Assembly (NCBI GenBank): GCA_035283785.1
Contig: DATETG010000005.1
Coordinates: 2,902 to 66,901 of the forward strand
Direction: 5' to 3'
DNA: 64,000 nucleotides
From: Candidatus Nanoarchaeia archaeon
GTDB taxonomy: Archaea; Nanobdellota; Nanobdellia; Pacearchaeales; GW2011-AR1
Shown in pieces: positions 1 through 64,000 of the stretch (positions within the stretch are counted from its first letter, which is position 1; every line of letters starts with the position of its first letter). Under the pieces are notes generated by a model. That model ran no database searches and was not told the DNA's origin. It saw only the letters and a list, made by a program, of their open reading frames with translations. A program made the translations under genes and the position numbers.

Positions 1-254
1 CAGAGTACCAAATTTCCGAGATTCCTCTCGGAATAACAAGATACATGATTCATGGATTTCCGGAAATTGCCGCATATTTCATAACAGCTCTTGCCGGAGG
101 CATATTCGGAGTTGGCTTTCTCAGGCACGGAATAAGAAACAAAATTTTTCTAAGAATTTTGGGGAATGTAGCAATTCTTCTCTTTATAGCACTAGTAATA
201 ATAATTATTGCAGGCATAGTTGAAGTTTATTTCACTCCACTTTTATTTAGGTGA
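1..254 (+). CDS. 3' end of a membrane protein; the reading frame is open back to the window start
   Basis: No stop codon from nt 3 through 254. Hydrophobic TM-like C-terminus (LLFIALVIIIIAGIV). Confidence 0.3.
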   Translation, partial: EYQISEIPLGITRYMIHGFPEIAAYFITALAGGIFGVGFLRHGIRNKIFLRILGNVAILLFIALVIIIIAGIVEVYFTPLLFR

Positions 255-297
255 AGATTTTCACAAATTTTAAAAGCGTCAAAGAATAAATCCTCTT

Positions 298-1305
298 ATG
301 GAAATAATATTTCTGTTTTCATTGGCCATAAGCTTTGTCATAACATTGATGATTATCCCTCCCTGGATAAAAAAATCAAAGTCACGCGGTTTTTTATGGG
401 AAGACATGAACAAATACAAGCATCCGAAAAATGTGGCTTCGTCCGGAGGTGTTGTGGTGATGATTTCTTTTGTTCTTGGAGTTTTGTATTACATCGCCGT
501 TAAGACTTTTGTCATAAAATCATACAATAGCGAAGTTATTGAGATATTCGCACTTCTTAATGTAATTCTAATTTTTACCATAATCGGATTTATAGACGAT
601 TTATGGGATTGGAGAAGTGGTGGCTTGTCAAAAAGATGGAGATTAATCCTGGCTGCCGTTGCATCAATACCTTTAATTGCAATTAATGTGGGAACTTCTT
701 CAATGAGCATCCCCCTTCTTGGAACAGTTGACTTTGGGATAATCTACCCTTTGCTACTTGTACCTTTGGGAATTGTCGGCGCGGCAACGACATACAATTT
801 TCTTGCAGGGTTTAACGGATTGGAGGCAAGCCAGGGAATAATAATACTGTCGTTCTTGTCTTTTGTCGCATACAAAACAGGTTCCTCTTGGCTGGCAATT
901 GTAGGTATGACCATGGTTTTTTCTCTTATTGCTTTTTATTTTTTTAACAAATGCCCTGCAAAAATATTCCCAGGAGATTCCATGACATGGTGTATCGGTG
1001 CGTTAATAGCAATAATGGCCATACTCGGAAATTTCGAGAAAATCGCTGTTTTTGTTTTTATTCCCTACATTATTGAAACAGTTCTAAAAACAAGCGGCAA
1101 ACTTGAGAAACATTCTTTCGGCGAACCAAACAAAGACGGAAGTCTGGATATGCCTTACAAGAAAATATACGGGCTTACACACGCAGGGATTTATATCTTG
1201 AAAAAAATAAAGCCTAACAAGAAAGCATATGAAAATGAAGTTGTGTACTTGATTAACGGTTTCCAGATATTAATAATACTAATCGCATATTTTTTGTTTC
1301 TGTAG
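298..1305 (+). CDS. aglH: GlcNAc-1-phosphate transferase (GT4 / MraY-WecA-GPT family), AglH-like
   Basis: Polytopic membrane protein. FIDDLWDW (DDxxD-like) motif and N..NG.E..G motif typical of polyprenyl-P HexNAc-1-P transferases. It sits immediately upstream of aglB. Confidence 0.7.
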   Translation: MEIIFLFSLAISFVITLMIIPPWIKKSKSRGFLWEDMNKYKHPKNVASSGGVVVMISFVLGVLYYIAVKTFVIKSYNSEVIEIFALLNVILIFTIIGFIDDLWDWRSGGLSKRWRLILAAVASIPLIAINVGTSSMSIPLLGTVDFGIIYPLLLVPLGIVGAATTYNFLAGFNGLEASQGIIILSFLSFVAYKTGSSWLAIVGMTMVFSLIAFYFFNKCPAKIFPGDSMTWCIGALIAIMAILGNFEKIAVFVFIPYIIETVLKTSGKLEKHSFGEPNKDGSLDMPYKKIYGLTHAGIYILKKIKPNKKAYENEVVYLINGFQILIILIAYFLFL

Positions 1306-1344
1306 AAACCAAAACTTTAAAACAACCCCTAATTTTATCTGGAA

Positions 1345-4026
1345 ATGGCTGATGAATTTTCGTTTGATATAAAAAAGATTATTTCATTTTTTAATGAAAA
1401 AAAGATTTTTAATGCAATAATCATCATCCTGTTCCTAGCCCTTCTTATCGGAAGCTCGTGGATGCGGTTTCAAAATATGGATCTCCTAAAAGATGTGACC
1501 AATGGAGAACCAATTCCGATAGAGCTAGATACTTTTTATTTCCTAAGAATGGCTGAAACAATAATTGAACAGGGGGCGTTACCAGAATTTGACAATATGA
1601 GATATGTTCCTGCAAAAATTGAATTTTCAAAAGAGATAACTCCTGATGTTCTTGTTTTTATGTACAGGGTTTCAAACGTGTTCGGAGATTACAGCTTACG
1701 ATATCTGGACTTGATCTATCCTGTGATTTTTTTTGCCTTAGGATTGATAGCATTCTTTTTCCTTATTTATGCCTTGACAAATTCAAAAATAACTGCTCTG
1801 CTAAGCAGCGCATTTCTGGCAATTGCACCGACATACCTTTATAGAACCATCTCAGGTTTTTCTGATCACGATGCCATAGGAATGGCTGCCTTTTTTTCAG
1901 CTATGCTCTTTTACACAATAAGCCTAAAGTCAATCGAAAAAAATAAATTCGAGATTAAAAAAACCGTATTACTCGGAATTGGTGCCGGAGCCTTGACTGC
2001 AATTACAATTGTTTCATGGGGAGGAATTGCAAACTACTTATTCATGATTTTTTCCCTAGCACTAATAATAATCTGGTTGATAAAAACAAAGAATATAGAA
2101 GAAATACATGAACTAAAAAGTTATTTGTACTTTTACCCTGCTTGGATTTTCTCAGGTGTTCTGTTCACATCTTTATTTGGCTATGAAGCCATAAGTGTCA
2201 TAAAAAGATATATCTTATCTACAAGTGGCATTATCAGCTTGTTTGTTCTTGGATTTATCATAATTGATTATATCCTCATCCATTTCAGGAATAAAAACGC
2301 GTTCATAAGAAAAAATGAAAAGTATAGGGTGATAATCAGCTTAGTTGCTACAATTTCTTTAGGAATAATCTTCCTTTCTTTAGTAGGAAGGAATCCATTT
2401 GATTTTATTTCTATTCTATTTGGGAGATTTATAGAACCTCTAGGTGTTGGAAGAACAGGTTTGACAGTTGCCGAAAATGTTCAAACATCTTTGAGTGATT
2501 GGATAAGCCAGATAGGGAAAATTTTCTTTTGGTTATTTTATCTTGGAGTGGCAATTGTTGGCATTGAAGTTGCAAAAGGCATTGAAAAAAGAAAAAACAA
2601 GATACTATTTTTCGTTTTTTGGATGATAATGATCTCGGGGATTCTGTTGAGCAAAATTTCTGGAGGTTCCATACTAAACGGATCTAATCTAATAAGCAAT
2701 TTGTTTTACATGGGAGGCATACTTCTATTTTTTGGTTATTGTGTATGGATGTATTTTAATGATAACATGAAAATAAAACCTGAAATGGCTATCCTTGTTT
2801 CTTGGCTTTTTTTCATGCTAATATCAGCGAGAGGAGCGATAAGACTTTTCTTTTCAGCGATGCCTTTCGTGGCATTCATGGGGGTTTTTAGCGTCGTTAA
2901 GATTTTTGATTATTGGAAAAAAACAAAAGATGATCTTCTGAAAGTTGTCTTTGTTGTTTTGCTCATTTTATCGCTTGTGGGGTTGATGATTAGTGCACAG
3001 TTATTTGTCAATTCTTCAAACGAGCAGACGAAATTTAGCGGACCGACAGTAACACCTCAGTGGCAAAAAGCGATGTTTTGGTTAAGAGAAAACACTCCTG
3101 AAAGATCAATCATTGTTCACTGGTGGGATTATGGGTACTGGGTACAATATCTCGGAGAGAGGCCAACTGTCACCGACGGAGGACATGGTGTTGGTTATTG
3201 GGATCACCTGATTGGAAGATATCTTCTAACAACACCTAATCCGGACGCTGCCTTGAGTTTCATGAAAACACAAAATGTTTCATATTTGATAATAGATCAA
3301 ACGGATCTCGGGAAATATCCTGCTTATAGCAAAATAGGAAGCGACCCTGGTGGAAACGACAGATATTCTCAAATTCCTGTGATGACATTAAATCCAAGCC
3401 AGACACAAGAGACAGCCGAAGGCATTTTAAGAGTATATGAAGGTGGGACTCTTGTTGATGAAGACATTTTTTACCAAGATATATTCCTCCCTTCGGGAAA
3501 TGCGATAATAGCAGCGGTTGTGCTTGAAGAATCCGCCTCAGGATTCAAGACTTTTTCACAACCTTATGGAGTATTCCTGTACAACCAAAAACAGATAAAC
3601 CTTCCAATAAGGTACATGTATTATGAAAATCAACTGATTGATTTTGGAGGTGGTTTGAATGCAACAATAAGAATAATTCCAAAAATTGACCAATCATCAA
3701 GTCAGAACATCAATGTAGACAAATCTGGCGCTGCAATATACCTATCACCAAAAGTCTCAAAAAGCCTTTTTGCCCAACTTTACATTCTCGATGATGCATT
3801 TGAGAATTATGGAACAGTGAGCCTGGTTCATTCAGAGGATGATCTTTTGGTTTCCACGCTTAATTCTCAAGGAGCAGATGTTGGTGACTTTGTTTATTTC
3901 CAGGGATTTAGAGGACCAATAAAAATATGGAAGATAGATTATCCTTCAAACATCGTGCCGAGAGAGGAATTTCTAAGAACTTCCGGAGAATACGCAGAGT
4001 TTGACAACCTGAAATTTACCAAGTAG
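1345..4026 (+). CDS. aglB: Archaeal oligosaccharyltransferase AglB (STT3 family)
   Basis: 893 aa with an N-terminal multi-TM domain. The WWDYGYW catalytic motif is present (HWWDYGYWVQY) and a large soluble C-terminal domain follows. Confidence 0.9.
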   Translation: MADEFSFDIKKIISFFNEKKIFNAIIIILFLALLIGSSWMRFQNMDLLKDVTNGEPIPIELDTFYFLRMAETIIEQGALPEFDNMRYVPAKIEFSKEITPDVLVFMYRVSNVFGDYSLRYLDLIYPVIFFALGLIAFFFLIYALTNSKITALLSSAFLAIAPTYLYRTISGFSDHDAIGMAAFFSAMLFYTISLKSIEKNKFEIKKTVLLGIGAGALTAITIVSWGGIANYLFMIFSLALIIIWLIKTKNIEEIHELKSYLYFYPAWIFSGVLFTSLFGYEAISVIKRYILSTSGIISLFVLGFIIIDYILIHFRNKNAFIRKNEKYRVIISLVATISLGIIFLSLVGRNPFDFISILFGRFIEPLGVGRTGLTVAENVQTSLSDWISQIGKIFFWLFYLGVAIVGIEVAKGIEKRKNKILFFVFWMIMISGILLSKISGGSILNGSNLISNLFYMGGILLFFGYCVWMYFNDNMKIKPEMAILVSWLFFMLISARGAIRLFFSAMPFVAFMGVFSVVKIFDYWKKTKDDLLKVVFVVLLILSLVGLMISAQLFVNSSNEQTKFSGPTVTPQWQKAMFWLRENTPERSIIVHWWDYGYWVQYLGERPTVTDGGHGVGYWDHLIGRYLLTTPNPDAALSFMKTQNVSYLIIDQTDLGKYPAYSKIGSDPGGNDRYSQIPVMTLNPSQTQETAEGILRVYEGGTLVDEDIFYQDIFLPSGNAIIAAVVLEESASGFKTFSQPYGVFLYNQKQINLPIRYMYYENQLIDFGGGLNATIRIIPKIDQSSSQNINVDKSGAAIYLSPKVSKSLFAQLYILDDAFENYGTVSLVHSEDDLLVSTLNSQGADVGDFVYFQGFRGPIKIWKIDYPSNIVPREEFLRTSGEYAEFDNLKFTK

Positions 4027-4030
4027 GACT

Positions 4031-5194
4031 GTGCTCCATAAGGTTTATGAATCTTTTTTTTCAAGGATTAAAATGAAAAAAGTTGCAATAATCATCGGAA
4101 CTAGGGCAGAATTCATTAAAACAATGCCGATAATGCTTGAATTGAAAAAAAGAAAAATTCCTTACTCTTTTATCCACACTGGACAACATAGTCTGAAAGA
4201 TTTGTGTGAAAAATTTGAAATCAAAAAACCCGACTTTGTTTTGACGCCCGCACCAAGTAAAAGCACCAAATTTTTTGCCCGCCATATTCGTGCTGCTTTT
4301 TGGAATTTAGGACTAATATTTTCCATAAAAAGAGTCATCAAAAAGATAAATCCGGACTATGTCATCTATCATGGAGATACTATGACAACAGCCTCTGCAT
4401 CGATAGCATCTTCTAAGATGTTGAACCCGTCTAAAAAATATAAAAATATCCACTTGGAAGCCGGATTGAGAAGCGGAAATTTGTTTGAGCCTTTCCCTGA
4501 AGAAATTTCCAGAATAATTGCAGACAGATTTTCCGAAGTTTTGTTTGCAGTTTCCGAGAGGAGCAAAAATAATCTAAGAAGATATAAAAAGTCTAAGAAG
4601 ATAATCCTCACCGGAAATACCATCATTGACTCTGTAGATGTTTCATACAAAAAAGCATTGAAAGAAAAAATAAAAGTGTTCTCAAATAAAAAGTTTGCAT
4701 TGATATCCATACATCGACACGAAAACATAAAAAATAAAAAACGCCTGGAAAAAATTGTTAAAATTTTGCTTTCATTAAACATACCTTCTTATTTTCCATT
4801 GTATGACAATACCAAGGAAAAATTGATAAAATTCGGGCTTTACAAGAAATTAATAGAGAACAAAAATATAACGATTCTGGAATACATAGACTATGTTAAT
4901 TTCATATATCAATTAAAAAACTGTTCTCTGCTTATTTGCGACGGAGGTTCCATTCAAGAAGAGAGTCTTGTGTTTGGAAAGCCATGTATAATACTCAGAA
5001 ATTTTACAGAAAGGCAGGAAGGATTGGAATCAAATTTTCAATTTTTGTCCAAGCTTAACGTGAAAAAAACAGTATACAAAATAAACGAATATCTATCCAA
5101 AGATTTTAAAGTTAAAAAATTCAAAAATCCCTATGGAAACATTGGATTAAGCGAAAAAATAGTTGATCTTATTCAAAATGATAAAAATTATTGA
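4031..5194 (+). CDS. wecB: UDP-N-acetylglucosamine 2-epimerase (non-hydrolysing)
   Basis: N-terminus VAIIIGTRAEFIKTMPIM...HTGQH is typical of UDP-GlcNAc 2-epimerases. Length 387 aa. Confidence 0.8.
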   Translation: MLHKVYESFFSRIKMKKVAIIIGTRAEFIKTMPIMLELKKRKIPYSFIHTGQHSLKDLCEKFEIKKPDFVLTPAPSKSTKFFARHIRAAFWNLGLIFSIKRVIKKINPDYVIYHGDTMTTASASIASSKMLNPSKKYKNIHLEAGLRSGNLFEPFPEEISRIIADRFSEVLFAVSERSKNNLRRYKKSKKIILTGNTIIDSVDVSYKKALKEKIKVFSNKKFALISIHRHENIKNKKRLEKIVKILLSLNIPSYFPLYDNTKEKLIKFGLYKKLIENKNITILEYIDYVNFIYQLKNCSLLICDGGSIQEESLVFGKPCIILRNFTERQEGLESNFQFLSKLNVKKTVYKINEYLSKDFKVKKFKNPYGNIGLSEKIVDLIQNDKNY

Positions 5195-6038
5195 ATCCCT
5201 TTCATGGATTCCCTATAAAACAGCGAAAATGTTTGGAAAACGTAAAAACGATTTTCTGATCTTGGATCTTGAGAAGATAGGAATAAAAAAGAGATTTAAG
5301 TTTAATACTACAAAAACAGACGAAGGTTTGTCATCACAATTAAAAACTTTTGGTTTTAGAGAACCTGTAAATCTGGAGTATTATCACAAATTCGTTGAAA
5401 AAAACGACAAGGTTCTCGATATAGGGGCGAACATAGGATTATTTACGATTTTGAGTGAAAATGCAAAAGAAATTATTTGTGTTGAACCGCTTAAACAGGC
5501 AATTCCTCTGCTTAAGAAAAATATAAATGACAACAATCTGATGGAAAAAACAAAAATAATAAACGCTGCTGTTGGTAAAAAAGGGAAATTGATAATATCC
5601 GTTGACGAGCAGCTGAATCTTTCAAGAATAGTCAGCAAGAAAACAAAAAATTCCTACGAAGTAAAAAGTATGGAATTAATGGATCTGACAAAAAGATATG
5701 ATTCAAATCTTTTAAGAATGGACGTAGAAGGATATGAGTATGAAATACTATTTGAGAAACTACCTAAAAGAATAAACAAAATATCTATCGAATTTCACAC
5801 ATTGCTTCTTGGAAAAGAAAAAGTTTCCAAGCTCTTGAATTATCTTGAAAAAGAAGGCTTTAAGCTGAAATATTTTATAGAGGATCTCCCGATAAGGCTT
5901 TATCCTTTTTTCAATATTTTAAAGAAGTTTGGCTTTTTAAGAAGATTTACCTACGTAAAAAGAAACATTTCAATAAATGAATGTTCAAAAATTATCGGCA
6001 AGGGGAGGGCAGTAAAATACTTGTTTCTTCAGAGATAG
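5163..6038 (+). CDS. FkbM-family SAM-dependent methyltransferase
   Basis: LDIGANIGLFT motif characteristic of the FkbM methyltransferase family. Confidence 0.7.
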   Translation: MILFKMIKIIESLSWIPYKTAKMFGKRKNDFLILDLEKIGIKKRFKFNTTKTDEGLSSQLKTFGFREPVNLEYYHKFVEKNDKVLDIGANIGLFTILSENAKEIICVEPLKQAIPLLKKNINDNNLMEKTKIINAAVGKKGKLIISVDEQLNLSRIVSKKTKNSYEVKSMELMDLTKRYDSNLLRMDVEGYEYEILFEKLPKRINKISIEFHTLLLGKEKVSKLLNYLEKEGFKLKYFIEDLPIRLYPFFNILKKFGFLRRFTYVKRNISINECSKIIGKGRAVKYLFLQR

Positions 6039-6072
6039 AAATGCTTAAAAAATAGTTACTAATATCGTAAAT

Positions 6073-7212
6073 ATGAATAAAAAGAAAAAGACAATAAGAA
6101 TTGACTTCAGGTATTACTGGTGGCATTTCAATCCGGAAAACAACATTTTTACAAATCTTCTAAAAAAAGACTACAATGTGATAATAGACAAAGAAAATCC
6201 AGATTATGTGTTTTTTTCGGTATACACTCCAACGAGACCAATTCACAAACATGAAAGTTTAGGAAAGAAAATTGAGAATTTTTCTCCTACAGTTTATAAG
6301 ATTCTTAGAGAGATTTATTATTTCAAAAAGGAAAGGTGGAAAATGCCTTCGATAAAGGGTAATTTCGTAAAAATTTTCTTTACAGTTGAGAATGCAAAAC
6401 CAAACATGAAAGAATGCGACTGGGCGTTCACTCATGAATACGACGAAGAATTGCAAAATCCCGGGCATATGAGAATTCCCGGATATGCATTTAACTCCAT
6501 AAAAAATCCTGAAGAATTGATAAAGCCGAAAAACCTTGACGTTAAAAAAATAATGAGTGGGAAGAAAAAATTCTGCGTCTTCATATGTTCAAACAATGTA
6601 ACATTTAGGAACAGTTTTTTCAAAAAGCTCAACAAATCCAAGAAGGTAGAATCGTGGGGGAAGGTTTTGAACAACATGGGGAGAGGCATTCCAAAAGTAG
6701 TGGAAATCAATAAGGACAAAAAATCAAAGGGTGAAACCAAAGAGTATGTTGCAAGAGACTTCCTCGCCCAATACAAATTCACAATTGCTTTTGAAAATGC
6801 GTCTCATGTAGGATACACCTCTGAAAGAAAAGTTGAGCCAATGAGGATCTACAACATTCCTATCTACTGGGGGAATCCTCTTGTGTACAGGGACTTTAAC
6901 ACAAAAAGTTTCATAAATTATCATGACTTTGAAAAACAAGTCAGAAAAAAACTGCCAAACTTTTTCTTTAAGATACCACTAATAAATTTCTTGTCGGAAA
7001 AATATGTTGAAGAGATGACTTTCAGAAAAATGATTAAAAGAATAATTGAACTAGACAACAATGATGAGTTATACATGGAAATGTTAAAACAGCCTTGGTA
7101 TAATGATAATGAGCCGCCAATTTATCTTGATAGGGAAAGAATCAGAAAAAGGCTCAGAGAGATAATTGAATCTGGAAAGAAGAATTCTAATATAAAAAAT
7201 GAAAGAAGATGA
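6073..7212 (+). CDS. GT10-family alpha-1,3/4-fucosyltransferase-like glycosyltransferase
   Basis: Contains YKFTIAFENASHVGYTSERK, which matches the GT10 alpha-1,3-FucT signature FxxAFENS...GYxTEK. Confidence 0.6.
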   Translation: MNKKKKTIRIDFRYYWWHFNPENNIFTNLLKKDYNVIIDKENPDYVFFSVYTPTRPIHKHESLGKKIENFSPTVYKILREIYYFKKERWKMPSIKGNFVKIFFTVENAKPNMKECDWAFTHEYDEELQNPGHMRIPGYAFNSIKNPEELIKPKNLDVKKIMSGKKKFCVFICSNNVTFRNSFFKKLNKSKKVESWGKVLNNMGRGIPKVVEINKDKKSKGETKEYVARDFLAQYKFTIAFENASHVGYTSERKVEPMRIYNIPIYWGNPLVYRDFNTKSFINYHDFEKQVRKKLPNFFFKIPLINFLSEKYVEEMTFRKMIKRIIELDNNDELYMEMLKQPWYNDNEPPIYLDRERIRKRLREIIESGKKNSNIKNERR

Positions 7213-7387
7213 AGTTCTAATAAGATTTTTCTATGTGGACGAGGAATTTAATAAAATAAATAGAAAAGAGGAACTTCCTATGGAAGCGTTGAAAATAGAA
7301 CTTGACAGAATAAAATCTGAAGAAAAATCTTTAAGCAGAGAAGAAATAGAAAAAAGTTACAAGATCTTGACTGGGTTAGTAGACTAA
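7199..7387 (+). CDS. small charged hypothetical protein (possible antitoxin partner)
   Basis: 62-aa ORF rich in coiled-coil/charged residues, upstream of a RelE/ParE-like small ORF. Confidence 0.2.
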   Translation: MKEDEVLIRFFYVDEEFNKINRKEELPMEALKIELDRIKSEEKSLSREEIEKSYKILTGLVD

Positions 7388-7491
7388 AGGGACTTTCTTG
7401 CAAAAAACAAGAAGTAGATGTTAATGTACTGTGCATTGATACCCATCATAGTGGAAGTCTTTTTCATGAAACAACGGTTAAACAAGGAGAG

Positions 7492-7719
7492 TTGCATGTA
7501 GATATAGTAAAAAAAGGTGAAGATGCTAAAACAGAGTCTTTATTAAAAATTTCTGATTTTAAGGGGTTTATATCAAACTTACCTCCTGCTGTAAGAAAAA
7601 GAGCTAATTTTTTTGAAGTCTTGTGGGGAAATCATAGAGTCTTCGCCACTATAAAAAGAAATGATAAAAATTTGATGGTTTTACTTGTCTGTGACAATGA
7701 TCCTCAATCAATAACATGA
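7492..7719 (+). CDS. small protein with weak RelE/ParE-toxin-like features
   Basis: 75 aa. F..I..LPPAVRKR segment and HRVFATIK...LMVLLVCDN resemble the RelE/ParE fold pattern. The similarity is weak. Confidence 0.25.
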   Translation: MHVDIVKKGEDAKTESLLKISDFKGFISNLPPAVRKRANFFEVLWGNHRVFATIKRNDKNLMVLLVCDNDPQSIT

Positions 7720-8936
7720 GGTTCTGGAACAGGGATTATTATTTTTCCCCTGAAACCTTTTTGCCTTAGTTTTGGCACTATCACACTCTTTAAGTTCCAA
7801 GCCAAAAGCAATGCATATGTCGGTTGTGGTTCCTGAAAGAGAATTGATTCGTCCTTAATGGGAATGTGCATTCCCGGAGAGTACATTCCTACTTTCAAAC
7901 TTCCATATTCTAGCAAACAGTCAATTGTCTCTTTTCCTATTTTACAAAAATTTAATAGCGTATTCCCCTTTGCCGGAGCGCCAATCCCGACGATATTCCC
8001 ATGTTCTTTTGCTTTAAACAAGATTGAACGAATTTCCTTCATGTTGGAAAAAACCTTTTTCCCAAATGAATCATAAATTTTTCTCGAGTAAAGCCCAAAT
8101 TCTTCTTCTTCAATCAGAATTTTTTTCACGTTTTCAGATATGGGAAAATCTCCCTTTCCGCATGCATAAACTCTCAATGAACCGCCGTGAGTGGTAATCT
8201 TTTCCGCATCGAAAACATCCATATCAAACTTATCAAACAAGTAGATTAATGGTTTAAGAGAGTAATATCTCAAGTGTTCAGCGTAAATAGAATCGTACTC
8301 TGTTTCATGTAAAAGGTCTCTTATGTAGTGTGATTCTTCTATGAAAACACCTTTGGCATCTAAAAGAATTTTTATTCCATTCATAAAGGAATCCAATTCC
8401 CTAACATGAGCAAAAACGTTTGTTGCAGTTATTACTTTTGCTTTTCCATTTTCTCTGAGAATTCTAATTGCAGTTTTCTCGTTGAAAAAGTCTTTCATTG
8501 TTGGAACATTCTTTTTTTGCGCCATTTCGGCTGCTTTCGAAGGATCAACATTAAGTACTTTTATTCCATAAGGAAGATAATTTGAAAGCGATGTTCCGTC
8601 ATTACCTCCGATATCAACAGCAAAATCATTCCTCAACAGATTAAACTTTTTTATGACATTTTCTACCAGGGAATGAAAATTGTCCGCCAGTTCTTTACTT
8701 GAGCCAGTAGTATAAACAAAATCTTCCGTAAACAACAATTCTGGATTTGGGGCGTATCCCAACTGCACTAAGCAACAATCTTCACAAAAATAAACATCAA
8801 GGGGAAAATATATCTCAGGTTCTTTTAATTTTTCTTCTGTCAGAAATCCGTCAGGATTTGGGTGATGCCCTAATGATAAAAATTTATGCATCCTCTCGGA
8901 AGAGCAAATTTGGCATGTTAATTTTTCAGATTTCAT
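7704..8936 (-). CDS. NDP-hexose C-methyltransferase-like protein (TylCIII/NovU type: N-terminal Zn ribbon plus class I SAM MTase)
   Basis: CQIC...CEDCCLVQL zinc-ribbon N-terminus and DIGGNDGT SAM-binding motif. The start is set at the internal ATG at 8934-8936 (MKSEKLTCQIC). Confidence 0.7.
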   Translation of the reverse strand: MKSEKLTCQICSSERMHKFLSLGHHPNPDGFLTEEKLKEPEIYFPLDVYFCEDCCLVQLGYAPNPELLFTEDFVYTTGSSKELADNFHSLVENVIKKFNLLRNDFAVDIGGNDGTSLSNYLPYGIKVLNVDPSKAAEMAQKKNVPTMKDFFNEKTAIRILRENGKAKVITATNVFAHVRELDSFMNGIKILLDAKGVFIEESHYIRDLLHETEYDSIYAEHLRYYSLKPLIYLFDKFDMDVFDAEKITTHGGSLRVYACGKGDFPISENVKKILIEEEEFGLYSRKIYDSFGKKVFSNMKEIRSILFKAKEHGNIVGIGAPAKGNTLLNFCKIGKETIDCLLEYGSLKVGMYSPGMHIPIKDESILFQEPQPTYALLLAWNLKSVIVPKLRQKGFRGKIIIPVPEPHVID

Positions 8937-9086
8937 GGTCTTTGTTCCCCTTATAATTTCTTTTGGATTCTCGAAATAATCATGCACCCTGTTTTTCAGG
9001 CCAAGAAATGAAGTTGACAAATTTTCAGACATAAAAATCAATAAAAAACCTGATTTTTAAGTTTTGTGCAATTAACTCACCACAAA

Positions 9087-9096
9087 GTTTATATAA
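9087..9096 (+). promoter_or_regulatory. TATA-like box (tttatataag) about 25 nt upstream of the ATG at 9117; likely promoter of a leaderless transcript
   Basis: AT-rich TATA consensus at archaeal spacing from the start codon. Confidence 0.35.
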
Positions 9097-9116
9097 GATT
9101 TGACTATTCTAAAACC

Positions 9117-10100
9117 ATGCCGAAAACACTCATAACAGGGGGGGCAGGATTCATAGGTTTCCACTTAGCAAAACGATTGGCAGAACAAAAACACGAAGTT
9201 GTTATAGCAGATAATTTTTTTAGGAGTCAAAAGGAAGGAGATTTATTGGCATTGCTTGAGAGGCCAAACGTAAAAATGATTGAAGCTGACCTAACAGATA
9301 AGGTCTCTTGGGATAAATTAGGTACAGGGTATGATCATGTATATCACCTTGTTGGAATTAACGGAACAAAACTTTTCTATAAAATTCCGCACGAGGTTCT
9401 TAGAATTGGAGTGTCCACAACGATGAATGTACTTGAATGGTTTCACACCAAAAATAATGTGCCTCATGCAAAAATTCTTTACACATCCTCCAATGAAGCA
9501 TACGCAAGCGCTCTTGAAGCATTCGGGAAATTGCCAATACCCACGCCAGAAAATGTTCCGTTAGTTATCGCCGATACATACAATGCCCGATGGTCATATG
9601 GTGGGCAAAAATTAATAGGGGAACTTTTTTTTATTCATTATAGCAAGGCACATAATTTTCGAATGTCGATAGTAAGACCGCACAACTTTTACGGGCCTCG
9701 TGCGGGCTTTGACCATGTTATCCCTGAAATTACAAAGAGAATTGTTGAAAAAGTTGAACCATTCTCTATTTTTGGGGCTGATGAAACCCGCTCGTTTTGC
9801 TATATTGACGACGCAGTTGAAGCGATTCAAAGAGTTATGGAATCAGATAAAACCGACGGAGGAACTTATCACATAGGTACATCGCAAGAAACAGTTATCA
9901 AAGACCTTGTTGAAGAGATGTTTAATATCATGAAATGGCGTCCTCGAAATATTGAAGTTAAAAATTCTCCTGAAGGAAGTGTAAAGAGACGACTACCCGA
10001 TGTCTCAAAAATAAAGAGAGATACTGGCTGGGAAGCTAAAACAGACTTGAGAGAAGGTCTCGAAAAAACAATTGATTGGTATAAGAATAAGTTTAGTTAA
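9117..10100 (+). CDS. NAD-dependent nucleotide-sugar epimerase/dehydratase (extended SDR)
   Basis: LITGGAGFIGFHLAKRL Rossmann motif and YxxxK-type catalytic region. Start taken at MPKTLITGG. Confidence 0.8.
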   Translation: MPKTLITGGAGFIGFHLAKRLAEQKHEVVIADNFFRSQKEGDLLALLERPNVKMIEADLTDKVSWDKLGTGYDHVYHLVGINGTKLFYKIPHEVLRIGVSTTMNVLEWFHTKNNVPHAKILYTSSNEAYASALEAFGKLPIPTPENVPLVIADTYNARWSYGGQKLIGELFFIHYSKAHNFRMSIVRPHNFYGPRAGFDHVIPEITKRIVEKVEPFSIFGADETRSFCYIDDAVEAIQRVMESDKTDGGTYHIGTSQETVIKDLVEEMFNIMKWRPRNIEVKNSPEGSVKRRLPDVSKIKRDTGWEAKTDLREGLEKTIDWYKNKFS

Positions 10101-11206
10101 AAATCATCATAAATTTTCAGAATGGGCTCCAATAAATCATCTGCTTCTTTGTAAGTAAATGGTTTAAATGAATAATCAAGTTCTAAACTTACAGGAAGAT
10201 TTCTTCTCTGAGATTCCTTAAGAACATCGACGAATCTTTCTTTTGGAATTAATCCCTGCAAAGTTTTTCCACCACCCCAATGTTGAGCAGGTTCTGAATT
10301 TGCAGGTAATCTAACACCTATTCCTTCTACTTGAGAAATGTGAACTGCGCGTGCTTGAGCCATATACTCTTCTTGCATTCCAACTCTTTTTTCGTATTCA
10401 TCCCACGAAGAAATTCCCATTGTGGCAAACAAATTATCAGGAGAGAAATTATTTCTGCTGAATGCATTAGGGATTTCTTCCATTGCAACCAAATGGGCCA
10501 GATCAAGAACCAAGTTTCCTCGAGAAATTTTACTTAGATTAGGCAAATCATTAAGAACTTCGTAATGCATTTTGTATTTGTCCATGTCTTCTGTTCTATT
10601 GCCTGTTTGCCAAAAACTTGAGTCCTGCACTACAGCAAGATAAGCATTTTCTATGGCAAGAGTCAATCCTTTTTGAATTCCCAATTCCTGAAGTCCTGCG
10701 AATCTTGATTCTGCAGTATCTATTATTTTGTCTCTCATTTTTACAAAATCAGGAACAGAATAAAATCCAGGTATTGAAAAATCTCCTTCCTTCAAATCAT
10801 GAGGTACTATTACTCCTACATGTGGTGCCACAACCAAATTTTCCCGTGGATTTGGATCTAAATCCCTTAATCTTGCAACGTGATCTATTGTTCTTCCCAA
10901 ATCAGAGGGTTTCTCTGAATTGTAAGTAGGATCAGAAGGAACATATGCTAAAGAGTTGTTTCTTTGAATGCATGTTTCAACGAGTCGTATTGGAATTCCA
11001 TATTTGCGCTCGTTTTCCAACTGCTTCTCAAAATTTTCCGACTTTATTGAATGTCCGGGAAGAAATGGTAAGAATGCGCCAACTTCAGTAGGAACTCCGT
11101 AAGAATCACTCAAGATTTCAATTCTGTCTTTTGCTTCTAAGAAAGCCTCAATTTCTTTATCAAAGTGGAGCATCAGTGGAAGTGCTATTTGCAATAGTTT
11201 TGTCAT
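10097..11206 (-). CDS. xylose-isomerase-like TIM-barrel sugar(-phosphate) isomerase/epimerase family protein (tentative)
   Basis: LAIENAYL and LDLAHLV motifs resemble metal-binding segments of AP-endonuclease-2/xylose-isomerase-like TIM barrels. Codon usage is noticeably GC-richer than its neighbours. Confidence 0.4.
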   Translation of the reverse strand: MTKLLQIALPLMLHFDKEIEAFLEAKDRIEILSDSYGVPTEVGAFLPFLPGHSIKSENFEKQLENERKYGIPIRLVETCIQRNNSLAYVPSDPTYNSEKPSDLGRTIDHVARLRDLDPNPRENLVVAPHVGVIVPHDLKEGDFSIPGFYSVPDFVKMRDKIIDTAESRFAGLQELGIQKGLTLAIENAYLAVVQDSSFWQTGNRTEDMDKYKMHYEVLNDLPNLSKISRGNLVLDLAHLVAMEEIPNAFSRNNFSPDNLFATMGISSWDEYEKRVGMQEEYMAQARAVHISQVEGIGVRLPANSEPAQHWGGGKTLQGLIPKERFVDVLKESQRRNLPVSLELDYSFKPFTYKEADDLLEPILKIYDDF

Positions 11207-11230
11207 AAACGTCCTAAAAGTTATTGATTT

Positions 11231-11992
11231 TTAAAGATTGTGCAATCCTTTTTCATGTTTTAATTTCTCCCACAAACTCACGTCCATTGATGAATCTCTT
11301 GGCAATTCAAAGGGCAGAGAATCCTTAATGTCATCAAGTTTTACGGGTTTCAAATCCCTGATGTACTTTTTGTACAGATTGTAATTTGAAATTTTTTTGT
11401 TTCCGACATTTATTGTTCCAACGAAATCACTTTCAAAAAGGATTTTAATTGCATCAACCAAATCTGAAACATTCATCTTCGAAGTGTAAACATCTTCGGG
11501 AACTTCGGAAAAATTTAATTTATCAGGATTAAAAAAACTAGTTCTTATTATGCAAAAATTTTTCAATAATCTTACAGAACTCTCTGCTGCAAGTTTTGTC
11601 CATCCGTAAGGATTCATGGGAATTGTTGGAGAGTTTTCCGAGTAGTTTCCCTCTGCCCTGCTATAAACGCCGTCAGTAGATATGTGAATAAATCTTATTT
11701 TTTTTCCTTGTTCTGATTCTTTCTTCAAAACTTCATTTACCAGATTAGAAGTCCCAATAACATTTGTATTTATGGCTTTTGTTATTTCCTCCTCTGAATT
11801 CCCGACGCGAACAATGGCTGCACAGTGTATGACTGTCTCAAAATCATTGTTTTGGAAAAAATTTCTCACGGAATCTTTATTAGCAATATCCATTTCTTTA
11901 TGACTTGGTGTTAGAATATTCTGGAATTTCCCGGATTTTACAATTGCGCTACCAAGGTTTCCCGAGCTCCCTGTGATAAGGATATTTTTCAT
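11231..11992 (-). CDS. short NAD(P)-binding reductase/epimerase (RmlD-like dTDP-4-dehydrorhamnose reductase family)
   Basis: N-terminal ILITGSSGNLGSAI Rossmann motif. About 250 aa, typical of RmlD-like reductases. Confidence 0.55.
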   Translation of the reverse strand: MKNILITGSSGNLGSAIVKSGKFQNILTPSHKEMDIANKDSVRNFFQNNDFETVIHCAAIVRVGNSEEEITKAINTNVIGTSNLVNEVLKKESEQGKKIRFIHISTDGVYSRAEGNYSENSPTIPMNPYGWTKLAAESSVRLLKNFCIIRTSFFNPDKLNFSEVPEDVYTSKMNVSDLVDAIKILFESDFVGTINVGNKKISNYNLYKKYIRDLKPVKLDDIKDSLPFELPRDSSMDVSLWEKLKHEKGLHNL

Positions 11993-13247
11993 CTTTGTAT
12001 TCACCAATTGAATGTTCTTTCTTTTCTGATTGCAAATCCTTGTTTTTATCTTTTTTCAATATTCCCCACAGATCAACAACATCAATATCTCCAGAAATTT
12101 GCAATTCTTTATAGGCAGAATGAGGAGCCCCGACAATTATGATATCGCTGTTTTTTATCAATTCTTCCTTTGATACAAATCGCGGATCTTTTGCAAATTC
12201 GTCGGAACAAAAAACTTCTGCTCCATGAAACTTAAGGAGCTTTCTTAATTTGAATGAAAGCGAGTCCCTTATATCATCAACTTCTGCCTTAAAAGCCATT
12301 CCCAAGATTCCAACTTTCTTTTTGTTTAAATCGTGTTTTTTCTTCAGGCTCTCTACAATCGTGTTTGGCAGTCCTTCATTTATTATCATCGCTGCGTTAC
12401 CTAATGGAAAATTAGCGTTATCAAAAGCAACCAAATGCATTGTGTCTTTCAACAAACAAGGACCTGCCGAGAAACCTGCACTTGCGAGCGTGCCTGCCCT
12501 GTCATAACCCTCAATTAATGCTTTTCTTATTCTTTCATAATCAAGACCCAGTTTTGTTGCGAGAGTATAAAACTGGTTTGCTACTGAAAATTGAATGTAT
12601 CTAAAAGAATTTGAAAAAAGCTTTATCAATTCCGCCTCTTCAACAATAGTTTCAACAATCTTTGGAGAAACAACGGAAAAAAGTTCTATGGCATCTTTAA
12701 TTGCTTTTTCGCTGAAACCGGAAACTATCTGGGGTAACTCAAGAAGCTCCTTAATGCCATATCCTTGAGCCAATCTTTCGGGACAGTAAGCAACATGAAT
12801 TGGATTCTCTCCAGCGGTCCAACCAAAATTTTTCAACATCTGCCGACAAACACCCGGATAAACAGTGCTTCTTATTATTAATGTCTGACCAGAGTCCAAA
12901 TACTCTGAGATTTCTGAAATTGAGTCCATAAACTTTCTAACTTGCGGATTCATGTATTCATCAATTTCTGTTCCAAGAGTGATTATCACATTTCTTGCGT
13001 ATGAAATGTCTCTCTTATCAAATGATATTTTTAATTTTTTTTTCTCTAGAACATCCTTCAAGATTGGCTCTGCCCCATGTTCTACAAAGGGCATTATCCC
13101 GTTCAATACAAGTTTTGCCTTATTTTCATCGATATCAAACAGACAAACTTCCAATCCCTTTTGAGCAAACACAATTCCTAATGGCAAACCTACATGCCCT
13201 AATCCACCTACAATCAATACATCAAACTTTCTTTCTCTATCTTCCAT
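11949..13247 (-). CDS. wecC: nucleotide-sugar 6-dehydrogenase (UDP-ManNAc/UDP-Glc dehydrogenase family, WecC-like)
   Basis: FDVLIVGGLGHVGLPLG NAD-binding N-terminus. Central and C-terminal UDPG/MGDP dehydrogenase domains. Start set at the internal Met (MEDRERKFDV). Confidence 0.8.
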   Translation of the reverse strand: MEDRERKFDVLIVGGLGHVGLPLGIVFAQKGLEVCLFDIDENKAKLVLNGIMPFVEHGAEPILKDVLEKKKLKISFDKRDISYARNVIITLGTEIDEYMNPQVRKFMDSISEISEYLDSGQTLIIRSTVYPGVCRQMLKNFGWTAGENPIHVAYCPERLAQGYGIKELLELPQIVSGFSEKAIKDAIELFSVVSPKIVETIVEEAELIKLFSNSFRYIQFSVANQFYTLATKLGLDYERIRKALIEGYDRAGTLASAGFSAGPCLLKDTMHLVAFDNANFPLGNAAMIINEGLPNTIVESLKKKHDLNKKKVGILGMAFKAEVDDIRDSLSFKLRKLLKFHGAEVFCSDEFAKDPRFVSKEELIKNSDIIIVGAPHSAYKELQISGDIDVVDLWGILKKDKNKDLQSEKKEHSIGEYKDEKYPYHRELGKPW

Positions 13248-13310
13248 ATGAAAAGTATCTTCATAAGCTTTAAAAATAATACTATTCTGCAAAATATACT
13301 TATATAAAAG

Positions 13311-14444
13311 ATGAAAAATAAAGAGATTAAAGTACAACTTCTTGCTAGCCCACATCCCCAATTCGACGAGATTTTAAACTTTCCTCCGAGAGGTGTTAAA
13401 TATGTTGTTAACAGAGTAAAAACATCGTATCACGGCTGGTTCACGGAAAAAAAAATAGAACTTCACAACAATCTCCTTAAAATTTTTCCTTTGCCCAGAA
13501 TGGCCAGAACGAAAACAGACGCGGATTTAATTCATTCAACTCGCGGAATATTACAAATAAACCAGAAAAAACCATGGATTGTAGATTGTGAATCGGGAGG
13601 AGTGTTTACTTCTTTTAATTATGAATCTCTCAAGAACCCAATAACAAAAAAGATTATCTCAAAACTTTTATCCTCTAAAAACTGCAAGAAGATACTCCCT
13701 CAAAGCCGGGCGGCAAAGGAAGACTTGCTGAAAGCACTTGATTGCAGCAAATTTAAGGAAAAAATAGAGATTCTTTATCTCGCCATGCGTCCCTGCAGGA
13801 AAAAGAGAATAAACAGAAAAGACAAAAAATTTGTGATCTCTTTTGTTGGAAGATATTTCTATGGGAAGGGTGGACATGATATTATAATGGCATATGAGAG
13901 ACTATCTAAAAAATATAAAAATCTAGAATTGAAATTCAAGGGAGACATACCTAAAGAGTATAAGATTCCAAGGATTAAGGGATTAAAAATCATAAATGGT
14001 CATCTCTCAAGAGAAAAACTTTTTGATGAGATGTATCTTAGTGCAGATGTTTTTGTCTTACCAACACATACAGATAATTACGGAGTGGTTTTTTTAGAGG
14101 CAATGTCTGCAGGATTACCAATAATAGGTACGACCAGCTTCACAGTCCCGGAATTAATTGAAGACGGAAAAAATGGGTTTTTAATAAAAAGTCCTTATTC
14201 CTGGGAAAATTATTTGACAAAGGACGGCTTTGACCAAAAAAAATTCACAGAATATATAACAAAAGATCATCCTGACATTGTTAAACAAATCGTTGATAAA
14301 GTCTCCATTTTAATAGATAACAAGAAATTGAGGGAAAAAATGGGAAAAGAAAGCAGGAGAATGATTGAGGGAAAAAATGGGAAGTTCAGCATTGAAAGAA
14401 GAAACAATCAATTAAAGAGAATATACTTAGAGGCATTATCATGA
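13311..14444 (+). CDS. GT1/GT4-family glycosyltransferase
   Basis: EAMSAGLPIIGT...GKNGFL EX7E-type motif of retaining GT4 glycosyltransferases. Confidence 0.75.
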   Translation: MKNKEIKVQLLASPHPQFDEILNFPPRGVKYVVNRVKTSYHGWFTEKKIELHNNLLKIFPLPRMARTKTDADLIHSTRGILQINQKKPWIVDCESGGVFTSFNYESLKNPITKKIISKLLSSKNCKKILPQSRAAKEDLLKALDCSKFKEKIEILYLAMRPCRKKRINRKDKKFVISFVGRYFYGKGGHDIIMAYERLSKKYKNLELKFKGDIPKEYKIPRIKGLKIINGHLSREKLFDEMYLSADVFVLPTHTDNYGVVFLEAMSAGLPIIGTTSFTVPELIEDGKNGFLIKSPYSWENYLTKDGFDQKKFTEYITKDHPDIVKQIVDKVSILIDNKKLREKMGKESRRMIEGKNGKFSIERRNNQLKRIYLEALS

Positions 14445-15517
14445 TCGAAATCTTGGAACTAAGAGAAGAATATAATAATTTGTGGGAAGATTTTTTAAAA
14501 AATAATGAGGAATCAAAATTTTATCATTCTGTAAGATTCAAAGAAGTAATCGAAAAAACCTACAAAAACTGTGCAGGGAAATACTTTTTTATTTTGAATG
14601 ATAAAAAGGTTTCGGCAATTTTTCCATTTTTTTTTGTAAAAAGCAAAATCTTTGGAAACAGACTAATCTCTCTTCCTTTTCTCGACAGCGGAGGGTTCAT
14701 CGGAACTTACAAAAAAGAGGACCTAACATTTCTTTTAGAAGAATTAAAAAAAATTAAGGACTTAGATGAGATAGAAATAAAACTAAACACTTTCATGGAA
14801 AATTACGGCAAAAACGGAAAAATTCTTTCTTCGCTAAATTTTGTTGAAAAAAATAATAAAAATCAAATTTTTCTAAAAATAGAAGGGGCAGACGCTATGT
14901 GGGGAAACCTTAGCAGAATTACAAAGAAAGGAATAAAAAAAGCAGAAAAATCAAATCTGAGAATAGAAGAAATAACCAATGAAGAAGAATTAAAAAGATT
15001 CTACTCACTATACGAAAATAATATGAAAAGTTTTGGTTCTCCTCAACATTCTTATCAATATTTTTTAAATCTTTTCAGTGTCATGAAGAATAATTTTAGA
15101 GGATTAAACTGCTACAAGGAGAGTAAATTGATTAGTTCTCTGATAGTTTTCTTTTCAAAAAATTATATCCACGCGGCGTTTAATCCTTCGGACGGAGATT
15201 ATCTTGTATATCAACCAAATGATTTGTTGCATTGGGAGACCATAAAATGGGCTGAAAAAAAAGGTGTCAAGTATTTTGACATCGGACAATGTGATATCGA
15301 TGCTCAGAATGACACCCGGGCCGGCGGGATATTAAGATTTAAAAAAAAATGGAACGGTGTAATCTATGAAAAAAAATCTTTTCTGTATTACATTAACAAT
15401 AACAAAAAAACAGGGGGTAATAGTAAACTTAAAAGATTCAGTTTTTTGTGGAAAAAACTTCCAATATTTTTTACGAGGGTTGTTGGTCCAAAAATAAATT
15501 CACAACTAGGAGTGTAA
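14441..15517 (+). CDS. FemAB-like (GNAT-fold) aminoacyl/acyl transferase family protein (tentative)
   Basis: About 360 aa. The general FemAB/BioF2-like pattern is present (FFILNDKK...SLPFLDSGG...). Similarity was judged by eye only. Confidence 0.4.
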   Translation: MIEILELREEYNNLWEDFLKNNEESKFYHSVRFKEVIEKTYKNCAGKYFFILNDKKVSAIFPFFFVKSKIFGNRLISLPFLDSGGFIGTYKKEDLTFLLEELKKIKDLDEIEIKLNTFMENYGKNGKILSSLNFVEKNNKNQIFLKIEGADAMWGNLSRITKKGIKKAEKSNLRIEEITNEEELKRFYSLYENNMKSFGSPQHSYQYFLNLFSVMKNNFRGLNCYKESKLISSLIVFFSKNYIHAAFNPSDGDYLVYQPNDLLHWETIKWAEKKGVKYFDIGQCDIDAQNDTRAGGILRFKKKWNGVIYEKKSFLYYINNNKKTGGNSKLKRFSFLWKKLPIFFTRVVGPKINSQLGV

Positions 15518-15534
15518 GACAACTTTAAAAAGAC

Positions 15535-16161
15535 ATGAAGAAAAATTTGTACAGAACCTCGGAAAAAATAGGAAAAGAAAAAAATTTTGAGACATCATGG
15601 GGAGTTTATGATGAAGTTCTTAAAGTAATAAAAATCAGGAATAACGAGAAGATTTTGGATGCGGGTTGTGGTAATGGTTTTTTCGGAAATTATGTGAAGA
15701 CTAAGAATCTTTACGGAGTTGACATAGACAAAGAAGCATTAAAAAAAGCCAGAAAAAATAATTACAAAAAATTAGTAATTTCTGAAATTTATAAATTACC
15801 ATTTAAGGACAAGTATTTTGACAAATCTGTGTCTATACAAGTTTTCCAGTACATTGAAGAACCTGAAAAAGCTCTTAATGAATTAATTAGAGTAACAAAA
15901 GAAAAAATAGTTTTGAGTGCCCCAAATTTTAAATGGCTCCAATTAAGTTCATATCTGTCTAATAAATACAAGGAGAGATTTATTTACTGCAGAGAAAATG
16001 AAAATTTTACGGATGAAAGATTCATGAGAAATCTTGGAAAGAAGTTTAACTTGGATGTAAAGGTTTATTATGCTTCAAATAAATTTTCTTTTTTTAGAAA
16101 TATCTTTGGCAAATATATATCAAGCGAAATAATAGCTATTTACAACCTAAAAGAAAAATGA
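15535..16161 (+). CDS. class I SAM-dependent methyltransferase
   Basis: ILDAGCGNGFF motif I. About 200 aa, Methyltransf_11-like. Confidence 0.7.
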   Translation: MKKNLYRTSEKIGKEKNFETSWGVYDEVLKVIKIRNNEKILDAGCGNGFFGNYVKTKNLYGVDIDKEALKKARKNNYKKLVISEIYKLPFKDKYFDKSVSIQVFQYIEEPEKALNELIRVTKEKIVLSAPNFKWLQLSSYLSNKYKERFIYCRENENFTDERFMRNLGKKFNLDVKVYYASNKFSFFRNIFGKYISSEIIAIYNLKEK

Positions 16162-16934
16162 AAAAATTTACGTTAAGAGTGGACGTTGAATCCGAAAGAG
16201 GAATAAAAGAGGGTATACCTCCACTTCTTAACCTGCTTAAAAAACACAATATCAAGGCAAGTTTTTACGTGTCTATGGGTGGAGAATCTAATATTCTTGA
16301 ACTTCTAAAGTACAGAAAATCTCTGGAGAGTTCTATGGAAAGAAATGTAAGTGTTTGGAGTTTAAGGGACAAATTTAGGATGGCTTTTTTCCCAAAGGAT
16401 TTCGTAACAATTAACAGAGATATTCTAAAACTAATTTTAGAAGAAGGACATGAACTGGGGATTCATGGTTGGAAACACAGAGAATGGACTCGAGGATTAA
16501 ACATGATAGATATAGAAAAAACAGTTGACAAATCTGTGTCCAAGTATGAAAAGTTATTTGGAAAGAAACCAATAAGTTTTTCAGCACCAGGTTTCAATTC
16601 AAATGAAAAAGTTTTGAAGATTCTAAGAACAAGAGGAATAAAATTTATGAGTGATTTTCCGGGAGAGTCTGTTAAGATTTACGATGGTATAAAAAATATT
16701 CCCATAACAATAACCGGAAAAAAACAATCTCCAATAATAGAGTATCTAGTTTCCTTAGGAAAAAATGATGATGAGATTTTTGATGAGATAAAGGAAAAAA
16801 TAATTAATAAAAATATTGCCTCAATGTATGTACATTGTCTTTTTGAAGCTCGATTTAAAATTCCGTTGCTGGAAAGGATATTTGAATTTGTCAAAAAGGA
16901 GAAGATTAAAACAAGGAGGATTATTGATTACTAA
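16158..16934 (+). CDS. polysaccharide deacetylase (CE4 / ArnD-like deformylase family)
   Basis: N-terminus FTLRVDVESERGIKEGIPPLLNLLKKHNIKASFYVSMGGE closely parallels the ArnD N-terminus (LRIDVDT.RGTREGVPRLLEIL..HNI.ASFFFSVG). Confidence 0.6.
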   Translation: MKKFTLRVDVESERGIKEGIPPLLNLLKKHNIKASFYVSMGGESNILELLKYRKSLESSMERNVSVWSLRDKFRMAFFPKDFVTINRDILKLILEEGHELGIHGWKHREWTRGLNMIDIEKTVDKSVSKYEKLFGKKPISFSAPGFNSNEKVLKILRTRGIKFMSDFPGESVKIYDGIKNIPITITGKKQSPIIEYLVSLGKNDDEIFDEIKEKIINKNIASMYVHCLFEARFKIPLLERIFEFVKKEKIKTRRIIDY

Positions 16935-16935
16935 G

Positions 16936-17799
16936 ATGAAAATAGCAATAATCGGCTCATCTGGATTTTTAGGAACAAAACTTATGAATTTTTTTTCAAA
17001 AGAACACAAAGTTTTAGGAACATACATTAAAAATGAAAAACCTGGACTTCAAAAGTTAGATGCCACAAACAAAAATGATGTTGAAGAGCTTATATCAGAA
17101 TATAGGCCGGATGTGGTAATAGATACTGTTGCGTTAACAAGCAGTATTACTTGTGAAAAAAATCCAAGGCTTTGTAAGACATTAAATTATACAACTGCAA
17201 AAAACATCGCAGATGCTTGCAAAAAAACAGGTTCAAAAATGGTTTTCATTTCTTCGTCATACATTTTCGATGGAAAAAAGGGAGATTATGAAGAAACTGA
17301 CAAACCAAATCCAAAGAATGAATATGCAAAATACAAAGTTCTCGCAGAAAGAGAAGTTCTCAATATTCAAAATTCTCTGGTTATAAGGGTGGACATCATG
17401 TATGGATATAACGGCAAAAAAGAAAAAAATGGGGTTTTTGGAAATTCTATATTGCGTGAAGAAGAGATAAAATTAAAAGAACCTGACCAAATCAGGACTC
17501 CCGTGTTTGTCGAAGATGTTGCAAGAAGCATTTTGTTTCTAACAGAAAAAAAACAAAGCGGGATTTTTCATGTTGCAGGAATGGAAAAAATGAAAATGAT
17601 TTATTTTCTTAAAAATCTAGAAAAAACTGTTAGGAAAAAAACAAAAATATCTGTTGATGACGACAAAACACAAAGGCATCCGGTCAAAATCCCTTTCAAT
17701 GCAACTTTAAACAACGCAAAAATTGTAAGGCTTGGATTTAAATTTGGTTCTTTTACGAATAATCTAGCCACATTAAAAAAACAATATCTGGAAAAATAA
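16936..17799 (+). CDS. NAD-dependent epimerase/reductase (RmlD-like), second copy
   Basis: MKIAIIGSSGFLGTKL Rossmann start. The in-frame upstream extension back to 16816 overlaps the previous gene and was rejected. Confidence 0.6.
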   Translation: MKIAIIGSSGFLGTKLMNFFSKEHKVLGTYIKNEKPGLQKLDATNKNDVEELISEYRPDVVIDTVALTSSITCEKNPRLCKTLNYTTAKNIADACKKTGSKMVFISSSYIFDGKKGDYEETDKPNPKNEYAKYKVLAEREVLNIQNSLVIRVDIMYGYNGKKEKNGVFGNSILREEEIKLKEPDQIRTPVFVEDVARSILFLTEKKQSGIFHVAGMEKMKMIYFLKNLEKTVRKKTKISVDDDKTQRHPVKIPFNATLNNAKIVRLGFKFGSFTNNLATLKKQYLEK

Positions 17800-19047
17800 T
17801 TAATTTTTGCTTATCACTTTAAATGCAGGCAAAGGAACAATAAACTTAACCCCTCTCTCAAAAAGTCCATTTTCCTGTTTTTTTATTTCCTCGAAAAAAT
17901 GCCAAGTCATAACCAGCAGATAATCGGGATTTTTCTCCCTCATCTTCTCTGGAGAAACTATCGGAATCATGCTTCCAACTGTTTTCTTACCGTGCTTATC
18001 TGAATTTTTATCAGCAATGCAATCAACCAATTTTGCATCTAAATCGAAATACTGCAAGATTACATTACCTCTTGTAGAAGCTCCGTAAATGCAAATCTTT
18101 TTGCCGTTTTTCTTTTCATCCTTCAAAAAACCCACCAGGTCTTTCTTTATACCGTTTATTCTTAAGGCAAATTCGATGTATGGTTTTAATGTGTTTAAAC
18201 CCATCGCACTCTCTTTTCTTTCTATTTCACCAAATCTTTTTTCAAAATTTTTGAAAGGCCTTACATCCGCATTGTCCTGGAATTTAATGTAGGTCCTTAT
18301 GCTACCCCCGTTTATGTCATTAAGTTCCACATCAAAAATCTCTAAACCATATTTCTCTATAAGAGGTTTTAACGAGGTTAAAGAGTAATACTCTCTGTGT
18401 TCATGGCAGATGTTGTCAAAAGCGTTTTGTTCTAGCATTGACACCAGATAATTCTGCTGAATTACGAAAATTCCTTTTTTTTCCAAACATTCAACTATGT
18501 CTTTAACAAAATTATTTGGGTCTTCAAGATCGTAAAACATTGATATTGCAGTTATTATTTTTGCCTTTTTTCCTTGAAATTTTTCCTTGAAATTTTTTGC
18601 ATTAAAAAAGTTGTTTATTACGTTGAATCCTTTTGATGATGCCTCTCTGGCGACATTTTCAGATGGTTCAAATCCCACCAATTCTATTTCTTTGTTCTGA
18701 TAAAAACTCAGCAATGTTCCGTCATTGCATCCGATGTCCACAACAATATCTCCTTTATTCAACTTAACCAATTTTTCAGATTTTTGAACAATATCTTTTA
18801 AGTCCTCTTTTATTGTTGTGCTTATTCCCGATTTGTACCAATATTGTTTGCCCCACATTTTTTCAGGAGGAGCATTGTGCTTTAATTGCAATAATTTACA
18901 GTTCTGGCACAAGACTATCTCGAGAGGTATTTTTTCTTCCTTTTCATCAAACGAATCTACAAAATTGCTTATATACTGGTTACCTAGAGAGAGAATATCT
19001 GTTAAATTTTTATTATTACAAACTCTGCAATTTTTTATTTCAAACAT
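17800..19047 (-). CDS. NDP-hexose C-methyltransferase-like protein, paralog of 7704..8936
   Basis: CRVCNN...CQNCKLLQL zinc ribbon and VDIGCNDGT SAM motif. Start set at MFEIKNCRVC (ATG at 19045-19047). Confidence 0.7.
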   Translation of the reverse strand: MFEIKNCRVCNNKNLTDILSLGNQYISNFVDSFDEKEEKIPLEIVLCQNCKLLQLKHNAPPEKMWGKQYWYKSGISTTIKEDLKDIVQKSEKLVKLNKGDIVVDIGCNDGTLLSFYQNKEIELVGFEPSENVAREASSKGFNVINNFFNAKNFKEKFQGKKAKIITAISMFYDLEDPNNFVKDIVECLEKKGIFVIQQNYLVSMLEQNAFDNICHEHREYYSLTSLKPLIEKYGLEIFDVELNDINGGSIRTYIKFQDNADVRPFKNFEKRFGEIERKESAMGLNTLKPYIEFALRINGIKKDLVGFLKDEKKNGKKICIYGASTRGNVILQYFDLDAKLVDCIADKNSDKHGKKTVGSMIPIVSPEKMREKNPDYLLVMTWHFFEEIKKQENGLFERGVKFIVPLPAFKVISKN

Positions 19048-19048
19048 C

Positions 19049-19486
19049 TTATTTAAATATATTATTAATCCCGTCAAATGCAAGAATCGATTTTGGGAAT
19101 TTTTTCTTTAATTCTTCTTTTCTTACTAAAAGATTGCCTCCAAGCATGTTACCAACAATTCTTTGGAATATCCTTGAATTTCCTTCCTCTTGAACGTTGT
19201 GAAAAAAACAAAAATGCTTCTTTTCAAAAACTCTCTCGGGGATTAAAAGTGGAAAGGCCATGCTCCAATCTTGAGTGTATATTACATCATAGTTTTTTTC
19301 CTTGTCTCTCCTTTTTATCGCTTCCTTCAAAGTACCCATTGAACCTGACAATGAGTCAATGCCTAAGTCATCCTCTCTCGACAAAAGATCCACATTGTGT
19401 CCTTTTTCTTCAAGTTTTTGCTTTACACTCCTAACGATATCCCATGACTCTTCCTTCTTTTTCCTGAAAACAATAAGTATTTTCAT
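19049..19486 (-). pseudogene. truncated glycosyltransferase fragment: the N-terminal ~145 aa of a paralog of 24724..25626
   Basis: Aligns collinearly with residues 1-150 of the 300-aa protein at 24724..25626 (GHNVDLLSREDD / GHKVDFLSREDD; DWSMAFPLLIPERVFEKKHFCFFH / DWSFAFPLLFPKRIFKKNHICCFCGH). Its stop codon lies 1 nt from the C-MTase start. Confidence 0.6.
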
Positions 19487-19487
19487 T

Positions 19488-20195
19488 TCAATCGGAAGCC
19501 TCCAATCTTTTTAATGTTTCTTCTGCATGTTTTAATTCTTTTTTGTCATTTACTGTGAGCCATATTCCTTCATGATGGAATGAATGTATTTTCCCGTGAT
19601 TAATCAATTTCCTAAATGCATTTTCTTCAATATTACCACCTTCTAGAAAGCCCTTAATTTTTTTATTGAAAACATAAATCCCTGAATTCATTTTCTTGTC
19701 GATTAATTCTCCCTTCTCTTTGAATTCCTTTATTTTTCCGTCATCTTCAATATGGAGAATTCCGAAATTTGTTCGCAGATTGATGGTTGTAATTGTAACG
19801 ACTGCGTCATTCTTTAAATGACATTCCAAAAGATTATCCAATTGCAAATCAGTTATTTGGTCTCCGTTCATTGCATAAAAATTCTCGTCTGTTATGCCTG
19901 ACTGACTTATCGCCGCCTTGAATGCATCTTCTGTTCCTCCTTTTTCATCATGCTCCGTATAATTTATTTTCACACCGAAATCTTCCCCATCACCAAAATA
20001 ATTTTTAATCATTTCTTTTTTATACGCCACCCCGATTATAACATTTTCAACACCATGTTTTACCAGCCACCCAATTATTCTCTCGAGAATGGGCTTTCCA
20101 TTAACAGGGATTAACGGTTTTGGCAAGTCTTCTGTGCGTTCTTCCAACCTTGTTCCCCTGCCACCTGCAATTATTACTGCTGTCTTTAGCACCAT
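19488..20195 (-). CDS. sugar-1-phosphate nucleotidyltransferase (RmlA/ManC-like short form)
   Basis: N-terminal AVIIAGGRGTRLEERTEDLPKPLIPVNGKPILE motif, canonical for the NTP_transferase family. Confidence 0.8.
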   Translation of the reverse strand: MVLKTAVIIAGGRGTRLEERTEDLPKPLIPVNGKPILERIIGWLVKHGVENVIIGVAYKKEMIKNYFGDGEDFGVKINYTEHDEKGGTEDAFKAAISQSGITDENFYAMNGDQITDLQLDNLLECHLKNDAVVTITTINLRTNFGILHIEDDGKIKEFKEKGELIDKKMNSGIYVFNKKIKGFLEGGNIEENAFRKLINHGKIHSFHHEGIWLTVNDKKELKHAEETLKRLEASD

Positions 20196-20256
20196 TAAAA
20201 ATTTAGAAGATTATCATTTAAAAGAATAATGGAAGTTAGATTCATAATTTTTAAGA

Positions 20257-21365
20257 GTTACCAAACGCCTCCCCTATAGTACCCTCTTAGTTGAGCAGGT
20301 TCTATTCCTGCGTAAACTGCTAAATCTAAAGCACCGGGATTTAGTAAAACCCTTTCATTATCTGTTCTGTTTATTCTATTCTCAACCACTCCTCTAAAAT
20401 TTTCTCTTAAAAATCTTTCCACACCATTTGAATTATTGGGAATAAAAACAAGTTCTCTATGCTCTTTTGCATCTTTTGCAGTAACCCACGATTTTGTAAC
20501 TTGCTCTTTTGATAACTCCGTGTTTACTTGAAAAACATAAGTTATGTTTCCTGTTCCAAGAAGCCAGTCTTCTGTTCTACCAATTGATCTAACAGAACTT
20601 ACACCGTTTAACCTTTCCCCTAATTCAGGGATTAATTCCCCCCTAACAAATGCTTCCTCAATGCTCTCTTTTCTTTCTTTAAGAGCATCTGAAACGCTTA
20701 GTCCTCCTGCTCCAACGGTGTGATAAGTGTTTGGATAACTTCCACCCCCCTTACACCGAAAACAATGTATCCTTTTCAGATTTATCGTCGGGAGACGTAA
20801 TGATTATTCCATCTGTACTTACTGGTTTTACAGGAATAATAAATCCTTCTCGGTTTAACTGAAGTTCAAGTGAGTGAAGTGGAACCAAATCAACATTTGT
20901 GTATTCAGTGCGGGTGTGCAATGAATCATCATACTTACTTCCAAAAACGTTTTCATACTTTTCTTCACCAGTCATAATCTCATTATACCACGGAGTTTTT
21001 GGGAGTGCGTTTAAGTCATTTAATTCATTAAAACTTCCCCCTCCAAAAAGAATGTCTGTCGCTTTTCTAAATCCTGGTTGCCCATAGAGCTTTGTTCTGA
21101 ATTCTCCTGCCACTTCTGTTTTAGGGGGTCTTGTCTTGTTGAACGGCTCTCCAACTCTATCTTGATACCAAGGTAAAATCTTTTCCACTGCTTCATCTAC
21201 AAGATTATAAACTTCATCAAGAGGTACAAAAGTCCTGTCATTGTTCAATCTTTTTGGAGAATACTCATGATGTAAATTCACAGAAATTCTCTTTATAGAA
21301 CCATCTTGAAAAGCCCTCTTAATTCTGTCTTCTTGAGTTAGTCTTTCCAATTGCATCAAATTCAA
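20257..21365 (-). pseudogene. conserved hypothetical protein (~368 aa) disrupted by a frameshift, or carrying a homopolymer sequencing error, near 20751-20776
   Basis: The Met-initiated ORF 20751..21365 (204 aa) stops at 20751-20753. A stop-free frame of ~172 codons with no Met continues from 20776 down to a TAA at 20257-20259. The join lies at a T4/G7 homopolymer context. GC-rich codon usage. Confidence 0.5.
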
Positions 21366-21438
21366 TAAAATTAACCTTTTTTAAGTTTTATGAAACCTCA
21401 TTATGTATGTTTACTACAATAACCTTAATAAATGAAAT

Positions 21439-22503
21439 TTGTTCAGAAAAATAATGAAAGTTTTGATAACTGGAGTAACGGGGTTTATCGGCGGTGAAAT
21501 CGCACACAAGCTTCTTGAGCAAGGGCATCAAGTTTTCGGAATAATACAGCACGTTGTTGGTAGAAATTTCGAATCAGTTGAAGATATTAAAGACAGGATA
21601 AACCTCATAACCTGCGACATAAGAGACTATCACGCAACAAGGAGTTCCATAAAAAAGATTGAACCTGACGTTGTTTTGCATCTCGCCGCACTTTCACCGG
21701 TAAGATTGAGTTTTGAACAACCATTTAACTATCAAGATACAAATTACCTCGGAACAATCAATATTGCGGAAGCATTAATGGATCTTTATGGGCCTAAGAA
21801 GGTGAGGCTTGTTGTTGCATCAACGGCAGAGGTCTACGGAATTCAGGAAAAGGAAGTTCCCTTCCAGGAAAATTTGGAATTAAGACCTTCAAGTCCTTAC
21901 GCTGTCAGCAAAGCAGCATTAGATATGTATGTAAGAATGCTACACATTGTTTACAATTTCAACGTAGTTATAATGAGAACATCCAATTCTTTTGGTAGAA
22001 AGTATGATCCTAGTTTTTTTACAGAATATCTAATAACAGAAATGATTAAAGGGAATGATATTTACATCGGTGCTCCAAACTCGGTAAGAGATTATATCTA
22101 TGTTGATGATCACGTGAATGGATATCTGCTTGCAATGAATTCTCAAGAAGCCAAAGGCCACGTTTTCAACATTGCCGGAGGCAAAGGTTTTACAAACAAA
22201 GAGTGGGTTTTAAAAATCGCAGAACAATTAAAATTTCCCTTGGAAAAAATTCATTTAGGAGAGTACCCTCCGCGATATCCTTATCGACCGTTGGCTTCTG
22301 ACCAACCATATCTTGTCCTGGATTCTTCAAAGGCAAAAAGAATTCTTGGATGGCAACAAACAGTTCTCCCGGAAGAAGGATTAAAAAGAACAATTGACTA
22401 CTGGAAGAGAAATCTCCACAAATCAGAAGATTTGTTAAAAAAAATAAAGGGGATTCTTGATGAATATGAAAATAGCGATGGTTTCTCCGACAAGAGAATC
22501 TGA
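21439..22503 (+). CDS. NDP-sugar 4,6-dehydratase/4-epimerase (extended SDR, RmlB/GalE-like)
   Basis: MKVLITGVTGFIGGEIAHKL Rossmann motif and YAVSKAALDMY (YxxxK) catalytic motif. The true start may be the Met at 21454. Confidence 0.8.
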   Translation: MFRKIMKVLITGVTGFIGGEIAHKLLEQGHQVFGIIQHVVGRNFESVEDIKDRINLITCDIRDYHATRSSIKKIEPDVVLHLAALSPVRLSFEQPFNYQDTNYLGTINIAEALMDLYGPKKVRLVVASTAEVYGIQEKEVPFQENLELRPSSPYAVSKAALDMYVRMLHIVYNFNVVIMRTSNSFGRKYDPSFFTEYLITEMIKGNDIYIGAPNSVRDYIYVDDHVNGYLLAMNSQEAKGHVFNIAGGKGFTNKEWVLKIAEQLKFPLEKIHLGEYPPRYPYRPLASDQPYLVLDSSKAKRILGWQQTVLPEEGLKRTIDYWKRNLHKSEDLLKKIKGILDEYENSDGFSDKRI

Positions 22504-23566
22504 AAGGGCAATATCCGGTTATTCTGTTACACTAACAGAGAATATAAAAAAAACCGAAACAGACATTGAGGATGTTTCTTATGTAGCCGGAAGTCCGATG
22601 TCTTTTCTGAAAATGATTCCAAAATTAAAAAAATATAACATCGTCCACATACAACACGAGTATAATCTCCTTGGCTATTACGGACTTCCTTTTTTCCTTG
22701 TTTATTTGATACTGGGATTTAACAAAAACAATAAAATAATAACAACCATGCATAATATCCTTTCCAAAAAAGAAAAATTCAAAGAAAACAAATTGAAGAT
22801 TTTTTTAAGAAGAGTGCTATACTTGTCTCAAAATAAACTTATAAATTGGGCCTCTGATTTGATAATTGTCCACTCTGATTTCTTTGTCCCCATCCTGACA
22901 AAGGAGTACAATATCTCAAGCAGAAAAATAATCGTAGTACCACAAGGCATTATTGAAAATGTAAAAAAAATACCTAAGGATAAGGCAAAGAAGGAATTAA
23001 AATTAAGCGGGGATGTGTATCTTGTAATAGGAAATTTAACCCCTGATTCAGGAGCAGACATCCCTCTAAAATATGCTGATAAGATCGGAAAAACTGTGTT
23101 GGTTGTTTCCAGCCCCATCCCCGTCAATGACAGAAAAAAACAGCGACTTAAGGAATATCTAAATTTTTTGGAAGGATTTGTTAAAAAGAAAAAATCCGAG
23201 AAGTACGTCCGGTTTGATATAAAACCAATAAGTGATCAAATGCCAATATGGTGGGTGTATTTTTCAGCTGCAGATTTTGTTTTGCAGGCATACCGCGGAG
23301 GAATAGGAAGCGGGATTTTCGCGCATGCCATGGCTGCGGGAACCCCGGTTGTTTCCAGTGATATTCCCTTTTTCAAGGATATAGAAAAAAGATATGGTTG
23401 TATAAAAACAGTAAAAAATGAAAAGGATTTTCCTAGAATAATTAAAGAAGCACTAAAACAAAAAAACTACAAAAAAATGAAAGGAGAGTCTGAAAGATAT
23501 TTAAAAGAAAGGGGCTTATCATCAATTGCAAAAGAGTATAAAAAAATATATTTGTCTTTGAGATAA
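22457..23566 (+). CDS. GT1-family glycosyltransferase (tentative)
   Basis: GT-B-like size and layout, with a C-terminal GIFAHAMAAGTPVVSSDIPFF segment resembling the GT1 nucleotide-sugar-binding region. Confidence 0.55.
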   Translation: MMNMKIAMVSPTRESERAISGYSVTLTENIKKTETDIEDVSYVAGSPMSFLKMIPKLKKYNIVHIQHEYNLLGYYGLPFFLVYLILGFNKNNKIITTMHNILSKKEKFKENKLKIFLRRVLYLSQNKLINWASDLIIVHSDFFVPILTKEYNISSRKIIVVPQGIIENVKKIPKDKAKKELKLSGDVYLVIGNLTPDSGADIPLKYADKIGKTVLVVSSPIPVNDRKKQRLKEYLNFLEGFVKKKKSEKYVRFDIKPISDQMPIWWVYFSAADFVLQAYRGGIGSGIFAHAMAAGTPVVSSDIPFFKDIEKRYGCIKTVKNEKDFPRIIKEALKQKNYKKMKGESERYLKERGLSSIAKEYKKIYLSLR

Positions 23567-23570
23567 CAAA

Positions 23571-24746
23571 ATGAATATTCTAATTGAAGGGGGAAACTTA
23601 AACTCCATTGCTGAAGGCACGAGAAATATTGCCCTGTCTTATGCAAAAAAATTCAAAGAAAGAGGTCACAATGTGGTCGTATTAACAAAGCAGATAGACA
23701 GAATAAGGAACAAGAGGTATGGAAAGTTTGAAATTATAGACGGAATAAAATTTTATAGATGGTTTAACTACGAGGATAAGTTATACAATTTCCTTGTGGA
23801 AAGAAATGGAAAAGTAGGAAGATTCCTTTACAAGGTGTGCAGGATAATGAGCTACTGGGGTTTTTACAGAACATATACTAAGATAACAAAAAAGGAAAAA
23901 ATTGAGGTCATGAATATATTCGTAAAGGGTTTTAGACCAAGAGTATACTTAAAATTTTTAGATATGTTCAGTAATTTTCCCATCATAATGACTCTTCTTG
24001 GAGACCCGGAATTTAATATGAGAAAGTACAATCTAAAGAAAGAATTTTCCAATCTTGATCTGATAATAATTCCGTCAAAAACAATTTACAATCATCTAAA
24101 AAAATTTGGCGTGGAGGGGACGAGGAACATTCCGTATGGAATCGATACCAAAAAATTCAAGCCCATAAAAAAAAGTAATCGCAAAATAAAGAGAATTTAT
24201 TGTTCACGATACTATAACCATCTCCCGGAAGTTCTGCGCGCATTAGAAAAGGTAAGCAAAGAAACAGAATTTGAATTAATACTTGAAAAAAAAGTGAGAG
24301 ACGATCTTAAAAAGTATGGTTTTGATGAAAAATTTTTGGGTAAAATAGCAAAAAGAGTGGAGTATATAGGATATCTAAAGGATATCAATAAATTTCTGGG
24401 AGAAGTAGATTTAGTCATAGATTTACATAACGAAGGAAAATTCCTAACCTGCGCGTCACCTCCTGCAAAAATACTTGAGGCAATGGCAACCGGAAAAGTC
24501 GTCCTGTCAACCAATGTCTCGGAGATATCTGAGTTCATTACAGATGGAAAAAACGGTTTTTTGGCAGAAAAGAACAGTTCCGAAGAAATTTACAGAAAGA
24601 TAAAGGGGGCCATGGAATCAAAAGGGGATATCGGTAGAAAGGCGAGAGAGACAATACTAAAAAACTTTGATTTAAACAAATCAGTGATCATTTATGAAAA
24701 AATTTACAAGGAATTAATAAAAAATGAAAATTCTGATAATACTTAA
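23571..24746 (+). CDS. GT1/GT4-family glycosyltransferase
   Basis: ILEAMATGKVVLSTNVSEISEFITDGKNGFL EX7E motif. Confidence 0.75.
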   Translation: MNILIEGGNLNSIAEGTRNIALSYAKKFKERGHNVVVLTKQIDRIRNKRYGKFEIIDGIKFYRWFNYEDKLYNFLVERNGKVGRFLYKVCRIMSYWGFYRTYTKITKKEKIEVMNIFVKGFRPRVYLKFLDMFSNFPIIMTLLGDPEFNMRKYNLKKEFSNLDLIIIPSKTIYNHLKKFGVEGTRNIPYGIDTKKFKPIKKSNRKIKRIYCSRYYNHLPEVLRALEKVSKETEFELILEKKVRDDLKKYGFDEKFLGKIAKRVEYIGYLKDINKFLGEVDLVIDLHNEGKFLTCASPPAKILEAMATGKVVLSTNVSEISEFITDGKNGFLAEKNSSEEIYRKIKGAMESKGDIGRKARETILKNFDLNKSVIIYEKIYKELIKNENSDNT

Positions 24747-25626
24747 AAATTTCAACCAGCGTCGCGGTCTTCCAGGAGGAGTAGGAAATGCAAACGAAGA
24801 AATTGCAAAAGAGATGGAAAAACTTGGGCACAAGGTAGACTTTTTGTCCAGGGAAGATGACATGAAAATTTATTCTCTGTGGAAATCTATATTCCCTATA
24901 AGAAAAAAAGTGAAGGAACTTATGAATAAAAATCATTATGAGGTTATATTCAGCCAAGATTGGAGTTTTGCCTTTCCTTTACTTTTCCCAAAAAGAATAT
25001 TCAAAAAAAATCACATCTGTTGTTTTTGTGGTCATCAAGAAAATTGGCTGATTTTTTTGCAAAATATTGTGGGAAAAATGATGGGAGAAAAATTAATTGT
25101 TATAGGGGATGACCTAAAGAAAAGGTTTCCAAAAGCAACATTAATCTACAGAGGTGTAAACTTCAGTAAGTTTAAGCCATTAAAGAGAAAAAGAGATTGT
25201 CTTTGTTGGACAGACAAGGGGGATGAATACAAGATGATTTCGGAAGATGAACTCGAAAAAATTGCAATTGAAAACAATTTAAAACTATCAATAGCAAAGG
25301 GAATCCCTTCCAACAAAATGAATGAATTTTACAACAAGTGTAAAGTTTTTATCAGCGTGCCCCCTCAAGCAGGATATAACAATTCCTGGAATGAATCGAT
25401 GGCGGCTGGCGTTCCGATAGTCATTGGTAACAACAAAGGAGGAGGAACAATGCTCCCATTAAACAGAATATCTAAAAATGAAGATAATGTAAAGAGGATA
25501 AATGAAATAATAAAAAACCCTAAAAAAATAAATTACAGAAAATGGCTGAGAGATAATGGATTCGCTTGGGAAAATGTTGCAAAGAAGATGATTAATTTTT
25601 TTGAAAAGGAAGTTATAACAAACTAA
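24724..25626 (+). CDS. small GT-B-like glycosyltransferase; full-length paralog of the fragment at 19049..19486
   Basis: 300 aa. The N-terminal half is homologous to 19049..19486. The C-terminal half carries a GT1-like ESMAAGVPIVIG segment. Confidence 0.5.
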   Translation: MKILIILKNFNQRRGLPGGVGNANEEIAKEMEKLGHKVDFLSREDDMKIYSLWKSIFPIRKKVKELMNKNHYEVIFSQDWSFAFPLLFPKRIFKKNHICCFCGHQENWLIFLQNIVGKMMGEKLIVIGDDLKKRFPKATLIYRGVNFSKFKPLKRKRDCLCWTDKGDEYKMISEDELEKIAIENNLKLSIAKGIPSNKMNEFYNKCKVFISVPPQAGYNNSWNESMAAGVPIVIGNNKGGGTMLPLNRISKNEDNVKRINEIIKNPKKINYRKWLRDNGFAWENVAKKMINFFEKEVITN

Positions 25627-27137
25627 TAGTTCTTCAACGTGGTTTTTAACAAGTTTAAATCTTCTTTATTAACCTCTTTTATTACGACCATCACAAAAAA
25701 GTAGGTTACAACTCCTATAATCACTTCCAAAATGCTGAAGATTGGAGCAATTTCAGTAAATAAAATTTCATAAATATACAAAACCAATGCCATAATTGCA
25801 GAGGCAATGATTGACCTCAAAAGAGGTTTATTGTCAAGTGCCATTTTAAATTGCTTCTTAACATCAGCCATAACTGCGACGAGAAGGAATGTTCTGCTTA
25901 TGACTGTGGCCAAGGCAGCCCCTATTATTGCATATTCTTGACTAAATTTTAAGAAGTATGTGATAAGAATATAATTCAAGACCACATTTAATATTAGAGA
26001 CATCACAGTTATTGTTGCCAGGATTTTGGTTCTATCTTTTGCTTTTAACAAATTTGAATAAAGTGATGATATCGGAGTTACAAAAAGTATGAGGGAGAGA
26101 GCCAATAGAACACCGACTGCATTTGAGTATTCACTTCCGTAAAAAAAACTTATTATTTCTTCTGAAACGAATAAAATTCCAACAACCGACGGGACCGAGA
26201 TTATCAATGTGTATCGCATTGATTTTGATATTGCTTTCTTCAATCTGTCTCCGTTAACCTGAGTGAATATGGGGAGGAAAATTCCTGAAATTGTAAAAAT
26301 AGCAACTAAGGAAATTATAACAGAAAAGGCCGCATGATAATAACCCACATAAGAAGTGTCTACAAACCTTCCAAGCATTAACGTATCAACAGAACCAAAC
26401 ATTATTAACGATATATTGATTATGCTCATAAATCCAAGATATTCCCATGTCTTCTTTTTGTTAAATTTAATTTTTTTCTTCGGAAAAAATCTGAATTTTT
26501 TTCTCTTCAAGATTATTATTATTGATATCAAAGAAACAAAGGAAGATGCCGCAAATGCCGCAAATATCGCAGAAACAGCCTCGACGCCAGAAAAAAGCAA
26601 CAAGGCAATAAATGAAAACAAAACCTTTGAACCGTGTAAAATTGTATAAACAAATGGGACATCTCTTAGATCATTTAATGCAAAGAACAAAATTCCAAAA
26701 AAGTTTCTCACCGCATTCACCAAGACGAAAAATATTGCAAATAAAAGGGGTATTACAATCTCCTGCTTGCCGAAAATATCATATGCAAAAAGCTTTGCAA
26801 ACAGAAATAGTCCCAATGCTCCGAAGATAATCAGAATAAACCTTACATTGAATAAATACCAAAAATAAGAAAGAGCTTCGTTTCTTTTGTTTTTTCCAAG
26901 TGATTCTGACATGTACCTAATTGCAGCCTCACCAATACCGAGATCAATAAATGAAAATACAATAACAACTATCGATAGGACAAGGGAATACACTCCAAAC
27001 AAGTCGGGCAAGAGCATTCTTGCAAGAAGTATTGTAAGAACGAAACCTCCTACCTTTGATATGAAGGTCGAAAGAGAATTGTAAAGGGTATTCTTCGCCG
27101 CTAGCAAAGACAAATTTTTCTGAATGTTAAATTTCAT
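25623..27137 (-). CDS. polysaccharide/oligosaccharide flippase (Wzx / MOP superfamily)
   Basis: 504 aa, about 12-14 predicted TM helices. N-terminal KNTLYNSLSTFISKVGGFVLTILLARML is typical of the polysacc_synt family. Confidence 0.75.
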   Translation of the reverse strand: MKFNIQKNLSLLAAKNTLYNSLSTFISKVGGFVLTILLARMLLPDLFGVYSLVLSIVVIVFSFIDLGIGEAAIRYMSESLGKNKRNEALSYFWYLFNVRFILIIFGALGLFLFAKLFAYDIFGKQEIVIPLLFAIFFVLVNAVRNFFGILFFALNDLRDVPFVYTILHGSKVLFSFIALLLFSGVEAVSAIFAAFAASSFVSLISIIIILKRKKFRFFPKKKIKFNKKKTWEYLGFMSIINISLIMFGSVDTLMLGRFVDTSYVGYYHAAFSVIISLVAIFTISGIFLPIFTQVNGDRLKKAISKSMRYTLIISVPSVVGILFVSEEIISFFYGSEYSNAVGVLLALSLILFVTPISSLYSNLLKAKDRTKILATITVMSLILNVVLNYILITYFLKFSQEYAIIGAALATVISRTFLLVAVMADVKKQFKMALDNKPLLRSIIASAIMALVLYIYEILFTEIAPIFSILEVIIGVVTYFFVMVVIKEVNKEDLNLLKTTLKNY

Positions 27138-27185
27138 GCTTCACCTACTAAACATAAAGCCAATTGGTTTAAAAGAATTGTGAAC

Positions 27186-28835
27186 TTACATTCTTAGTTT
27201 GTTCCAATTTTCACTCTTGAATAAAGAACTAAAGAAGAATTTTGCTGTAAATGTGCCGACATTTTTTATTGCCAACAACCTAAAGACATAGAAGATAACC
27301 TTTAGGTTTTTTTGTTTAATCATTGAGTAAACAGTGAATAGAAATATCTTTTGAAACACATTTGAAAAAACAGGGTAGTTCAGTTTTCCTATTTTTGTTG
27401 TTTTAACTAATGGGATTGAGATAAAAGACATGATATCACGACGGAAAAATTTGTTTTTTCTTCTTTTTAGTAGATTCTCGAAATCATGATAGTTCTCTAA
27501 AAGATATTCTCTAGAAACAGCAATCTGCTCAGGGATTATTAATCTTTCAAATTCCTCTAAATTCAATTCATTAAACGACTTAAGCATATCGACAAGAAGC
27601 AAATTCCCAAGTAGCTTGTCGAAAAAATAATAATCACAGATGCTAATCTGTTTTTTTGTAACATCCATAGCGCGAGACCGCAAATATTCCAGATATTCCA
27701 TATTTTCCGAGTCGTTAGATGAAAAACAAATGTAATCAAATCCTTCGGTAATTTTTTTAACGTAATCAAAGTTTTTTACTTCTTCTTTTTTTATCATCTT
27801 CATTTTTTTATTTGATTTTATTAACTTTGAAGAAAAAACATTCTCATTCTCCAACATTTTACCGAATAATTTTTGGTACTCCTGTGAGATGTTATGGTTT
27901 TTTATCGCTTTAGTGTAAGATTTTTCGGCAATTTTCTCTCGCGCCGTTTCATTTTTGAGGTAGTATGCAATCTTTTTTAACAATTCCTCGTTATTTTTGA
28001 ACATAACAATCTCCTCGTTATTTTTGAAGAATTTAAGATATCCTGAAAAGAAGTCGACGAGGCTAAAGGACTTGCATGCAGCAAACTCAAAAATTCTTCC
28101 TTTAAAATGCAATTTCCCATAACGGTTCTTAGAAAATGCCAAATTTATTTTACTCTGATTTACTATCTTAACAAATTTTTCTGAATCCGGAGAACCAAGA
28201 TAAACATCCCGGAATTCGGGATAATTTTCCCATCCTCTTCCGAAGATTTTCAAGTTAACTTTTTTATCCAAGAGAAATCTCACGATATCTAATCTGGGTT
28301 TGGAGGGCTGTCCAATGAAAGTTACATCATAAATCTTTTTCGTTTTTATCGGCTTAAAGATATCTGTATTTATGCTGATAGTGGGAAAAACGTTTTTTAT
28401 GCCTTCTTTCTTATATTCGGCCACATAATTTGGTTGTGCTATAAAATTACAATCTACAAATAAAGCCTGATATCTTTTTAATGTCTCGAACTCAGTATCA
28501 TCGTCGCCAACAAAAGCGATTACCTTGATCTTGGGAGATATTTTTTTTATTTCCGCCATCGTTTGTATTGTCAATTCGTCCCTCCCGACTATTAAAAAAA
28601 TATAATCAGGCATTTCTTTTTTTATTAAACTAGAGAACATCTGGTTCATTTTTTCTGAACCACGAGAAAACCTCTCTTTTCTTGGATCAAACAATATTGT
28701 TTTTCCAAATATATTTTTCAAAGGAAGATAGTAATTCTGATAAGGGGCTTCATTTTTACTAGATGCGCTCCACATTGCAAAAAGTATTTTCTGTTTTTTC
28801 AATACTCTCTCCAATTCTTCCTGTTTAATTTTCAT
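27186..28835 (-). CDS. CgeB-like glycosyltransferase domain (N-terminal ~310 aa) fused to a ~240-aa C-terminal domain of unknown function
   Basis: KIFGRGW and FKGRIFEFAACKSF motifs resemble the CgeB/Glyco_trans_1_2 family. The C-terminal region is unrecognised. Confidence 0.45.
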   Translation of the reverse strand: MKIKQEELERVLKKQKILFAMWSASSKNEAPYQNYYLPLKNIFGKTILFDPRKERFSRGSEKMNQMFSSLIKKEMPDYIFLIVGRDELTIQTMAEIKKISPKIKVIAFVGDDDTEFETLKRYQALFVDCNFIAQPNYVAEYKKEGIKNVFPTISINTDIFKPIKTKKIYDVTFIGQPSKPRLDIVRFLLDKKVNLKIFGRGWENYPEFRDVYLGSPDSEKFVKIVNQSKINLAFSKNRYGKLHFKGRIFEFAACKSFSLVDFFSGYLKFFKNNEEIVMFKNNEELLKKIAYYLKNETAREKIAEKSYTKAIKNHNISQEYQKLFGKMLENENVFSSKLIKSNKKMKMIKKEEVKNFDYVKKITEGFDYICFSSNDSENMEYLEYLRSRAMDVTKKQISICDYYFFDKLLGNLLLVDMLKSFNELNLEEFERLIIPEQIAVSREYLLENYHDFENLLKRRKNKFFRRDIMSFISIPLVKTTKIGKLNYPVFSNVFQKIFLFTVYSMIKQKNLKVIFYVFRLLAIKNVGTFTAKFFFSSLFKSENWNKLRM

Positions 28836-30102
28836 ATCCTTTTATTTTTTTAACATAAGTTCCTTTCTTTAATATTGAATAATCATCTACAATAATGTTC
28901 AATAAGAAGAGATATGGTTTCAAAAATATTCGCGGGACGCGTTTAATACTCCACCTCATTTTTGTCCTTAACCATATTCTTTTTCTGTAAAAATAGTAAA
29001 ATATCCTTCCTTTTGATTTCCAAGGATTTTTTATCAATTGAAGTTTTTGCTCTCTGGTTAATCTCAATTTTTCCAAATCTGCTTGAGGATTAATGTCAAT
29101 CTTTGATATTCTTTTTTTCCAGAACAAAGGAACCTCGTCAAGTGTAATCATCAAATCTGTTCCATCTTTTTTGTTGCGAAAAGAATAAAATCTGCTTGAA
29201 GGATTTATGTTAACCCATCCTTCTCTGTAATCATCATAACCGTATGCTATTTTTATTTTCTTTTCAAAAAATCCGGGAGGTATGAACAATGGGGGCACCA
29301 AATCCGAAGGGATAAAATAGCCGTATTTTTTCGTATGTGAGTAACCATCAAAGTGAGCCATTATCTCTTTTTTTGGAGATATTACTACCTGATTCTTAAT
29401 CTCCACGAATTTTGCAACTTCTTCTGATCTTCTTATGACCCCCCTCATTTTCTCTGAAGAGAACAAATGATTCAACAAATCTTTATGCATTATTTGTATT
29501 GAATCAAATATCCCTCCAGGAAAAGATGAAATAAGGAAACTATCTGTTTCCTTTAATACTTTAGAGTTTGGTCTTGAGAGTTCGTGAACGGGATTCAATG
29601 GTTTTGAAGCATTCAAAAATTCTGTAAAATGGCTAGGATAAATTGATAAAAAATTTCTTTCCTGTTTTTTCTTAAGTTTTTTTAATTCATTAATGCATAA
29701 TGCCAAAATTTTTTTGCTGGGTGCAATAAAGGGATGATCAACGTTGCCGGTATAAAAAACCCACTCATCTTCAAGGGAGTTTATCAACTTTAAAGATTCT
29801 AGAAATTTTTCCTGGCAATCTCCTCTTCCATAAATTAGATGTAATCTCTTCTTTGGAAATAATTTCTTTACCTCTCTCTCAAAATATTTTCTTTTCTTAG
29901 CTAGAGGATCATTGTTAATCTCGTACTTTATGACCACATCAGTCCAAGAAATTTCCGCATAACTAATTAAAGAGTACAGAGCTATGTTAATCTTGCTCGG
30001 CATTTTGTAAGGAGTTTTAGAATCTCTTATGTCTTCAAAATCCAAATAATGACCTTTTTGCCACGGCTCGTCTATTATCAAGTTATCAAAATATAATATC
30101 AT
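28825..30102 (-). CDS. hypothetical protein (425 aa) within the glycan cluster
   Basis: Long ORF, tightly packed, overlapping its neighbours by a few nt. No motif recognised. Confidence 0.3.
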   Translation of the reverse strand: MILYFDNLIIDEPWQKGHYLDFEDIRDSKTPYKMPSKINIALYSLISYAEISWTDVVIKYEINNDPLAKKRKYFEREVKKLFPKKRLHLIYGRGDCQEKFLESLKLINSLEDEWVFYTGNVDHPFIAPSKKILALCINELKKLKKKQERNFLSIYPSHFTEFLNASKPLNPVHELSRPNSKVLKETDSFLISSFPGGIFDSIQIMHKDLLNHLFSSEKMRGVIRRSEEVAKFVEIKNQVVISPKKEIMAHFDGYSHTKKYGYFIPSDLVPPLFIPPGFFEKKIKIAYGYDDYREGWVNINPSSRFYSFRNKKDGTDLMITLDEVPLFWKKRISKIDINPQADLEKLRLTREQKLQLIKNPWKSKGRIFYYFYRKRIWLRTKMRWSIKRVPRIFLKPYLFLLNIIVDDYSILKKGTYVKKIKGYEN

Positions 30103-30140
30103 GAAAAAACAGAAATATTAAGAGTTATAAGTTTTGCTGT

Positions 30141-30581
30141 TCAAGAAGATTTGTGCTCAGAAGGTATTCTCCCAGAACCTCTTCCTACGTCGTCCTCATG
30201 CCGGATTACGTCGTCAACTTCAGGGGTGGAACATTCAATTATTACAGAATCTTCCAAGGCAATAGTTCTATGTTTTTTAGGCGGGATAATCTCCCACAAT
30301 CCTCCTGCTTCAACAATTCTCTTTTCTATTTCTCCGCTGTCTTTTTCATACCACGCTTCCACCTTGCCTGCAAGAAGGTAATTTATCTCTCTTTTATTGC
30401 TATGGTGCTGGAAACTCATTCTCGTTCCTGCATTAATCTCAAGCATTTTCATAACATATCTCTTCTCAATTTCTCCTACCTCTTCTCCTGCACGATAATT
30501 CAACCATATTTCTCTACCCCATGGCTTAACTACAATTTTAGCATCATTTATGTTATACAGCCAATCTTCTTTTTCGCTCAT
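30141..30581 (-). CDS. cupin-domain protein (possible sugar isomerase/epimerase)
   Basis: WGREIWL...MSFQHHSNKREINYLLAG cupin-2-like two-His motif pattern. 146 aa. Confidence 0.5.
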   Translation of the reverse strand: MSEKEDWLYNINDAKIVVKPWGREIWLNYRAGEEVGEIEKRYVMKMLEINAGTRMSFQHHSNKREINYLLAGKVEAWYEKDSGEIEKRIVEAGGLWEIIPPKKHRTIALEDSVIIECSTPEVDDVIRHEDDVGRGSGRIPSEHKSS

Positions 30582-30625
30582 TTTATTTTTCCATTAGCCC
30601 CATATATAAGCATTTGTGTTTTTGA

Positions 30626-31348
30626 TTACAACCCTCCACTAACCTTCAATGTTTGTCCAGTCATATAAGTATTTTTATCACTAGCAAGAAAGAGTATCAT
30701 CTCGGCAATTTCTTCTGCCCTAGCCATTCTCCCAAGTGGAACTTGCTCCAACTGCTTCCTTGTTCTGTCAGTTAGTGTTGCGGTGGTCATGTCTGTTTCT
30801 GTAAATCCCGGAGCAACAGCATTAACCAAAATTCCATAAGGGGCGAGGTCTCTCGCCATGTTTGAAGTCAAGTCAATAATCAATGCTTTTGAGCCAGCAT
30901 AAGCCCAGCTCCCAGGGAAGTATTCATATCCTTTAACAGAAGACATATTAATTATTTTTCCGAATTTTCTTTTTTGCATTTGTGGCATTACTGCTTTTGA
31001 AAAATTGACAACGCCTAAAACATTTGTTTCCAAAGTCTTCCTCCAATCCCTCCCTGTTTGTTCCATATATGGTTTCGAGAGATTTATCCCCGCATTATTT
31101 ATCAAGATATCCACTCTTCCAACTTTCTCGACCCCTCTCTTAACAGATATTTCATCAGCAACATCACAGAAAATATACTGGGAACCTATCTCTTCAGCAA
31201 GATTGATTAATCTTTTTGATTCTGTTTTTCCGTGCAACACCACCCTTGCCCCATAAGTTCTAGCCATGTGTGCTGTTGCCGCACCTATTCCTCTAGATGA
31301 ACCTGTTATCAGCATCGTTCTTCCTTCTAAACCGTAACAATTATCCAT
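30626..31348 (-). CDS. short-chain dehydrogenase/reductase (FabG-like SDR)
   Basis: TGSSRGIGAATA (TGxxxGIG), NNAG, and S...YAGSKAL (YxxxK) motifs. Confidence 0.85.
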   Translation of the reverse strand: MDNCYGLEGRTMLITGSSRGIGAATAHMARTYGARVVLHGKTESKRLINLAEEIGSQYIFCDVADEISVKRGVEKVGRVDILINNAGINLSKPYMEQTGRDWRKTLETNVLGVVNFSKAVMPQMQKRKFGKIINMSSVKGYEYFPGSWAYAGSKALIIDLTSNMARDLAPYGILVNAVAPGFTETDMTTATLTDRTRKQLEQVPLGRMARAEEIAEMILFLASDKNTYMTGQTLKVSGGL

Positions 31349-32333
31349 AATGGTTTATTACCTCCACCATCTCATTAATTATACTCTCTCTTATGTCTTC
31401 TCTTTCTTCCAATTTTTTCATTATCTCTTTATACTTTTCCGAGCCGAAATGATAATGCCCTGCAATTAGCAAACAGAGAAATTTATTTTCCCCACTATTT
31501 GATTGCATCCATTTTTTCCATTTCATTCCTCCATAAACCTCCTCAATAAAATCATTAAAATCTATCCCGTAAATTAAGCACTTTGATATCATAATACTTG
31601 TTTGTATAACTCCTAATTGAGGGGCAATATTCATGGCATCTACAACTCCCTTTCTTAATTCAATTTCTTCTCTTGGGAGATAATCTGCATTATGCTCTTT
31701 TAGTTTCAGACCTTTCGAGTCCAAGATCTTTTTTACTTTTTCTATGAAGGGCCTATTAAAATTGCCGACTTGATTTATCTCTTTTACAAGACTTCCTGTT
31801 TGAACAACATAAAATTCAGGCTTGCAAAATCCTTTGAAAAAATCTATCTCTCTTTCAAGTTCGTGTAAGTTTGAGACATTGAAATTTATTCCCTCATTTT
31901 CGTCTGTTCCTATTTCCAACATTATTTTAGGATTTAACTTGAGGCAATATTCTATTGCTTTTTTTGACTCATTTAACATTTCTTCCTTGCTTCCTCGGAA
32001 ATGGCAAAAATCTATGTGTATTAAATCAAATCCATTTTCAATATCTGACTTAATTGTTTTGTAAACATTCTCCAAGTCAAAATTTCCATTAAAGCCCGGG
32101 CCACAATGGTCTCGGCAAATTAAGACCTGAGAATTCGGATATTTTTCTCTCATCGATTTTATAAAACTCATAAATTCTCTTGTATCCCACTTGTTCACAT
32201 AACCGCCATCATAGTCTATCTGGTTTTTTGAAGCGATTAGCATTAATTCCTTTCTTTGATAATGCGAAACCCTAAAAACAGCCTCGATAACTTCTGAGCT
32301 CATTGGTCCTACGGCCAAATTAGACTTAATCAT
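31341..32333 (-). CDS. GatZ/KbaZ-family (tagatose-6-phosphate kinase / sugar-phosphate 4-epimerase-like) TIM-barrel protein
   Basis: The N-terminus aligns with E. coli GatZ: LMLIASKNQIDYDGGY vs LIEATSNQVNQFGGY; DTREFMSFI vs DFREFVFAI; LICRDHCGPG vs ILGGDHLGPN. It is shorter (330 aa) than GatZ. Confidence 0.55.
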   Translation of the reverse strand: MIKSNLAVGPMSSEVIEAVFRVSHYQRKELMLIASKNQIDYDGGYVNKWDTREFMSFIKSMREKYPNSQVLICRDHCGPGFNGNFDLENVYKTIKSDIENGFDLIHIDFCHFRGSKEEMLNESKKAIEYCLKLNPKIMLEIGTDENEGINFNVSNLHELEREIDFFKGFCKPEFYVVQTGSLVKEINQVGNFNRPFIEKVKKILDSKGLKLKEHNADYLPREEIELRKGVVDAMNIAPQLGVIQTSIMISKCLIYGIDFNDFIEEVYGGMKWKKWMQSNSGENKFLCLLIAGHYHFGSEKYKEIMKKLEEREDIRESIINEMVEVINHYG

Positions 32334-33937
32334 TTTTTCACATCCTTCTTCATTTCCAGATTATTTAAGGCGTAATAAAGCTTGTTTTTTCCCATAAAGT
32401 ATAGCATCAAATTAAAGGGTTCCTGATGTAAGGGACTCATATTCAAAAAAATCAAAGCAGTTATAATTCTAATTTTGTCCAAATCAAAACCATGTTTTGT
32501 CAAAAAAGATTCGTACTCTTCTCTTGCTTCTATCAAATTATTACTTATCTTGTAGTCATAATAGATACTGTCCCCAGATATGTCAAATGAAAATTCTCCT
32601 TTCTTTATCGACTTGTATGAAATATTTGTCCCCCCATAAAGTTTGGCCAGATCATAATATAAATCTCCAAAATCCAAAGATTTTCCAAATTCATGTCTCC
32701 AATCCAGTAAGATAAATTTATTCAGGTTGCTGAGATTGTTTCGTGTAACCAAAACATTATCGAACTGCAAGTCTCCGTGAAAATTCACGGGTGTGCCCTC
32801 CTCCAAATAGTTCCAATCTATCTTATTCAAAAGTTCTTTTAGTGGTGGAATTTGAACTCCATTAACATTGCTCCATGAATCTTCAATTCTTGTCTTTTCA
32901 TAGAATCTTTTCAAACGTTCGAGAGTTTTATCATAATAAAATTCTTTGCAGGATTTTCTGAATTTTTCTTTTTCTTCTTCTGAGAGATTAATATCCTTCC
33001 ACAAATTAACCTTCAACCACCTTAAAAAATCTCGTACTATCTGCCTGTCTAGGACATCATAAAGAACCTGCCCGTCAATCATTTTATATGAATAAAAATT
33101 TCCCTTTTTTGATTCAACGACAGGACATAATCCTTTAAGATAATTGCTCCTGATTATTCTCTTTTCAACAATATCTTTTTCTGAAAAATATTTCACAACT
33201 TTTCCGTTTACAAAGTAAATGAATTCATTACTCTTACTAAAGTCGAACTCCTTGCCCCCTCCTGAAAAATTTTCATTTGTTTCTTTGTAGTTTTCAAGTG
33301 TTCCCGTATCAAACCACGTGAAACCGACAGGAACCAGCTTGTTATTTATCAATCTGTTGAAACCGTTTGAAACTTGGATTTCACCACTTTTTATTTCCTT
33401 ATCTTTCTCCAAACCTTCAAAAAAGTCCAAGTAGTCTCTCACTCCGGCAAGTCCTATAAATGCGAATTTGTTGTTTGTCTTTATTTTGTCATCAAGCTGA
33501 TAAACCAAGTTATTTTTTATCTTGACAGTGCAATACTTTTCAGTTTCCTTGACAGGAGCAATCCCAAACCAATTTTCATCCGGCTCTGGAATTTTTTCCA
33601 GCACAAGTGTGTCTGCCGCGAAAAAAATGAACGGGCACTGTAAATGACTTTTGCACTGAAACAAAGAGTAACCGGGTCCTGTTCCGGGCCCCAAGAACCT
33701 ATCAACTTCAACGTAAGTTATTTTTCTTTCAGGATGTGCGATATTCAGATAATCAATTATTGTCTCTTTTTTATGTCCAATTGCAACAACAATCTCTACA
33801 TCATCTGAAAATTTTTCTATTATGTGAGAAATAACTGCCTTGAAATTTATTGGCAATATCGCTTTGTTAACATTTTCTGAAAGTGCGCCAATCCTACTCC
33901 CTACGCCTGCTGCAAGGATACAAACTTTATATTTCAT
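32330..33937 (-). CDS. bifunctional protein: N-terminal sugar-phosphate nucleotidyltransferase fused to a C-terminal APH/choline-kinase-like kinase
   Basis: N-terminus KVCILAAGVGSRIG (NTP_transferase G-loop). The C-terminus has FHGDLQFDNVLV (Brenner HGDLxxxN catalytic loop) and LDWRHEFG (D-x-E/R of APH-type kinases). Confidence 0.65.
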   Translation of the reverse strand: MKYKVCILAAGVGSRIGALSENVNKAILPINFKAVISHIIEKFSDDVEIVVAIGHKKETIIDYLNIAHPERKITYVEVDRFLGPGTGPGYSLFQCKSHLQCPFIFFAADTLVLEKIPEPDENWFGIAPVKETEKYCTVKIKNNLVYQLDDKIKTNNKFAFIGLAGVRDYLDFFEGLEKDKEIKSGEIQVSNGFNRLINNKLVPVGFTWFDTGTLENYKETNENFSGGGKEFDFSKSNEFIYFVNGKVVKYFSEKDIVEKRIIRSNYLKGLCPVVESKKGNFYSYKMIDGQVLYDVLDRQIVRDFLRWLKVNLWKDINLSEEEKEKFRKSCKEFYYDKTLERLKRFYEKTRIEDSWSNVNGVQIPPLKELLNKIDWNYLEEGTPVNFHGDLQFDNVLVTRNNLSNLNKFILLDWRHEFGKSLDFGDLYYDLAKLYGGTNISYKSIKKGEFSFDISGDSIYYDYKISNNLIEAREEYESFLTKHGFDLDKIRIITALIFLNMSPLHQEPFNLMLYFMGKNKLYYALNNLEMKKDVKK

Positions 33938-34409
33938 TTTTTTCCAAAAAAACCTTGTTTATTTTTATGCAGGCGTCGCACACAGCGCCTTCCCCTGATT
34001 TTGAAGGAGTCACATATTTTGCCCATCTTTTTGCTTCAATTCTTGCATTCGCGGGAGCAATTCCAAATTTGCACTCTTTAATTATCTGCGAGTCAAAAAT
34101 TCCATCTCCAATAAAAATCATGTTGTTAAAATCAAAATTTTTCTTCAGCCATTCATATCTATTCCCGTCCGGAACAAGCTGAATCTTATAGCCCATGTCT
34201 TTTATCCTTCTTTTTGAAATTGAAAATCCTCTTTTGTCGGCGGAAATGAAAAGAATATTGAGTTTATCTTTGATTAACTTCAACCCGTCTGCGTCATGAG
34301 GTCCAAAAATCTTGTGAGATTTTCCCTTCGAGTCATACAAGAATTGTCCCGTAGTCATTACTCCATCTACATCTATGATTAAGTCCATTTTTTCCATCGT
34401 GTCTTGCAA
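33927..34409 (-). CDS. HAD-superfamily phosphatase, KdsC/YrbI subfamily (Kdo-8-P / NeuNAc-9-P phosphatase-like)
   Basis: DVDGVMTTGQ (DxDGVxTDG motif I), a small 160-aa size, and a C-terminal GDGIFD motif. Confidence 0.7.
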   Translation of the reverse strand: MQDTMEKMDLIIDVDGVMTTGQFLYDSKGKSHKIFGPHDADGLKLIKDKLNILFISADKRGFSISKRRIKDMGYKIQLVPDGNRYEWLKKNFDFNNMIFIGDGIFDSQIIKECKFGIAPANARIEAKRWAKYVTPSKSGEGAVCDACIKINKVFLEKNEI

Positions 34410-34502
34410 TGAGCAATCTTTATACTTCTAATTAAGTATCTTATCTGCTCGGTTACACAAGTTTTTCAAGAATAGTGAATTTATAAGTTTTGTGAAGAAT
34501 TA

Positions 34503-36041
34503 TCAGTCCTTTTGGATTTTTTTGACAATGTCTGAAAATGCAGGTCTGGTAATCAAAACTCCTGCAGTTATTCCTATTATTGTCGTGAGGGCAAACCCTT
34601 TGAAAAATCCTGCCGCAGCCCAGTAAAGAGGAATCATTGCAACAAGTCCTGTGAAGTAAGCGGCAACAATAATCACAAGCGCGCGCTTTAGTCGGAAGTT
34701 AATACTGGAGGATTTTTCCCTTGATTCATCCAAAATTATTATCTGCTGGTCGATCCCTGTTCCAATCGTGGCCAGAATTCCTGCAATGCTCGGCAAGTCA
34801 AGATTCCATCTTATTAACGACGCTATTCCAAGAATTATTATCACTTCTGAAATACTTGTAAATATCAGGGCGAGAGAAGATTTGAAGTTCCTGTACCTCA
34901 AGAAAACGAAAATGGAGACTGCAAACAATGAAACAATTCCTGCAATGAGGATTGATTTTGAAAACTCATCTCCAAATGACGAAGAAATAGTGTCCAGTTT
35001 GACAATTTCCAATTTGTAAGGTAAGCTTCCCGTTATTAGAATTGTTTGTAAACGGTTCATGCTATTGAAAGCATCTTCATAGGCATCGTCTTCTGTCTCT
35101 CCGAATCCAGAGCCTGTAATGGAAATCTGCGTTGTAACCTGTCCTTTTAGTCCCTCGTTGATAAACAATGAATCCACAAGTTTACCATCTATGAAAAGGT
35201 CTAACTTTTTTGAGAGATAGTTCCCGTCTGCCGACGAGTTAGTTCCCAATTTGGAGGTTATGTCTGCATGTCTTTTTGCAGCATCTTCACTCAGAAAGAT
35301 TGTAAATCTGAAATTGCAAAAATAAAATTCCGTTGACTTTTGACAGGATTCGATGACTGCCTGCTCACCTGAACGAGCCACAGAAGTGATGTCTTTCTCT
35401 CCACCGACAAAAACGACTTCCTCTCCAATTTTTGCTTCAAATTTTCCCTGCTCAGATATCAACGCACGCAAATCTTCAGGAGTTGTGCCGGCTATTTCAA
35501 CTCTTACATATTCATCTCCAGAAAGATCAGATACTTTGGAAACTGAAACATCTTCTATTCCGTAGACATTAAATCTGTTTCTTATCAAATCAACCAAGTC
35601 ATTAGTTTCTTCAGACGAAAGAGAAACATCCTGCGGCTTTACGAGAGCGCGAGAACCTCCAGAAATATCCAACCCTGTTACAAGATTTGTTTTTGGAATC
35701 TCAGAGACTGTTATTTCAGGAAAATCATTTGTAAAAAAGATAATCTCGGAGTCCTTGGTGTTTATTACTGTCTTTAAATTATTTTCCGAAGGAAATTTTT
35801 GATTCATTATCAAAAGATAATCTTCCAAACTTGTTACTTTTTTTCCATCGACAAATTCTATTATCTGCCCTTTCTGTAAACCCTCATTAGACGCTGTTGA
35901 ATTGGATTCGACACTTGTAACCAAAACTCCCTCCTGAAAGATTTTTGTGGGTGAACCAAATATTGAGAGCAATGAAAGTAACAAAATAACAATCAAAAGC
36001 CAGATTCTCCAGGTAAAATCAATTTTCATGTTTTTCCACAT
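34503..36041 (-). CDS. secD: protein-export membrane protein SecD
   Basis: N-terminal TM, a large periplasmic domain, and a C-terminal 6-TM bundle. Adjacent to and overlapping secF, the typical archaeal secDF arrangement. Confidence 0.8.
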   Translation of the reverse strand: MWKNMKIDFTWRIWLLIVILLLSLLSIFGSPTKIFQEGVLVTSVESNSTASNEGLQKGQIIEFVDGKKVTSLEDYLLIMNQKFPSENNLKTVINTKDSEIIFFTNDFPEITVSEIPKTNLVTGLDISGGSRALVKPQDVSLSSEETNDLVDLIRNRFNVYGIEDVSVSKVSDLSGDEYVRVEIAGTTPEDLRALISEQGKFEAKIGEEVVFVGGEKDITSVARSGEQAVIESCQKSTEFYFCNFRFTIFLSEDAAKRHADITSKLGTNSSADGNYLSKKLDLFIDGKLVDSLFINEGLKGQVTTQISITGSGFGETEDDAYEDAFNSMNRLQTILITGSLPYKLEIVKLDTISSSFGDEFSKSILIAGIVSLFAVSIFVFLRYRNFKSSLALIFTSISEVIIILGIASLIRWNLDLPSIAGILATIGTGIDQQIIILDESREKSSSINFRLKRALVIIVAAYFTGLVAMIPLYWAAAGFFKGFALTTIIGITAGVLITRPAFSDIVKKIQKD

Positions 36042-36912
36042 ACCATTTAATTAAAGACGTGTTTGTAACCCATGTGTTAAAAATGTCAAAGAACAACCCG
36101 ATAATTAAAACGCTAAATATCTGGGTCAAGACAATTGAAAAAGAACTAACAACAAACAATGCAGATAATATTGCCAGAATGGAAGTCGCAGTCATGGATA
36201 TTCCTGTCTTGAATGCGTTGAATATTTTTCTGTTTACGGTGCCCTCGTGTCTCTTTAAAATTCTGTTTGTCAGTAAGATATCCGTATCCACGCTGTAACC
36301 TATCAACATCAAAAAGGCAACAAGTCCCGGAGCAGACATTTTTATCCCAAGAATATCAACGAAAACCAAGGTCATGATTATATCTGCAATAACCGAGATG
36401 ATAACTGCGATAGAGGGAATGAAAGTTCTGAATATAATAAAGACAACTATCCCCATGAAAAGAAACGCAGCCAGTATAGCCATTATAAGCTGTTTGTAAA
36501 AATTCTCGCTTAGTCCGGCACTAATAAACTCAAAACTACTATTTTTTTCATTCAGTTCGTAACCAACATAATCCTCAAGAATTTTTTTAGTCATCTCTTG
36601 TTCCGAAGATGTCTGAATTATTATTCCTGTTTTCTCCCTAGTAATCAAATCATAAATCTCTCTTGTGTTAAGGTTCTCAAGCTGTGATGAAAGTTCGTTT
36701 TCAAGTTTCGCAGCGTCTATGTTTCCTTGTATTGTTATGGAAGTTCCTCCTGAAAGGGAAAAATCTTTATAGATAAAATCATTATTTGCAGAGTAAAAAG
36801 AAAACAAATAAAAAATCGACAGGAGGAAAACTGACAGCGGCAACAAAAGCAGCAATTTGTAGTTTTTGTCGTGAAATTTTATAATCTTCTGTTTTATATT
36901 TTGTGTATTCAT
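36019..36912 (-). CDS. secF: protein-export membrane protein SecF
   Basis: About 297 aa with a C-terminal 6-TM RND-like bundle. It lies directly 5' of secD on the same strand. Confidence 0.8.
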   Translation of the reverse strand: MNTQNIKQKIIKFHDKNYKLLLLLPLSVFLLSIFYLFSFYSANNDFIYKDFSLSGGTSITIQGNIDAAKLENELSSQLENLNTREIYDLITREKTGIIIQTSSEQEMTKKILEDYVGYELNEKNSSFEFISAGLSENFYKQLIMAILAAFLFMGIVVFIIFRTFIPSIAVIISVIADIIMTLVFVDILGIKMSAPGLVAFLMLIGYSVDTDILLTNRILKRHEGTVNRKIFNAFKTGISMTATSILAILSALFVVSSFSIVLTQIFSVLIIGLFFDIFNTWVTNTSLIKWYVEKHEN

Positions 36913-36919
36913 TTTTTCA

Positions 36920-36990
36920 TGCGCCGGCCGGGGTTCGAACCCGGACCATCTGCTTGGAAGGCAGAGATACTACCATTATACTACCAGCGC
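36920..36990 (-). tRNA. tRNA-Gly (anticodon TCC)
   Basis: Cloverleaf folds by hand: acceptor GCGCUGG/CCGGCGC, anticodon stem UCUGC/GCAGA with loop CUUCCAA, T-arm CCGGG-UUCGAAC-CCCGG, discriminator A. No encoded CCA. Confidence 0.8.
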
Positions 36991-37082
36991 CCAAACAGAA
37001 TAGTACAAAATTGTTTAATAAAGTTTTTCTTTTGTTGTTTCATTGTAAAACTTTTTTAAACCAATTATCTTAAGAATTGTTG

Positions 37083-37166
37083 AGCAGGAGTAGCGAAGTG
37101 GTCAAACGCGCGGGACTCAAGATCCCGTCCTTTAGTAGGTTCAGAGGTTCGAATCCTCTCTCCTGC
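37083..37166 (+). tRNA. tRNA-Leu (anticodon CAA), class II with long variable arm
   Basis: Acceptor GCAGGAG/CUCCUGC, anticodon stem CGGGA/UCCCG with loop CUCAAGA, long variable arm, T-arm AGAGG-UUCGAAU-CCUCU. Confidence 0.8.
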
Positions 37167-37169
37167 ATT

Positions 37170-37261
37170 TGCCCGGGTAGCTCAGTCTGGATTAGAGCGA
37201 CGCACTCCTAAAATTAATTTGAAGTGATGCGTAGGTCGCAGGTTCAAATCCTGTCTCGGGC
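37170..37261 (+). tRNA. tRNA-Arg (anticodon CCT) with a ~16-nt intron next to the anticodon loop
   Basis: Acceptor GCCCGGG/CUCGGGC, anticodon stem ACGCA/UGCGU with loop CUCCUAA. A 16-nt insert (AATTAATTTGAAGTGA, 37211-37226) lies between the loop and the 3' stem strand. T-arm GCAGG-UUCAAAU-CCUGU. Confidence 0.7.
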
Positions 37262-37359
37262 GCTCATAATAAAGATAGGATTTCTAATCAGTTTAAAGAA
37301 ATTCGGATAGGAAAGTTTGCAAGAAAACTTCGTGTTCTTGCAAATCCTGTCTGGCGCTT

Positions 37360-37374
37360 GGAAAGGTTTAAAAA
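37360..37374 (+). promoter_or_regulatory. BRE/TATA-like promoter element (GGAAAGGTTTAAAAA) about 22 nt upstream of the predicted 5S rRNA 5' end
   Basis: Purine-rich BRE-like GGAAAG followed by TTTAAAAA at the expected spacing from the 5S start (~37394). The identical 15-mer recurs at 55613-55627. Confidence 0.45.
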
Positions 37375-37391
37375 ACCCGGTGACAAGATAG

Positions 37392-37510
<119 letters not shown>

Positions 37511-37551
37511 ATATTCTTTAAATTTATAAAATAAAGAATTATTATGGTTCT

Positions 37552-37971
37552 ATGAATGAAGAAATATTTAGCAAGGAAATAGGTGAACATATCCGCAACC
37601 GGCATTTATGCAGAAGAATGTATGCCATTATAGATGGGCAATTAAAAGTAGATGAATCTAATGACCCGAGACATCACTGGGAATGGTTTGTCGAGGAAGG
37701 ATGGATTAAGGATTTGAATGATCCAATATTCGCAGAAATTGTAAGAGGTAATGTGACTAACGAAGGTGATCTCCATTTTTACATCGGAAAAGATTTTGGG
37801 ATTGATATTGAATCAGAAAGAATATTCTTTAAATTTTTGCCTGAAATTATAAAAAAGATGAATGTAAATCCCAGAGCAAGAATACTGGGTGGAAAGATAA
37901 AAGGAGATATCATGGATGACTTATGGCCTTCTCAAAAAGAATATGGTTTTGCAAAAGATTATTCAAATTAA
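37552..37971 (+). CDS. hypothetical protein (139 aa)
   Basis: Clean ORF immediately upstream of Rpp21. No motif recognised. Confidence 0.3.
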   Translation: MNEEIFSKEIGEHIRNRHLCRRMYAIIDGQLKVDESNDPRHHWEWFVEEGWIKDLNDPIFAEIVRGNVTNEGDLHFYIGKDFGIDIESERIFFKFLPEIIKKMNVNPRARILGGKIKGDIMDDLWPSQKEYGFAKDYSN

Positions 37972-37972
37972 A

Positions 37973-38281
37973 ATGCCATCAAAAAAAATTTCAAGAAACG
38001 CCGCGTTGACAGAGATAAATGACTTCTTTGACCACATAGAACACAAAACATCAGAACAAGTAAAAAAGATAAAAAAACTTGCAATGAGCCATAACATAAA
38101 ACTCGGGCACAAGAGAAAATTGTTCTGCAAGAAATGTCTCAATCCGTTCAGGAATTCAAGCATAACAATAAAAAATGATTTTGTAACGATTGAATGCGAA
38201 AGCTGCGGGCACAAGAACAGATGGAAATTCCAAGGCCGCATAAGGACAGGGGTGAAGGTTGAAAACGCAGAATGTTGCTGA
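37973..38281 (+). CDS. rnp4: RNase P protein subunit Rpp21 (Rpr2 family)
   Basis: About 100 aa. Basic helical N-terminus followed by a zinc ribbon: CKKCLNPF...VTIECESCGHKNRWKF, matching the Rpp21/Rpr2 pattern (R..ICKKC...PG...V.C..CG...R). Confidence 0.6.
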   Translation: MPSKKISRNAALTEINDFFDHIEHKTSEQVKKIKKLAMSHNIKLGHKRKLFCKKCLNPFRNSSITIKNDFVTIECESCGHKNRWKFQGRIRTGVKVENAECC

Positions 38282-38429
38282 AAAATCAAAAAATCCTTGT
38301 GTTTGTTCTGGATTTTTGGATGATTCAAAATTGAAATACGAATTAAACAACAATTTATGGACATGAAAAAAATATTTTTATCTGATCAAAAGACCTTTTC
38401 TGGTAATATTTTCAGGTGTCTCAACTTAC

Positions 38430-38786
38430 TTGCTCGTGACTAATTTTAGTTTAAATATTTCTTTCGCGATATCATCAATCTTGTTCCTGTTGGGATTTTT
38501 TACATGGTCTTTCGGTTTAATTGAACTCGGCAAAAATTTTTCAATTTTCCCTAAACCAAGAATATTGATAAAAACAGGAATTTATAAAAAAGTGCGACAT
38601 CCGATTTATTTAGGGCATATAATAATCTCTTTTAGTTGGATTGTAATCACTCAAAATCTTTTTTTTGTGATTTTTTGGATAATCTTAACGCTGATTTTAG
38701 CAATAAGAATCGGCATGGAAGAGGGGTTGCTAGAAAAAAAATTTGGAAATGAGTATAGAACTTACAAGAAGAAAACCTTGTTTTAG
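38430..38786 (+). CDS. isoprenylcysteine carboxyl methyltransferase (ICMT/PEMT) family membrane methyltransferase, short form
   Basis: YKKVRHPIYLGHII (RHPxYxG) motif plus 3 TM helices. Only 118 aa; family members are usually about 190 aa. Confidence 0.55.
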   Translation: MLVTNFSLNISFAISSILFLLGFFTWSFGLIELGKNFSIFPKPRILIKTGIYKKVRHPIYLGHIIISFSWIVITQNLFFVIFWIILTLILAIRIGMEEGLLEKKFGNEYRTYKKKTLF

Positions 38787-38980
38787 CTTTTTTTGAATTT
38801 TCCCACCAACTCAACCAAATCTGTTTGCCCCAAAAACATTGCTCGGCAACAGTATCTTTCCAATTCCAATTCGTCAAGGACTTTTTTTACGTCTTCTCCC
38901 GAAGAGGTTTTTTCCTTGAATTTTTCCCATAGATGGGCTATTGGCTTTCCGCAACTAAAACAACGAATTGGAATTATCAT
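38783..38980 (-). CDS. rpoN: DNA-directed RNA polymerase subunit N (Rpo10)
   Basis: MIIPIRCFSCGKPIAHLWEKF...ELELERYCCRAMFLGQTDLVE, the canonical RpoN/Rpb10 zinc-bundle sequence. Confidence 0.9.
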   Translation of the reverse strand: MIIPIRCFSCGKPIAHLWEKFKEKTSSGEDVKKVLDELELERYCCRAMFLGQTDLVELVGKFKKS

Positions 38981-39055
38981 GATATTTATCCTTTAAGTTC
39001 GTTTATAAAATTTTCTGAGGGGAAGTTTTATAAAAACTTGTTGATAGTTTACAAT

Positions 39056-39919
39056 ATGAAAGGAAGTATCTTTATTTTAGTGATTGCGATCATATTTCTC
39101 TCAAGCAATGTTAGCGCTGTCTGCAATCTCGATGCTTCACTGATAAATCAAGATCCTTATCCGGCAATTCCCGGTGATTATGTAACAATTGTATTTCAGT
39201 TAGCAGGTGTTGAAAATCCAGATTGCAAAGACGTCTATTTTGAACTTATCGAGAATTATCCTCTAAAACTTGATCCAGGGGTATCTGCAAGTGTCAGCGT
39301 CAAAGCAGGAACATTTGTCGAAGACAGTTCTTCTTATCTAAAAATTCCTTACAAAGTGAGGATTGATGCAAATGCTTTAGATGGAAACCAAGAGATAAGT
39401 GTAAGGTACAGGTCTTCTGGTGCCCCATCCGGGACTTATACCATTGAAAAACTTAATCTAAATATCCAAGATGTGAAAACCGATTTTGAGGTGTTCATTA
39501 AAAACTATAATCCAAACACGGGAAAGATAACTTTTGAAATCCTAAATATCGGAAAAAATGACGTGGAGGCACTTACATTGTACATTCCTTCACAAGACAA
39601 CATTGTTGTAAGAGGAACGAGCACGAACATCATCGGATCTCTTGATTCGAATGACTACACCACGGCGGATTTTGACGCGCTTGCAAACAACGGAGAGATA
39701 AACATAACCCTGACTTATACAGATTCAATAAATGAAAGAAGAATACTGAAAAAGGTAATTGTTTTTGATTCTGCACCTTTCTACAACAAGATTGAATCAG
39801 AAAAGAAAACCCCGACTACCTATTATGTCGTAGGAGTGGTGATTGTTCTTGCAGTGGCATATTATTTTTACAGAAGACATAGGGAAAAGAAAAGGAAGGC
39901 GTTGCATCACCACAAGTAA
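39056..39919 (+). CDS. secreted surface protein with N-terminal signal peptide and C-terminal TM anchor plus basic tail
   Basis: MKGSIFILVIAIIFLSSNVSA signal. Beta-rich middle region. C-terminal VVGVVIVLAVAYYFYRRHREKKRK anchor. The upstream in-frame extension overlaps rpoN and was rejected. Confidence 0.4.
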   Translation: MKGSIFILVIAIIFLSSNVSAVCNLDASLINQDPYPAIPGDYVTIVFQLAGVENPDCKDVYFELIENYPLKLDPGVSASVSVKAGTFVEDSSSYLKIPYKVRIDANALDGNQEISVRYRSSGAPSGTYTIEKLNLNIQDVKTDFEVFIKNYNPNTGKITFEILNIGKNDVEALTLYIPSQDNIVVRGTSTNIIGSLDSNDYTTADFDALANNGEINITLTYTDSINERRILKKVIVFDSAPFYNKIESEKKTPTTYYVVGVVIVLAVAYYFYRRHREKKRKALHHHK

Positions 39920-39920
39920 A

Positions 39921-41126
39921 TCACTCATGTCTCAATGCCTCTACGGGATTTACTCTTGATGCGTTTATTGCAGGCACTACACCAGAAATTGCTCCGGTTA
40001 TTGTGGCAAATAAAACACATCCTACAAATAACTCAACCGAATAATATGGTGCCAAAAAACTCCATCCAAGATTAAAAAGAATTTTTCGTGCAATTTCCGT
40101 AAATAAAAATCCTCCCAGAACTCCCAAAATTCCCGAGATAAATCCCAACACTCCAGACTCAAAGAGGAAAAGATTGAACACCTCTATATTTCTAGCACCA
40201 ATAGATTTCAGAACACCTATCTCACTTGTTCTTTCAAGGACAGAGGTAATCATCGTGTTGGAGGTATTTATCGCCGAAACAATAACTGATATTAGTGCAA
40301 TCAAGATTACAAATCCTATAACAAATCCGAGTGCAGAAGTGTATGTCTCGAGAAGATCTTCAAATGAGGCCACAAAAAAATCTTCTTTGCCTTCCTCCAG
40401 ATTTCTAGAACTGCGAAGCTCTTTTTCAACATTATTTATCACTTGTGGAATATTTGTTGTATCAACTCTGGCAATTATCATACTGTACCCTCGTGAATCA
40501 TTGTAAATTTCCTTGAATTGCGTGTTTGTCATATAAACGGAAGAATCATCCTGTGGATTGCCCAACGATTCGTAAAACCCGACTATCTTTAAATTTTCAC
40601 CTTCAATCTTTATATTATCGTTAATGTCCAATGCCTTCGAAAAAATTTTGTTTTCTACCAAATAATTGTGGCCGAGAATAACTTTTCCTCTTTCGTTCTT
40701 TTCTAGATTTCTTCCTTTGAATATCTCCACATTGCTTAACTCTGTGAAGAGTTCCTTTTTAGGATCAAGCCCTGATGCAAAAACATATTTTTTTGTGCTA
40801 CCCTGACTGATTTCTGTAACTGTAAAACGCAACCCCGACGCTTCATAAACTCCTGACGTTTTTTCAACAGCTTTCAAATCGTCTTCTGTTAGGGCAAATG
40901 TATCGTCCAAACCAGGTGCACCGATGCCTCGTGGCTGAATAGTAATCTTGTCTGCAGATGAATCTGACACAAAACTGTTAATATAATTGTACAATCCAAA
41001 TCCAAAACTTACAAAGATGAATATTGTTGTGATCCCGATCAATATTGAAAATATTGTCAATATGCTTCTCGTTTTTCTTTTTTTCAAGTTTTCCAAAGAG
41101 TATCGCATTATTTCGTTGCTTATCAT
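39921..41126 (-). CDS. ABC transporter permease, FtsX/MacB family
   Basis: N-terminal TM, a large extracytoplasmic domain, and a C-terminal 3-TM FtsX-like module. In an operon with the ATPase. Confidence 0.75.
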   Translation of the reverse strand: MISNEIMRYSLENLKKRKTRSILTIFSILIGITTIFIFVSFGFGLYNYINSFVSDSSADKITIQPRGIGAPGLDDTFALTEDDLKAVEKTSGVYEASGLRFTVTEISQGSTKKYVFASGLDPKKELFTELSNVEIFKGRNLEKNERGKVILGHNYLVENKIFSKALDINDNIKIEGENLKIVGFYESLGNPQDDSSVYMTNTQFKEIYNDSRGYSMIIARVDTTNIPQVINNVEKELRSSRNLEEGKEDFFVASFEDLLETYTSALGFVIGFVILIALISVIVSAINTSNTMITSVLERTSEIGVLKSIGARNIEVFNLFLFESGVLGFISGILGVLGGFLFTEIARKILFNLGWSFLAPYYSVELFVGCVLFATITGAISGVVPAINASRVNPVEALRHE

Positions 41127-42340
41127 GCTCTAAGAGCCCCCACCGGATTTTCTTTTGCGGCGTTCATCGCAGGCACAACTCCCGAAATAGAACCTATCAA
41201 AAAACTGCCAACCAAAACCAAAAAAATCAAAGTGAAATCAAAATCCGGGCTTGCCGTGCTCCCAAGAAAGTTATTTAACAAACGTGTGCCAAGGTAACTT
41301 GCTCCTGTTCCAAGGAGCACTCCAAGGAGACCACTCATTGCACCGAGCATCCCTGCCTCGATAAAGAATTGATAAAAAATGTGTTCGTTTCTTGCACCAA
41401 TCGCCTTCATTGTTCCTATCTCTTTTCTTCTTTCAAGGACAGAAGTCATCATTGTATTTGCTATACCTACTGCTCCGACAAATATTGATATAGAGGCAAT
41501 CAACACAACAAAAATTTGTATGCCAAATATTATCTGATTTATTGACTCTAAAGTTGCCTGAGGAGTTGAAACCTGAAAGTCTTCTTCGCCCATTTTAACA
41601 TCGCGAGTTTTTCTGAGGAGTTTTTCAATGTCCTCCTTTGCCTCATCCATAAATTCTTTATCTGATACTTTGACCGCGATTAAATCAACTTCATCGCCAT
41701 AACCGACAAGCTCTTCCAAATCCTTCTCGTTGATCAAGATACTTCCATCAAGAATAAAACTTCCTTTTTTTTCCAATATTCCTACAACCTTAAATTCTTC
41801 GCCGTTTAGTTTTATTTTATCGCCGGTTTTTACATTTTTCTCAAATCCGTTTTTTTCTTTGTCAAGAAAATTGCTTCCTAATACAACCACTTTTCTCTCA
41901 CCATCTTCAATCAATCTTCCGGAAGAGGTCTTTAGATCAAGTATCTCATAAACATAATCCTTTTTTTCATCGTCCGGAATTGTTGCCGCCATGCTAAAAA
42001 CAACTTTATCGTTAAACTCCATTTTCACCGTTCTTATATTTCTCGGAATAGAAACTTCTACAGAATTTAATTTGCCGATTTCTTCCGAACCTTTTTTTGT
42101 CAGAGGCTTAGCGACACCACTTCCAGGAGGCCCGTAACCAGAAATCCCTCCCGCCTCGATGCTGATAATCTCCGTCGAACCAATGTCAAATTGCGCGTTG
42201 ACGGTGTCCTTTAAACTATTTCCAAGGCCAATCAAAGCAACAACTGCCGCAACCCCCACCAAGACACCGAAAAGCGTAAGCCAACTTCTAATTCCTCTGC
42301 GTTTTAGATTTTTTAATGACAGGATAAAATAATCTTTCAT
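41123..42340 (-). CDS. ABC transporter permease, FtsX/MacB family (second copy)
   Basis: Same architecture as 39921..41126 and paralogous to it. Confidence 0.75.
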   Translation of the reverse strand: MKDYFILSLKNLKRRGIRSWLTLFGVLVGVAAVVALIGLGNSLKDTVNAQFDIGSTEIISIEAGGISGYGPPGSGVAKPLTKKGSEEIGKLNSVEVSIPRNIRTVKMEFNDKVVFSMAATIPDDEKKDYVYEILDLKTSSGRLIEDGERKVVVLGSNFLDKEKNGFEKNVKTGDKIKLNGEEFKVVGILEKKGSFILDGSILINEKDLEELVGYGDEVDLIAVKVSDKEFMDEAKEDIEKLLRKTRDVKMGEEDFQVSTPQATLESINQIIFGIQIFVVLIASISIFVGAVGIANTMMTSVLERRKEIGTMKAIGARNEHIFYQFFIEAGMLGAMSGLLGVLLGTGASYLGTRLLNNFLGSTASPDFDFTLIFLVLVGSFLIGSISGVVPAMNAAKENPVGALRA

Positions 42341-43062
42341 TTTTCATTTTTTACTTTTCTCCATTTTCCTTTCACTTTTCTTGTAATCTTTTCAATTTGC
42401 CCGTCTTTCATCCAGTAAATTGTTCTTGCATGCTTCAGCGCAATTTCGGGTTCGTGCGTAATTATTATTACTGTTTTTCCATTCTTGTTCATATCGGAAA
42501 GAAAGTCCATTATCTTTACCCCTGTCTTTGTGTCTAAATTTCCGGTAGGCTCGTCCGCAAGAATTATCTCGGGATCATTTGCCAAAGCCCGCGCAATTGC
42601 AACTCTTTGTTGCTGTCCTCCGCTTAACTCAGATGGATAGTGATCTTCCCTGTCTTGAAGTTCCACAAGGTTCAAAAGTTCGCGTGCCTTTTCTTCTCTC
42701 TCCCATTCTTCTGTTCCCTGAAAAATCATTGGAAGTATGATGTTCTCCTTGGCAGTAAGATTCGGAATTAGATTGAACTGCTGAAAAATAAATCCTATCT
42801 TCTTGCCCCTTACCTGGGCCAAATCAGATTCGCTCAAATGAGAGACGTTGTGTCTATCCAAAAAAACTTTCCCTCTTGAGGGGACATCCAGGCTGCCTAT
42901 GAGATTCATACCTGTGCTTTTTCCGCTACCGCTCGGACCCATTATGGCTATAAAATCTCCTTTTGATATTTTCAGACTAACATCTTTCAGGGCGATAACC
43001 TGGTTTTCCTCGCCTTCCTTGTAAATTTTCCAGACATCTTTCAGGGCGATAACGTCTTTCAT
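42337..43062 (-). CDS. ABC transporter ATP-binding protein (MacB/LolD-like)
   Basis: Walker A GPSGSGKST, signature LSGGQQQRVAIARAL, Walker B ILADEPTGNLD. Confidence 0.9.
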   Translation of the reverse strand: MKDVIALKDVWKIYKEGEENQVIALKDVSLKISKGDFIAIMGPSGSGKSTGMNLIGSLDVPSRGKVFLDRHNVSHLSESDLAQVRGKKIGFIFQQFNLIPNLTAKENIILPMIFQGTEEWEREEKARELLNLVELQDREDHYPSELSGGQQQRVAIARALANDPEIILADEPTGNLDTKTGVKIMDFLSDMNKNGKTVIIITHEPEIALKHARTIYWMKDGQIEKITRKVKGKWRKVKNEK

Positions 43063-43206
43063 CTAAACAAAACGTAATTCTCTTTAAAATACTTTTCCAC
43101 TCTTAGGCTTTGCATATTAAGTAATTCTTGCGCAAAAAGTGGTTTAGTTATTGTGCAAAGCCCCACTCTTAGATACCTTTTTAAATTAAATTTATGTGAG
43201 TAAAAT

Positions 43207-43473
43207 ATGAAAACAAAATTGAAATACAAGACCAGAGTTTCCTTTAGCAAGCACTTTCAAAAATTCCAAAACGGAGAAATAGTTGCCGTCATAAAAAAAC
43301 CATCAGTAACAGCGAGTTTTCCCGGGAGATTACATGGGCAAACAGGAGTCATTGACGGAAAAGTTGGAAAGGCATATGTTGTCAGGATAAACGGGAAAAA
43401 AAGAGACAAAAAGTTCATCGTAATGCCAATACATTTAAAAAAAATAAATGCCAATCCGATTGAGACAAAATGA
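43207..43473 (+). CDS. rpl21e: 50S ribosomal protein L21e
   Basis: GEIVAVIKKPS...PGRLHGQTGVIDGKVGKAYVVRINGKKRDKKFIVMPIHLKK matches the L21e pattern (G..V.I...YHGKTG.V...V.V...HL). Confidence 0.7.
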   Translation: MKTKLKYKTRVSFSKHFQKFQNGEIVAVIKKPSVTASFPGRLHGQTGVIDGKVGKAYVVRINGKKRDKKFIVMPIHLKKINANPIETK

Positions 43474-43769
43474 TAAAGAACAGAGAAATGCTCAGCATGG
43501 CGGAAGCGGAAGAATTGATAAAAAAATCCGGCGGAAGCGAAGAAACGGCAGGTTTCATTAAAAAATTCACAAAGATATCTGCGAAAGATGCGCGAGAAAT
43601 GAGAAAAAAACTCTCTGATCTCGGGATAATGAAGTTAAAAGAAGAGCAGACTGTGAAGATAACAGATTTTCTTCCCGAAACAGGAGAGGAATTAAACAAA
43701 ATTTTTACTGGAAATTTAAGCGAAGATGAGACATCAAAAATACTCGACACAGTTAAACAATTCATATAA
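43470..43769 (+). CDS. rpoF: DNA-directed RNA polymerase subunit F (Rpo4)
   Basis: About 100 aa with the pattern AEAEELIKK...AREMRKKLSDLGIMKL...ITDFLPET. It sits between L21e and DUF655, the conserved archaeal gene order. Confidence 0.55.
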   Translation: MIKNREMLSMAEAEELIKKSGGSEETAGFIKKFTKISAKDAREMRKKLSDLGIMKLKEEQTVKITDFLPETGEELNKIFTGNLSEDETSKILDTVKQFI

Positions 43770-43774
43770 GGAAA

Positions 43775-44308
43775 ATGGAAAAAGAAGAACACGCAATAAT
43801 CTTAGATTATCTACCAAACGGATATCCTCTAGAGAAGAAAATGATGCCAATCGCCCAGGCAATTGGGGAATCAAAATTAGTTCTGCTGGAACTTATCCCT
43901 CGAAGGGGAATTTCGCTTGAGCCAGGGGAAAAAGTTTACATTGGCGACGGCAAGAGAGACAAAATATACTACATCTTCGGAAGATTAAAGAATGAGAAAA
44001 TAACAGAACAGGCAAAGGACAGACTTCAGGAATTTATTGAGAAGATAGTCAAAGAAAGAGAAAAGGAATTTGTGGCTTTTTTCAACAAGGCAGAGCCCAT
44101 AAACAAAAGAATACACCAAATTGAGCTTCTTCCCGGACTTGGGAAAAAATATGTTAAGGGGATACTAGAGGAAAGAAATAAAAAGGACTTTGAGTCCTTT
44201 GAAGAGATGAAAAAACGGATAACAAATCTCCCATTTCCTGAAAAGACAATTGAAAAAAGAATACTCCTTGAACTAACAGGAGACGAAAGATATCACCTTT
44301 TCACATAA
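43775..44308 (+). CDS. DUF655-family RNA-binding protein (conserved archaeal partner of rpoF)
   Basis: Position is conserved downstream of rpl21e-rpoF. Lys/Glu-rich 177-aa protein. Confidence 0.5.
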   Translation: MEKEEHAIILDYLPNGYPLEKKMMPIAQAIGESKLVLLELIPRRGISLEPGEKVYIGDGKRDKIYYIFGRLKNEKITEQAKDRLQEFIEKIVKEREKEFVAFFNKAEPINKRIHQIELLPGLGKKYVKGILEERNKKDFESFEEMKKRITNLPFPEKTIEKRILLELTGDERYHLFT

Positions 44309-44311
44309 AAA

Positions 44312-44773
44312 ATGGAACAAAAAATAGATAAAAAAGTTGAAGAAAGAATAGTCAGAATTTTGTCGACAGACATAGAAGGAGGCATGAAAATTTTTCCAGG
44401 GCTTACAAAAATAAAAGGAATATCTTGGGCGGTTTCAAACGCGATATGCAAAAACCTGGACATGGACAAAAACAGAAAGATAGGTTCTCTCACAGAAGCA
44501 GACATAAAAAAAATCTCGGAGTTCATGAAAAATCCAAAAATGTCGCAATTTTTGTTCAACAGAAAATTTGATTTTGAAACCGGGGAAAGAAAACATCTCA
44601 TAGGCACAGATCTTGAGTTGAAAAAAGAGTTTGACATAAAACGATTAAAAAAAATAAAGAGCTACAGGGGGTTCAGGCACACTCTTGGATTACCGTCGAG
44701 AGGCCAGAGAACAAAGGGAAATTTCAGAAGAAACAGGGCAAAAAGCGTCGGAATAAAAAAGAAATCAAAATAA
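44312..44773 (+). CDS. rps13: 30S ribosomal protein S13 (uS13)
   Basis: ILSTDIEGGMKIFPGLTKIKGIS...KHLIGTDLEL...IKSYRGFRHTLGLPSRGQRTK is the canonical S13 sequence. Confidence 0.9.
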   Translation: MEQKIDKKVEERIVRILSTDIEGGMKIFPGLTKIKGISWAVSNAICKNLDMDKNRKIGSLTEADIKKISEFMKNPKMSQFLFNRKFDFETGERKHLIGTDLELKKEFDIKRLKKIKSYRGFRHTLGLPSRGQRTKGNFRRNRAKSVGIKKKSK

Positions 44774-44774
44774 A

Positions 44775-45131
44775 ATGAAAAGTATAGAAAAAACCAAAAC
44801 AGGAAAGGAAATAGTTCATCTTGAAAATAATGGTGATGCTTTGAAAATTAAAGAGGGAGACATAGTAAAACTTGTTGATGTTTCAATTAATAATGACAGA
44901 TTCTCCGGACCACTCTTAGGAATAAGTTTAAGTGAATCTGGAGTAGGGGCGTTGTATTTTTTGGTGAGAAATGAAGATAAAATTTCTAGTTTTTTTGCAG
45001 TAGACAGAATTTGGAGAGTTGATAATGATGGTAGATTTGAAGTGTGCTTTAGAGATGAAATTGGTAAGTATGAAACAACTCATCCTAATTATCAAGAATA
45101 TCTAAAAATGTTAGAAGAGGCAGGAGTATAA
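44775..45131 (+). CDS. hypothetical protein inserted between rps13 and rps4
   Basis: 118-aa ORF with tight spacing in the ribosomal operon. No motif recognised. Confidence 0.3.
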   Translation: MKSIEKTKTGKEIVHLENNGDALKIKEGDIVKLVDVSINNDRFSGPLLGISLSESGVGALYFLVRNEDKISSFFAVDRIWRVDNDGRFEVCFRDEIGKYETTHPNYQEYLKMLEEAGV

Positions 45132-45626
45132 ATGAAAAGAAAACACAAGCAATATTCGAGGCCAAAGAAGCGTTTTGAAAAGGCGAGAATACTTGAAGAG
45201 GAAAACATAAAAAAAGAATTCGGGCTGAAAAACAAAAAGGAAATCTGGAAATCGGAAGAGAAGGTAAAAATCATGAGGCGAAGGGCAAAAGACTTAATCT
45301 CCTCCAATCCCGATGAGCAAAAAGTTTTTTTTGCGCGCCTGAAAAAAATAGGGTTGAATGTAAATTCAATCGGGGATGTTCTTTCATTGGACAAGAAAGA
45401 TTATCTCAAGAGAAGATTGCAAACTCTTGTTCTGGCAAAAAAACTCGCGACAACTCCGAAGGGGGCGCGACAACTTATAGTTCACAAAAAAGTTCTTGTG
45501 AACGGCAATACAATCGACAGCCCATCATATGTTGTTCCAGTTGAACTGGAAAATGCAATAACTTTGAAAATTAATGGTGGTAAGACAAAACAATCCTCGG
45601 GCAATGCAAAGGAGGACGAAGAATGA
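45132..45626 (+). CDS. rps4: 30S ribosomal protein S4 (uS4)
   Basis: N-terminal KRKHKQYSRPKKRFEKARI, followed by an S4 RNA-binding domain. Confidence 0.9.
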   Translation: MKRKHKQYSRPKKRFEKARILEEENIKKEFGLKNKKEIWKSEEKVKIMRRRAKDLISSNPDEQKVFFARLKKIGLNVNSIGDVLSLDKKDYLKRRLQTLVLAKKLATTPKGARQLIVHKKVLVNGNTIDSPSYVVPVELENAITLKINGGKTKQSSGNAKEDEE

Positions 45627-46060
45627 TAAAACAAGAAATTGAATCCGGAGATGAGGAAGTATTGGAAAAGAAAGATTCAAAAAAGAAAGAGTATGAGGCT
45701 GTTGTGAACATATACACCTCTTTCAACAACACGATTGTTCATGTAACAGATATGTCAGGAAAAACAATTTCAAAAGTAACAGGGGGGATGGTGACAAAGC
45801 ATGACAGACTAAAGGCAAATCCAACAATAGCAATGTTCATAGCAAAAAAAATATCTGAAAACATCAAGGACCTTGGGATAAGAAATCTTTATGTAAGAAT
45901 TCGGGCAAAGACAAGGAACCCTGCACCCGGGCCTGGAACAAGCGCAATAATAAAAAGCTTGTCAAGAGAAGGGTTTAAAATTCTAAACATACTTGACACA
46001 ACAAGGGTTCCTCGCGGAGGTCCTAAGAAAAAGGGTGGACGCAGAGGAAGAAGAGTATAA
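45623..46060 (+). CDS. rps11: 30S ribosomal protein S11 (uS11)
   Basis: C-terminal IRNLYVRIRAKTRNPAPGPGTSAIIKSLSREGFKI...TRVPRGGPKKKGGRRGRRV. Confidence 0.9.
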   Translation: MIKQEIESGDEEVLEKKDSKKKEYEAVVNIYTSFNNTIVHVTDMSGKTISKVTGGMVTKHDRLKANPTIAMFIAKKISENIKDLGIRNLYVRIRAKTRNPAPGPGTSAIIKSLSREGFKILNILDTTRVPRGGPKKKGGRRGRRV

Positions 46061-46072
46061 ATCGGAGAAAAA

Positions 46073-46780
46073 ATGAAAATAATAAAAAACGATGAGAACA
46101 CGATAACATTCAGTGCAGAAATTGAAGAGCCGTTGGCAAATTCAATCAGAAGATATGTGGGCCAAATTCCCGTACTTGCAATTGATGAAGTTGAAATCTC
46201 AAGAAATGATTCTCCTCTTTATGATGAGACAATAGCACATCGTCTTGGACTTATACCCATAACATCCAACAAGGTCAGTGATAAAAAAACACCTACTGCA
46301 AAACTCAAGGTAAAAAACGAAGGATATGTAAATTCTCAAGACATCAAGGGAGTCGACATTATTTACAAAAATATGCCTATAACTTTTCTCAACAAGGGGC
46401 AGGAAATTGAACTTGAAGCAACAACAAGATTTGGAATGGGTTCAGAGCATTCAAAATTCTCACCCGGAACAATGTTCTACAGAAAGGTCTTGGAGATTTC
46501 AATGGATAAAAAGTTCAAAGATGCTATAAAAGACATCTTGCCTGAAGTAAATATAAAAGAATCCGGAAACAAGATAACAATCATTGACGACGGGAAAAAG
46601 GAAATTACAGACATCATTGAGGGAATCTCAAGAAAGGCCGGTGCAACAGCAGAGATTGAACCAAAAGACTCGCTTGTAATAAGTATTGAATCATTCGGGC
46701 AGATTCCTGCAAAAGAAATCTTCAAAAAGTCAATTGAAGAACTGAAAAGCGACCTTAAAGATTTCTCCAAGAAAATCTGA
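46073..46780 (+). CDS. rpoD: DNA-directed RNA polymerase subunit D (Rpo3)
   Basis: Conserved position after S11. N-terminal ...FSAEIEEPLANSIRRY... dimerisation domain. 235 aa. Confidence 0.85.
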   Translation: MKIIKNDENTITFSAEIEEPLANSIRRYVGQIPVLAIDEVEISRNDSPLYDETIAHRLGLIPITSNKVSDKKTPTAKLKVKNEGYVNSQDIKGVDIIYKNMPITFLNKGQEIELEATTRFGMGSEHSKFSPGTMFYRKVLEISMDKKFKDAIKDILPEVNIKESGNKITIIDDGKKEITDIIEGISRKAGATAEIEPKDSLVISIESFGQIPAKEIFKKSIEELKSDLKDFSKKI

Positions 46781-46820
46781 TTCTAAAACTTTTTAACCCG
46801 CAAAACTTATTCTTTTTTAT

Positions 46821-46904
46821 GCGGGAGTGCCGGAGCGGTCAAACGGGCTGGATTAAGGCTCCAGTAGCTTAGTGCTTGCGAAGGTTCGAATCCTTTCTCC
46901 CGCA
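46821..46904 (+). tRNA. class II tRNA (Leu-type, long variable arm) with an atypical anticodon loop UUAAGGC; the anticodon reads AAG or a shifted UAA
   Basis: Acceptor GCGGGAG/CUCCCGC, anticodon stem CUGGA/UCCAG (perfect), loop TTAAGGC, long variable arm, T-arm GAAGG-UUCGAAU-CCUUU, discriminator A. Confidence 0.7.
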
Positions 46905-47263
46905 TACCAGGAGAAAGGCGTTCTCCTTAGGATAACCTCTCCTCCTTTTGCGCTGAAGCAAAAATAATAGGGGATGAGAACCGTGAAGGTTCGAATCACT
47001 TAAACAAGCTGTGTGATGCAGAGTCGCGTGAAGTGTTTTAGTCCTAGAAAATTTTCAATTTTCTGAGCTTTCTCCCACATAGTAATTATGCATAAACTTC
47101 TCGCTAAACGTCAAACTTTATAAACCCAAATCTTCTGTGCTTTTTATCTGCGAGTTAACGCGATAGCAGAGAAAGAATTTTTCTCTGTAAATCCTTGTAA
47201 AGACTTTCTTCGGAGGCAAAGAAAGAAAGTCGCTTGAGGGATAAAAAACCGTAGGTTTTTAGA

Positions 47264-47641
47264 ATGAAAAGCAAAACAAAAATTTCAAAACAATTGAAAA
47301 GAAAAACAAATGCGAATTTTATCAAAGATATTTTGGAATCAAAGAAAAATCCGTCGTGGCTGAATGTTGCAAACATTCTCTCTTATCCTCGAAGAAAAAG
47401 AATGGAGATAAATCTTGACAAAATAAACGATGCATCAAAGGAAGGAGAAACAATTCTTGTTCCGGGAAAGGTTCTCTCCCAAGGAAACATTGAGAAAAAA
47501 ATAAAGATTATTGCAATGGGTTTTTCAAAGGCAGCTATGGAAAAACTCTCGAGCTCAAAAACTGAATTTTCACTGATATCTGAAGAAATTAAAAAAAATC
47601 CTCAAGCAAAGGGGATACGGATATTAAATACTGGAAAATGA
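47264..47641 (+). CDS. rpl18e: 50S ribosomal protein L18e
   Basis: N-terminal basic region (KSKTKISKQLKRKTN), then ...LSYPRRKR.... Conserved position before L13. Confidence 0.8.
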   Translation: MKSKTKISKQLKRKTNANFIKDILESKKNPSWLNVANILSYPRRKRMEINLDKINDASKEGETILVPGKVLSQGNIEKKIKIIAMGFSKAAMEKLSSSKTEFSLISEEIKKNPQAKGIRILNTGK

Positions 47642-48036
47642 CAATAATCATCGACGGAAAAAACGCTGTTCTTGGAAGAATCGCAAGTTTTGCCGCAAAA
47701 AAAGCGCTGGGCGGAGAGGAAGTCGCAGTCCTGAATTGCGAAGAAGTTATAATCTCCGGCAACAGAAAAGATATTCAAAAAAAATACAAGGAGAAGAGAG
47801 ATAAAGTCGGGAGCGGACAAAAAGGACCAAAAATTTCCAGAACTTCGGAGCAGATTGTGAGAAGAGCAATAAGAGGCATGCTGCCACACGCAAGCAGAGG
47901 AAGAGGCAAGGAAGCATTCAAAAAGATAAAATGTTACAAAGGTACCCCAAAAGAATTTGAAGATTCAAAGAAAATTAATCTTGAGGGAAAAATTAGAATG
48001 AAATTTATAAGGGTCAAGGAGGTCTACACAGAATGA
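47638..48036 (+). CDS. rpl13: 50S ribosomal protein L13 (uL13)
   Basis: IIDGKNAVLGRIASFAAKKAL...VAVLNCEEVIISGN is canonical L13. Confidence 0.9.
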   Translation: MTIIIDGKNAVLGRIASFAAKKALGGEEVAVLNCEEVIISGNRKDIQKKYKEKRDKVGSGQKGPKISRTSEQIVRRAIRGMLPHASRGRGKEAFKKIKCYKGTPKEFEDSKKINLEGKIRMKFIRVKEVYTE

Positions 48037-48434
48037 ATCAAATAGTCACATCGGGGAAAAGAAAAACATCAATAGCCAAGGCCGTGCTAAAAGAAGGCTC
48101 GGGCAAAGTGACAATAAACAAAAAAAATTACAACGTGCTTTCTTTTTTTGACAAATTGAAAATTGAGGAGCCATTGAGGATTTCCAACGAGGTCTTGGGA
48201 AAACTTAATTTTGATGTTGTAATAACTGTTCATGGCGGAGGAGAAAAATCACAGATAGAAGCATCCAGGCTTGCATTGGCAAGAGCAATAAGCAATTTTT
48301 CAAAATCGGAAAAACTCACAAAAGCCTTTTTGAATTATGACAGAAATCTTCTTGTTGCCGACGTGAGAAGAAAAGAGACATACAAACCCGGAGACAGCAA
48401 AGCCAGAAGAAAAAGGCAGAAGTCATTTAGGTAG
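48033..48434 (+). CDS. rps9: 30S ribosomal protein S9 (uS9)
   Basis: TSGKRKTSIAKAVLKEGSGKVTIN at the N-terminus and a C-terminal ...ARRKRQKSFR. Confidence 0.9.
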   Translation: MNQIVTSGKRKTSIAKAVLKEGSGKVTINKKNYNVLSFFDKLKIEEPLRISNEVLGKLNFDVVITVHGGGEKSQIEASRLALARAISNFSKSEKLTKAFLNYDRNLLVADVRRKETYKPGDSKARRKRQKSFR

Positions 48435-48473
48435 TTTTATAAAACATTTTTACTTATCTTTGCTGATTGGAAA

Positions 48474-48773
48474 ATGAGCGAGAGAAAAGAAGCTTTCATG
48501 AGACTTTTGATTGGAATTATCTCTGGAATCACGATGGCTGTTTGGAAGTGGCTTGTTTATGTTTTCATAATTCTGAATCTTTTTTATACTCTCATAAAGG
48601 GAAAAAGATCAAAGGAGCTTTCCAATTTAAGCGAGGTATGGAATACTCAATGGTACATTTTTTGGAGATACATGATTTTCCTATCAAACAGAAGGCCTTT
48701 TCCCATAGGTCATTTGGAAAAAAACATAAGCAAACACGACTTGCGCCCAGCACATCGTTTTAAGAAAAAATAA
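48474..48773 (+). CDS. small hypothetical membrane protein
   Basis: Two hydrophobic helices (LIGIISGITMAVWKWLVYVFIILNLF). Preferred over the overlapping frame 48467..48763. Confidence 0.3.
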   Translation: MSERKEAFMRLLIGIISGITMAVWKWLVYVFIILNLFYTLIKGKRSKELSNLSEVWNTQWYIFWRYMIFLSNRRPFPIGHLEKNISKHDLRPAHRFKKK

Positions 48774-48778
48774 TTATA

Positions 48779-49144
48779 ATGGAATCGACGCTGATAAAAA
48801 TTGAGGAGGCTTACCTGCCTCGCCCAACCAAACCGAGAACTAAATGTCCTTTTTACGGGTTCAGGATGTCAAATGGTGTAATGGGCGATTCAGGGAGCAA
48901 TCAATGTGGCTTGGTTATAAACATGGCTAGTCCATGTCATATGGAATTTGAAGAGGGTGATTTTCCCAACTGGAATGCCTGTCCCTTAAACACCGTCGAG
49001 AGAAGAGGCTATCTCGACATGGTTGCAGATTCAACCAAAGTTTTTCCTTACGAATTTTGCATTAAAAAAGGCGGTAAATGGGAAGGCATATCGCTAAAAG
49101 AGTGGGCTGCTTACATCGAAAGTTTGGGTCGAGTAAAGATTTAG
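48779..49144 (+). CDS. hypothetical Cys-containing protein
   Basis: 121-aa ORF with 5 Cys residues (CPFYG...CGLV...CHMEF...CPLN...C). No motif recognised. Confidence 0.3.
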   Translation: MESTLIKIEEAYLPRPTKPRTKCPFYGFRMSNGVMGDSGSNQCGLVINMASPCHMEFEEGDFPNWNACPLNTVERRGYLDMVADSTKVFPYEFCIKKGGKWEGISLKEWAAYIESLGRVKI

Positions 49145-49180
49145 AGAAAGATTTTTGAACACCCAAATACATTTTATTTT

Positions 49181-49921
49181 ATGAAAAAACTCAACGATTC
49201 TGTTGCAATAACGTTGATAATCGTGTCGGGAATAATTTTGCTCTCATTAATGGGAATGTTTTATTGGAATTCCCTCAATCCTTCAAATACGATAAGCTCC
49301 AGCGGATACGCGACGATAAAAACAATGCCTGACATAGTATCTGTTTACTTCAACGTGCAAACCTACGGAACAACCAGCTCGGAAGCCAGCGATGAAAATT
49401 CAAAAATAGTTGAGGCAATGAAAAATTCCCTGAATGAAGGGGGTTTCAGCGACGAGGAAATTCAAACGCAGGGTTTCAGCGTTTATCCTGAGTATGATTA
49501 TTCAAAATCAAATCCTACAATAACAAGGTATGTTGCCGTTCATTCGTTAAAAGTAGAAATGCCTGCCGATGAAAGAAGCAACATTGGAAAAGTCATTGAT
49601 TCAGGAGTTAATGCGGGAGCGGGAATCAGTTACATTAATTTTGAGCTGAGCCAGGAAAGGCAGAATGCATACAAAGCAGAGGCGATAAAGCAAGCAACAG
49701 TCGACGCAAAAACAAAAGCAGAAGCACTTGCAGAAGGTGCGGGCGAAGAGCTTGGAAAATTGGTCTCTGTTTCAACAAGCGATTTCTATTACCAGCCCTG
49801 GCAAATTTTTGCATCGTCGACGGGAAAAGACACTGTCGAGGCAAGAGAAGCGGCTACGAGCATAACGCCAAGCGAGCAGGAAGTCAGTGCGAGCGTAACT
49901 GCCGTGTTTAAAGTGAAATAA
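49181..49921 (+). CDS. SIMPL/DUF541-domain secreted or membrane-anchored protein
   Basis: N-terminal TM/signal and an Ala/Glu-rich region (IKQATVDAKTKAEALAEGAG) typical of SIMPL proteins. Confidence 0.45.
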   Translation: MKKLNDSVAITLIIVSGIILLSLMGMFYWNSLNPSNTISSSGYATIKTMPDIVSVYFNVQTYGTTSSEASDENSKIVEAMKNSLNEGGFSDEEIQTQGFSVYPEYDYSKSNPTITRYVAVHSLKVEMPADERSNIGKVIDSGVNAGAGISYINFELSQERQNAYKAEAIKQATVDAKTKAEALAEGAGEELGKLVSVSTSDFYYQPWQIFASSTGKDTVEAREAATSITPSEQEVSASVTAVFKVK

Positions 49922-49969
49922 TTTTTTAAGTATACAAATTTTTAAGAATTTGAGAAAATTCCAAGATTC

Positions 49970-50530
49970 ATGGAAGAAGAGATGTCTCGTCAATTTACTG
50001 AGTTAATAGGAGACCTATTAAAAATTGGTGTAGACATTGATGAAAAAATTGTGAGGATGGACGATCCTAAAAAAAGAGGCTATGAAAAAATAGAAAATTT
50101 CTCTGAAAAAATAAACGAATTTTTAGTTATAAACAATTTTCTAAAAAAAAGACTGTCTGATATAGAAACAATCGCTTGGGAATTTAATATCACTAATGTA
50201 AAAAATTCTTTTAAAGAAATGTTCGAATCAATAAAAAATCTAAAAGAATCGGATAGTGATGGAGGTAGCGAAATTATTCCCTCATTTCATAGATCAAAAA
50301 TAAGAATGAGTCTTAACAAATGTGCGATGAGTTTAAACTCAATAAATTTTATTCATATAAACAAGGAGATGTTATTAAGAGAGAAGATTTATAACAAAAT
50401 ACACGAATTTGACGAAGTAAAAAATATTTTGAAAGAAAAAAGGTTGCTTAATGATGAGTGGGGACCTGCGACATTGCTCCTTCAATCAATAGAGATGGTG
50501 GTAAATAAAAAATTAGCAGAAAAAAACTGA
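49970..50530 (+). CDS. hypothetical protein. It probably extends by 59 more codons to 50723 (total 245 aa) after a frameshift in an A7 tract at 50518-50524.
   Basis: The ORF stops directly after the A7 run. The -1 frame (i.e. one A fewer in the run) is stop-free from there to the TAA at 50721-50723 (WEEHKFKERLSLLGIDEVGV...RRIIKKLLEIP), exactly filling the gap to the recombinase gene. Confidence 0.4.
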   Translation: MEEEMSRQFTELIGDLLKIGVDIDEKIVRMDDPKKRGYEKIENFSEKINEFLVINNFLKKRLSDIETIAWEFNITNVKNSFKEMFESIKNLKESDSDGGSEIIPSFHRSKIRMSLNKCAMSLNSINFIHINKEMLLREKIYNKIHEFDEVKNILKEKRLLNDEWGPATLLLQSIEMVVNKKLAEKN

Positions 50531-50720
50531 ATTGGGAAGAACATAAGTTTAAAGAAAGATTGTCTTTGCTAGGAATTGATGAAGTAGGGGTAATAATTAA
50601 CAACGCTTTCTGGGATTTAAGATCAAGGATTCTTCACAATGGATATCTGCCAGACTCGGATGAGTTAGAGATAATCAAAATAGGTAGTAGAAGAATTATA
50701 AAAAAACTTTTAGAAATACC

Positions 50721-51491
50721 TTAACAAATCCCCCTCTCATTCAACTTCTTCTGAACATGGTTAAACAACGTTGAGGAAATCAAAGCTTGGTGGAAGCCAA
50801 TATGAATTTGTCCGTCAAACTTTATTTTTCCTAGATAAGTTTGGTTTTTTAGAATTTTTTTCAATCCATTAACTGAGAGATTGTGTTTTTTTGATAACTG
50901 GGTGAGAGAGATATTATTATTCAAAAATTCCTGGAAAAGTTCTCCTACAATATAAGAGTCTTCTTTTGGAACTAATTTTTTGTCAACTATTTTATAGCCG
51001 AAGGGCGCCCTTGAGATGGGGTTTCCTTCTCTAGCTTTTTTATCAAGAGAGAATTTAGTTCTTTCTCCGGTGACATTTCTTTCAAATTCTGCAAAAGCTG
51101 AAATAATATGGAACATAAGTTTACCTGATGCACTTGTAGTTTCTATTTTATCTTGAAGGGAAACAAAATCTACTCCCCACTCCTTAAGCTTTGCAATTGT
51201 ATCTATCAAATCTTTTAATGAACGTGAAAACCTATCAAGTTTGTAAATAAAAATTGCCTGGATTTTTCTGTTTTTTGCATCTTCCAAAAGATTTCTCATC
51301 TCAGGTCTTCCTTTAATGTCTTTTGCCGATTTTCCCTCATCCCTATAAACTTTGAAAATATCATAACCTAAAGCAGATGCATAATTTTTTAGTGCTTCCT
51401 CCTGTGCTGAAAGAGAAATTCCTTGTCTTGCCTGTTCTTCTGTTGAAACGCGAATATAAATTGCTGCCTGTGATTTTGAATTTTCTGCCAT
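50721..51491 (-). CDS. serine recombinase (resolvase/invertase family)
   Basis: N-terminus AAIYIRVSTEEQ...GISLSAQ...LDRFSRS matches the catalytic-Ser resolvase domain (YxRVSTxxQ, D..SR). A C-terminal ~100-aa extension follows. Confidence 0.85.
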   Translation of the reverse strand: MAENSKSQAAIYIRVSTEEQARQGISLSAQEEALKNYASALGYDIFKVYRDEGKSAKDIKGRPEMRNLLEDAKNRKIQAIFIYKLDRFSRSLKDLIDTIAKLKEWGVDFVSLQDKIETTSASGKLMFHIISAFAEFERNVTGERTKFSLDKKAREGNPISRAPFGYKIVDKKLVPKEDSYIVGELFQEFLNNNISLTQLSKKHNLSVNGLKKILKNQTYLGKIKFDGQIHIGFHQALISSTLFNHVQKKLNERGIC

Positions 51492-51723
51492 TTTCCTCTT
51501 TTTAGTGTGAACTTAGACCATTAAAGTTAAGGTGCACGTTACCTAAGAGGACACTAAGTATATAAATTTTACGTTGAAAAACAGGGTTTTTAGGGCCTAA
51601 AGGGCAAAATGGGATTCATACAGTATAAATTGCGTGGAGTTCTTATGTGTGAGTTTATTTTTGGAGACTTTTGTATACTTAGACTATCTAAGTGAACAAC
51701 TCAAAGGATAAATTTGAAAAAAT

Positions 51724-52020
51724 TTAATGAAGAGAATTGACCTCTTTCTGAAGAAGCTCTGCATAAAAACCCAAACTGGTGTAGAGATTTCCCGTTGTGG
51801 GATAATCTTGATATTGTTTAAATCTTTCTTTTATATGTGCACCTTTAAATGAGAGTGTTCCTGCTTTCAAATCGATTTCAACTAGGGATGCAAGCAGGCT
51901 CTTTACATTTTTTTCCGCCAGTTTGTTCTGTAATTCAACTATTCTATTTGTGGCTTCATCAAAGGCTCTTCTAACATCTGTTTCTGCAAGTTTTCCACAA
52001 TATTCTGCAAACTGTCCCAT
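51724..52020 (-). CDS. hypothetical protein (98 aa)
   Basis: ORF preceded by the shared TGTGAACTTAGG motif. No motif recognised. Confidence 0.3.
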   Translation of the reverse strand: MGQFAEYCGKLAETDVRRAFDEATNRIVELQNKLAEKNVKSLLASLVEIDLKAGTLSFKGAHIKERFKQYQDYPTTGNLYTSLGFYAELLQKEVNSLH

Positions 52021-52131
52021 TCTTTATCTTAAAAAGTAGGATTTAAAAAATTTGTGATATGTGAACTTAGGTAACCTAAGTTAAAGAGAGATGGAACTAA
52101 CCGAAAATATAGTAATCCTGAGTACATCTAC

Positions 52132-52566
52132 TCAAGAGATTGTTTTTTCGTGAATTTCTCTGAGGATCTCGTCTTTTTTTGGAGAAAACTTGCTGACAAG
52201 AACAATACCTATAACTGCGACAAATGTTGTGATCAGGGTCGAGTAAAGAATTCCAAAAGATTCTGACGCAGGAAATCTGAAAAAGTCAACTATATGGGTC
52301 GTGTAGTTCACGATGGTGTCTCTCCAAACAAGTGCCAGCAAAAAACCAAAGGCCGCAACCACTGCGGTAATAACCTGTTTTTTTACTTCCTGTTCAAAGA
52401 CCTTTATGGATTTTAGTGAAAGATCCAAGGCAAATTTTGTTTTTTCTTTCTGCTTTGCAAGTTCCTGCTGTAACTTATTTATTTGCTGACCTTGAATCTC
52501 ATCGACACTGGAGTGTTTTTCAAGTTCTTGCTTTATCTCTGTTATTTGTTTTTTTGAAATTTCCAT
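52132..52566 (-). CDS. hypothetical coiled-coil protein with two C-terminal TM helices
   Basis: N-terminal Q/E/K-rich heptad region, then AVVAAFGFLLALVW and LITTFVAVIGIVLV TM segments. Confidence 0.3.
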   Translation of the reverse strand: MEISKKQITEIKQELEKHSSVDEIQGQQINKLQQELAKQKEKTKFALDLSLKSIKVFEQEVKKQVITAVVAAFGFLLALVWRDTIVNYTTHIVDFFRFPASESFGILYSTLITTFVAVIGIVLVSKFSPKKDEILREIHEKTIS

Positions 52567-52665
52567 GAGAAAAATTAAAATAAAATTGCTTCTTAAATTA
52601 TTATAATTATTCTTAAGGAGTGATCTGTCCTTTTTGTGAACTTAGGACAGCTTAGTTCATGTACG

Positions 52666-52717
52666 GGTGTTTAAAAGGTAAACAGGTGTTTGTGGGTGTT
52701 TAAACAGGTGTTTAAAA
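52666..52717. repeat. iteron-like array: 4 direct copies of GGTGTTT(AAA) at 10-19 nt spacing in a divergent promoter region
   Basis: GGTGTTTAAAA at 52666, CAGGTGTTTGTG at 52685, GGTGTTTAAAC at 52695, CAGGTGTTTAAAA at 52707. Further copies in both orientations lie at 53090-53131 inside the downstream ORF. Confidence 0.6.
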
Positions 52718-52857
52718 TAAAAATCTTGAAAAATTTTATGTTTTTGAAGAAATTTTTCTATAATTTATTGCTCTCTTTAGAAGAGCATTAACCCTAAAAA
52801 TTATTTTTTTCACGACGAAAAGAAAAGATTTTTAAAGTTAGATGTGTAAAAATTATA

Positions 52858-53454
52858 ATGTTCTGGTGGTTTTCTGGGAAAAAAGAGGTCGAACGAGTCA
52901 GGGAAGATGTTAAGGAAAGTTTTGAGTTAGTAAAAAAAGACATGAATGATCTTGGAGAATGGATTAAGCATCTTAACTCCCACAAGGAAATGCATAAAAA
53001 AGATATCGAGAGTATAAGGGATATTTTATCGTCGATAAAGAAAGACGTTGATGAAATTAAAAATTCATTTGAAAGTCAAGAAAGTACTGAAACACCTGTG
53101 GTGTTTAAAACACCGAAACGGGTGTTTAAAAAACAAACAGCTGTTTATGCTGTTCAAACAGCTGTTCAAACAGCTGTTCAAACACCCAAATTAGAACATT
53201 TCTCAATAACAGAAAGAGCGATTCTCTGGATTTTGTTAAACACAGACATGAAGCTGAGTTATGAAGATATTGCATCAATACTCGGAAAAGAGAGATCAAC
53301 AATAAGAGGTCAAATTAATACCATAAAACAGAAAAGTGAGGGCTTAATAATGGAAACTTCGGAGAAAAATAATAAGAAAAGAGTGTTTATACCTGAAAAT
53401 ATGAAAGAAAAACTCCTCAAAAAGGCAAAAGTGAGAGTTAAAAAAAGGAAATAA
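52858..53454 (+). CDS. coiled-coil plus C-terminal winged-HTH DNA-binding protein, with a (TAVQ)n low-complexity linker
   Basis: N-terminal heptad-rich region. The linker AVYAVQTAVQTAVQT is encoded by a 12-nt tandem palindrome. The C-terminus ERAILWILLNTDMKLSYEDIASILGKERSTIRGQINTIKQK is HTH-like. Confidence 0.45.
   Translation: MFWWFSGKKEVERVREDVKESFELVKKDMNDLGEWIKHLNSHKEMHKKDIESIRDILSSIKKDVDEIKNSFESQESTETPVVFKTPKRVFKKQTAVYAVQTAVQTAVQTPKLEHFSITERAILWILLNTDMKLSYEDIASILGKERSTIRGQINTIKQKSEGLIMETSEKNNKKRVFIPENMKEKLLKKAKVRVKKRK
53136..53183. repeat. tandem 12-nt repeat CAAACAGCTGTT (about 3 copies), each containing the perfect palindrome AACAGCTGTT
   Basis: Direct reading at 53136-53183. It is in frame within CDS 52858..53454. 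Confidence 0.7.
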
Positions 53455-53527
53455 ACTTAAAACATTAAGAGAAATGAGGGAAAATTTAGTAGAATTAGCA
53501 GGAGAATTAAAAATAGAGGGATCTTAT

Positions 53528-53566
53528 GTGGGTAAAAATACTTTCTTTTATCTTATTTTTACCCAC
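53528..53566. terminator. 11-bp perfect inverted repeat (GTGGGTAAAAA ... TTTTTACCCAC) between convergent genes; a likely bidirectional terminator hairpin flanked by T/A runs
   Basis: Arms at 53528-53538 and 53556-53566 with a 17-nt spacer. It lies between the stops of 52858..53454(+) and 53630..54313(-). Confidence 0.45.
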
Positions 53567-53629
53567 TACAAGTTATAATCTTCTTCAGATGCACACAAAA
53601 CAAAAGTTATTCGGTGAACAAGAAAACTA

Positions 53630-54313
<684 letters not shown>

Positions 54314-54583
54314 TTAACTCGCCATACTCTTGTAGGTGTTATAAACCTTATCATTAAGCTTCCAGCGCATTCTTCGGGAGTACAGAATCCCTTTAGGGTT
54401 CCTATTTATCCCAACAACCAAATTTTTGGATTTTAATTCAGAAAGCAGGTTCTTAACAAACTCTTCATCTCTGGCTATCTCCACAGCTATATTTGAGGTG
54501 AATAAAGGTCTTGGAGAAGATGAGTAAAGAAGAGACAGAATCTGCTCAAAAATCTTCTCTTTCTTTTGCCAGGAAATTTTCAT
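54314..54583 (-). CDS. small winged-helix DNA-binding protein
   Basis: 89 aa. FEQILSLLYSS...IAVEIARDEEFVKNLLSELKSKNLVVG has an HTH plus wing-like pattern. Confidence 0.35.
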   Translation of the reverse strand: MKISWQKKEKIFEQILSLLYSSSPRPLFTSNIAVEIARDEEFVKNLLSELKSKNLVVGINRNPKGILYSRRMRWKLNDKVYNTYKSMAS

Positions 54584-54683
54584 GAAGAGAATTTTATTTC
54601 CAATTATATAAATTTTTAGTTTATTAAAAACTTAACAAGACTAAGAGGTTTAATAAAAGTCGGAAGAAGTTTCTCGGTCAAAT

Positions 54684-55094
54684 CTATTTTTTTATGTCCT
54701 TCACTGTTGGAAGGGGGATATGGAGGGGCAGACCCATTTCATCCTCTAACTGAAGAGCCTTTATGTTTGATTTCTTTAATATAACATTAAAGAGCATCAC
54801 CTTGTATTCAGATGGAAAAATCTCTTTGTCTTTCCAACTTTTCATAAAAGACTTAAATTCTTTTGAATCGACCATCAACAACAATATTCCTTTCAAATCA
54901 ACCTTTGCAATGTTTGGAGAATAACTTATCACGTACCTAAATCTTACCTCAATGAGGCTTTCTTTTGAAATAATGTCTGACTTCGCCTCTTCAACAGACT
55001 CTATATCTACATTACTCTCGATTTTCAAATCCTTGAAGTCATTTGATTCCTTCTCTACATTCACCTTGGTAAAATTAAATCCGATAATCTTCAT
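54684..55094 (-). CDS. hypothetical protein (136 aa)
   Basis: Clean ORF in the leftward operon. No motif recognised. Confidence 0.3.
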   Translation of the reverse strand: MKIIGFNFTKVNVEKESNDFKDLKIESNVDIESVEEAKSDIISKESLIEVRFRYVISYSPNIAKVDLKGILLLMVDSKEFKSFMKSWKDKEIFPSEYKVMLFNVILKKSNIKALQLEDEMGLPLHIPLPTVKDIKK

Positions 55095-55215
55095 TGGAAC
55101 CCTAAAGGAAAAATGTTTTTAAATATTTCTGTAAGAAAAACTCTGTTTTTGTGTTTGAAGAGTGTATAGAATGTGAAATTGTCTTTTTGGAAAGGTTGAG
55201 TTCTTTAAATCCGGC

Positions 55216-55473
55216 TTAGATAAGGTCTTCTTCTGAGACTATCAAGAAATCTCCTATTGCAATCACAGAATTGTAAGGAATAAGTATCTCGTTATTGCTT
55301 ACCCTCTCCAAATTAAGGTTTTTGGTGTAGGGTGTTGGATCCTTCACTACGACGTTGATTATCTCTCCGGAATTGGTTTCAAAGGTAAGATCCTTTACAA
55401 ATCCAAGTCGCTTACCTTCTTTTGTAACTATCATCTTTCCTGTTATAGAACTAAAAGGATTCCTTTCATTCAT
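55216..55473 (-). CDS. PRC-barrel-like domain protein
   Basis: 85 aa. ITGKMIVTKEGKRLGFVKDLTFETNSGEIINVVV fits the PRC-barrel pattern (G..V....G..lG.V.D...D...G.i). Confidence 0.45.
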   Translation of the reverse strand: MNERNPFSSITGKMIVTKEGKRLGFVKDLTFETNSGEIINVVVKDPTPYTKNLNLERVSNNEILIPYNSVIAIGDFLIVSEEDLI

Positions 55474-55590
55474 TTAAAATCATGATATTGGAATTTTATA
55501 AACTTTTCTGTGAAATTTTGTATATGTCCCGAAAAGAAAAAAATAAAGAAAACTAAAGAAAAATAGAAATAAACCTCTCAAAAAGTACAA

Positions 55591-56108
55591 GGGTCACCCC
55601 GCGGTTTCGTGTGGAAAGGTTTAAAAAGAAAATTCAAATTTTTTATATTTATTATTAATTTAAAAAAATTTATATTATATACTATATACTTATTACTTAT
55701 TATATTATATATTTATTAATATTGTATATTTATTAATACTACACAATTTTATGATACCTCCATTTATATTACACTGTTATCATATCATACAATTTTATTA
55801 GACAACTGTTGGTATTCTATAGCTATATTATCCTTGTCCAGTCTACAATTTTATTTTGTGTTATAAACTTATTACTTTGTTTGTTTGTGTTATATAATTC
55901 GTACACCTTGTTGTGTAGGATCACTGTAGGTCAATTTTATTGTGTAAGGTAGAGTTTTTGGATTCTCTATCTTCTCCCTTTGTACCTCCATGTCTCTCTC
56001 ACTTTTTTTTGCATTTCACATTCTGTTCTCACTTTACCCTTTGTTCTTCTGATTTTATTTTTTCCCGCGTCTAACTAATCTTTGAAAAATAACATTTCCA
56101 CAGGAAAC
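55591..56108. other. oriC: chromosomal replication origin (oriC): a full ORB-like element, an AT-rich unwinding region, and a mini-ORB, directly upstream of orc1/cdc6
   Basis: ORB-like element at 55591-55619 (reverse complement: CCTTTCCACACGAAACCGCGGGGTGACC, close to the archaeal ORB consensus TTCCA..GAAAC....GGGG). Extreme AT-rich repetitive DUE at about 55640-55900. Dyad mini-ORB TTTCCACAGGAAAC at 56095-56108. The orc1/cdc6 start lies at 56220. Confidence 0.6.
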
Positions 56109-56219
56109 ATTGGTGTCTTTCTTTTTTAGTAGTCATAATCCTTTATATACCATTCAAGTTTAATATCGAGTATAAATTTTTATTTTCCTAAGTTTCTATA
56201 GGAAATAAGGGTGTGACAC

Positions 56220-57458
56220 ATGGCAAATCAACTAGACAAAATATTTGAATCCTTTGACAAAAACTTTATTTTCAAAGACAAATCTGCACTGCAGATAAAT
56301 CACCAGCCAAAAGAGATAATCTACCGCGACGAGCAAATCAATCAAATAGCATCTATTCTTGCGCCGATTTTGAGGGGTGAAAGGCCGAGCAACCTTTTCC
56401 TTTATGGAAAAACGGGAACCGGAAAAACACTTTCAATAAAGCATGTCCGAGAGCATCTTCTAAAAAGAGTGAAAGAAGATGTTGGCTTCCAGCTGAGAAT
56501 AGAGTATCTTAATTGCAAATTAAAAAAAGTATCCGACACGGAGTACAGGATTTTAGCAGAGTTGATACGAAAAATGGGTGGTCAAGTTCCTACAACTGGC
56601 TTACCAACAGAATCTGTTTACAATAAATTTATAGAGATAGTTGATGAAAAAAAACAACTGGTAGTTTTGATACTTGATGAAATTGACTACACTGTTAAAA
56701 AAATATCGGATGACTTTTTGTATAATCTGACTAGATTAAACTCGGAATTGTCAAAAGCACAGATTTCCATTGTAGGAATAAGCAATGACCTGACTTTTTT
56801 AGAGAGTGTGGACGCAAGAGTAAGAAGCTCTCTTTCAGAAGAAGAAGTGATCTTCCCCCCTTATAATGCCGTTCAACTGAAAGAAATTCTAAAGAAAAGG
56901 GCAGACGAAGTTTTCAAACCAAATGTGGTTAATGAAGGGGTTGTTGAGAAGTGTGCAGCATACGCGGCACGCTCTCATGGTGATGCCCGTCGCGCCCTTG
57001 ATTTGTTGAGAGTTGCAGGAGAACTTTCAGAGAGAGAAGGTTCCAAGAAGATTCTGTTGGCACACATCGATGCTGCAAATGAAAAGATTGAGAGAGACAA
57101 GATTCTTGATGTAGTAAAATCCGAGCCAAAGCAATTCCAGTATGTTTTGTACTCAATAATCAAACTCTCGGAAAAAAGCAATCAAAAAAAACTTTCCCAA
57201 AAAAATGAAAGAGAATACTCACTGTTCACGGGAGAAATCTACAACTATTACAGAATGTTGTGTGAAAGAGACAAAATGGAAATTCTTACGCAGAGAAGAG
57301 TGAGTGATGTAATTCAGGAATTTGACATGTTAGGAATAATAAATGTAAGAGTCATATCAAAAGGGCGCGGAGGAAGGATGAGAGAAGTTAAACTGGCAGT
57401 TTCACCCCCAATAGTTGATAAAGTAAAACAAATAATAGAAGAGTCGCTTTTCAAATAG
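56220..57458 (+). CDS. cdc6: Orc1/Cdc6 replication initiator
   Basis: AAA+ Walker A LFLYGKTGTGKT, Walker B LILDEID, and a C-terminal winged-helix domain. 412 aa. Confidence 0.95.
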   Translation: MANQLDKIFESFDKNFIFKDKSALQINHQPKEIIYRDEQINQIASILAPILRGERPSNLFLYGKTGTGKTLSIKHVREHLLKRVKEDVGFQLRIEYLNCKLKKVSDTEYRILAELIRKMGGQVPTTGLPTESVYNKFIEIVDEKKQLVVLILDEIDYTVKKISDDFLYNLTRLNSELSKAQISIVGISNDLTFLESVDARVRSSLSEEEVIFPPYNAVQLKEILKKRADEVFKPNVVNEGVVEKCAAYAARSHGDARRALDLLRVAGELSEREGSKKILLAHIDAANEKIERDKILDVVKSEPKQFQYVLYSIIKLSEKSNQKKLSQKNEREYSLFTGEIYNYYRMLCERDKMEILTQRRVSDVIQEFDMLGIINVRVISKGRGGRMREVKLAVSPPIVDKVKQIIEESLFK

Positions 57459-59069
57459 ATGGATTCAAAAGAGATAATTAATTTTTGCATAGAAAAGGGG
57501 ATTTTGATAGATAAGGAGCTCTTGAATATTTTTGAAGATGCCAATGATATCAATTCCGTAAAGATTATTTTAGAAAAAATCCTGGAACAGACCTCACAAA
57601 AGATAATAACAAAAAAAATCTTCAGTCAGAATCGCGAGCATGTTTACAAAGTTTTTTCCTCTCTCCCAAATGAACAGAAGAACAATCTGGATAAATTGAG
57701 AATAAACCTAGGACTTAGCATAGAAATTTCTAGAGAGGGTCATCAACCAAAAATTCTTGATGAACAAGCAGTGTCTGAGAATGAACTCCGAAACGTTAAA
57801 GTCCTCTCTTCTAGCCTTCCCCCCACAAAAAAGCTAGAAGTCAAAGATTTTTCAAAACACTTTTCCCAGAGATATGTCGATCTGAGGAAAATTCTCCAGG
57901 AGCATCCTGGACTTTCAAATTTAATTTCTATAAACAAACTTTCAAAAGCGAATCAGGAATTCTCAATCATAGGAATCATTTACAACAAAACTACAACGAA
58001 AAATAATAACCTTATTTTTGAAGTTGAAGATTTGACAGGGAGGATGAAAGTGATAGTCACACAGAAAAATAAGGAAGTTTATCAAAATGCAGAGAATCTT
58101 CCGTTGGATTCGGTAGTTGCATTTAAAGGCTCCGGAAACAGCGAAATACTTTTTGTCGACGAGGTTATTCTCCCAGATGCCTTTTTACTCGAAAGAAAAA
58201 AATCACTGAATGACGAGTGGGCATTGTTTATAAGCGATGTTCACGTCGGAAGCCGTAACTTCATGGAAGAAAATTTTCTAAAATTTATTGATTATCTCAA
58301 CGGAAATATTCCGGGCACTCCTGAAGCAAAAAAGATAAAATATCTTTTTATTGTCGGAGATTTAGTGGCAGGTGTAGGAGTTTATCCTAATCAGGAAAAG
58401 GAGCTTGCAATAAAGGACATTGAAGGTCAATACACAAAAATGGCAGAACTTCTTTCAAAGATAAGGAGAGATATAAGAATAATCATAATTCCTGGCAATC
58501 ATGATTGTGTCAGATTAATGGAGCCGCAACCAATACTGGACGAAAAATATGCATGGGCACTCTATAATCTGGAGAACGTAACTCTCGTGCCGAATCCTTC
58601 CTTGGTGAATATCGGTTCAACAGAAACATTTGAGGGATTCAATGTTTTGATGTATCATGGTTTTTCCTACTTTTACTATGTTCATAACATTCCAAGCCTT
58701 ATAGAGGGAGAAGCATCAAAATCTCCCGACAAGGTCATGGCTTATTTGTTGAAGAACAGACATATTGCTCCAACACATGCCTCAAATCAGTATCTCCCTT
58801 CAGAACAAGATGGGTTGATGATCCGTATTGTTCCGGACATATTCGTTTCAGGACATACACACAAAAATTCAATTTCGTATTACAACAACATTCTGATCAT
58901 TTCCAACGCCTGCTGGGAAGAATTGATGCCCTATCAAGAGAAAATGGGATTTGAATCGGATTATTGCAAAGTCCCGATGTTTAATCTAAAGACTCGCGAG
59001 ACAAAAATCCTGGATTTTTTAGGGGAAAAGAAAAAAAGCAATCCTGAGGAAATTTTAAATGAAAATTAA
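57459..59069 (+). CDS. polB: DNA polymerase II (PolD) small subunit DP1
   Basis: C-terminal calcineurin-like phosphoesterase motifs (FISDVHVGS, GDLVAG, IPGNHD, GHTH), with N-terminal and OB domains. Confidence 0.9.
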   Translation: MDSKEIINFCIEKGILIDKELLNIFEDANDINSVKIILEKILEQTSQKIITKKIFSQNREHVYKVFSSLPNEQKNNLDKLRINLGLSIEISREGHQPKILDEQAVSENELRNVKVLSSSLPPTKKLEVKDFSKHFSQRYVDLRKILQEHPGLSNLISINKLSKANQEFSIIGIIYNKTTTKNNNLIFEVEDLTGRMKVIVTQKNKEVYQNAENLPLDSVVAFKGSGNSEILFVDEVILPDAFLLERKKSLNDEWALFISDVHVGSRNFMEENFLKFIDYLNGNIPGTPEAKKIKYLFIVGDLVAGVGVYPNQEKELAIKDIEGQYTKMAELLSKIRRDIRIIIIPGNHDCVRLMEPQPILDEKYAWALYNLENVTLVPNPSLVNIGSTETFEGFNVLMYHGFSYFYYVHNIPSLIEGEASKSPDKVMAYLLKNRHIAPTHASNQYLPSEQDGLMIRIVPDIFVSGHTHKNSISYYNNILIISNACWEELMPYQEKMGFESDYCKVPMFNLKTRETKILDFLGEKKKSNPEEILNEN

Positions 59070-60018
59070 TGATAGAGTTTATGGCGAAGAGGAAATAAAC
59101 GAGAAAGTTTTAATTGACTTGATAAATTCAGATGAAGTGCAAAGATTGAAGAAAATTTCTCAGCAAGGGCTTCCGGAAGAGTACTGCCGCGAACCTACAT
59201 TTTCACGATATGAACATTCTCTTGGTGTGATGATTTTGTTAAAAAGGCTAAATGCAAATCTGGACGAGCAAATTGCAGGACTGATACATGATGTTTCTCA
59301 CACCGCGTTTTCTCATGTTACGGAACTGTTATTTGGAGACCCAAGAAAAGATGATTATCAAGACAAAAAACATCAGATATTTGTAGAAAATTCTGAAATC
59401 CCGGAAATCCTCGAGAAGCACGGATTTAATTGCAAGAAAATTATCAATTTGAAAAATTTTTCCCTTCTTGAAAATGAGGTTCCCGACTTGTGTGCTGATA
59501 GGTTTGATTATGCGATAAGGGAAATTTTTATGGAGAATGAAAAGGATAAGATTGATTATATCATTAAGAGCCTGATAAATTGCGGAGGTAGAATGGCGTT
59601 TAGTTCATACGAGGCCGCAAAAATTTTTGCACTCAGTTTTTTGAAATGCCAGGTTTATCATTGGGGTAGTGACGAAGCGAAAATCAGATTTAAAATTCTT
59701 GCAGAGATATTGGACTACGGGCTAAAAAAAGGAATTATCTCCAACAGAGATTTATGGAAGGACGACGAGTTTGTTCTTTCTTTACTTAGAGGAGCCAACG
59801 ATGGAAAAATAAGTCGCGGATTTGAACTGCTCGAACGAGGTTCTGTTGTAGATTTGGAAGATTATAACAAGAATCTTATTAAAAAATTTAGGTATGTTGA
59901 TCCCCTGATTATTGTCGAGGGAGATTTATTCAGGCTGTCCGATGTTCTAGAAGATTATAAAAAATTACTGGAAATCGAAAAAGAAAAATCAATGAGCATA
60001 AATTCCAAAAAAGAATAA
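59059..60018 (+). CDS. HD-domain metal-dependent phosphohydrolase
   Basis: YEHSLGV...LIHDVSHTAFSH (H...HD...H motifs). It is inserted between polD DP1 and DP2. Confidence 0.7.
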   Translation: MKINDRVYGEEEINEKVLIDLINSDEVQRLKKISQQGLPEEYCREPTFSRYEHSLGVMILLKRLNANLDEQIAGLIHDVSHTAFSHVTELLFGDPRKDDYQDKKHQIFVENSEIPEILEKHGFNCKKIINLKNFSLLENEVPDLCADRFDYAIREIFMENEKDKIDYIIKSLINCGGRMAFSSYEAAKIFALSFLKCQVYHWGSDEAKIRFKILAEILDYGLKKGIISNRDLWKDDEFVLSLLRGANDGKISRGFELLERGSVVDLEDYNKNLIKKFRYVDPLIIVEGDLFRLSDVLEDYKKLLEIEKEKSMSINSKKE

Positions 60019-60019
60019 A

Positions 60020-63000
60020 ATGAACACCAATGAATATTTTCATGAAATTGAATCGAAGGTCAGAGAGGTCTATAAAATCGCCAATATCGCAAGGAGCAAA
60101 GGATATGATCCTGTAGACAAAGTAGAGATTCCTTTGGCAAGAAGCCTGGCAGAAAAAGTTGTCGGGCTTATCAGCACGATTTACCCTCAAATGGAAGACA
60201 AAGGGATTGCTGAAAGAATTTTGGAACTTGAAAAAAAATTTGGGAAACTTGATCCTGCCGTTTGCTTGCAAATCGCCGAAGAAGTTGCTAGAAGGAAATT
60301 TTGTGAATTTTCATCAGAGATTCAGGCGATTGAAGCCGGAGCGAGAATTGCATTTGCATATACTACACTGGGGGTGGTCTCATCTCCTATCGAAGGACTT
60401 ACTGAAATAAAAGCCGTCGAAACACCCTCGGGAAAATATTTGTCTGCTTATTATTCAGGACCCATCAGAAGCGCAGGAGGAACAGGTGCCGCATTCTCAC
60501 TCCTTATAATTGACTATTTAAGAGAATTGTTTGGTTATGAAAAATACATCCCTCGGGAAGAAGAAGTGAAAAGAACAGTGATAGAAGTAATGGACTACCA
60601 TGAAAGAATCACCAACTTGCAATATTTTCCGACAGAAGAGGAATTATATTTTCTTGCAAGGAACATTCCAATTCAGGTTAACGGAGAAGCATCAACAAAA
60701 GTGGAAGTTTCAAATTACAAAAATCTCGAAAGAGTGCATACTAATTACATTCGCGGAGGTCTTTGTTTAACAATTGCCGAAGGTTTGGCCCAAAAAGCCG
60801 CCAAGATAAGAAGGTATGCTTCTTCCCTAAAAGATAAGGGGTTCAAGATAAGCGATTGGAATTTTCTTGAGGAATATTGTGAGATTCATTCGCGGCGAGA
60901 CACTGGGAAGTCGGACAATTCTCCGACATATTTGAACGAACTTGTTGCAGGTCGTCCGATTTTTGGACATCCCTCAGCGTCGGGAGCTTTCAGATTTAGA
61001 TACGGGAGGAATAGAATTAGTGGTTTCAGCGCCGCTTCAATACATCCTGCTACAATGGCAATTACGGATTCTTTTATTGCGACAGGAACTCAACTGAAAT
61101 TAGAAAAACCCACAAAAGGATGTGCAATAACTGTATGTGATAATATCGACGGACCGATTGTCAAACTTTTCAGTGGGAGTGTAAGAAGATTAAAAGACAA
61201 GAATGAAGCAAAAAAAATATATCCTGACGTGGAAGAGATAATTTATCTTGGAGATATTCTCTTTCCATTCAGTGATCTTAGCAACAGGAATCATAACTTA
61301 ATCAAGCCGGGTTACGTCGAAGAATGGTGGAACCTAGAACTCCGGGAAAAAAATCCAGAATCAAAAGTAGACTTTTCCAATGTCTCATTTGACGAGGCAA
61401 TAAAAATCAGCAAGGATTTCGGAATTCCTCTGCATCCCGAATACATTTTTTACTGGACAGAAATTTCAAGAGAAAATCTTGACTCCTTTCTCGAATGGAT
61501 GAAACATTCAAAAATTGAAAAAAAAATAATCCTTCCCTTTACAGAAGAGCACAGAAAAAAGTTTTCAGGCGGTAAAAGAGCATTGGAACTTTTGGGGATC
61601 GAACACGATGTAGTTATTGAAAATGTTGTGATCTCCGAAGAAAATAGCAAGGCCATTTTGGCAAACCTTGGGATTAGCCCGTTCGTTTTGGAGGATAATA
61701 AACAAATCTTGAACGAGATGGAACTTTTAAAACAAAAACTAATTTCTCATGAAGGAAATATTTTAGATTTTATCAATAGTGTTTCTGCATTTGAAATAAA
61801 AAACAAAGCAGGAAGCTTTATAGGTTCACGTATGGGGCGTCCTGAAAAGGCAAAGCTCAGGAAGCTTATTGGCAGCCCAAACATCCTTTTTCCCGTAGGT
61901 AGCGAAGGTGGCAGATTGAGGAGTTTGAACGCCGCTGTTGAGGTGGGGACAGTGAATAATTCTTTCCCTCTCTTTTATTGTGAGAAGTGCAACAAAGAAA
62001 CCATTTACTCTTCGTGTGAAAACTGCGACGGAAAAACGCAAAAAATGTTTTATTGTCATGACTGTAGAAAAAAAACTCTGGAAAAATGCACAGAGCACGA
62101 GAGAGTTTACAATTATGCCAGAAAAGAGTTAAACATAAAAGAGTATTTTGAAAAAGCCTTGAGCAAAATAGGAATGAGAAGAGAGGAAGCACCTGCTTTG
62201 ATTAAGGGAGTAAGAGGCACTTCCTCGTCAGACCATAAACTTGAACATTTGAGCAAAGGAATTTTGCGTGCTGTTTTCGGACTGCAAGTTAATAAAGACG
62301 GTACTGTGAGAATCGACGCTACAGAACTCCCCTTGGTAGCTTTTAAGCCAAAAGAAATTTCGGTGAGCGTTGAAAAACTGCGAGAACTCGGATATGGGAC
62401 AGACATCTTTGGAGAGAATTTGACCTACAGCGAACAAATTCTAGAATTGAAGCCACATGATATTTTGCTTCCATGCTCCTTAGAATCCGGAGAAGAAAGA
62501 ACAGATGAAATTTTTATTAGAATCTGTAATTTTGTGGATTCACTTCTTGAAAATCTTTATGGAATAAAAGGGATTTACAATGTTTCAAAGAGAGAGGACT
62601 TGGTCGGGACGCTTGGAGTTTGCATGGCTCCTCACAATTGTGCAGGAGTAATCTGCCGCATCATAGGGTTTACAAATACCCAGGGATTGTTTGCCAGCCC
62701 GTATATGCACGCAGCGATCAGAAGAGATTGCGACGGGGACGAGGCTGCAATAATGCTTCTTGGAGATGTTGTTCTGAATTTTTCAAGAGAGTTTCTTCCA
62801 AAACATCGAGGAGGAACCCAAGATGCACCTTTGGTTTTGAATGCAAAAATAGACGCAGGAGAAGTTGATGACCAAATACTGGATTTTGAACTTTTGAAGG
62901 AATATCCCTTGGAATTGTACAGATTTGCAGAGCAGGGAAAGCATTCCTCTTCGATAAAACTTCACGACGTTAGAAAGGCCTTGTTGAAAGGAGAAGATCC

Positions 63001-63478
63001 ATTTGTAAATTTGGGGTTTACCCATGACACTTCTGATATCAATGAAGGGGTTACCTGTTCGTCCTACAAATCACTCGCGACAATGCAGGACAAACTTTAT
63101 CATCAAATGCAGCTTGTTGAAAAACTCCGCTGTGTTGATACTGCGGATACAGCAAAACTTGTTATCGACAAACATTTCATAAAGGACATGAGGGGTAATC
63201 TGAGAAGGTTCTCAACCCAAACTTTCAGGTGCGTTGAATGCAATGAGATAATGAGACGCCCACCTATCAAGGGCACATGCATAAAATGCAACGGGAAAAT
63301 AATCTTCACCGTAAATGAAGGCGGAATAAAGAAATACCTCGACGTTGCAATTGAACTTGCGGAAAAATACAAGCCATCGAAGTATATGCAACAAAATCTT
63401 GAAATGATTAAAAGATACATTGACAGCATTTTTGGAAAAGATCCGGAAAAACAAGAGGCATTGAAGAAGTGGTTTTAG
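60020..63478 (+). CDS. polC: DNA polymerase II (PolD) large subunit DP2, intein-free
   Basis: 1152 aa. The Cys clusters CEKCNKETIYSSCENCDG...CHDCRK and CVECNE...CIKCNG are typical of DP2. No intein-sized insertions. Confidence 0.95.
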   Translation: MNTNEYFHEIESKVREVYKIANIARSKGYDPVDKVEIPLARSLAEKVVGLISTIYPQMEDKGIAERILELEKKFGKLDPAVCLQIAEEVARRKFCEFSSEIQAIEAGARIAFAYTTLGVVSSPIEGLTEIKAVETPSGKYLSAYYSGPIRSAGGTGAAFSLLIIDYLRELFGYEKYIPREEEVKRTVIEVMDYHERITNLQYFPTEEELYFLARNIPIQVNGEASTKVEVSNYKNLERVHTNYIRGGLCLTIAEGLAQKAAKIRRYASSLKDKGFKISDWNFLEEYCEIHSRRDTGKSDNSPTYLNELVAGRPIFGHPSASGAFRFRYGRNRISGFSAASIHPATMAITDSFIATGTQLKLEKPTKGCAITVCDNIDGPIVKLFSGSVRRLKDKNEAKKIYPDVEEIIYLGDILFPFSDLSNRNHNLIKPGYVEEWWNLELREKNPESKVDFSNVSFDEAIKISKDFGIPLHPEYIFYWTEISRENLDSFLEWMKHSKIEKKIILPFTEEHRKKFSGGKRALELLGIEHDVVIENVVISEENSKAILANLGISPFVLEDNKQILNEMELLKQKLISHEGNILDFINSVSAFEIKNKAGSFIGSRMGRPEKAKLRKLIGSPNILFPVGSEGGRLRSLNAAVEVGTVNNSFPLFYCEKCNKETIYSSCENCDGKTQKMFYCHDCRKKTLEKCTEHERVYNYARKELNIKEYFEKALSKIGMRREEAPALIKGVRGTSSSDHKLEHLSKGILRAVFGLQVNKDGTVRIDATELPLVAFKPKEISVSVEKLRELGYGTDIFGENLTYSEQILELKPHDILLPCSLESGEERTDEIFIRICNFVDSLLENLYGIKGIYNVSKREDLVGTLGVCMAPHNCAGVICRIIGFTNTQGLFASPYMHAAIRRDCDGDEAAIMLLGDVVLNFSREFLPKHRGGTQDAPLVLNAKIDAGEVDDQILDFELLKEYPLELYRFAEQGKHSSSIKLHDVRKALLKGEDPFVNLGFTHDTSDINEGVTCSSYKSLATMQDKLYHQMQLVEKLRCVDTADTAKLVIDKHFIKDMRGNLRRFSTQTFRCVECNEIMRRPPIKGTCIKCNGKIIFTVNEGGIKKYLDVAIELAEKYKPSKYMQQNLEMIKRYIDSIFGKDPEKQEALKKWF

Positions 63479-63543
63479 GGAGAAAATGAACGAAGGAAAT
63501 AATTAACAATAATCTTTTAATATCAAACTACTTTTGATTTTTC

Positions 63544-63885
63544 ATGGAGGTTCTTAGAGAAGAAAGCAGAACAAAAACTTTCCTGTGGATTTTTTCACTT
63601 TTTGTTGCCTATGTTGGGCTTATTGGATTTACGTGTTTTATATTCGAGGAATCTTTGCAACTGCAGAGTTTTACAGCATTCATGTATGTAAATTCGGAAG
63701 ATTGGAATGGTTTGGAAGAGCACGTCAAACTTATGGAAAAAACGCAAAATTTTGCAGAAATCTGGATTAAAGGCATTGGATGGTCAAACCCAATAATGTG
63801 GCCAGCGTTTTTGTCTTATCTGGAATCTAATGACGCGTATATAAAATCATTAAAAAGAAAAATTGAATTCGAACAGAACAAATAA
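63544..63885 (+). CDS. hypothetical membrane protein
   Basis: 113 aa with one clear TM (FLWIFSLFVAYVGLIGFTCFIF) and Trp-rich segments. Confidence 0.3.
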   Translation: MEVLREESRTKTFLWIFSLFVAYVGLIGFTCFIFEESLQLQSFTAFMYVNSEDWNGLEEHVKLMEKTQNFAEIWIKGIGWSNPIMWPAFLSYLESNDAYIKSLKRKIEFEQNK

Positions 63886-63938
63886 CTTTCTTTTCTTTGC
63901 ACAATAATTTTATAAATGTCTTTTATTTAATTATTCAA

Positions 63939-64000
63939 ATGAGAAAAGAGGTTTTGTTTTTACTTGTATTTTTTACAGTAAGTATTTTCCTTGCTGCCGG
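63939..64000 (+). CDS. 5' end of a secreted/membrane protein; runs off the window
   Basis: MRKEVLFLLVFFTVSIFLAA... signal-peptide-like start with no stop before the window end. Confidence 0.3.
   Translation, partial: MRKEVLFLLVFFTVSIFLAA

Follow-up and report, generated by a model that had tools for sequence, protein, structure and literature searches.

Positions 298-34409 of the 64,000-nucleotide stretch analyzed here (the window) probably form a hypervariable island for protein glycosylation, anchored by aglB, in the genome of a DPANN (Nanoarchaeia) archaeon, a reading that includes a working order for its enzymes and a model for a five-gene cassette at 30141-34409. The host is a tiny groundwater DPANN archaeon, listed at NCBI as a Candidatus Nanoarchaeia MAG. 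The island has 31 ORFs (Table 1), and Pfam or NCBIfam matches back a glycan role for all but four. We used a Pfam threshold of E <= 0.001, relaxed to E <= 0.1 for unmatched ORFs. The domain searches thus uphold the initial annotation, which had read about 30 sugar-metabolism genes of these types in the region.

Table 1. ORFs of the island, with window coordinates and supporting matches.
Position	Strand	Assignment	Evidence
298..1305	+	Polyprenyl-phosphate sugar-1-phosphate transferase, AglH/Alg7/WecA-type; predicted initiating enzyme	PF00953 E 4.4e-31; 8 TM-like segments
1345..4026	+	AglB oligosaccharyltransferase, GT66	PF02516, PF21436, PF22627; 13 TM-like segments
4031..5194	+	UDP-GlcNAc 2-epimerase, WecB	TIGR00236 237.5 bits (cutoff 210.15)
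5163..6038	+	FkbM-family methyltransferase	PF05050; TIGR01444 79 bits (cutoff 37.7)
6073..7212	+	GT10-like (alpha-1,3-fucosyltransferase family) glycosyltransferase	PF18025 51.7 bits, PF00852 46.3 bits, both above cutoff
7704..9041	-	NDP-hexose C-methyltransferase, copy 1	Methyltransf_13 (zinc), SAM methyltransferase, Methyltransf_14
9066..10100	+	Extended SDR, 4,6-dehydratase/epimerase type	PF01370, PF16363
10097..11206	-	369-aa soluble protein	No Pfam (even E <= 0.1), NCBIfam or PDB sequence match
11231..12007	-	Short RmlD-like SDR	PF04321 positions 2-150 of 287; N-terminal half only
11949..13361	-	NDP-sugar 6-dehydrogenase, WecC-like candidate	TIGR03026 262.9 bits (cutoff 189.8)
13311..14444	+	GT4-type GT-B glycosyltransferase	PF00534 E 4.7e-27
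14441..15517	+	FemAB-family (aminoacyl-transferase-like) protein	PF02388, PF13480
15535..16161	+	Class I SAM methyltransferase	PF08241 E 3.6e-18
16158..16934	+	CE4 polysaccharide deacetylase	PF01522; best match ArnD
16816..17799	+	RmlD-type 4-ketoreductase	PF04321 E 1.8e-46
17800..19083	-	NDP-hexose C-methyltransferase, copy 2	Methyltransf_13, Methyltransf_14
19049..19486	-	Probable GT4-type glycosyltransferase fragment, N-terminal domain only	Weak PF13439, E 0.002
19488..20195	-	Sugar-1-phosphate nucleotidyltransferase	PF00483 E 3.2e-32
20751..21365	-	204-aa protein	No family match, even at E <= 0.1
21439..22503	+	NDP-hexose 4,6-dehydratase	PF16363 E 4.1e-63
22457..23566	+	GT4-type glycosyltransferase	PF13439, PF00534
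23571..24746	+	GT4-type glycosyltransferase	PF13692, PF00534
24724..25626	+	Short GT4-type glycosyltransferase	Weak PF13439 and PF13692; 53% identity to glycosyltransferase of relative L091
25623..27137	-	Wzx/MOP-family flippase, AglR-like role	PF01943, PF13440; 14 TM-like segments
27186..28835	-	549-aa glycosyltransferase-like protein, PF13524 (CgeB-like) type	PF13524 E 1.2e-23
28825..30102	-	425-aa protein adjoining cassette	No Pfam (even E <= 0.1), NCBIfam, PHROG or PDB match
30141..30581	-	Small cupin, type-II phosphomannose-isomerase-like	PF01050 at family level; none at Pfam E <= 0.001 itself
30626..31348	-	FabG-like classical SDR, reductase step	PF13561 E 2.7e-58
31341..32333	-	Compact GatZ/KbaZ-fold class-II-aldolase-type enzyme	AF2 pLDDT 87.5; Foldseek
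32330..33937	-	Nucleotidyltransferase (N-terminal) and APH/choline-kinase-fold kinase (C-terminal), bifunctional	PF12804, PF00483
33927..34409	-	KdsC-type C0 HAD phosphatase	PDB 2p9j E 4.9e-16; KdsC 4um5 E 4.7e-14

Results

A variable block behind aglB

The PF00953 gene lies 40 bp upstream of aglB, and six Leloir glycosyltransferases and Wzx follow within 27 kb. AglB has the STT3 domains, topology and catalytic motifs of archaeal aglB-based clusters: WWDYG occupies residues 593-597, DxD residues 174-176, and a DK-type motif lies near residue 654. The adjacent aglH-like and aglB pair first read from the DNA is confirmed. The left flank is kept in three relatives (L091-L093), where a ribosomal operon, SecY, SpoIIM, the phosphoglycosyl transferase and AglB recur; AglB is 51-60% identical between these relatives and the window, and the adjoining PF00953 transferase 57-66%. 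Beyond AglB, each relative carries at least 10 kb of dense glycan genes, different in each, a comparison that reached 10 kb past AglB and so bears on gene content rather than on the 34-kb length. The initial annotation had judged the locus much richer than is usual for agl loci of small-genome archaea, a view that finds no support in these relatives: since variable glycan genes lie behind aglB in all three, a large variable island appears to be the norm for the lineage. We class it as a hypervariable glycosylation island that occupies a fixed position in the genome, a type of locus already known.

Island GC is 34.0%, against 36.1% across the remaining window, with blocks ranging from 27.6% to 40%, and the coding strand changes six times. 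The uneven GC and the repeated changes of strand together point to a mosaic. They are also the sole hints that the 34-kb block could be an assembly chimera of unrelated fragments. Independent ENA and JGI assemblies, however, cover window positions 1-14591, 10441-19517, 16077-25555 and 22330-43938 at 99.86-100% identity, and a single 69.6-kb contig covers 10441-43938. The island is co-linear across many independent assemblies, from different samples and assemblers. Because these contigs overlap across window positions 1-43938 at 99.86% identity or more, the chimera reading, which the initial annotation had named as a possible refutation, is itself refuted, and we give it practically no weight.

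Glycosyltransferases, tailoring enzymes and nucleotide sugars

The six Leloir glycosyltransferases comprise one GT10-like, four GT4-type GT-B and one PF13524-type enzyme. The earlier count of at least seven is reached only if the phosphoglycosyl transferase or AglB is included. The ORF at 19049-19486 shares 37.6% identity with a portion of a GT4-type ORF of L091 and is by its sequence a probable remnant of such a glycosyltransferase. Only three island proteins have more than one TM-like segment: the initiating transferase, AglB and Wzx. Pfam searches of the island gave no match to Wzy, O-antigen ligase or Wzz, and no second flippase or oligosaccharyltransferase occurs within the 64-kb window. 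The lack of a polymerase and chain-length regulator favors a lipid-linked oligosaccharide over a polysaccharide as the product, and the small set of membrane proteins matches such a polymerase-free route. A Wzx/Wzy-dependent polysaccharide locus was considered and rejected on these grounds.

Domain matches also support the flippase and the tailoring genes previously named (FkbM and class I methyltransferases, ArnD-like deacetylase, FemAB-like transferase, two C-methyltransferases). The FemAB-like protein scores 141.7 bits against TIGR03019 (pepcterm_femAB) and the deacetylase E 1.2e-19 against NF011923 (ArnD), each below the model cutoff. Both C-methyltransferases, 30% identical to one another, show the TylC3-type architecture of a zinc-ribbon Methyltransf_13, a SAM methyltransferase and a Methyltransf_14 domain.

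WecB passes the equivalog cutoff for non-hydrolyzing UDP-GlcNAc 2-epimerases in NCBIfam, the only specific equivalog in the island to do so. The UDP-ManNAcA route proposed earlier thus stands for its first enzyme, whereas the WecC-like protein is placed only at the level of the NDP-sugar dehydrogenase subfamily, scoring 168 and 114 bits against UDP-ManNAc dehydrogenase equivalogs with cutoffs of 750 and 459. Gene callers choose a later start for this dehydrogenase, giving 432 aa. For the SDR at 9066-10100 the top NCBIfam models, LegB and dTDP-glucose dehydratase, fall short of their cutoffs, as does the dTDP-glucose dehydratase model for the protein at 21439-22503 (E 3.4e-54). For the nucleotidyltransferase at 19488-20195 the best models are mannose-1-P guanylyltransferase and the archaeal GlmU N-terminal domain. 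The RmlD-type 4-ketoreductase is 287 aa as called in other assemblies, and the short SDR at 11231-12007 is, judging from its sequence, possibly degenerate. Nucleotide and sugar specificity is not readable from these sequences.

A five-gene cassette

The most interesting part of the island is the cassette at 30141-34409. It is the most distinctive content and went unrecognized in the initial annotation. All 16 members of the cupin family examined match PF01050 (best E 5.9e-9), whereas the window copy reaches only E 0.038, below the cutoff; the Gln/His/Glu/His ligands of type II phosphomannose isomerases (Q58, H60, E65 and H104) and a KPWGxExW motif are invariant across the family. The GatZ-fold enzyme has 3txv and 2fiq as its top Foldseek matches (TM about 0.8) and aligns to E. 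coli GatZ in hhalign at 89.7%. It retains the residues proposed to form the GatZ zinc site (Asp-His, an acidic residue and a His; PMC11907403), set in a class-II-aldolase TIM barrel. It scores 30.9 bits against the curated GatZ/KbaZ equivalog TIGR02810 (cutoff 568.8), and its sequence-level alignment to the GatZ/KbaZ model covers the N-terminal third only. We consider it a candidate ketose-phosphate C4-epimerase or aldolase, based on the modeled fold.

In the bifunctional protein, the nucleotidyltransferase domain has LicC (1jyk), a phospho-alcohol cytidylyltransferase, as its best PDB sequence match, and NCBIfam ranks sugar-1-phosphate nucleotidyltransferases top. The kinase domain (AF2 pLDDT 90.4) leads Foldseek to ethanolamine/choline kinase, APH and fructosamine-3-kinase, and an HGDLQFDN motif is invariant in the fusion. 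The HAD phosphatase matches TIGR01670 at E 2.5e-16, below cutoff.

The cassette genes recur as a group in 80 genomes, drawn from DPANN, CPR and other bacteria, and on 80 IMG/VR contigs. Beside the nucleotidyltransferase-kinase fusion, the cupin occurs in 74/80 genomes, the GatZ-like gene in 73 and the KdsC-type HAD in 59, the last replaced in IMG/VR contigs by other small HAD proteins. The FabG-like SDR is found in 23 of the 80 loci and an AroE-like dehydrogenase in 42, never both together. Natural fusions join the nucleotidyltransferase-kinase to GatZ (P0402) and the cupin to the nucleotidyltransferase-kinase (P0449, P0420, P0502, L146), and GT2 glycosyltransferases are fused to the nucleotidyltransferase-kinase (P0438) or the cupin (L041); the window copy has no GT2 partner. 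Homologs of the 425-aa protein adjoin the cassette in 6/80 genomes and 15/80 IMG/VR loci. Our guess is that this protein uses the cassette product, with the PF13524 protein presumed, equally as a guess, to be an alternative user. We found no curated family model for the cassette, and a literature search returned no paper on it.

Discussion

The analysis shows directly the gene content, motifs, folds, synteny, fusions and integrity of the assembly. We propose the following order of work, in which the steps, every substrate and the N-linkage of the product are predictions. The PF00953 transferase would place a sugar-1-phosphate on polyprenyl (dolichyl) phosphate, and the six soluble Leloir glycosyltransferases would lengthen the lipid-linked oligosaccharide at the cytoplasmic face, fed by nucleotide sugars from island-encoded enzymes. 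The FkbM and class I methyltransferases would O-methylate the glycan, and CE4 de-N-acetylation could be followed by FemAB-like acylation or aminoacylation. The Wzx-type flippase would then carry the glycan across the membrane for AglB to transfer onto Asn of surface proteins. The heavily decorated N-glycan suggested initially is likewise a prediction. The predicted sugars are UDP-ManNAc, probably with its uronic acid (WecB and the dehydrogenase); a C-methyl-branched 6-deoxyhexose (nucleotidyltransferase, 4,6-dehydratase, two C-methyltransferases and RmlD-type reductases); and the cassette product. For the last, the GatZ-fold enzyme would make or C4-epimerize a ketose phosphate (e.g., fructose-6-P to tagatose-6-P), the cupin would convert ketose to aldose, and the SDR, or the AroE-like enzyme in its place in other genomes, would reduce a carbonyl. 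The kinase domain and HAD phosphatase would shift the phosphate to the anomeric position, and the nucleotidyltransferase domain would yield the NDP-sugar. The simplest route from ketose to NDP-aldose assigns no step to the reductase.

Like the agl clusters of Haloferax volcanii and Methanococcus, the island combines an oligosaccharyltransferase and an adjoining initiating transferase with soluble glycosyltransferases and a Wzx-like flippase (the AglR role), nucleotide-sugar genes (here for ManNAc and a candidate ManNAcA route, as in Methanococcus) and methyltransferases. It differs from characterized clusters in its DPANN host and in that its glycan is predicted from genes. It further holds the C-methyltransferase pair, the GT10-like enzyme, the FemAB-like and CE4 pair and the cassette; to our knowledge, none of these has been described in characterized agl clusters. 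The content of such clusters differs from species to species (PMC11407970). Bacterial Wzx-dependent O-antigen and exopolysaccharide loci (including XrtA/PEP-CTERM) are similarly mosaic, low-GC, hypervariable blocks between conserved flanks and share Wzx, GT4-type glycosyltransferases, deoxysugar genes and FemAB-like and deacetylase genes; the island, in contrast, lacks Wzy, Wzz and export machinery and has AglB as its terminal enzyme.

The cassette shares its proposed logic of ketose-P to aldose-P isomerase, anomeric kinase, HAD phosphatase and nucleotidyltransferase with the GDP-D-glycero-alpha-D-manno-heptose pathway (GmhA, HddA, GmhB, HddC). However, its candidate isomerase is a cupin rather than SIS, its kinase has an APH/choline-kinase rather than GHMP fold, its phosphatase is of KdsC type, and it adds the GatZ-fold enzyme and reductase, so we do not assign it to the NDP-heptose pathway. 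Fkp of Bacteroides is a nucleotidyltransferase-kinase fusion, an idea the cassette repeats. In the MupP-AmgK-MurU route to UDP-MurNAc (PMC5371407), an HAD phosphatase and an anomeric kinase of APH fold likewise work with a nucleotidyltransferase, so that a distal phosphate ends up at C1 before the sugar is activated. Both of these systems salvage existing sugars, whereas in the cassette such enzymes are grouped with others that apparently make the sugar de novo. Compared with GatZ/KbaZ, which are fructose-6-P/tagatose-6-P C4-epimerases (PMC11907403), the cassette enzyme is 330 rather than about 420 aa, is only about 15% identical, has Ile33 at the position of GatZ Glu44 (alignment read by hand), and lies in a biosynthetic rather than catabolic setting. 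The LicC/LicA CDP-choline system was rejected: the nucleotidyltransferase and kinase folds fit, but no LicB/LicD domains were detected in the island and the genes accompanying them encode sugar enzymes.

More than one glycan may be made from the island, and the phrase "one heavily decorated glycan" would then overstate how complex any single product is. Haloferax has two N-glycosylation clusters, and a mosaic serving two or more separate glycans would suit the strand changes and GC blocks, the occurrence of a second, paralogous set of dehydratase, reductase and C-methyltransferase genes, and the gene turnover indicated by the glycosyltransferase fragment and half-length SDR. Against it, the initiating transferase, the flippase and AglB each occur only once. 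We hold this to be a real if doubtful possibility. We think it unlikely that the island builds mainly a non-N-linked glycan (capsule-like/exopolysaccharide, glycolipid or O-linked) and neighbors aglB only through a shared hot spot. Exopolysaccharide loci of bacteria typically carry a FemAB gene together with a deacetylase gene, and the pair here best matches the XrtA/PEP-CTERM models TIGR03019 and TIGR03006; a Wzx flippase is present, many island genes have bacterial best matches, and the cassette occurs in polysaccharide-type neighborhoods of bacteria and viruses. Yet an export ABC transporter and outer export component are missing along with the polymerase and chain-length regulator, only three membrane proteins are encoded, and the initiating transferase and AglB are always adjacent and stand at the head of the variable genes in every relative that we compared.

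For the cassette, a LicC/LicA-like role in making a CDP-linked alcohol or polyol phosphate (e.g., CDP-alditol) for a phospho-substituent, rather than an NDP-sugar for glycosyl transfer, seems distinctly unlikely. The LicC match and a kinase fold nearest ethanolamine and choline kinases point that way, as does the reductase, an enzyme that belongs to the CDP-ribitol, CDP-glucitol and CDP-2-glycerol pathways. Against it are the GT2 fusions, the NCBIfam ranking of the nucleotidyltransferase domain and the lack of a LicD-type or CDP-alcohol phosphotransferase in the island, and known CDP-alditol routes need no phosphatase and kinase pair. We infer instead that the cassette makes a nucleotide-activated sugar; it is a widely conserved, uncharacterized precursor pathway rather than ordinary tailoring chemistry.

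Gene content and integrity of the glycan island

The window is archaeal, with a GC content of ~35%, and an ORF listing combined with Pfam and NCBIfam searches places 31 ORFs in the island, which extends over positions 298-34409 (coordinates are collected in the table). All of the gene classes named in the initial annotation are present. The observation is thus confirmed, and its interpretation as a locus for a heavily decorated N-glycan or surface polysaccharide is supported in part. The gene content is unusual for Archaea. In addition to the PF00953 transferase and AglB at its head, the island encodes six Leloir glycosyltransferases (one GT10-like, four GT4-type and one of the PF13524 type), one Wzx flippase, FkbM-type and class I methyltransferases, two C-methyltransferases of Methyltransf_13/14 architecture that share 30% identity, and a FemAB-family protein with a CE4 deacetylase that matches ArnD best. 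As for the proposed wecB and wecC-like pair, WecB scores above the NCBIfam equivalog cutoff and the NDP-sugar dehydrogenase above a subfamily cutoff only, making its WecC-like identity plausible but unproven. Four ORFs, marked in the table, could be assigned to no Pfam family at E ≤ 0.001. The right border is formed by SecDF, followed by tRNAs and a 5S rRNA, and the GC content of the island is 34.0% compared with 36.1% for the remaining window, with blocks as low as 27.6%.

Features of the window, with the matches and properties recorded for each
Feature	Position	Remarks
PF00953 phosphoglycosyl transferase	298-1305	40 bp before AglB
AglB	1345-4026	13 hydrophobic segments; WWDYG 593-597; DxD 174-176; DK-type motif near 654
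ORF without Pfam family	10097-11206	No useful match in Pfam (E ≤ 0.1), NCBIfam or PDB sequences
SDR	11231-12007	RmlD match confined to N-terminal half
RmlD-type reductase	16936-17799	
ORF without Pfam family	19049-19486	Probably the remnant of a GT4-type gene
Nucleotidyltransferase	19488-20195	Mannose-1-P guanylyltransferase among best matches
ORF without Pfam family	20751-21365	No useful match in Pfam (E ≤ 0.1) or NCBIfam
4,6-dehydratase	21439-22503	
ORF without Pfam family	28825-30102	425 aa, adjoins cassette; no useful match in Pfam (E ≤ 0.1), NCBIfam, PDB sequences or PHROGs
Nucleotidyltransferase-kinase fusion	32330-33937	535 aa; N-terminal nucleotidyltransferase, C-terminal kinase
Third tRNA of cluster	37171-37262	Rfam (92 nt, 54 bits); no ARAGORN call
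MacB-type ABC system	39921-43062	Three genes: two FtsX/MacB_PCD permeases and ATPase
Serine recombinase	50721-51491 (-)	
Recombinase and small ORFs	50721-56200	GC ~32%; small ORFs without Pfam match
Cdc6/Orc1	56220-57458	
PolD small subunit	57459-59069	
PolD large subunit	60020-63478	

The initial annotation had raised the possibility of a chimeric assembly, which is ruled out by overlapping independent contigs over positions 1-43938. Fetched loci match 1-14591, 10441-19517, 16077-25555 and 22330-43938 at 99.86-100% identity, a single 69.6-kb contig covers 10441-43938, and exact copies of AglB, the FemAB-like protein and the nucleotidyltransferase-kinase fusion occur on dozens of contigs in independent ENA and JGI assemblies. 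In one sample (SAMN03842448; L095 6496-7359) the RmlD-type reductase is called in two pieces of 36 aa and 228 aa, so the gene may be disrupted in one strain. At NCBI the same proteins are found in a MAG under the label Candidatus Nanoarchaeia archaeon, with AglB and the fusion annotated as 'hypothetical protein'. An older NCBI TPA record assigns the two (HCR36440.1 and HCR36079.1) to 'Candidatus Woesebacteria bacterium', a mislabel, since the genome has AglB, PolD and Cdc6. Several copies of the fusion at 65-68% identity are found in bins labelled Gammaproteobacteria or Pseudomonadales, and these may also be mis-binned. The species is absent from the GTDB representatives, where the best match is 75% identical.

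Outside the island, the MacB-type system lies 5.5 kb past its end and was not counted as part of it. The third tRNA, which may have an intron or an unusual arm, sits within a tRNA-Gly / tRNA-Leu / tRNA / 5S rRNA cluster that lacks a neighbouring 16S or 23S. The stretch beginning with the serine recombinase adjoins Cdc6/Orc1 and the PolD subunits and may be a small integrated element beside the replication-origin region.

The island is a local version of a hypervariable glycosylation region

AglB has its closest homologs at 61% identity. Long contigs represent three relatives, designated L091 (TARA), L092 and L093 (GCA_900089805.1), all of which keep the left flank, which runs in order through a ribosomal-protein operon, SecY, an EMC3-like gene, prefoldin, IF-2B, SpoIIM, the PF00953 transferase and AglB. 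Downstream of AglB each carries at least 10 kb of glycan genes, and the set differs: L091 has GT1 and GT2 genes, methyltransferases and SDRs; L092 has WecB, a NeuC/NeuB/CMP-sugar-synthetase set, a HAD and a SIS protein; and L093 has GT1 and GT2 genes, a ThDP (TPP) enzyme and a DegT aminotransferase. The transferase and AglB are the only island genes common to all three at high identity (51-66%), WecB is common to one, and a GT1 recurs at 35-37% identity. With the same left flank followed by differing glycan genes, the island is therefore this genome's own form of a glycosylation region that is hypervariable and keeps to a fixed place on the chromosome. The presence of such a block at the same site in relatives weakens the earlier view of the locus as exceptional among small-genome archaea. 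The island may still be long for its kind; the comparison with the relatives spanned 10 kb past AglB.

An aglB-based variable glycosylation island is a known kind of locus, analogous to the haloarchaeal agl clusters, which are variable (PMC11407970). As a variable region headed by aglB it also parallels O-antigen loci, suggesting that the surface glycan is under diversifying selection. Some 7-8 kb upstream of the window start, an RVT_1 reverse-transcriptase ORF lies between SecY and the conserved flank in independent assemblies (L001-L005, locus ~670-1930). It is intact in one assembly (381 aa) and split in others (147-168 aa plus ~230 aa), and may represent a strain-variable group II intron or diversity-generating retroelement.

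Predicted glycan and donor sugars

The island has no polymerase, chain-length regulator or exporter. A hydropathy scan identified the initiating transferase, AglB and Wzx as its only membrane proteins, and because no others appeared, a polymerised polysaccharide is disfavoured. We infer the substrates of all the island enzymes. UDP-ManNAc is a predicted donor, probably along with its uronic acid. A methyl-branched 6-deoxyhexose is also predicted and would be made by the nucleotidyltransferase at 19488-20195, the 4,6-dehydratase, the two C-methyltransferases and RmlD-type reductases. The third donor would be the product of the cassette described below. GT10 enzymes use donors of the GDP-fucose type, and the GT10-like enzyme could therefore transfer a GDP-linked 6-deoxyhexose. 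The FemAB-like, methyltransferase and deacetylase genes are contiguous, which suggests that an amino sugar is de-N-acetylated and then re-acylated; XrtA exopolysaccharide loci have the same FemAB-like and deacetylase pairing.

A widespread five-gene cassette

The right end of the island (30141-34409) is a cassette encoding a cupin, a FabG-like SDR as the reductase, a GatZ-fold enzyme, the fusion and, as its phosphatase neighbour, a KdsC-type HAD. None of the five proteins reaches the cutoff of any NCBIfam model, literature searches found no description of the cassette, and related phage families are listed in PHROGs as 'unknown function'. The 146-aa cupin has the family invariants Q58, H60, E65 and H104 and a KPWGxExW motif; all 16 sampled members of its family match PF01050, the type II phosphomannose isomerase cupin, and the profile finds only generic cupins in the PDB. 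The model of the 330-aa GatZ-fold protein (pLDDT 87.5) is nearest to 3txv and 2fiq by Foldseek (TM ~0.8, 15% identity). Aligned to E. coli GatZ (hhalign, 89.7% probability), D75-H76 corresponds to D87-H88, D144/E145 to E171, and H214 to H257, the GatZ residues proposed for zinc-dependent retro-aldol/aldol C4-epimerisation of fructose-6-P to tagatose-6-P (PMC11907403). In the fusion, the PDB sequence that best matches the nucleotidyltransferase domain is LicC (1jyk), and NCBIfam places sugar-1-P nucleotidyltransferases at the top for this domain. The kinase domain was missed by a PDB profile search with sequence and detected by fold search alone: its model (pLDDT 90.4) matches ethanolamine and choline kinases, APH(2'') and fructosamine-3-kinase, and its HGDLQFDN motif is invariant.

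Homologs of the fusion number more than 2300 at 90% clustering, with 689 representatives at 50% clustering (E ≤ 1e-30), and copies in DPANN archaea and CPR bacteria are 60-75% identical. In a rough neighbour-joining tree the archaeal copies form a single block within bacterial diversity, which is consistent with, but not proof of, transfer from a bacterium to DPANN. Gene order varies among 80 genome loci and the genes remain contiguous, with a GatZ-like gene beside the fusion in 73, a cupin in 74 and a HAD in 59. A reductase is found in 65 loci, either FabG-like (23) or AroE-like (42) and never both, the pattern expected if non-homologous enzymes fill one step. An inositol-monophosphatase-family gene lies beside the cassette in eight genomes (L012, L020, L023, L024, L028, L034, L043 and L060); it was considered as a HAD replacement, and occurs together with a HAD in five of them.

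The fusion is found on at least 95 virus-labelled IMG/VR contigs (8-300 kb, median locus GC 31.5%), in the company of GatZ-like, cupin and AroE-like genes and amid glycosyltransferases and deoxysugar genes. A plasmid collection contained no relative of it. Among 80 contigs with the same set, 74 have the GatZ-like gene, 75 the cupin and 62 the AroE-like gene; other small HAD proteins replace the KdsC type, and homologs of the 425-aa protein occur in 15. Enterococcus phage 9183 (L177; MT939241.1 29756-31731) has a distant relative (23% identity over 94% of the length) with a 114-aa HAD protein. The pair lies within a nucleotide-metabolism/replication module of the phage (dTMP kinase, thymidylate synthase, dUTPase, a 'nucleotide sugar synthetase-like' gene, thymidine kinase and Pol III alpha), which hints at sugar supply for DNA hypermodification.

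A proposed route to a nucleotide-activated sugar

Natural fusions join the nucleotidyltransferase-kinase to GatZ (P0402), to the cupin (P0449, P0420, P0502 and L146) and to a GT2 (P0438), and the cupin to a GT2 (L041). They link the components into a single pathway with a product that goes to a glycosyltransferase, and we regard the module as a good candidate for a nucleotide-sugar pathway that is new and broadly distributed. A LicC/LicA-type choline reading of the fusion was down-weighted given the GT2 fusions and the sugar-enzyme partners. A CDP-alditol product is possible and is likewise disfavoured by the GT2 fusions.

We consider it possible, if somewhat short of probable, that the cassette makes a rare nucleotide-activated sugar de novo by a route not described before, which has spread between DPANN archaea, CPR and other bacteria, and viruses and would provide them with a shared surface-glycan component. 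An NDP-hexose of the tagatose/talose series or a related heptose is one candidate product. We infer the mechanism for the cassette as a whole. The GatZ-fold enzyme would make or C4-epimerise a ketose phosphate, which the cupin would convert to an aldose phosphate; the reductase, whose place is tentative, would reduce one carbonyl; the kinase domain and HAD phosphatase would relocate the phosphate to C1; and the nucleotidyltransferase domain would activate the sugar. If fructose-6-P is the substrate, the route would pass through tagatose-6-P and talose-6-P or galactose-6-P to an NDP-hexose. Any specific sugar is, at best, an unlikely guess at the product. The GDP-heptose pathway and the MupP-AmgK-MurU route (PMC5371407) follow the same logic, although their protein folds differ.

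Significance

The cell surface is where ultra-small DPANN symbionts meet hosts and viruses. To our knowledge, there is next to no experimental work describing N-glycosylation in DPANN archaea, and our literature searches found no account of DPANN glycosylation. The cassette is a more useful lead than the island, given its many clusters, archaeal-CPR identity, fusions and IMG/VR presence with no curated family model. If our reading of it is true, it would supply a shared, unrecognised component of surface glycans. A positive in vitro result with the five soluble cassette enzymes would name a sugar that is invisible in the annotations of thousands of genomes.

Follow-up and report, generated by a model that had tools for sequence, protein, structure and literature searches.

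The locus described here raises the question of whether a glycosyltransferase gene in archaeal DNA truly belongs to family GT10 (the α1,3/4-fucosyltransferase family) and, if so, which sugar its product transfers and to which glycan. The gene lies in a stretch of 64,000 nucleotides, referred to below as the window. The window carries the archaeal markers Orc1/Cdc6, the small and large subunits of PolD, archaeal uS13, uS4, RpoD, L18e, and AglB, and is archaeal and Pacearchaeota-like. The best explanation, to which we assign a probability of about 0.72 as a whole, is that the gene encodes a GT-B-fold, metal-independent, inverting enzyme of a Pacearchaeota-like DPANN archaeon, predicted to act in the AglH-AglB pathway and to transfer a GDP-activated 6-deoxy-l-hexose to a lipid-linked glycan. 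Its membership of GT10, its fold, the kept catalytic residues, the gene context, and the phyletic spread are directly established.

Family and fold

6073..7212, + strand: GT10-family (α1,3/4-fucosyltransferase family) glycosyltransferase gene (ORF, Pfam, PDB, AF2/Foldseek)

The gene is an ATG-initiated open reading frame of 379 aa with exactly these bounds, and it encodes a true GT10 glycosyltransferase. Both GT10 domains of Pfam score above their cut-offs, i.e., FucT_N (PF18025) with 51.7 bits (E 1.2e-13, cut-off 27.2) and Glyco_transf_10 (PF00852) with 46.3 bits (E 4.8e-12, aa 162-288, cut-off 23.9). A sequence search of the PDB returned the α1,3-fucosyltransferase of H. pylori (HpFucT, 2NZW) as the best solved relative (E 1.3e-19). 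The AlphaFold2 model (pLDDT 87.1, pTM 0.86) has no predicted N-terminal membrane anchor, and the C-terminal region (aa 290-379) is helical and conserved. When the model was compared with the PDB using Foldseek, ranks 1-18 were all occupied by GT10 structures (HpFucT, mango FUT13, human FUT9, and AtFUT11), and the first non-GT10 structure appeared at rank 19 with an E of 8e-4, against 1e-16 for HpFucT. The NCBIfam scan matched no family to the protein at E ≤ 1 and is therefore uninformative on this point.

An earlier note, made from the letters of the DNA, had seen a GT10 fucosyltransferase motif in this archaeal gene and proposed an HMM search as a check; the Pfam domains, the match to 2NZW, and the AF2/Foldseek comparison all agree with that observation. 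That the match is fortuitous and the protein comes from another glycosyltransferase family is practically out of the question. This reading is opposed by Pfam, 2NZW, the AF2 model, and the first 18 Foldseek ranks; it was refuted, as fold and sequence are both GT10, and nothing spoke in its favour after testing.

Donor motif and catalytic residues

6388..6390, + strand: codon of Glu106, aligned with the catalytic base Glu95 of HpFucT (Glu158 of AtFUT11)
6772..6831, + strand: donor-binding motif YKFTIAFENASHVGYTSERK, aa 234-253, by alignment to 2NZW

Around Glu106, the protein reads FFTVENAKPN where 2NZW reads FYTGENESPN, and Glu occupies this position in 95 of 98 aligned sequences (11/11 of the Arg-variant clade introduced below and 84/87 of the others). 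The Arg and Asn that bind the diphosphate (R195 and N240 in HpFucT) and the FEN box are kept as R179, E241, and N242, with the R179 and E241 positions being invariant in all 98 sequences. Within the motif, N242, Y248, E251, and R252 align with N240, Y246, E249, and K250 of HpFucT. The role of the catalytic Glu as base and the Arg/Asn/Glu-Lys donor contacts have been described (PMC12929593), and a further source on residue roles in GT10 is available (PMC11468063).

The motif, which is the peptide quoted in the earlier note, ends in Y-T-S-E-R and not in the canonical Y-x-T-E-K, so that a strict TEK ending is absent, a detail that the note passed over. This ending is typical of the window's own clade (at least 64% GT10 identity, bootstrap 100% in the NJ tree), here called the Arg-variant clade, whose motif ends in S-(E/D)-R, whereas the canonical DPANN relatives end in (T/S)-E-K. 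At position 252, Arg is found in 11/11 sequences inside the clade and Lys in 87/87 outside it. Among the highly conserved positions, just three differ in a clade-specific way, namely D193E, T250S, and K252R, the latter two falling within the TEK donor-binding motif. CAZy and Pfam set family bounds by overall similarity and not by a single residue, and S-E-R is therefore a clade-specific variant and no ground for exclusion. The exchange of Lys for Arg at position 252 is conservative and keeps the charge. Its occurrence across a whole clade is nevertheless not obviously neutral, because Lys is invariant in the 87 other sequences.

The AglH-AglB gene cluster

298..1305, + strand: AglH/WecA-type GlcNAc-1-phosphate transferase (Glycos_transf_4), first gene of the cluster (PF00953, 108.5 bits)
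1345..4026, + strand: AglB/STT3 oligosaccharyltransferase (PF02516, PF21436, PF22627)
4031..5194, + strand: non-hydrolysing UDP-GlcNAc 2-epimerase, WecB (PF02350, 222 bits; TIGR00236, 237.5 bits, cut-off 210)
5163..6038, + strand: FkbM-family methyltransferase, directly 5' of the GT10 gene (PF05050; TIGR01444, 79 bits, cut-off 37.7)
25623..27137, - strand: Wzx/MurJ-type flippase of the island (PF01943, PF13440)

The GT10 gene is the last of a co-directional cluster aglH-aglB-wecB-fkbM-GT10, in which the genes are separated by 39, 4, -32, and 34 nt. The components that mark an agl cluster, namely AglB, an initiating GlcNAc-1-P transferase, and a flippase candidate, are present (the AglB/STT3 protein reaches 96.5 bits against TIGR04154, archaeo_STT3, below its cut-off of 450 bits). 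The placement of the gene in an N-glycosylation island, as proposed in the earlier note, is thus upheld by the adjoining AglB/STT3 and GlcNAc-1-P transferase genes. The same five-gene order occurs in locus L004 (P0025), where the GT10 has the canonical motif and the orthologues in the same positions include an AglH that is 68% and an FkbM that is 66% identical. Furthermore, AglH is encoded directly upstream of GT10 in four distant archaeal loci (L014, L045, L060, and L063), and at least eight further archaeal loci have AglB within 10 kb of GT10, among them L009, L011, L016, L020, L023, and L029. No AglB gene was found within 10 kb in any other locus of the Arg-variant clade. A Wzx gene is divergent from and upstream of GT10 in L001, L101, L102, and L103.

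Because the island, which spans 35 kb, holds many other glycosyltransferase genes (at least seven) besides its Wzx flippase, the GT10 enzyme could serve a glycoconjugate other than the AglB substrate (e.g., an S-layer O-glycan, a glycolipid, or an exopolysaccharide) and just happen to be encoded in the same island. Such a role is also favoured by several relatives in which Wzx, sulfotransferase, PAPS, and phosphonate genes adjoin GT10 and AglB is absent from the nearest 10 kb. We consider it improbable, however, given the tight, co-directional spacing of GT10 with aglH and aglB in both the window and L004 and the position of AglH as direct upstream neighbour in the four distant archaeal loci.

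Supply of the sugar donor

16816..22503, strand not given: second sugar-modification set, consisting of the following four genes
16816-17799: RmlD-like reductase
17800-19083: second C-methyltransferase, 30% identical to the first (7704..9041, see below)
19488-20195: nucleotidyltransferase
21439-22503: dehydratase-like SDR

The whole 64-kb window was searched for Gmd, Fcl, and Fkp using NCBIfam and tblastn with validated archaeal Gmd proteins. E. coli Gmd and Fcl sequences served as further probes, and their matches were kept only after NCBIfam validation. The best SDR in the window reaches 103 bits as a Gmd (TIGR01472, cut-off 415) and the best Fcl match 64.8 bits (NF047922, cut-off 500), so the earlier statement that the island has generic SDRs and no gmd/fcl stands. 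The validated archaeal Gmd proteins have a sole match in the window, at 21439-22503, with 26-28% identity. An Fkp-like nucleotidyltransferase-kinase fusion for fucose salvage is likewise absent from the 64 kb, and the fusion protein encoded in L004 and L099 matches the window in its nucleotidyltransferase half only (32%). With none of Gmd, Fcl, and Fkp encoded in the window, the origin of the donor finds no local explanation. The set at 16816..22503 is the window's only route to a possible NDP-4-keto-6-deoxyhexose.

In several DPANN archaea, a GT10 gene with the canonical motif has nearby a Gmd-like gene, with 45-67% identity to E. coli Gmd, and an Fcl-like gene. The Fcl-like proteins match GDP-l-fucose synthase only, over the full length and with 281-417 bits. 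Because of this neighbourhood, the ancestral function of DPANN GT10 was very probably the transfer of fucose from a GDP-sugar.

A C-methyltransferase as partner of the Arg-variant clade

7213..7703, strandless: spacer of 491 bp between the convergent genes, with two short ORFs on the + strand (62 and 75 aa)
7704..9041, - strand: TylC3/TcaB9-type NDP-sugar 3-C-methyltransferase, convergent with the GT10 gene (Pfam, PDB)
9066..10100, + strand: extended SDR of the epimerase/dehydratase/decarboxylase type (Pfam; best NCBIfam match 121 bits, far below all cut-offs)
10097..11206, - strand: conserved 369-aa protein, function not assigned (50-52% identical in L001 and L087 by tblastn)
11231..12007, - strand: short RmlD-like reductase, 258 aa (PF04321, 100 bits)
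11949..13361, - strand: nucleotide-sugar 6-dehydrogenase of the UDP-Glc/GDP-Man dehydrogenase family (TIGR03026, 262.9 bits, cut-off 189.8)

Downstream of GT10, the gene at 7704-9041 encodes a protein with the zinc-binding N-domain PF08421 (Methyltransf_13), PF13489 (Methyltransf_23), and the C-terminal PF08484 (Methyltransf_14). It matches the D-mycarose 3-C-methyltransferase (4RV9) with an E of 2.5e-64 and TcaB9 and KijD1 (5T64 and 3NDI) over the full length with E about 1e-56 to 1e-58. As the two genes are convergent, GT10 and the C-methyltransferase are not co-transcribed, and the small ORFs in the spacer between them show no conservation beyond one near-identical contig.

An orthologue of the C-methyltransferase (61-75% identical) is the direct convergent neighbour in all 12 distinct Arg-variant GT10 loci, and the gene upstream of GT10 varies among them. 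In all loci of the clade and in the sister locus L107, the orthologue lies 0.8-2.1 kb downstream and is 59-75% identical; a 100% match occurs in L090, which is almost the same sequence as the window. With the exception of L107, which shares the window's gene layout but ends in the canonical TEK, loci with the canonical motif lack such an orthologue. Conversely, orthologues without GT10 are found in L104, L105, and L106. A strict coupling of the Lys-to-Arg exchange with the adjacent methyltransferase was rejected in view of L107 and L104-L106. A 319-aa ORF at the GT10 position of L104 was also considered as a divergent GT10 and rejected, as it gave no HMM or tblastn signal.

Nine loci of the clade have adequate flanks, and in seven of these a Gmd or Gmd-like gene and a cupin gene accompany the C-methyltransferase. 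Three of the Gmd proteins score 429-440 bits (TIGR01472 cut-off 415), and the others are 78-79% identical to a validated one. An Fcl-like gene was found in none of the nine. In L001, L102, and L103, GT10 is the sole glycosyltransferase within 8-10 kb of the methyltransferase module. The adjacent Gmd points to GDP as the likely nucleotide of the methyltransferase's substrate in most relatives.

In the window, the C-methyltransferase has the SDR and the nucleotide-sugar dehydrogenase as neighbours. Orthologues of the SDR (~50%; 48-50% by blastp) also adjoin the C-methyltransferase in L099, L105, and L106, where orthologues of the dehydrogenase (36-38%) are also found. The RmlD-like reductase, which is 60% identical to its counterpart in L001 and 53% to that in L107, is a candidate 4-ketoreductase of a branched-sugar pathway. 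The 369-aa protein had no match in Pfam (E ≤ 1), NCBIfam, or the PDB sequence search, and its single-sequence AF2 model (pLDDT 35) is unusable.

Distribution and origin

The earlier note regarded the motif as characteristic of eukaryotes and a few host-associated bacteria, a restriction that fails. A scan of GTDB species representatives with two peptide patterns only already yielded 195 stretches encoding GT10 relatives, and an exhaustive search gave 3,392 clusters at 50% identity. The archaeal sources in the scan comprise Woese-, Pace-, and Nanoarchaeota, Iainarchaeum, and Forterrea, and the free-living bacterial sources Chitinophagaceae, cyanobacteria, Verrucomicrobia, Hyphomicrobiales, Gemmatimonadetes, Omnitrophota, Kuenenia, and others. 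DPANN homologues already bear the names 'glycosyltransferase family 10' (NCBI) or 'alpha(1,3/1,4) fucosyltransferase' (JGI). A published FUT review lists 6 archaeal sequences, a 2024 review gives no glycan structure for any DPANN archaeon, and no paper on fucosyltransferases together with DPANN lineages was found among the literature matches listed.

In the NJ tree, the archaeal clade comprises the window together with 33 sequences labelled as archaeal and 16 metagenome sequences without a label; 43 bacterial-labelled sequences from free-living environmental taxa and one unlabelled contig fall outside it. The bootstrap of this split is only 47%, and a strong archaeal monophyly is therefore not claimed. 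The earlier note suggested testing for horizontal transfer by a phylogeny; there is no sign of a recent one from host-associated bacteria, since the archaeal clade holds no bacteria and GT10 is no more diverged than RpoD (64% and 56% identity, respectively, between the window and the MAG JBDRNS01). A recent gain from a host-associated bacterium or a eukaryote is thus very improbable. Apart from the family distribution given in the earlier note, it is favoured by the GC content of the GT10 region (0.31-0.34), which is slightly under the window mean; the whole island is equally low, and among the 120 closest homologues all that are named have archaeal names, one mislabelled record excepted. Such genes are common in DPANN archaea and free-living bacteria, and the GT10 gene is accordingly mostly ordinary for DPANN archaea.

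Comparison with known enzymes and proposed mechanism

HpFucT (FucT/FutA; 2NZW, 2NZX, and 2NZY) has the same two-domain GT-B architecture as the window's enzyme (TM about 0.6), in which Glu95, Arg195, Asn240, Tyr246, and Glu249 of HpFucT are all kept. The two differ in that the overall identity is ~22%, Lys250 and Thr248 are replaced by Arg and Ser, and the C-terminal heptad repeats of HpFucT were not seen by eye in the archaeal protein. HpFucT serves Lewis-antigen synthesis on bacterial LPS, whereas the window's gene is archaeal and part of an AglB cluster. Much closer in sequence are the canonical DPANN enzymes (Pace-, Woese-, and Nanoarchaeota and Iainarchaeum), which are 37-62% identical, have the same length and both Pfam domains, and fall in the archaeal clade of the tree as well, but have the TEK-type Lys and, in several cases, Gmd and Fcl-like genes nearby.

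The nearest functional analogy is provided by the core α1,3-fucosyltransferases of plants and insects, which target the Asn-proximal GlcNAc of N-glycans. They have the same Glu base and the same Arg/Asn/Glu-Lys donor contacts (PMC12929593), and Arabidopsis FUT11 (9S6A) and mango FUT13 (7YRO) share the fold (Foldseek E 1e-5 to 2e-8), although the identity to the window's enzyme is 11-15%. The eukaryotic core enzymes are Golgi-lumenal type II membrane proteins acting on protein-bound glycans, unlike the anchor-free archaeal model, whose substrate would be a lipid-linked precursor before flipping.

In the proposed mechanism, the enzyme would most likely work on the cytoplasmic side of the membrane. 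AglH would start a dolichol-linked glycan, and Glu106 would act as the base that takes a proton from a hydroxyl of a GlcNAc-type residue of that glycan. The donor, a GDP-activated 6-deoxy-l-hexose, would be held at its diphosphate by Arg179, Asn242, and Arg252 and at its ribose by Glu251, and the sugar would be transferred with inversion. The Wzx-type flippase would then turn the finished glycan over, and AglB would place it on Asn. It is solely the adjacency of AglH that suggests GlcNAc as acceptor and an α1,3/1,4 linkage.

Plain or branched donor

As to the donor, two readings have roughly equal odds. One sees the enzyme as a plain α1,3/4-l-fucosyltransferase, supplied with GDP-l-fucose by gmd/fcl elsewhere in the genome or by the host or environment, with a neutral Lys-to-Arg exchange; obtaining metabolites in the latter way is usual for reduced DPANN genomes. 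This is quite possible, if somewhat short of an even chance. The GT10 activities described in the literature surveyed are all fucosyl transfers (PMC11468063 and PMC12717137), the catalytic positions are kept with a conservative Arg at the diphosphate contact, canonical DPANN relatives lie near Gmd and Fcl-like genes, L107 combines the window's layout with TEK, and the search for Gmd, Fcl, and Fkp spans just 64 kb of the genome. Against plain fucose stand the empty result of that search, the clade-wide loss of an otherwise invariant Lys, and the missing Fcl-like gene in the nine loci with adequate flanks, seven of which have Gmd or a Gmd-like gene (three above the TIGR01472 cut-off).

The other reading, which we hold more tentatively, is that the Arg-variant clade may have shifted to a fucose-like 3-C-methyl-6-deoxyhexose, possibly also O-methylated. 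This sugar would be built from a 4-keto sugar-nucleotide precursor (in most relatives GDP-4-keto-6-deoxymannose from Gmd) by the TylC3-type C-methyltransferase, a WbuC-type cupin, and an RmlD-like reductase. A comparable route from GDP-mannose, via Gmd, the TylCIII-like CBU_0691, and a reductase, has been proposed for virenose (6-deoxy-3-C-methyl-gulose) in the LPS of Coxiella burnetii (PMC3539893). The window's relatives resemble it in pairing above-cut-off Gmd with a TylC3-type 3-C-methyltransferase and reductases; the Coxiella route, itself only predicted, is bacterial, destined for LPS, and not linked to GT10, and the window itself lacks Gmd. A branched donor would fit the constant C-methyltransferase beside a variable upstream neighbour, its absence from canonical loci other than L107, the combination of Gmd and cupin without Fcl, the lone GT10 near the module in three loci, and the three sole changes that set apart a clade with full bootstrap support. 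The clade is, however, a single lineage, so that the association of GT10 and C-methyltransferase counts as one evolutionary event, and in several loci the genes overlap at their 3' ends, which alone could preserve the pairing. The methyltransferase also occurs without GT10 (L104-L106) and next to a TEK enzyme (L107), the window and L099 lack Gmd and cupin, the changed residues touch the nucleotide and not the sugar (PMC12929593), and a GT10 with a non-fucose donor was not found in the literature surveyed. The firmer statement that the Arg-variant GT10 of marine Pacearchaeota-like archaea abandoned fucose for a 3-C-methyl-branched, possibly O-methylated 6-deoxyhexose appears rather doubtful.

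Implications

Given how widely the family occurs among DPANN archaea and environmental bacteria, and that it is already annotated there, a 'eukaryote-like fucosyltransferase in an archaeon' matters little in itself. What is new here is modest, namely the combination of a clade-wide Lys-to-Arg exchange, a fixed C-methyltransferase partner, and no Fcl-like gene; the donor of the Arg-variant clade may thus be a C-methyl-branched 6-deoxyhexose and not plain fucose, which the counter-examples partly contradict. Should the branched donor prove true, the clade would provide the first case of a GT10 that uses a donor other than fucose, and archaeal N-glycans would gain their first C-branched sugar.

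DPANN cells presumably rely on surface contact with their hosts. From the tight clustering of GT10 with AglH and AglB, one would expect their N-glycans to carry a fucose-type residue close to the base, analogous to the core α1,3-fucose of plants and insects. For a family that is used in chemo-enzymatic fucosylation, the Arg-variant clade with its C-methyltransferase partner and without Fcl marks a defined place to seek new donor specificity.

Family assignment and active site

The open reading frame at exactly 6073..7212 (+) starts with ATG and encodes 379 amino acids, in which Pfam recognises both GT10 domains, FucT_N (PF18025, 51.7 bits against a cut-off of 27.2) and Glyco_transf_10 (PF00852, 46.3 bits against 23.9). 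Its donor-motif peptide, YKFTIAFENASHVGYTSERK (residues 234-253), is encoded at nt 6772-6831 (+). The top solved relative in a PDB sequence search was the H. pylori α1,3-fucosyltransferase HpFucT (2NZW, E 1.3e-19), followed by mango FUT13 and, weakly, Arabidopsis FUT11 (E 0.21). An AlphaFold2 model (38 homologues as input; pLDDT 87.1, pTM 0.86) was compared with the PDB by Foldseek; ranks 1-18 were all GT10 fucosyltransferases, namely HpFucT (1e-16), FUT13, human FUT9, and AtFUT11, and the earliest non-GT10 structure appeared at 8e-4. The GT10 motif match described in the earlier note is therefore not fortuitous, and the fold of a different GT family, which that note had considered, is ruled out by the Foldseek ranking.

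In the crystal structure of AtFUT11 the guanosine is bound by the Glu equivalent to the motif Glu, the pyrophosphate is held by the equivalent Lys, Arg, and Asn, and a Glu of the N-terminal part is the catalytic base (PMC12929593). Tyr246, Glu249, and Lys250 are conserved donor contacts in HpFucT (PMC11468063). Going by the equivalences to these two enzymes, the protein has every catalytic residue expected of a GT-B fucosyltransferase that is inverting and metal-independent, save one conservative Lys-to-Arg change.

Residues of HpFucT and their equivalents in the window protein, counted along the HMMER alignment to 2NZW
E95: E106, catalytic base
R195: R179, conserved
N240: N242, conserved
Y246: Y248, conserved
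E249: E251, conserved
K250: R252, changed

Host and N-glycosylation gene cluster

The window is archaeal, as previously assumed, since it encodes Orc1/Cdc6, both subunits of the archaea-specific PolD, archaeal-type uS13 and uS4, RpoD, and L18e. The nearest named relatives of RpoD are Pacearchaeota and Nanoarchaeota MAGs (54-60% identity). In NCBI, HCR36443.1/DIU22_05405 and DIU22_05420 (window 6073-9041) are labelled ‘Candidatus Woesebacteria bacterium’ (a CPR bacterium), a label carried by a protein in the 90% cluster of GT10; it is a taxonomic mislabel, because the contig has Orc1, PolD, AglB, and archaeal ribosomal proteins. A similar case is the relative's contig L010, labelled ‘Patescibacteria group bacterium’: its tblastn matches (GT10 46%, FkbM 58%, Epimerase_2 53%) are those of the Woesearchaeota contig L009, and it also has an AglB match.

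The location in an N-glycosylation island is borne out by a co-directional cluster of five genes (gaps of 39, 4, -32, and 34 nt) that ends with GT10:

Gene 1: AglH/WecA-type GlcNAc-1-P transferase
Gene 2: AglB/STT3
Gene 3: WecB, UDP-GlcNAc 2-epimerase, above the equivalog cut-off
Gene 4: FkbM-family methyltransferase
Gene 5 (last): GT10

The identical five-gene order is found in the relative's locus L004. An AglH-type GlcNAc-1-P transferase also lies directly upstream of the GT10 gene (about 1 kb) in four loci of distant archaeal lineages (L014, L045, L060, and L063; Forterrea and unclassified archaea), and this recurring pair fits an action of GT10 on the first GlcNAc of a lipid-linked glycan. 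In several close relatives a divergent Wzx flippase gene is situated upstream of GT10. Judging from gene context, GT10 would decorate a lipid-linked, GlcNAc-primed glycan, which would subsequently be flipped and transferred by AglB; the cluster synteny, the AglH adjacency, and the Wzx neighbour support action before the flip.

Distribution and origin

A word-indexed search retrieved 524 GT10 homologues, the best 120 of which all have both GT10 domains. Where organism names are given, these 120 are from Pacearchaeota, Diapherotrites or an ‘archaeon’, save one mislabelled record; entries with a product name are called ‘glycosyltransferase family 10’, ‘alpha(1,3/1,4) fucosyltransferase’ or ‘hypothetical protein’. 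When 1.84 billion cluster representatives were searched exhaustively, 3,392 clusters passed E <= 1e-3, and 1,821 of these passed E <= 1e-10. Two peptide patterns matched 195 coding stretches in GTDB species representatives; of the best 80, 35 are archaeal-labelled contigs, all DPANN-type or unclassified (31-64% identity), and the others come from free-living environmental bacteria (31-39%; Chitinophagaceae, Ignavibacteria, cyanobacteria, Verrucomicrobia, Hyphomicrobiales, Gemmatimonadetes, Omnitrophota, Kuenenia, Nitrospinota, and others). Archaeal homologues were already part of the phylogeny in a 2025 fucosyltransferase review (PMC12717137). GT10 in a DPANN archaeon is thus not unusual, and with 3,392 clusters, and with members in many DPANN archaea and free-living bacteria, the family cannot be called characteristic of eukaryotes and a few host-associated bacteria.

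The horizontal transfer implied by the earlier note is not supported either. A Kimura-corrected NJ tree built from 94 sequences places the window with all archaeal-labelled and the metagenome sequences in a single clade that contains no bacterial sequence; the bootstrap for this split is only 47%. The GT10 proteins of the window and MAG JBDRNS01 are 64% identical, against 56% for RpoD of the same pair, and there is no sign of recent transfer from host-associated bacteria. The statement that fucosylated glycans are rare in archaea stands in part: a 2024 review of archaeal N-glycosylation lists neither an N-glycan with fucose nor any glycan from a DPANN archaeon, its sole mention of fucose being 6-C-sulfo-D-fucose in Thermoplasma (PMC11407970), but GT10 genes themselves are common in DPANN archaea.

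GDP-fucose supply

The reported lack of gmd and fcl in the island holds for all 64 kb, where the top SDR reached 103 bits against the Gmd cut-off of 415 and 65 bits against the Fcl cut-off of 500; above-cut-off Gmd proteins of relatives matched the window at only 26-28%. L004 and L099 encode near GT10 a nucleotidyltransferase-GHMP-kinase fusion whose domains are ordered as in the salvage enzyme Fkp; the window lacks a counterpart. Several DPANN loci whose GT10 keeps the TEK-type donor motif have a putative Gmd-like gene, together with an Fcl-like gene whose full-length match is to GDP-L-fucose synthase alone (281-417 bits); ancestrally, then, the DPANN enzyme very probably did transfer fucose.

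The Arg-variant clade and its partner gene

In an alignment of 98 GT10 sequences, the window protein falls in a clade that counts 11 distinct sequences (12 with L103), has at least 64% identity to it, and is supported by 100% bootstrap. Only three clade-consistent changes affect positions at least 80% conserved elsewhere in the whole protein: D193E, T250S, and K252R. Residue 252 is Arg in 11/11 members and Lys in all 87 sequences outside; E251 is Asp in seven of the 11.

Directly downstream of GT10, and convergent with it, all 12 variant loci have a C-methyltransferase gene (two with an intervening sulfotransferase). The window copy is:

7704-9041 (-): TylC3/TcaB9-type sugar 3-C-methyltransferase (PDB 4RV9 at E 2.5e-64)

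Its orthologues in the variant loci are 61-75% identical, and the genes upstream of GT10 differ among these loci. Where enough flank is available, a WbuC-type cupin and a Gmd gene follow the C-methyltransferase in seven of nine loci (three Gmd tested, 429-440 bits against 415; the others 78-79% identical to a validated one); none of the nine has an Fcl-like gene. A TylF-like O-methyltransferase is frequent too, and GT10 is the sole glycosyltransferase within 8-10 kb in L001, L102, and L103.

The 491-bp spacer between the two genes (7213-7703) is unusually long; relatives have the 3' ends of the pair abutting or overlapping. Two small ORFs on the + strand (62 and 75 aa) lie within the spacer and are conserved in a near-identical contig only. 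Some C-methyltransferase orthologues (L101 12006-13736, P0264, P0277, P0278) are fusions with a CTP_transf_like nucleotidyltransferase domain (576-580 aa) or an SDR domain (736 aa), which hints at substrate channelling and bears on which nucleotide carries the sugar. Phosphonate-biosynthesis genes at L001 2548-8498 (PEP mutase, TPP decarboxylase, Fe-ADH) and sulfotransferase, ATP sulfurylase, and APS kinase genes flanking L100-L103 indicate that the surface glycans of these relatives are probably phosphonylated or sulfated.

Further features of the window and its relatives

The following window features were also noted:

16816-17799: RmlD-like reductase
17800-19083 (-): second TylC3-type C-methyltransferase, 30% identical to the first
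19049-19486 (-): 145-aa ORF, weak Glyco_transf_4 match
19488-20195: nucleotidyltransferase
21439-22503: dehydratase-like SDR
24724-25626 (+): 300-aa GT4-like protein
37171-37262 (+): 92-nt tRNA by Rfam, not reported by ARAGORN
50721-51491 (-): 256-aa ORF starting MAENSKSQAAIYIRVSTEEQARQG...

As the second C-methyltransferase has accessory genes of its own, the island may produce two distinct C-branched sugars. The 145-aa ORF looks like a shortened paralogue of the N-terminal half of the 300-aa protein, with which its translation has stretches such as LSREDD...Y(D/E)VI(Y/F)(T/S)QDWS(M/F)AFPLL in common. The 92-nt tRNA, just after tRNA-Leu(CAA) and ahead of 5S rRNA (37396-37510), is probably an intron-containing archaeal tRNA. 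The start of the 256-aa ORF looks typical of serine recombinases or resolvases; several short ORFs follow, and the low-GC region of 50-56 kb (GC 0.32) may be an integrated element.

In L104, a 319-aa ORF (9239-10198, -) occupies the expected place of GT10, convergent with the methyltransferase; it has no Pfam match and no similarity to GT10 and may be an unrecognised transferase standing in for it. The Micrarchaeota-type contigs L105 and L106 carry beside AglB a conserved sugar module (4541-9215; nucleotide-sugar dehydrogenase, radical-SAM/SPASM enzyme, SDR, and C-methyltransferase), of which the window has the SDR and dehydrogenase and lacks the radical-SAM gene.

Donor of the variant clade

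The Gmd and C-methyltransferase genes of the variant loci resemble the proposed GDP-mannose route to virenose in Coxiella (PMC3539893). Together with the lack of an Fcl-like gene, the accompanying cupin, the constancy of the C-methyltransferase partner, and K252R and the other changes, this likeness suggests that the sugar transferred by the clade may be fucose-like and C-methyl-branched. However, the clade is a single lineage, and its association with the C-methyltransferase is in effect one evolutionary event; the convergent 3' ends overlap in several loci, alone a hindrance to separation; and C-methyltransferase orthologues without GT10 exist in L104, L105, and L106. Moreover, of the three changed residues, 250 and 252 belong to TEK, a motif in which Glu and Lys touch the nucleotide and pyrophosphate and not the sugar.

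Two further observations count against a branched donor. The window and L099 have neither Gmd nor cupin, and carry beside the C-methyltransferase an SDR and dehydrogenase pair as in L105/L106 (SDR 48-50% identical). The sister locus L107 has the layout of the window (GT10, convergent methyltransferase, SDR, RmlD-like reductase, and dehydrogenase) yet a canonical TEK motif, so the C-methyltransferase adjacency is older than the Lys-to-Arg change. Weighing these points, we assign plain GDP-L-fucose a probability of roughly 0.4 and judge a branched donor nearly as likely. The GT10 gene adds a new, uncharacterised member to a family that is known and widely distributed, and its conservative active-site variant with a conserved C-methyltransferase partner is a modest, testable lead on donor specificity.

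What the first reader, a model, noticed from the sequence alone, without database searches (positions are those of the whole stretch)
7704..8936. First of two NDP-hexose C-methyltransferase-like genes (TylCIII/NovU type)
The protein has an N-terminal zinc-ribbon CxxC...CxxC, a class I SAM fold, and a C-terminal extension. This architecture is typical of enzymes that C-methylate NDP-4-keto-6-deoxyhexoses to make branched-chain sugars in antibiotic pathways. Branched-chain deoxysugars in an archaeal surface glycan would be novel chemistry. The gene is flanked by dehydratase/epimerase/reductase genes, as expected for such a pathway.
Basis: partly seen in the sequence, partly recalled or inferred. 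Interest (0 to 1): 0.5.

Follow-up and report, generated by a model that had tools for sequence, protein, structure and literature searches.

The report
Archaeal sugar C-methyltransferase gene, TylC3/TcaB9 type
This gene in an uncultivated DPANN archaeon encodes an intact member of the enzyme family that adds a carbon-bound methyl branch to activated keto-sugars; it sits in the cell's protein-glycosylation gene island, so it predicts, but does not prove, a branched sugar on an archaeal surface.

Summary
Window 7704-8936 (-) encodes a protein with the Pfam domains Methyltransf_13 (four-Cys zinc domain), a class I SAM domain and Methyltransf_14. It matches the solved sugar C-3-methyltransferases MtmC, KijD1 and TcaB9 over its full length (E 1e-56 to 1e-64). 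An AlphaFold model (pLDDT 94) superposes on them at TM 0.92-0.95.

Four of the five TcaB9 residues probed by published point mutants are conserved. Tyr76 is naturally Phe, which marks the DPANN clade this gene belongs to.

A conserved N-terminal extension suggests the true start is ATG 9032 (442 aa).

The contig is archaeal: it carries AglB, PolD and Rpb3.

Closest orthologues share a module: a short RmlD-like reductase, a convergent GT10 fucosyltransferase-like gene, and either GDP-mannose 4,6-dehydratase or, as here, a UXS-like SDR.

The most likely role is SAM-dependent C-methylation of an NDP-4-keto sugar, probably a GDP-linked 6-deoxyhexose, for the N-glycan. The methylated carbon (C3 or C5), the nucleotide and the sugar are inferred, not shown.

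The enzyme kind is well known and the family is large (2,935 clusters at E<=1e-30). It is a new member of a known kind, of moderate interest.

The parts
7704..9032 (-). C-methyltransferase gene (CMT1), 442 aa from ATG 9032. The stop codon is at 7704-7706.
   Evidence: ORF; translation; the public gene call of 442 aa is 100% identical to P0001.
8937..9032 (-). 32-residue N-terminal extension (MSENLSTSFLGLKNRVHDYFENPKEIIRGTKT). It is absent from TcaB9, KijD1 and MtmC, and its function is unknown.
   Evidence: The motif LSTSFxGLKxRV is conserved in P0002, P0003 and P0013.
8730..8915 (-). Zinc-binding domain (Methyltransf_13), residues 8-69. The Cys ligands are C8 (8913-8915), C11 (8904-8906), C51 (8784-8786) and C54 (8775-8777).
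   Evidence: Pfam E 5e-19. The Cys align with the four Cys of TcaB9 (sequence-derived numbering 13, 16, 54, 57) and are invariant in alignment A1. Codons checked.
8718..8720 (-). Phe73 codon (TTT). It aligns with TcaB9 Tyr76, the residue changed in PDB entry 4e31 (Y76F). Phe here marks the clade.
   Evidence: Comparison of 4e31 with 3ndi in the printed alignments. Clade split F 58 / Y 61 among 119 close homologues. F occurs in only 4 of 150 family representatives. The PDB title names the Y76F mutant.
8217..8618 (-). Class I SAM-binding Rossmann domain, residues 107-240, with motif I D108-I-G-G-N-D-G114. It also holds the residues matching TcaB9 His181 (H177, 8406-8408), Tyr222 (Y218, 8283-8285), Glu224 (E220, 8277-8279) and His225 (H221, 8274-8276).
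   Evidence: Pfam Methyltransf_23/12/11; residue mapping; invariant or near-invariant in A1; the His225 equivalent is present in 150 of 150 representatives.
7725..8192 (-). C-terminal domain (Methyltransf_14), residues 249-404. From my recollection of the TcaB9 work, this is the main NDP-sugar-binding domain.
   Evidence: Pfam E 6e-40, profile positions 2-160 of 160. The model superposes over about 408 columns on KijD1/TcaB9.
9117..10100 (+). Divergently transcribed extended SDR (327 aa). It is the candidate generator of the NDP-4-keto sugar, either as a 4,6-dehydratase or as a UXS-like 4-oxidase/decarboxylase.
   Evidence: Pfam Epimerase/GDP_Man_Dehyd. NCBIfam best hits are LegB and dTDP-glucose dehydratase, below cut-off. 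PDB best hits are 8vr2 and human UXS1. Orthologues sit next to C-MTs in L002, L024, L026, L027 and L028. Motifs.
11231..11992 (-). Short RmlD-like SDR (253 aa), the candidate 4-ketoreductase of the pathway.
   Evidence: Pfam RmlD_sub_bind. PDB best hits are dTDP-4-dehydrorhamnose reductases. Orthologues score 307-383 bits in L028, L029 and L030, beside the orthologous C-MT.
6073..7212 (+). GT10 (alpha-1,3-fucosyltransferase-like) glycosyltransferase, convergent with CMT1. It is the candidate transferase for the modified 6-deoxyhexose.
   Evidence: Pfam FucT_N and Glyco_transf_10. It matches H. pylori FucT 2nzw at 1e-19 with the FEN...Y(T/V)(S/T)E(K/R) stretch aligned. Orthologues score 523-678 bits and lie convergent to the C-MT in L001, L022, L023, L028 and L029.
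1345..4026 (+). AglB/STT3 oligosaccharyltransferase. Together with a GT4 gene (298-1305), it places the island in N-glycosylation.
   Evidence: Pfam STT3, STT3-PglB_core and AglB_core-like. The order GT4-AglB-2-epimerase-FkbM-GT10-CMT is the same in L028.
17800..19083 (-). Paralogue CMT2 (about 425 aa), a distant clade 29% identical to CMT1. At the TcaB9 His181 and Tyr222 positions it has Asp and Cys.
   Evidence: phmmer E 1e-53; Pfam; PDB; residues; tree.

Best explanation
CMT1 is a zinc-containing, SAM-dependent nucleotide-sugar C-methyltransferase of the TylC3/TcaB9/KijD1/MtmC family.

Inferred mechanism, by analogy with that family. An NDP-4-keto sugar binds between the Rossmann and C-terminal domains. 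A base (His221, equivalent to TcaB9 His225, helped by Glu220) removes the proton alpha to the 4-keto group. The enolate is stabilised by Tyr218 and His177 and attacks the methyl of SAM. The product is a C-methyl-branched 4-keto sugar.

Inferred pathway in this DPANN archaeon. The 4-keto sugar is made by a neighbouring SDR: either 9117-10100, or the nucleotidyltransferase 19488-20195 together with the dehydratase-like SDR 21439-22503. After methylation, the short RmlD-like reductase (11231-11992) reduces the 4-keto group. The GT10 fucosyltransferase-like enzyme (6073-7212) then adds the sugar to a glycan that AglB transfers to protein.

[quoted passage not shown] The substrate is therefore most likely a GDP-linked 4-keto-6-deoxyhexose, methylated most likely at C-3.

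Shown: family membership, fold, conserved catalytic residues, conserved gene neighbourhood. Inferred: activity, nucleotide, sugar, regiochemistry and the glycan destination.
For: - Three-domain Pfam architecture with strong scores.
- Full-length matches only to MtmC (2.7e-64), KijD1 (2.3e-58) and TcaB9 (4.5e-56) in the PDB.
- AlphaFold2 model with pLDDT 94.0 and pTM 0.90. It superposes on KijD1, TcaB9 and MtmC at TM 0.92-0.95 and rmsd 1.7-2.1 A over about 408 columns. The next hits match only the Rossmann core, at TM about 0.3.
- The four Zn cysteines and the equivalents of TcaB9 H181, Y222, E224 and H225 are conserved. The PDB entry titles name exactly these residues plus Y76 as the mutated ones. 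The H225 equivalent is present in 150 of 150 family representatives.
- Among the eight loci whose C-MT is at least 67% identical to the target (window included): a convergent GT10 in 6 of 8; Gmd in 6 of 8; the short RmlD-like reductase in the window, L028, L029 and L030 at 307-383 bits.
- The SDR upstream of the C-MT in L022 carries Gmd motifs (ASSSEMFG, FNHESPRRG) (read against my knowledge of Gmd).
- GT10 aligns with the H. pylori GDP-fucose-dependent FucT.
- The nucleotidyltransferase at 19488-20195 is closest to mannose-1-phosphate guanylyltransferases and HddC.
- AglB and GT4 lie in the same island, and the contig is archaeal.
- A GDP-mannose to Gmd to TylCIII-like methyltransferase route has been proposed in silico for Coxiella virenose (PMC3539893).
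Against: - No biochemical data exist for this protein or any close relative.
- No NCBIfam model matches.
- Tyr76, one of the five residues probed in TcaB9, is Phe here. This state occurs in only 4 of 150 family representatives.
- No Gmd is encoded in the 64-kb window. The SDR next to the gene resembles UDP-xylose synthase about as much as it resembles dehydratases, so the substrate could be something else.
- All solved relatives use dTDP-linked 2-deoxy sugars. Transfer of C-3 regiochemistry to this enzyme is by analogy only.
- The link to the N-glycan rests on gene proximity alone.
Confidence: 0.8

Rival explanations
1. Same enzyme family, but it methylates C-5 rather than C-3, as NovU does. 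The product would be a 5-C-methyl (gem-dimethyl) 6-deoxyhexose, a noviose-like sugar.
For: Orthologous loci L025, L029 and L030 hold a gene set that parallels the noviose pathway as I recall it (NovT/W/U/S/P/N): a 4,6-dehydratase (Gmd), a ~137-aa cupin-like protein, the C-MT, an RmlD-like reductase, a TylF-family O-methyltransferase and a Carbam_trans carbamoyltransferase. The natural Tyr76-to-Phe change shows that the sugar pocket differs from that of the solved C-3 enzymes.
Against: Four of the five active-site residues are identical to the C-3 enzymes. No NovU-type sequence was available for comparison. The window itself lacks the cupin near the gene, the TylF-type methyltransferase and the carbamoyltransferase.
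Confidence: 0.2
2. The substrate is an NDP-4-keto-pentose, not a 6-deoxyhexose. The nucleotide-sugar dehydrogenase (11949-13247) would make a uronic acid. The UXS-like SDR (9117-10100) would oxidise and decarboxylate it. CMT1 would then methylate the 4-keto-pentose. Methylation at C-3 gives a branched pentose; methylation at C-5 builds a 6-deoxyhexose.
For: A dehydrogenase, a ~322-aa SDR and a C-MT recur together. In L002 and L024 they form one tightly packed operon, dehydrogenase-SDR-CMT-aldo/keto reductase. In L026, L027, L028 and the window they lie within a few genes of each other. No UDP-GlcNAc 2-epimerase gene is listed near L024, L026 or L027. After 8vr2, the SDR's best PDB matches are human UDP-xylose synthase entries. 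It shares the UXS-type stretches NxYGPR(M/A) and TR(S/A)F, where the window's dehydratase-like SDR and Gmd have RD(Y/W).
Against: NCBIfam scores the SDR higher against LegB and dTDP-glucose 4,6-dehydratase (122 and 121 bits) than against UDP-4-keto-pentose/UDP-xylose synthase (80 bits). GalE and WbmF score almost as well as UXS in the PDB search. The window's dehydrogenase is closest to UDP-ManNAc dehydrogenases, and a UDP-GlcNAc 2-epimerase is present, so it may simply make ManNAcA. In the tree, the window's C-MT nests among Gmd-linked orthologues. I know of no precedent for C-methylation of a 4-keto-pentose.
Confidence: 0.12
3. It is bifunctional like MtmC: a C-methyltransferase with SAM bound and a 4-ketoreductase with NADPH bound.
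For: MtmC is the best PDB sequence match. Its dual activity is described in PMC10269268. Some Gmd-type loci (L022, L023, L025) show no dedicated short reductase in the operon.
Against: Identity to MtmC is only 30%. A conserved RmlD-like reductase accompanies the gene in the window, L028, L029 and L030, so a second activity is not needed here. Sequence features that predict NADPH use could not be tested.
Confidence: 0.07
4. It is not a sugar C-methyltransferase: a diverged family member acting on another substrate, or an inactive paralogue.
For: NCBIfam has no model for it. Public annotations say only 'class I SAM-dependent methyltransferase' or 'hypothetical protein'. Tyr76 is replaced.
Against: All three domains, the Zn site, the SAM motif and four of five catalytic residues are intact and conserved across the clade. 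The gene lies among nucleotide-sugar genes in every locus examined. Sequence conservation of 60-75% identity across phylum-level DPANN groups argues for selection on function.
Confidence: 0.04

Closest known systems
TcaB9 (Micromonospora chalcea) and KijD1 (Actinomadura kijaniata), dTDP-sugar C-3'-methyltransferases with solved structures (3ndi, 4e2w-4e33, 5t64/67/6b)
   Same: The same three domains. Full-length alignment at 30-31% identity, E about 1e-56 to 1e-58. Predicted fold TM 0.93-0.95 and rmsd 1.7 A. Four Zn cysteines and the His181/Tyr222/Glu224/His225 equivalents are conserved.
   Different: Tyr76 is Phe. There is an extra 32-residue N-terminus. The organism is archaeal and the setting is a glycosylation island, not an antibiotic cluster. 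No 2,3-dehydratase or aminotransferase lies nearby, so the substrate is not a 2-deoxy-3-amino sugar. The nucleotide is probably not dTDP.
MtmC (Streptomyces argillaceus), bifunctional D-mycarose 3-C-methyltransferase / 4-ketoreductase (4rv9)
   Same: It is the best PDB sequence match (2.7e-64, residues 6-409). The catalytic pentad matches except for Tyr76.
   Different: Identity is 30%. Whether CMT1 also reduces the sugar is untested. A separate RmlD-like reductase is conserved next to CMT1 orthologues.
TylCIII / EryBIII / AviG1 and Coxiella burnetii CBU_0691, in the proposed GDP-virenose route for LPS
   Same: The same enzyme family. The Coxiella proposal (GDP-mannose, then Gmd, then 3-C-methylation, for a cell-surface glycan; PMC3539893) has the same logic as the Gmd-CMT operons of CMT1's closest orthologues.
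   Different: The Coxiella route is itself only an in-silico proposal. In this window Gmd is replaced by a different SDR.
NovU/CloU/CouU, C-5 methyltransferases of the noviose pathway (from my own knowledge; not compared here)
   Same: The family and the accompanying toolkit (dehydratase, cupin, RmlD-like reductase, TylF-type O-methyltransferase, carbamoyltransferase) resemble what is found in orthologous loci L025, L029 and L030.
   Different: Most of that toolkit is missing from this window. Regiochemistry was not tested. NovU uses dTDP sugars.

Membership tests
TylC3/TcaB9-type NDP-sugar C-methyltransferases | N-terminal four-cysteine zinc domain (Pfam PF08421) | tested here: met
   PF08421 E 5e-19. 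C8, C11, C51 and C54 align with the four Cys of TcaB9 and are invariant in 59 sequences.
TylC3/TcaB9-type NDP-sugar C-methyltransferases | Central class I SAM-binding Rossmann domain with glycine-rich motif I | tested here: met
   PF13489 E 1.6e-10, above its cut-off. The DIGGNDG motif has N112, D113 and G114 invariant.
TylC3/TcaB9-type NDP-sugar C-methyltransferases | C-terminal C-methyltransferase domain (Pfam PF08484) | tested here: met
   PF08484 E 6e-40, profile positions 2-160 of 160.
TylC3/TcaB9-type NDP-sugar C-methyltransferases | Whole-chain fold equal to the solved members | tested here: met
   Model pLDDT 94, pTM 0.90. Foldseek TM 0.92-0.95 to KijD1, TcaB9 and MtmC. All other PDB hits have TM of about 0.36 or less.
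TylC3/TcaB9-type NDP-sugar C-methyltransferases | Active-site residues equivalent to TcaB9 His181, Tyr222, Glu224 and His225 | tested here: met
   H177, Y218, E220 and H221. The pentad Y-H-Y-E-H is found in 126 of 150 family representatives.
TylC3/TcaB9-type NDP-sugar C-methyltransferases | Tyr at the TcaB9 Tyr76 position | tested here: not met
   Phe73 (TTT, 8718-8720). The same holds in all 58 closest homologues, and elsewhere in only 4 of 150 representatives. The family tolerates variation here (F or H in 8 of 150), so I do not treat this as disqualifying.
TylC3/TcaB9-type NDP-sugar C-methyltransferases | SAM-dependent methyl transfer to a carbon alpha to the 4-keto group of an NDP-sugar | not testable with these tools
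   Needs an enzyme assay with MS/NMR of the product.
TylC3/TcaB9-type NDP-sugar C-methyltransferases | Genomic association with enzymes that make and then reduce an NDP-4-keto sugar | tested here: met
   An SDR at 9117-10100 and an RmlD-like reductase at 11231-11992 in the window. Gmd or the same SDR type, plus the same reductase, in orthologous loci.
GDP-sugar route (Gmd + C-methyltransferase, as proposed for Coxiella virenose) | GDP-mannose 4,6-dehydratase encoded with the methyltransferase | tested here: inconclusive
   No Gmd within the 64-kb window. It is present beside the orthologue in 6 of the 8 closest loci. The rest of the genome was not visible.
NovU-type C-5 methyltransferases | Methylation at C-5 and sequence features specific to NovU/CloU/CouU | not tested
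The only evidence is the gene-set analogy in L025, L029 and L030.

The most novel reading that the evidence does not exclude
CMT1 and its DPANN relatives, which are paired with a nucleotide-sugar dehydrogenase and a UXS-like SDR, methylate an NDP-4-keto-pentose made by oxidative decarboxylation of a uronic acid. Methylation at C-3 would give a C-methyl-branched pentose. Methylation at C-5 would be a previously unknown way of building a 6-deoxyhexose, by adding the C-6 methyl from SAM. In either case the product would end up on an archaeal N-glycan.
Probability: 0.1. Interest if true: 0.75.

Novelty: new member of a known kind. Interest (0 to 1): 0.38.

Why it matters
No glycan structure is known for DPANN archaea, whose cell surfaces mediate attachment to their hosts. 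I also found no report of a C-methyl-branched sugar in any archaeal glycan. This gene, its paralogue and the conserved module (4-keto-sugar generator, C-methyltransferase, short reductase, GT10 transferase) give a concrete and testable prediction: these organisms decorate their glycoproteins with branched 6-deoxy sugars so far known only from antibiotics and a few bacterial lipopolysaccharides. The natural Tyr76-to-Phe clade linked to GDP-mannose dehydratase would extend a family characterised only on dTDP-2-deoxy sugars to other nucleotide sugars. The enzymology is well understood, so the value is in glycobiology and annotation rather than in a new mechanism.

Tried and rejected
- NCBIfam gave no hit for CMT1, and only sub-threshold hits for every neighbour. 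No neighbour could be named at equivalog level.
- I tried to read the TcaB9 and KijD1 papers by DOI and by guessed PMC ids. None is held. The role of Tyr76 and the effect of the Y76F mutation therefore could not be checked, and I used only the PDB sequences and titles.
- Classifying the SDR at 9117-10100 as a dehydratase or a decarboxylase was inconclusive. NCBIfam favours LegB/RmlB-type enzymes. The PDB search favours 8vr2 and UXS, with GalE and WbmF close behind. The motifs are mixed. A literature search for 8VR2 found nothing relevant.
- I looked for Gmd, a TylF-type O-methyltransferase, the ~137-aa cupin, NUDIX, CTP_transf_like, a sulfotransferase, DegT and a carbamoyltransferase in the window, using the orthologous loci's proteins as queries. 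None was found.
- An apparent loss of GT10 and the SDR in contig L019 turned out to be scaffold gaps (200 N), not a deletion.
- Pfam at E<=1 found nothing convincing for the small ORFs at 7199-7387 and 7492-7719, for the 369-aa protein at 10097-11206, or for the 145-aa protein at 19049-19486.
- Rfam found no RNA element near the gene.
- Recent horizontal acquisition is not suggested. GC content of 0.34-0.36 around the gene is the same as in the rest of the window.
Full report
**The observation.** Pfam finds exactly the predicted architecture:
- Methyltransf_13 (zinc domain), residues 8-69, E 5e-19
- a class I SAM domain (Methyltransf_23), residues 107-240
- Methyltransf_14 ('C-methyltransferase C-terminal domain'), residues 249-404, E 6e-40, covering the whole profile

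The two CxxC pairs are C8/C11 and C51/C54. NCBIfam has no model for either protein.

One correction concerns the start. The 32 residues upstream (MSENLSTSFLGLKNRV...) are conserved in the nearest orthologues P0002, P0003 and P0013. The gene is therefore most likely 7704-9032 (442 aa), as in the public gene calls.

**Family membership.** The only full-length matches among solved structures are MtmC (4rv9, 2.7e-64), KijD1 (5t64, 2.3e-58) and TcaB9 (3ndi, 4.5e-56). An AlphaFold2 model built on 59 homologues has pLDDT 94 and pTM 0.90. Foldseek places it on KijD1, TcaB9 and MtmC at TM 0.92-0.95 and rmsd 1.7-2.1 A over about 408 columns. Every other PDB hit matches only the Rossmann core, at TM of about 0.36 or less.

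The titles of the TcaB9 entries name the residues the crystallographers mutated: Y76F, H181N, Y222F, E224Q and H225N. In my alignment CMT1 keeps the four Zn cysteines and the equivalents of H181, Y222, E224 and H225 (H177, Y218, E220, H221). At the Tyr76 position it has Phe73. I located that position by comparing the 4e31 (Y76F) and wild-type sequences in the printed alignments.

Among the 119 closest database homologues, the 58 that are roughly 60% or more identical to CMT1 (plus one at 53%) have Phe, and the other 61 have Tyr. Across 150 representatives of 50%-identity clusters, the pentad Y-H-Y-E-H occurs in 126. Phe at the first position occurs in only 4, and the His225 equivalent is present in all 150.

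CMT1 therefore meets the structural and catalytic criteria of the family except for one variable residue, and that residue defines its clade.

**Organism.**
- The window carries AglB/STT3.
- It carries both subunits of DNA polymerase D, Rpb3 and DUF655.
- It carries a 5S rRNA.
- Named homologues at 57-70% identity come from Woesearchaeota, Pacearchaeota, Nanoarchaeia and Micrarchaeota MAGs.

The window is thus from a DPANN archaeon. The identical public protein is labelled 'Candidatus Woesebacteria bacterium', which looks like a binning or labelling error. The same contig, at 99.8-99.99% identity, occurs in many metagenome assemblies. GC content around the gene equals that of the rest of the window.

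**Surroundings in the window.** The genes are, in order:
- GT4 (298-1305)
- AglB (1345-4026)
- UDP-GlcNAc 2-epimerase (4031-5194)
- FkbM-type methyltransferase (5163-6038)
- GT10 fucosyltransferase-like gene (6073-7212)
- two small ORFs
- CMT1, on the minus strand
- a divergent extended SDR (9117-10100)
- a 369-aa protein with no family (10097-11206)
- a short RmlD-like SDR (11231-11992)
- a nucleotide-sugar dehydrogenase closest to UDP-ManNAc dehydrogenases (11949-13247)
- GT1, a FemAB-like gene, a methyltransferase, a deacetylase and an RmlD-like reductase
- CMT2, a 145-aa ORF, and a nucleotidyltransferase closest to mannose-1-phosphate guanylyltransferases
- a dehydratase-like SDR (21439-22503)
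- more glycosyltransferases and a flippase

This is a protein-glycosylation island.

**Conserved partners.** I compared nine other loci that carry Phe-clade orthologues.
- L028 (75% identical, from a TARA ocean sample) is collinear with the window from GT4 and AglB through GT10, the C-MT, the SDR, the short reductase and the dehydrogenase.
- Six loci at 67-70% identity (L001, L022, L023, L025, L029, L030) instead have a GDP-mannose 4,6-dehydratase upstream. I identified it from the ASSSEMFG and FNHESPRRG stretches, read against my knowledge of Gmd.
- Those loci often also have a TylF/Methyltransf_24 O-methyltransferase, a ~137-aa cupin-like protein, a NUDIX protein and a CTP_transf_like protein. 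The last is fused to the C-MT in P0024 and P0025. Some loci add a sulfotransferase or a carbamoyltransferase.
- The window's GT10 has orthologues scoring 523-678 bits that lie convergent to the C-MT in L001, L022, L023, L028 and L029.
- The window's 253-aa reductase has orthologues scoring 307-383 bits in L028, L029 and L030.
- GT10 aligns with the H. pylori alpha-1,3-fucosyltransferase, including the FEN...TEK-type stretch.

The conserved core is therefore a 4-keto-sugar generator, the C-MT, a short 4-ketoreductase and a GT10 transferase. The Gmd and GT10 links point to a GDP-activated 6-deoxyhexose.

In an NJ tree the window and L028 pair nests inside the Gmd-linked group. That suggests Gmd was exchanged for the other SDR in this lineage.

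**The uncertain partner.** The SDR at 9117-10100 belongs to a ~322-aa type that also sits directly upstream of C-MTs in more distant relatives.
- L026 and L027 (62-64% identical, Phe clade) have SDR-CMT, with a dehydrogenase and a radical-SAM gene alongside.
- L002 and L024 (57-58% identical, Tyr clade) have a tightly packed operon: dehydrogenase, SDR, CMT, aldo/keto reductase.

The evidence on its function is mixed.
- Its best PDB matches are 8vr2 (no function given) and human UDP-xylose synthase, with GalE and WbmF close behind.
- NCBIfam scores it highest against LegB and dTDP-glucose 4,6-dehydratase, but below their cut-offs.
- It shares GPR(M/A) and TR(S/A)F stretches with UXS. The window's dehydratase-like SDR and Gmd have RD(Y/W) at the second of these positions.

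I could not decide whether it is a 4,6-dehydratase or a 4-oxidase/decarboxylase. The second possibility gives the most novel reading, C-methylation of a 4-keto-pentose. I put that at about 10%.

**Mechanism.** The mechanism is inferred by analogy with the family. The NDP-4-keto sugar is deprotonated alpha to the ketone by the His221/Glu220 pair. The enolate is stabilised by Tyr218 and His177, and the methyl of SAM is transferred to carbon. Reduction of the 4-keto group by the RmlD-like protein follows, and then glycosyl transfer by GT10.

C-3 is the default because all solved relatives are C-3 enzymes with the same four residues. C-5 (NovU-like) is a real alternative at about 20%, because orthologous loci hold a noviose-like toolkit. 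MtmC-like dual methyltransferase/ketoreductase activity (PMC10269268) cannot be excluded.

**Comparison and novelty.** The enzyme kind is well known from antibiotic deoxysugar pathways. It has also been proposed, in silico, for the GDP-virenose route in Coxiella LPS (PMC3539893). The family is large: 2,935 clusters at 50% identity match at E<=1e-30, and 6,373 of 8,000 scored candidates match at E<=1e-10. It is common in DPANN and CPR metagenomes, where it is annotated only generically.

I found no report of a C-methyl sugar in an archaeal glycan. Searches combining archaea with branched-chain sugar, 3-C-methyl or NDP-hexose C-methyltransferase returned nothing relevant. A 2024 review of archaeal N-glycans never uses 'C-methyl' (PMC11407970).

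The finding is a new, uncharacterised archaeal member of a known family. It has a distinctive Phe-clade signature and gene neighbourhood, and it predicts new glycan chemistry rather than demonstrating it.

**Verdict.**
- The novelty class is a new member of a known kind.
- The interest score is about 0.38.

Noticed in passing
window 17800-19083 (-), with 19049-19486, 19488-20195 and 16936-17799: The paralogue CMT2 has Asp and Cys where TcaB9 has His181 and Tyr222. A 744-aa protein in L001 has the same changes. CMT2 forms a distant clade, 29% identical to CMT1. It follows a guanylyltransferase-like nucleotidyltransferase and a 145-aa ORF, and converges on an RmlD-like reductase. The altered active site may mean different regiochemistry or a different substrate.
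   Followed up: partly
L002, L024, L027, L001 and the window: DPANN glycosylation loci repeatedly carry two C-methyltransferase paralogues within about 10 kb. This hints at two branched sugars or a doubly methylated one.
   Followed up: no
window 7213-7703: A ~490-bp stretch holding two small ORFs (7199-7387, 62 aa; 7492-7719, 75 aa, overlapping the 3' end of CMT1) separates GT10 from CMT1. In the syntenic locus L028 the two genes abut. Neither ORF has a Pfam match. In L026 a HicA-type toxin pair sits at the same position downstream of the C-MT.
   Followed up: partly
window 10097-11206 (-): A 369-aa soluble protein with no Pfam or NCBIfam match lies between the SDR and the short reductase, where L028 has a NUDIX gene. 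Its pattern of conserved E, D and H residues reminded me of xylose-isomerase-like TIM barrels. That is from reading only and was not tested.
   Followed up: no
L023 8001-9731 (P0025), also P0024; L025 and L030: In some orthologues a CTP_transf_like nucleotidyltransferase domain with an HxGH motif is fused to the N-terminus of the C-methyltransferase. In others it is a separate gene next to a NUDIX gene. Its role (a second activation step, or glycerol-phosphate addition) is unknown.
   Followed up: partly
L025, L029, L030: The Gmd-linked orthologous loci also carry a TylF-type O-methyltransferase, a ~137-aa cupin-like protein, an RmlD-like reductase and a NodU/NovN-type carbamoyltransferase. 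This set parallels the noviose pathway. L022 and L023 add PAPS synthesis genes and sulfotransferases. L029 carries a PEP-mutase phosphonate set.
   Followed up: partly
protein P0001 (identical to the window's CMT1): NCBI labels it 'TPA: hypothetical protein DIU22_05420 [Candidatus Woesebacteria bacterium]', although the contig encodes AglB and DNA polymerase D. This is probably a taxonomic mislabel.
   Followed up: partly
window 30141-33937 (-): A second sugar-nucleotide group: a 146-aa weak cupin, a classical SDR, a GatZ/KbaZ-like protein and a 535-aa protein with an N-terminal nucleotidyltransferase domain. Next to it is a 425-aa protein (28825-30102) with no family.
   Followed up: no
window 37171-37262 (+): Rfam reports a 92-nt tRNA here that ARAGORN did not list. 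It may be an intron-containing archaeal tRNA. It lies beside tRNA-Leu (37084-37167) and a 5S rRNA (37396-37510).
   Followed up: no
window 9088-9096 (-): A TTATATAAA box lies about 60 nt upstream of ATG 9032, in the 84-bp divergent intergenic region between CMT1 and the SDR. That is compatible with an archaeal TATA promoter for the longer reading frame. This rests on reading the sequence only.
   Followed up: no
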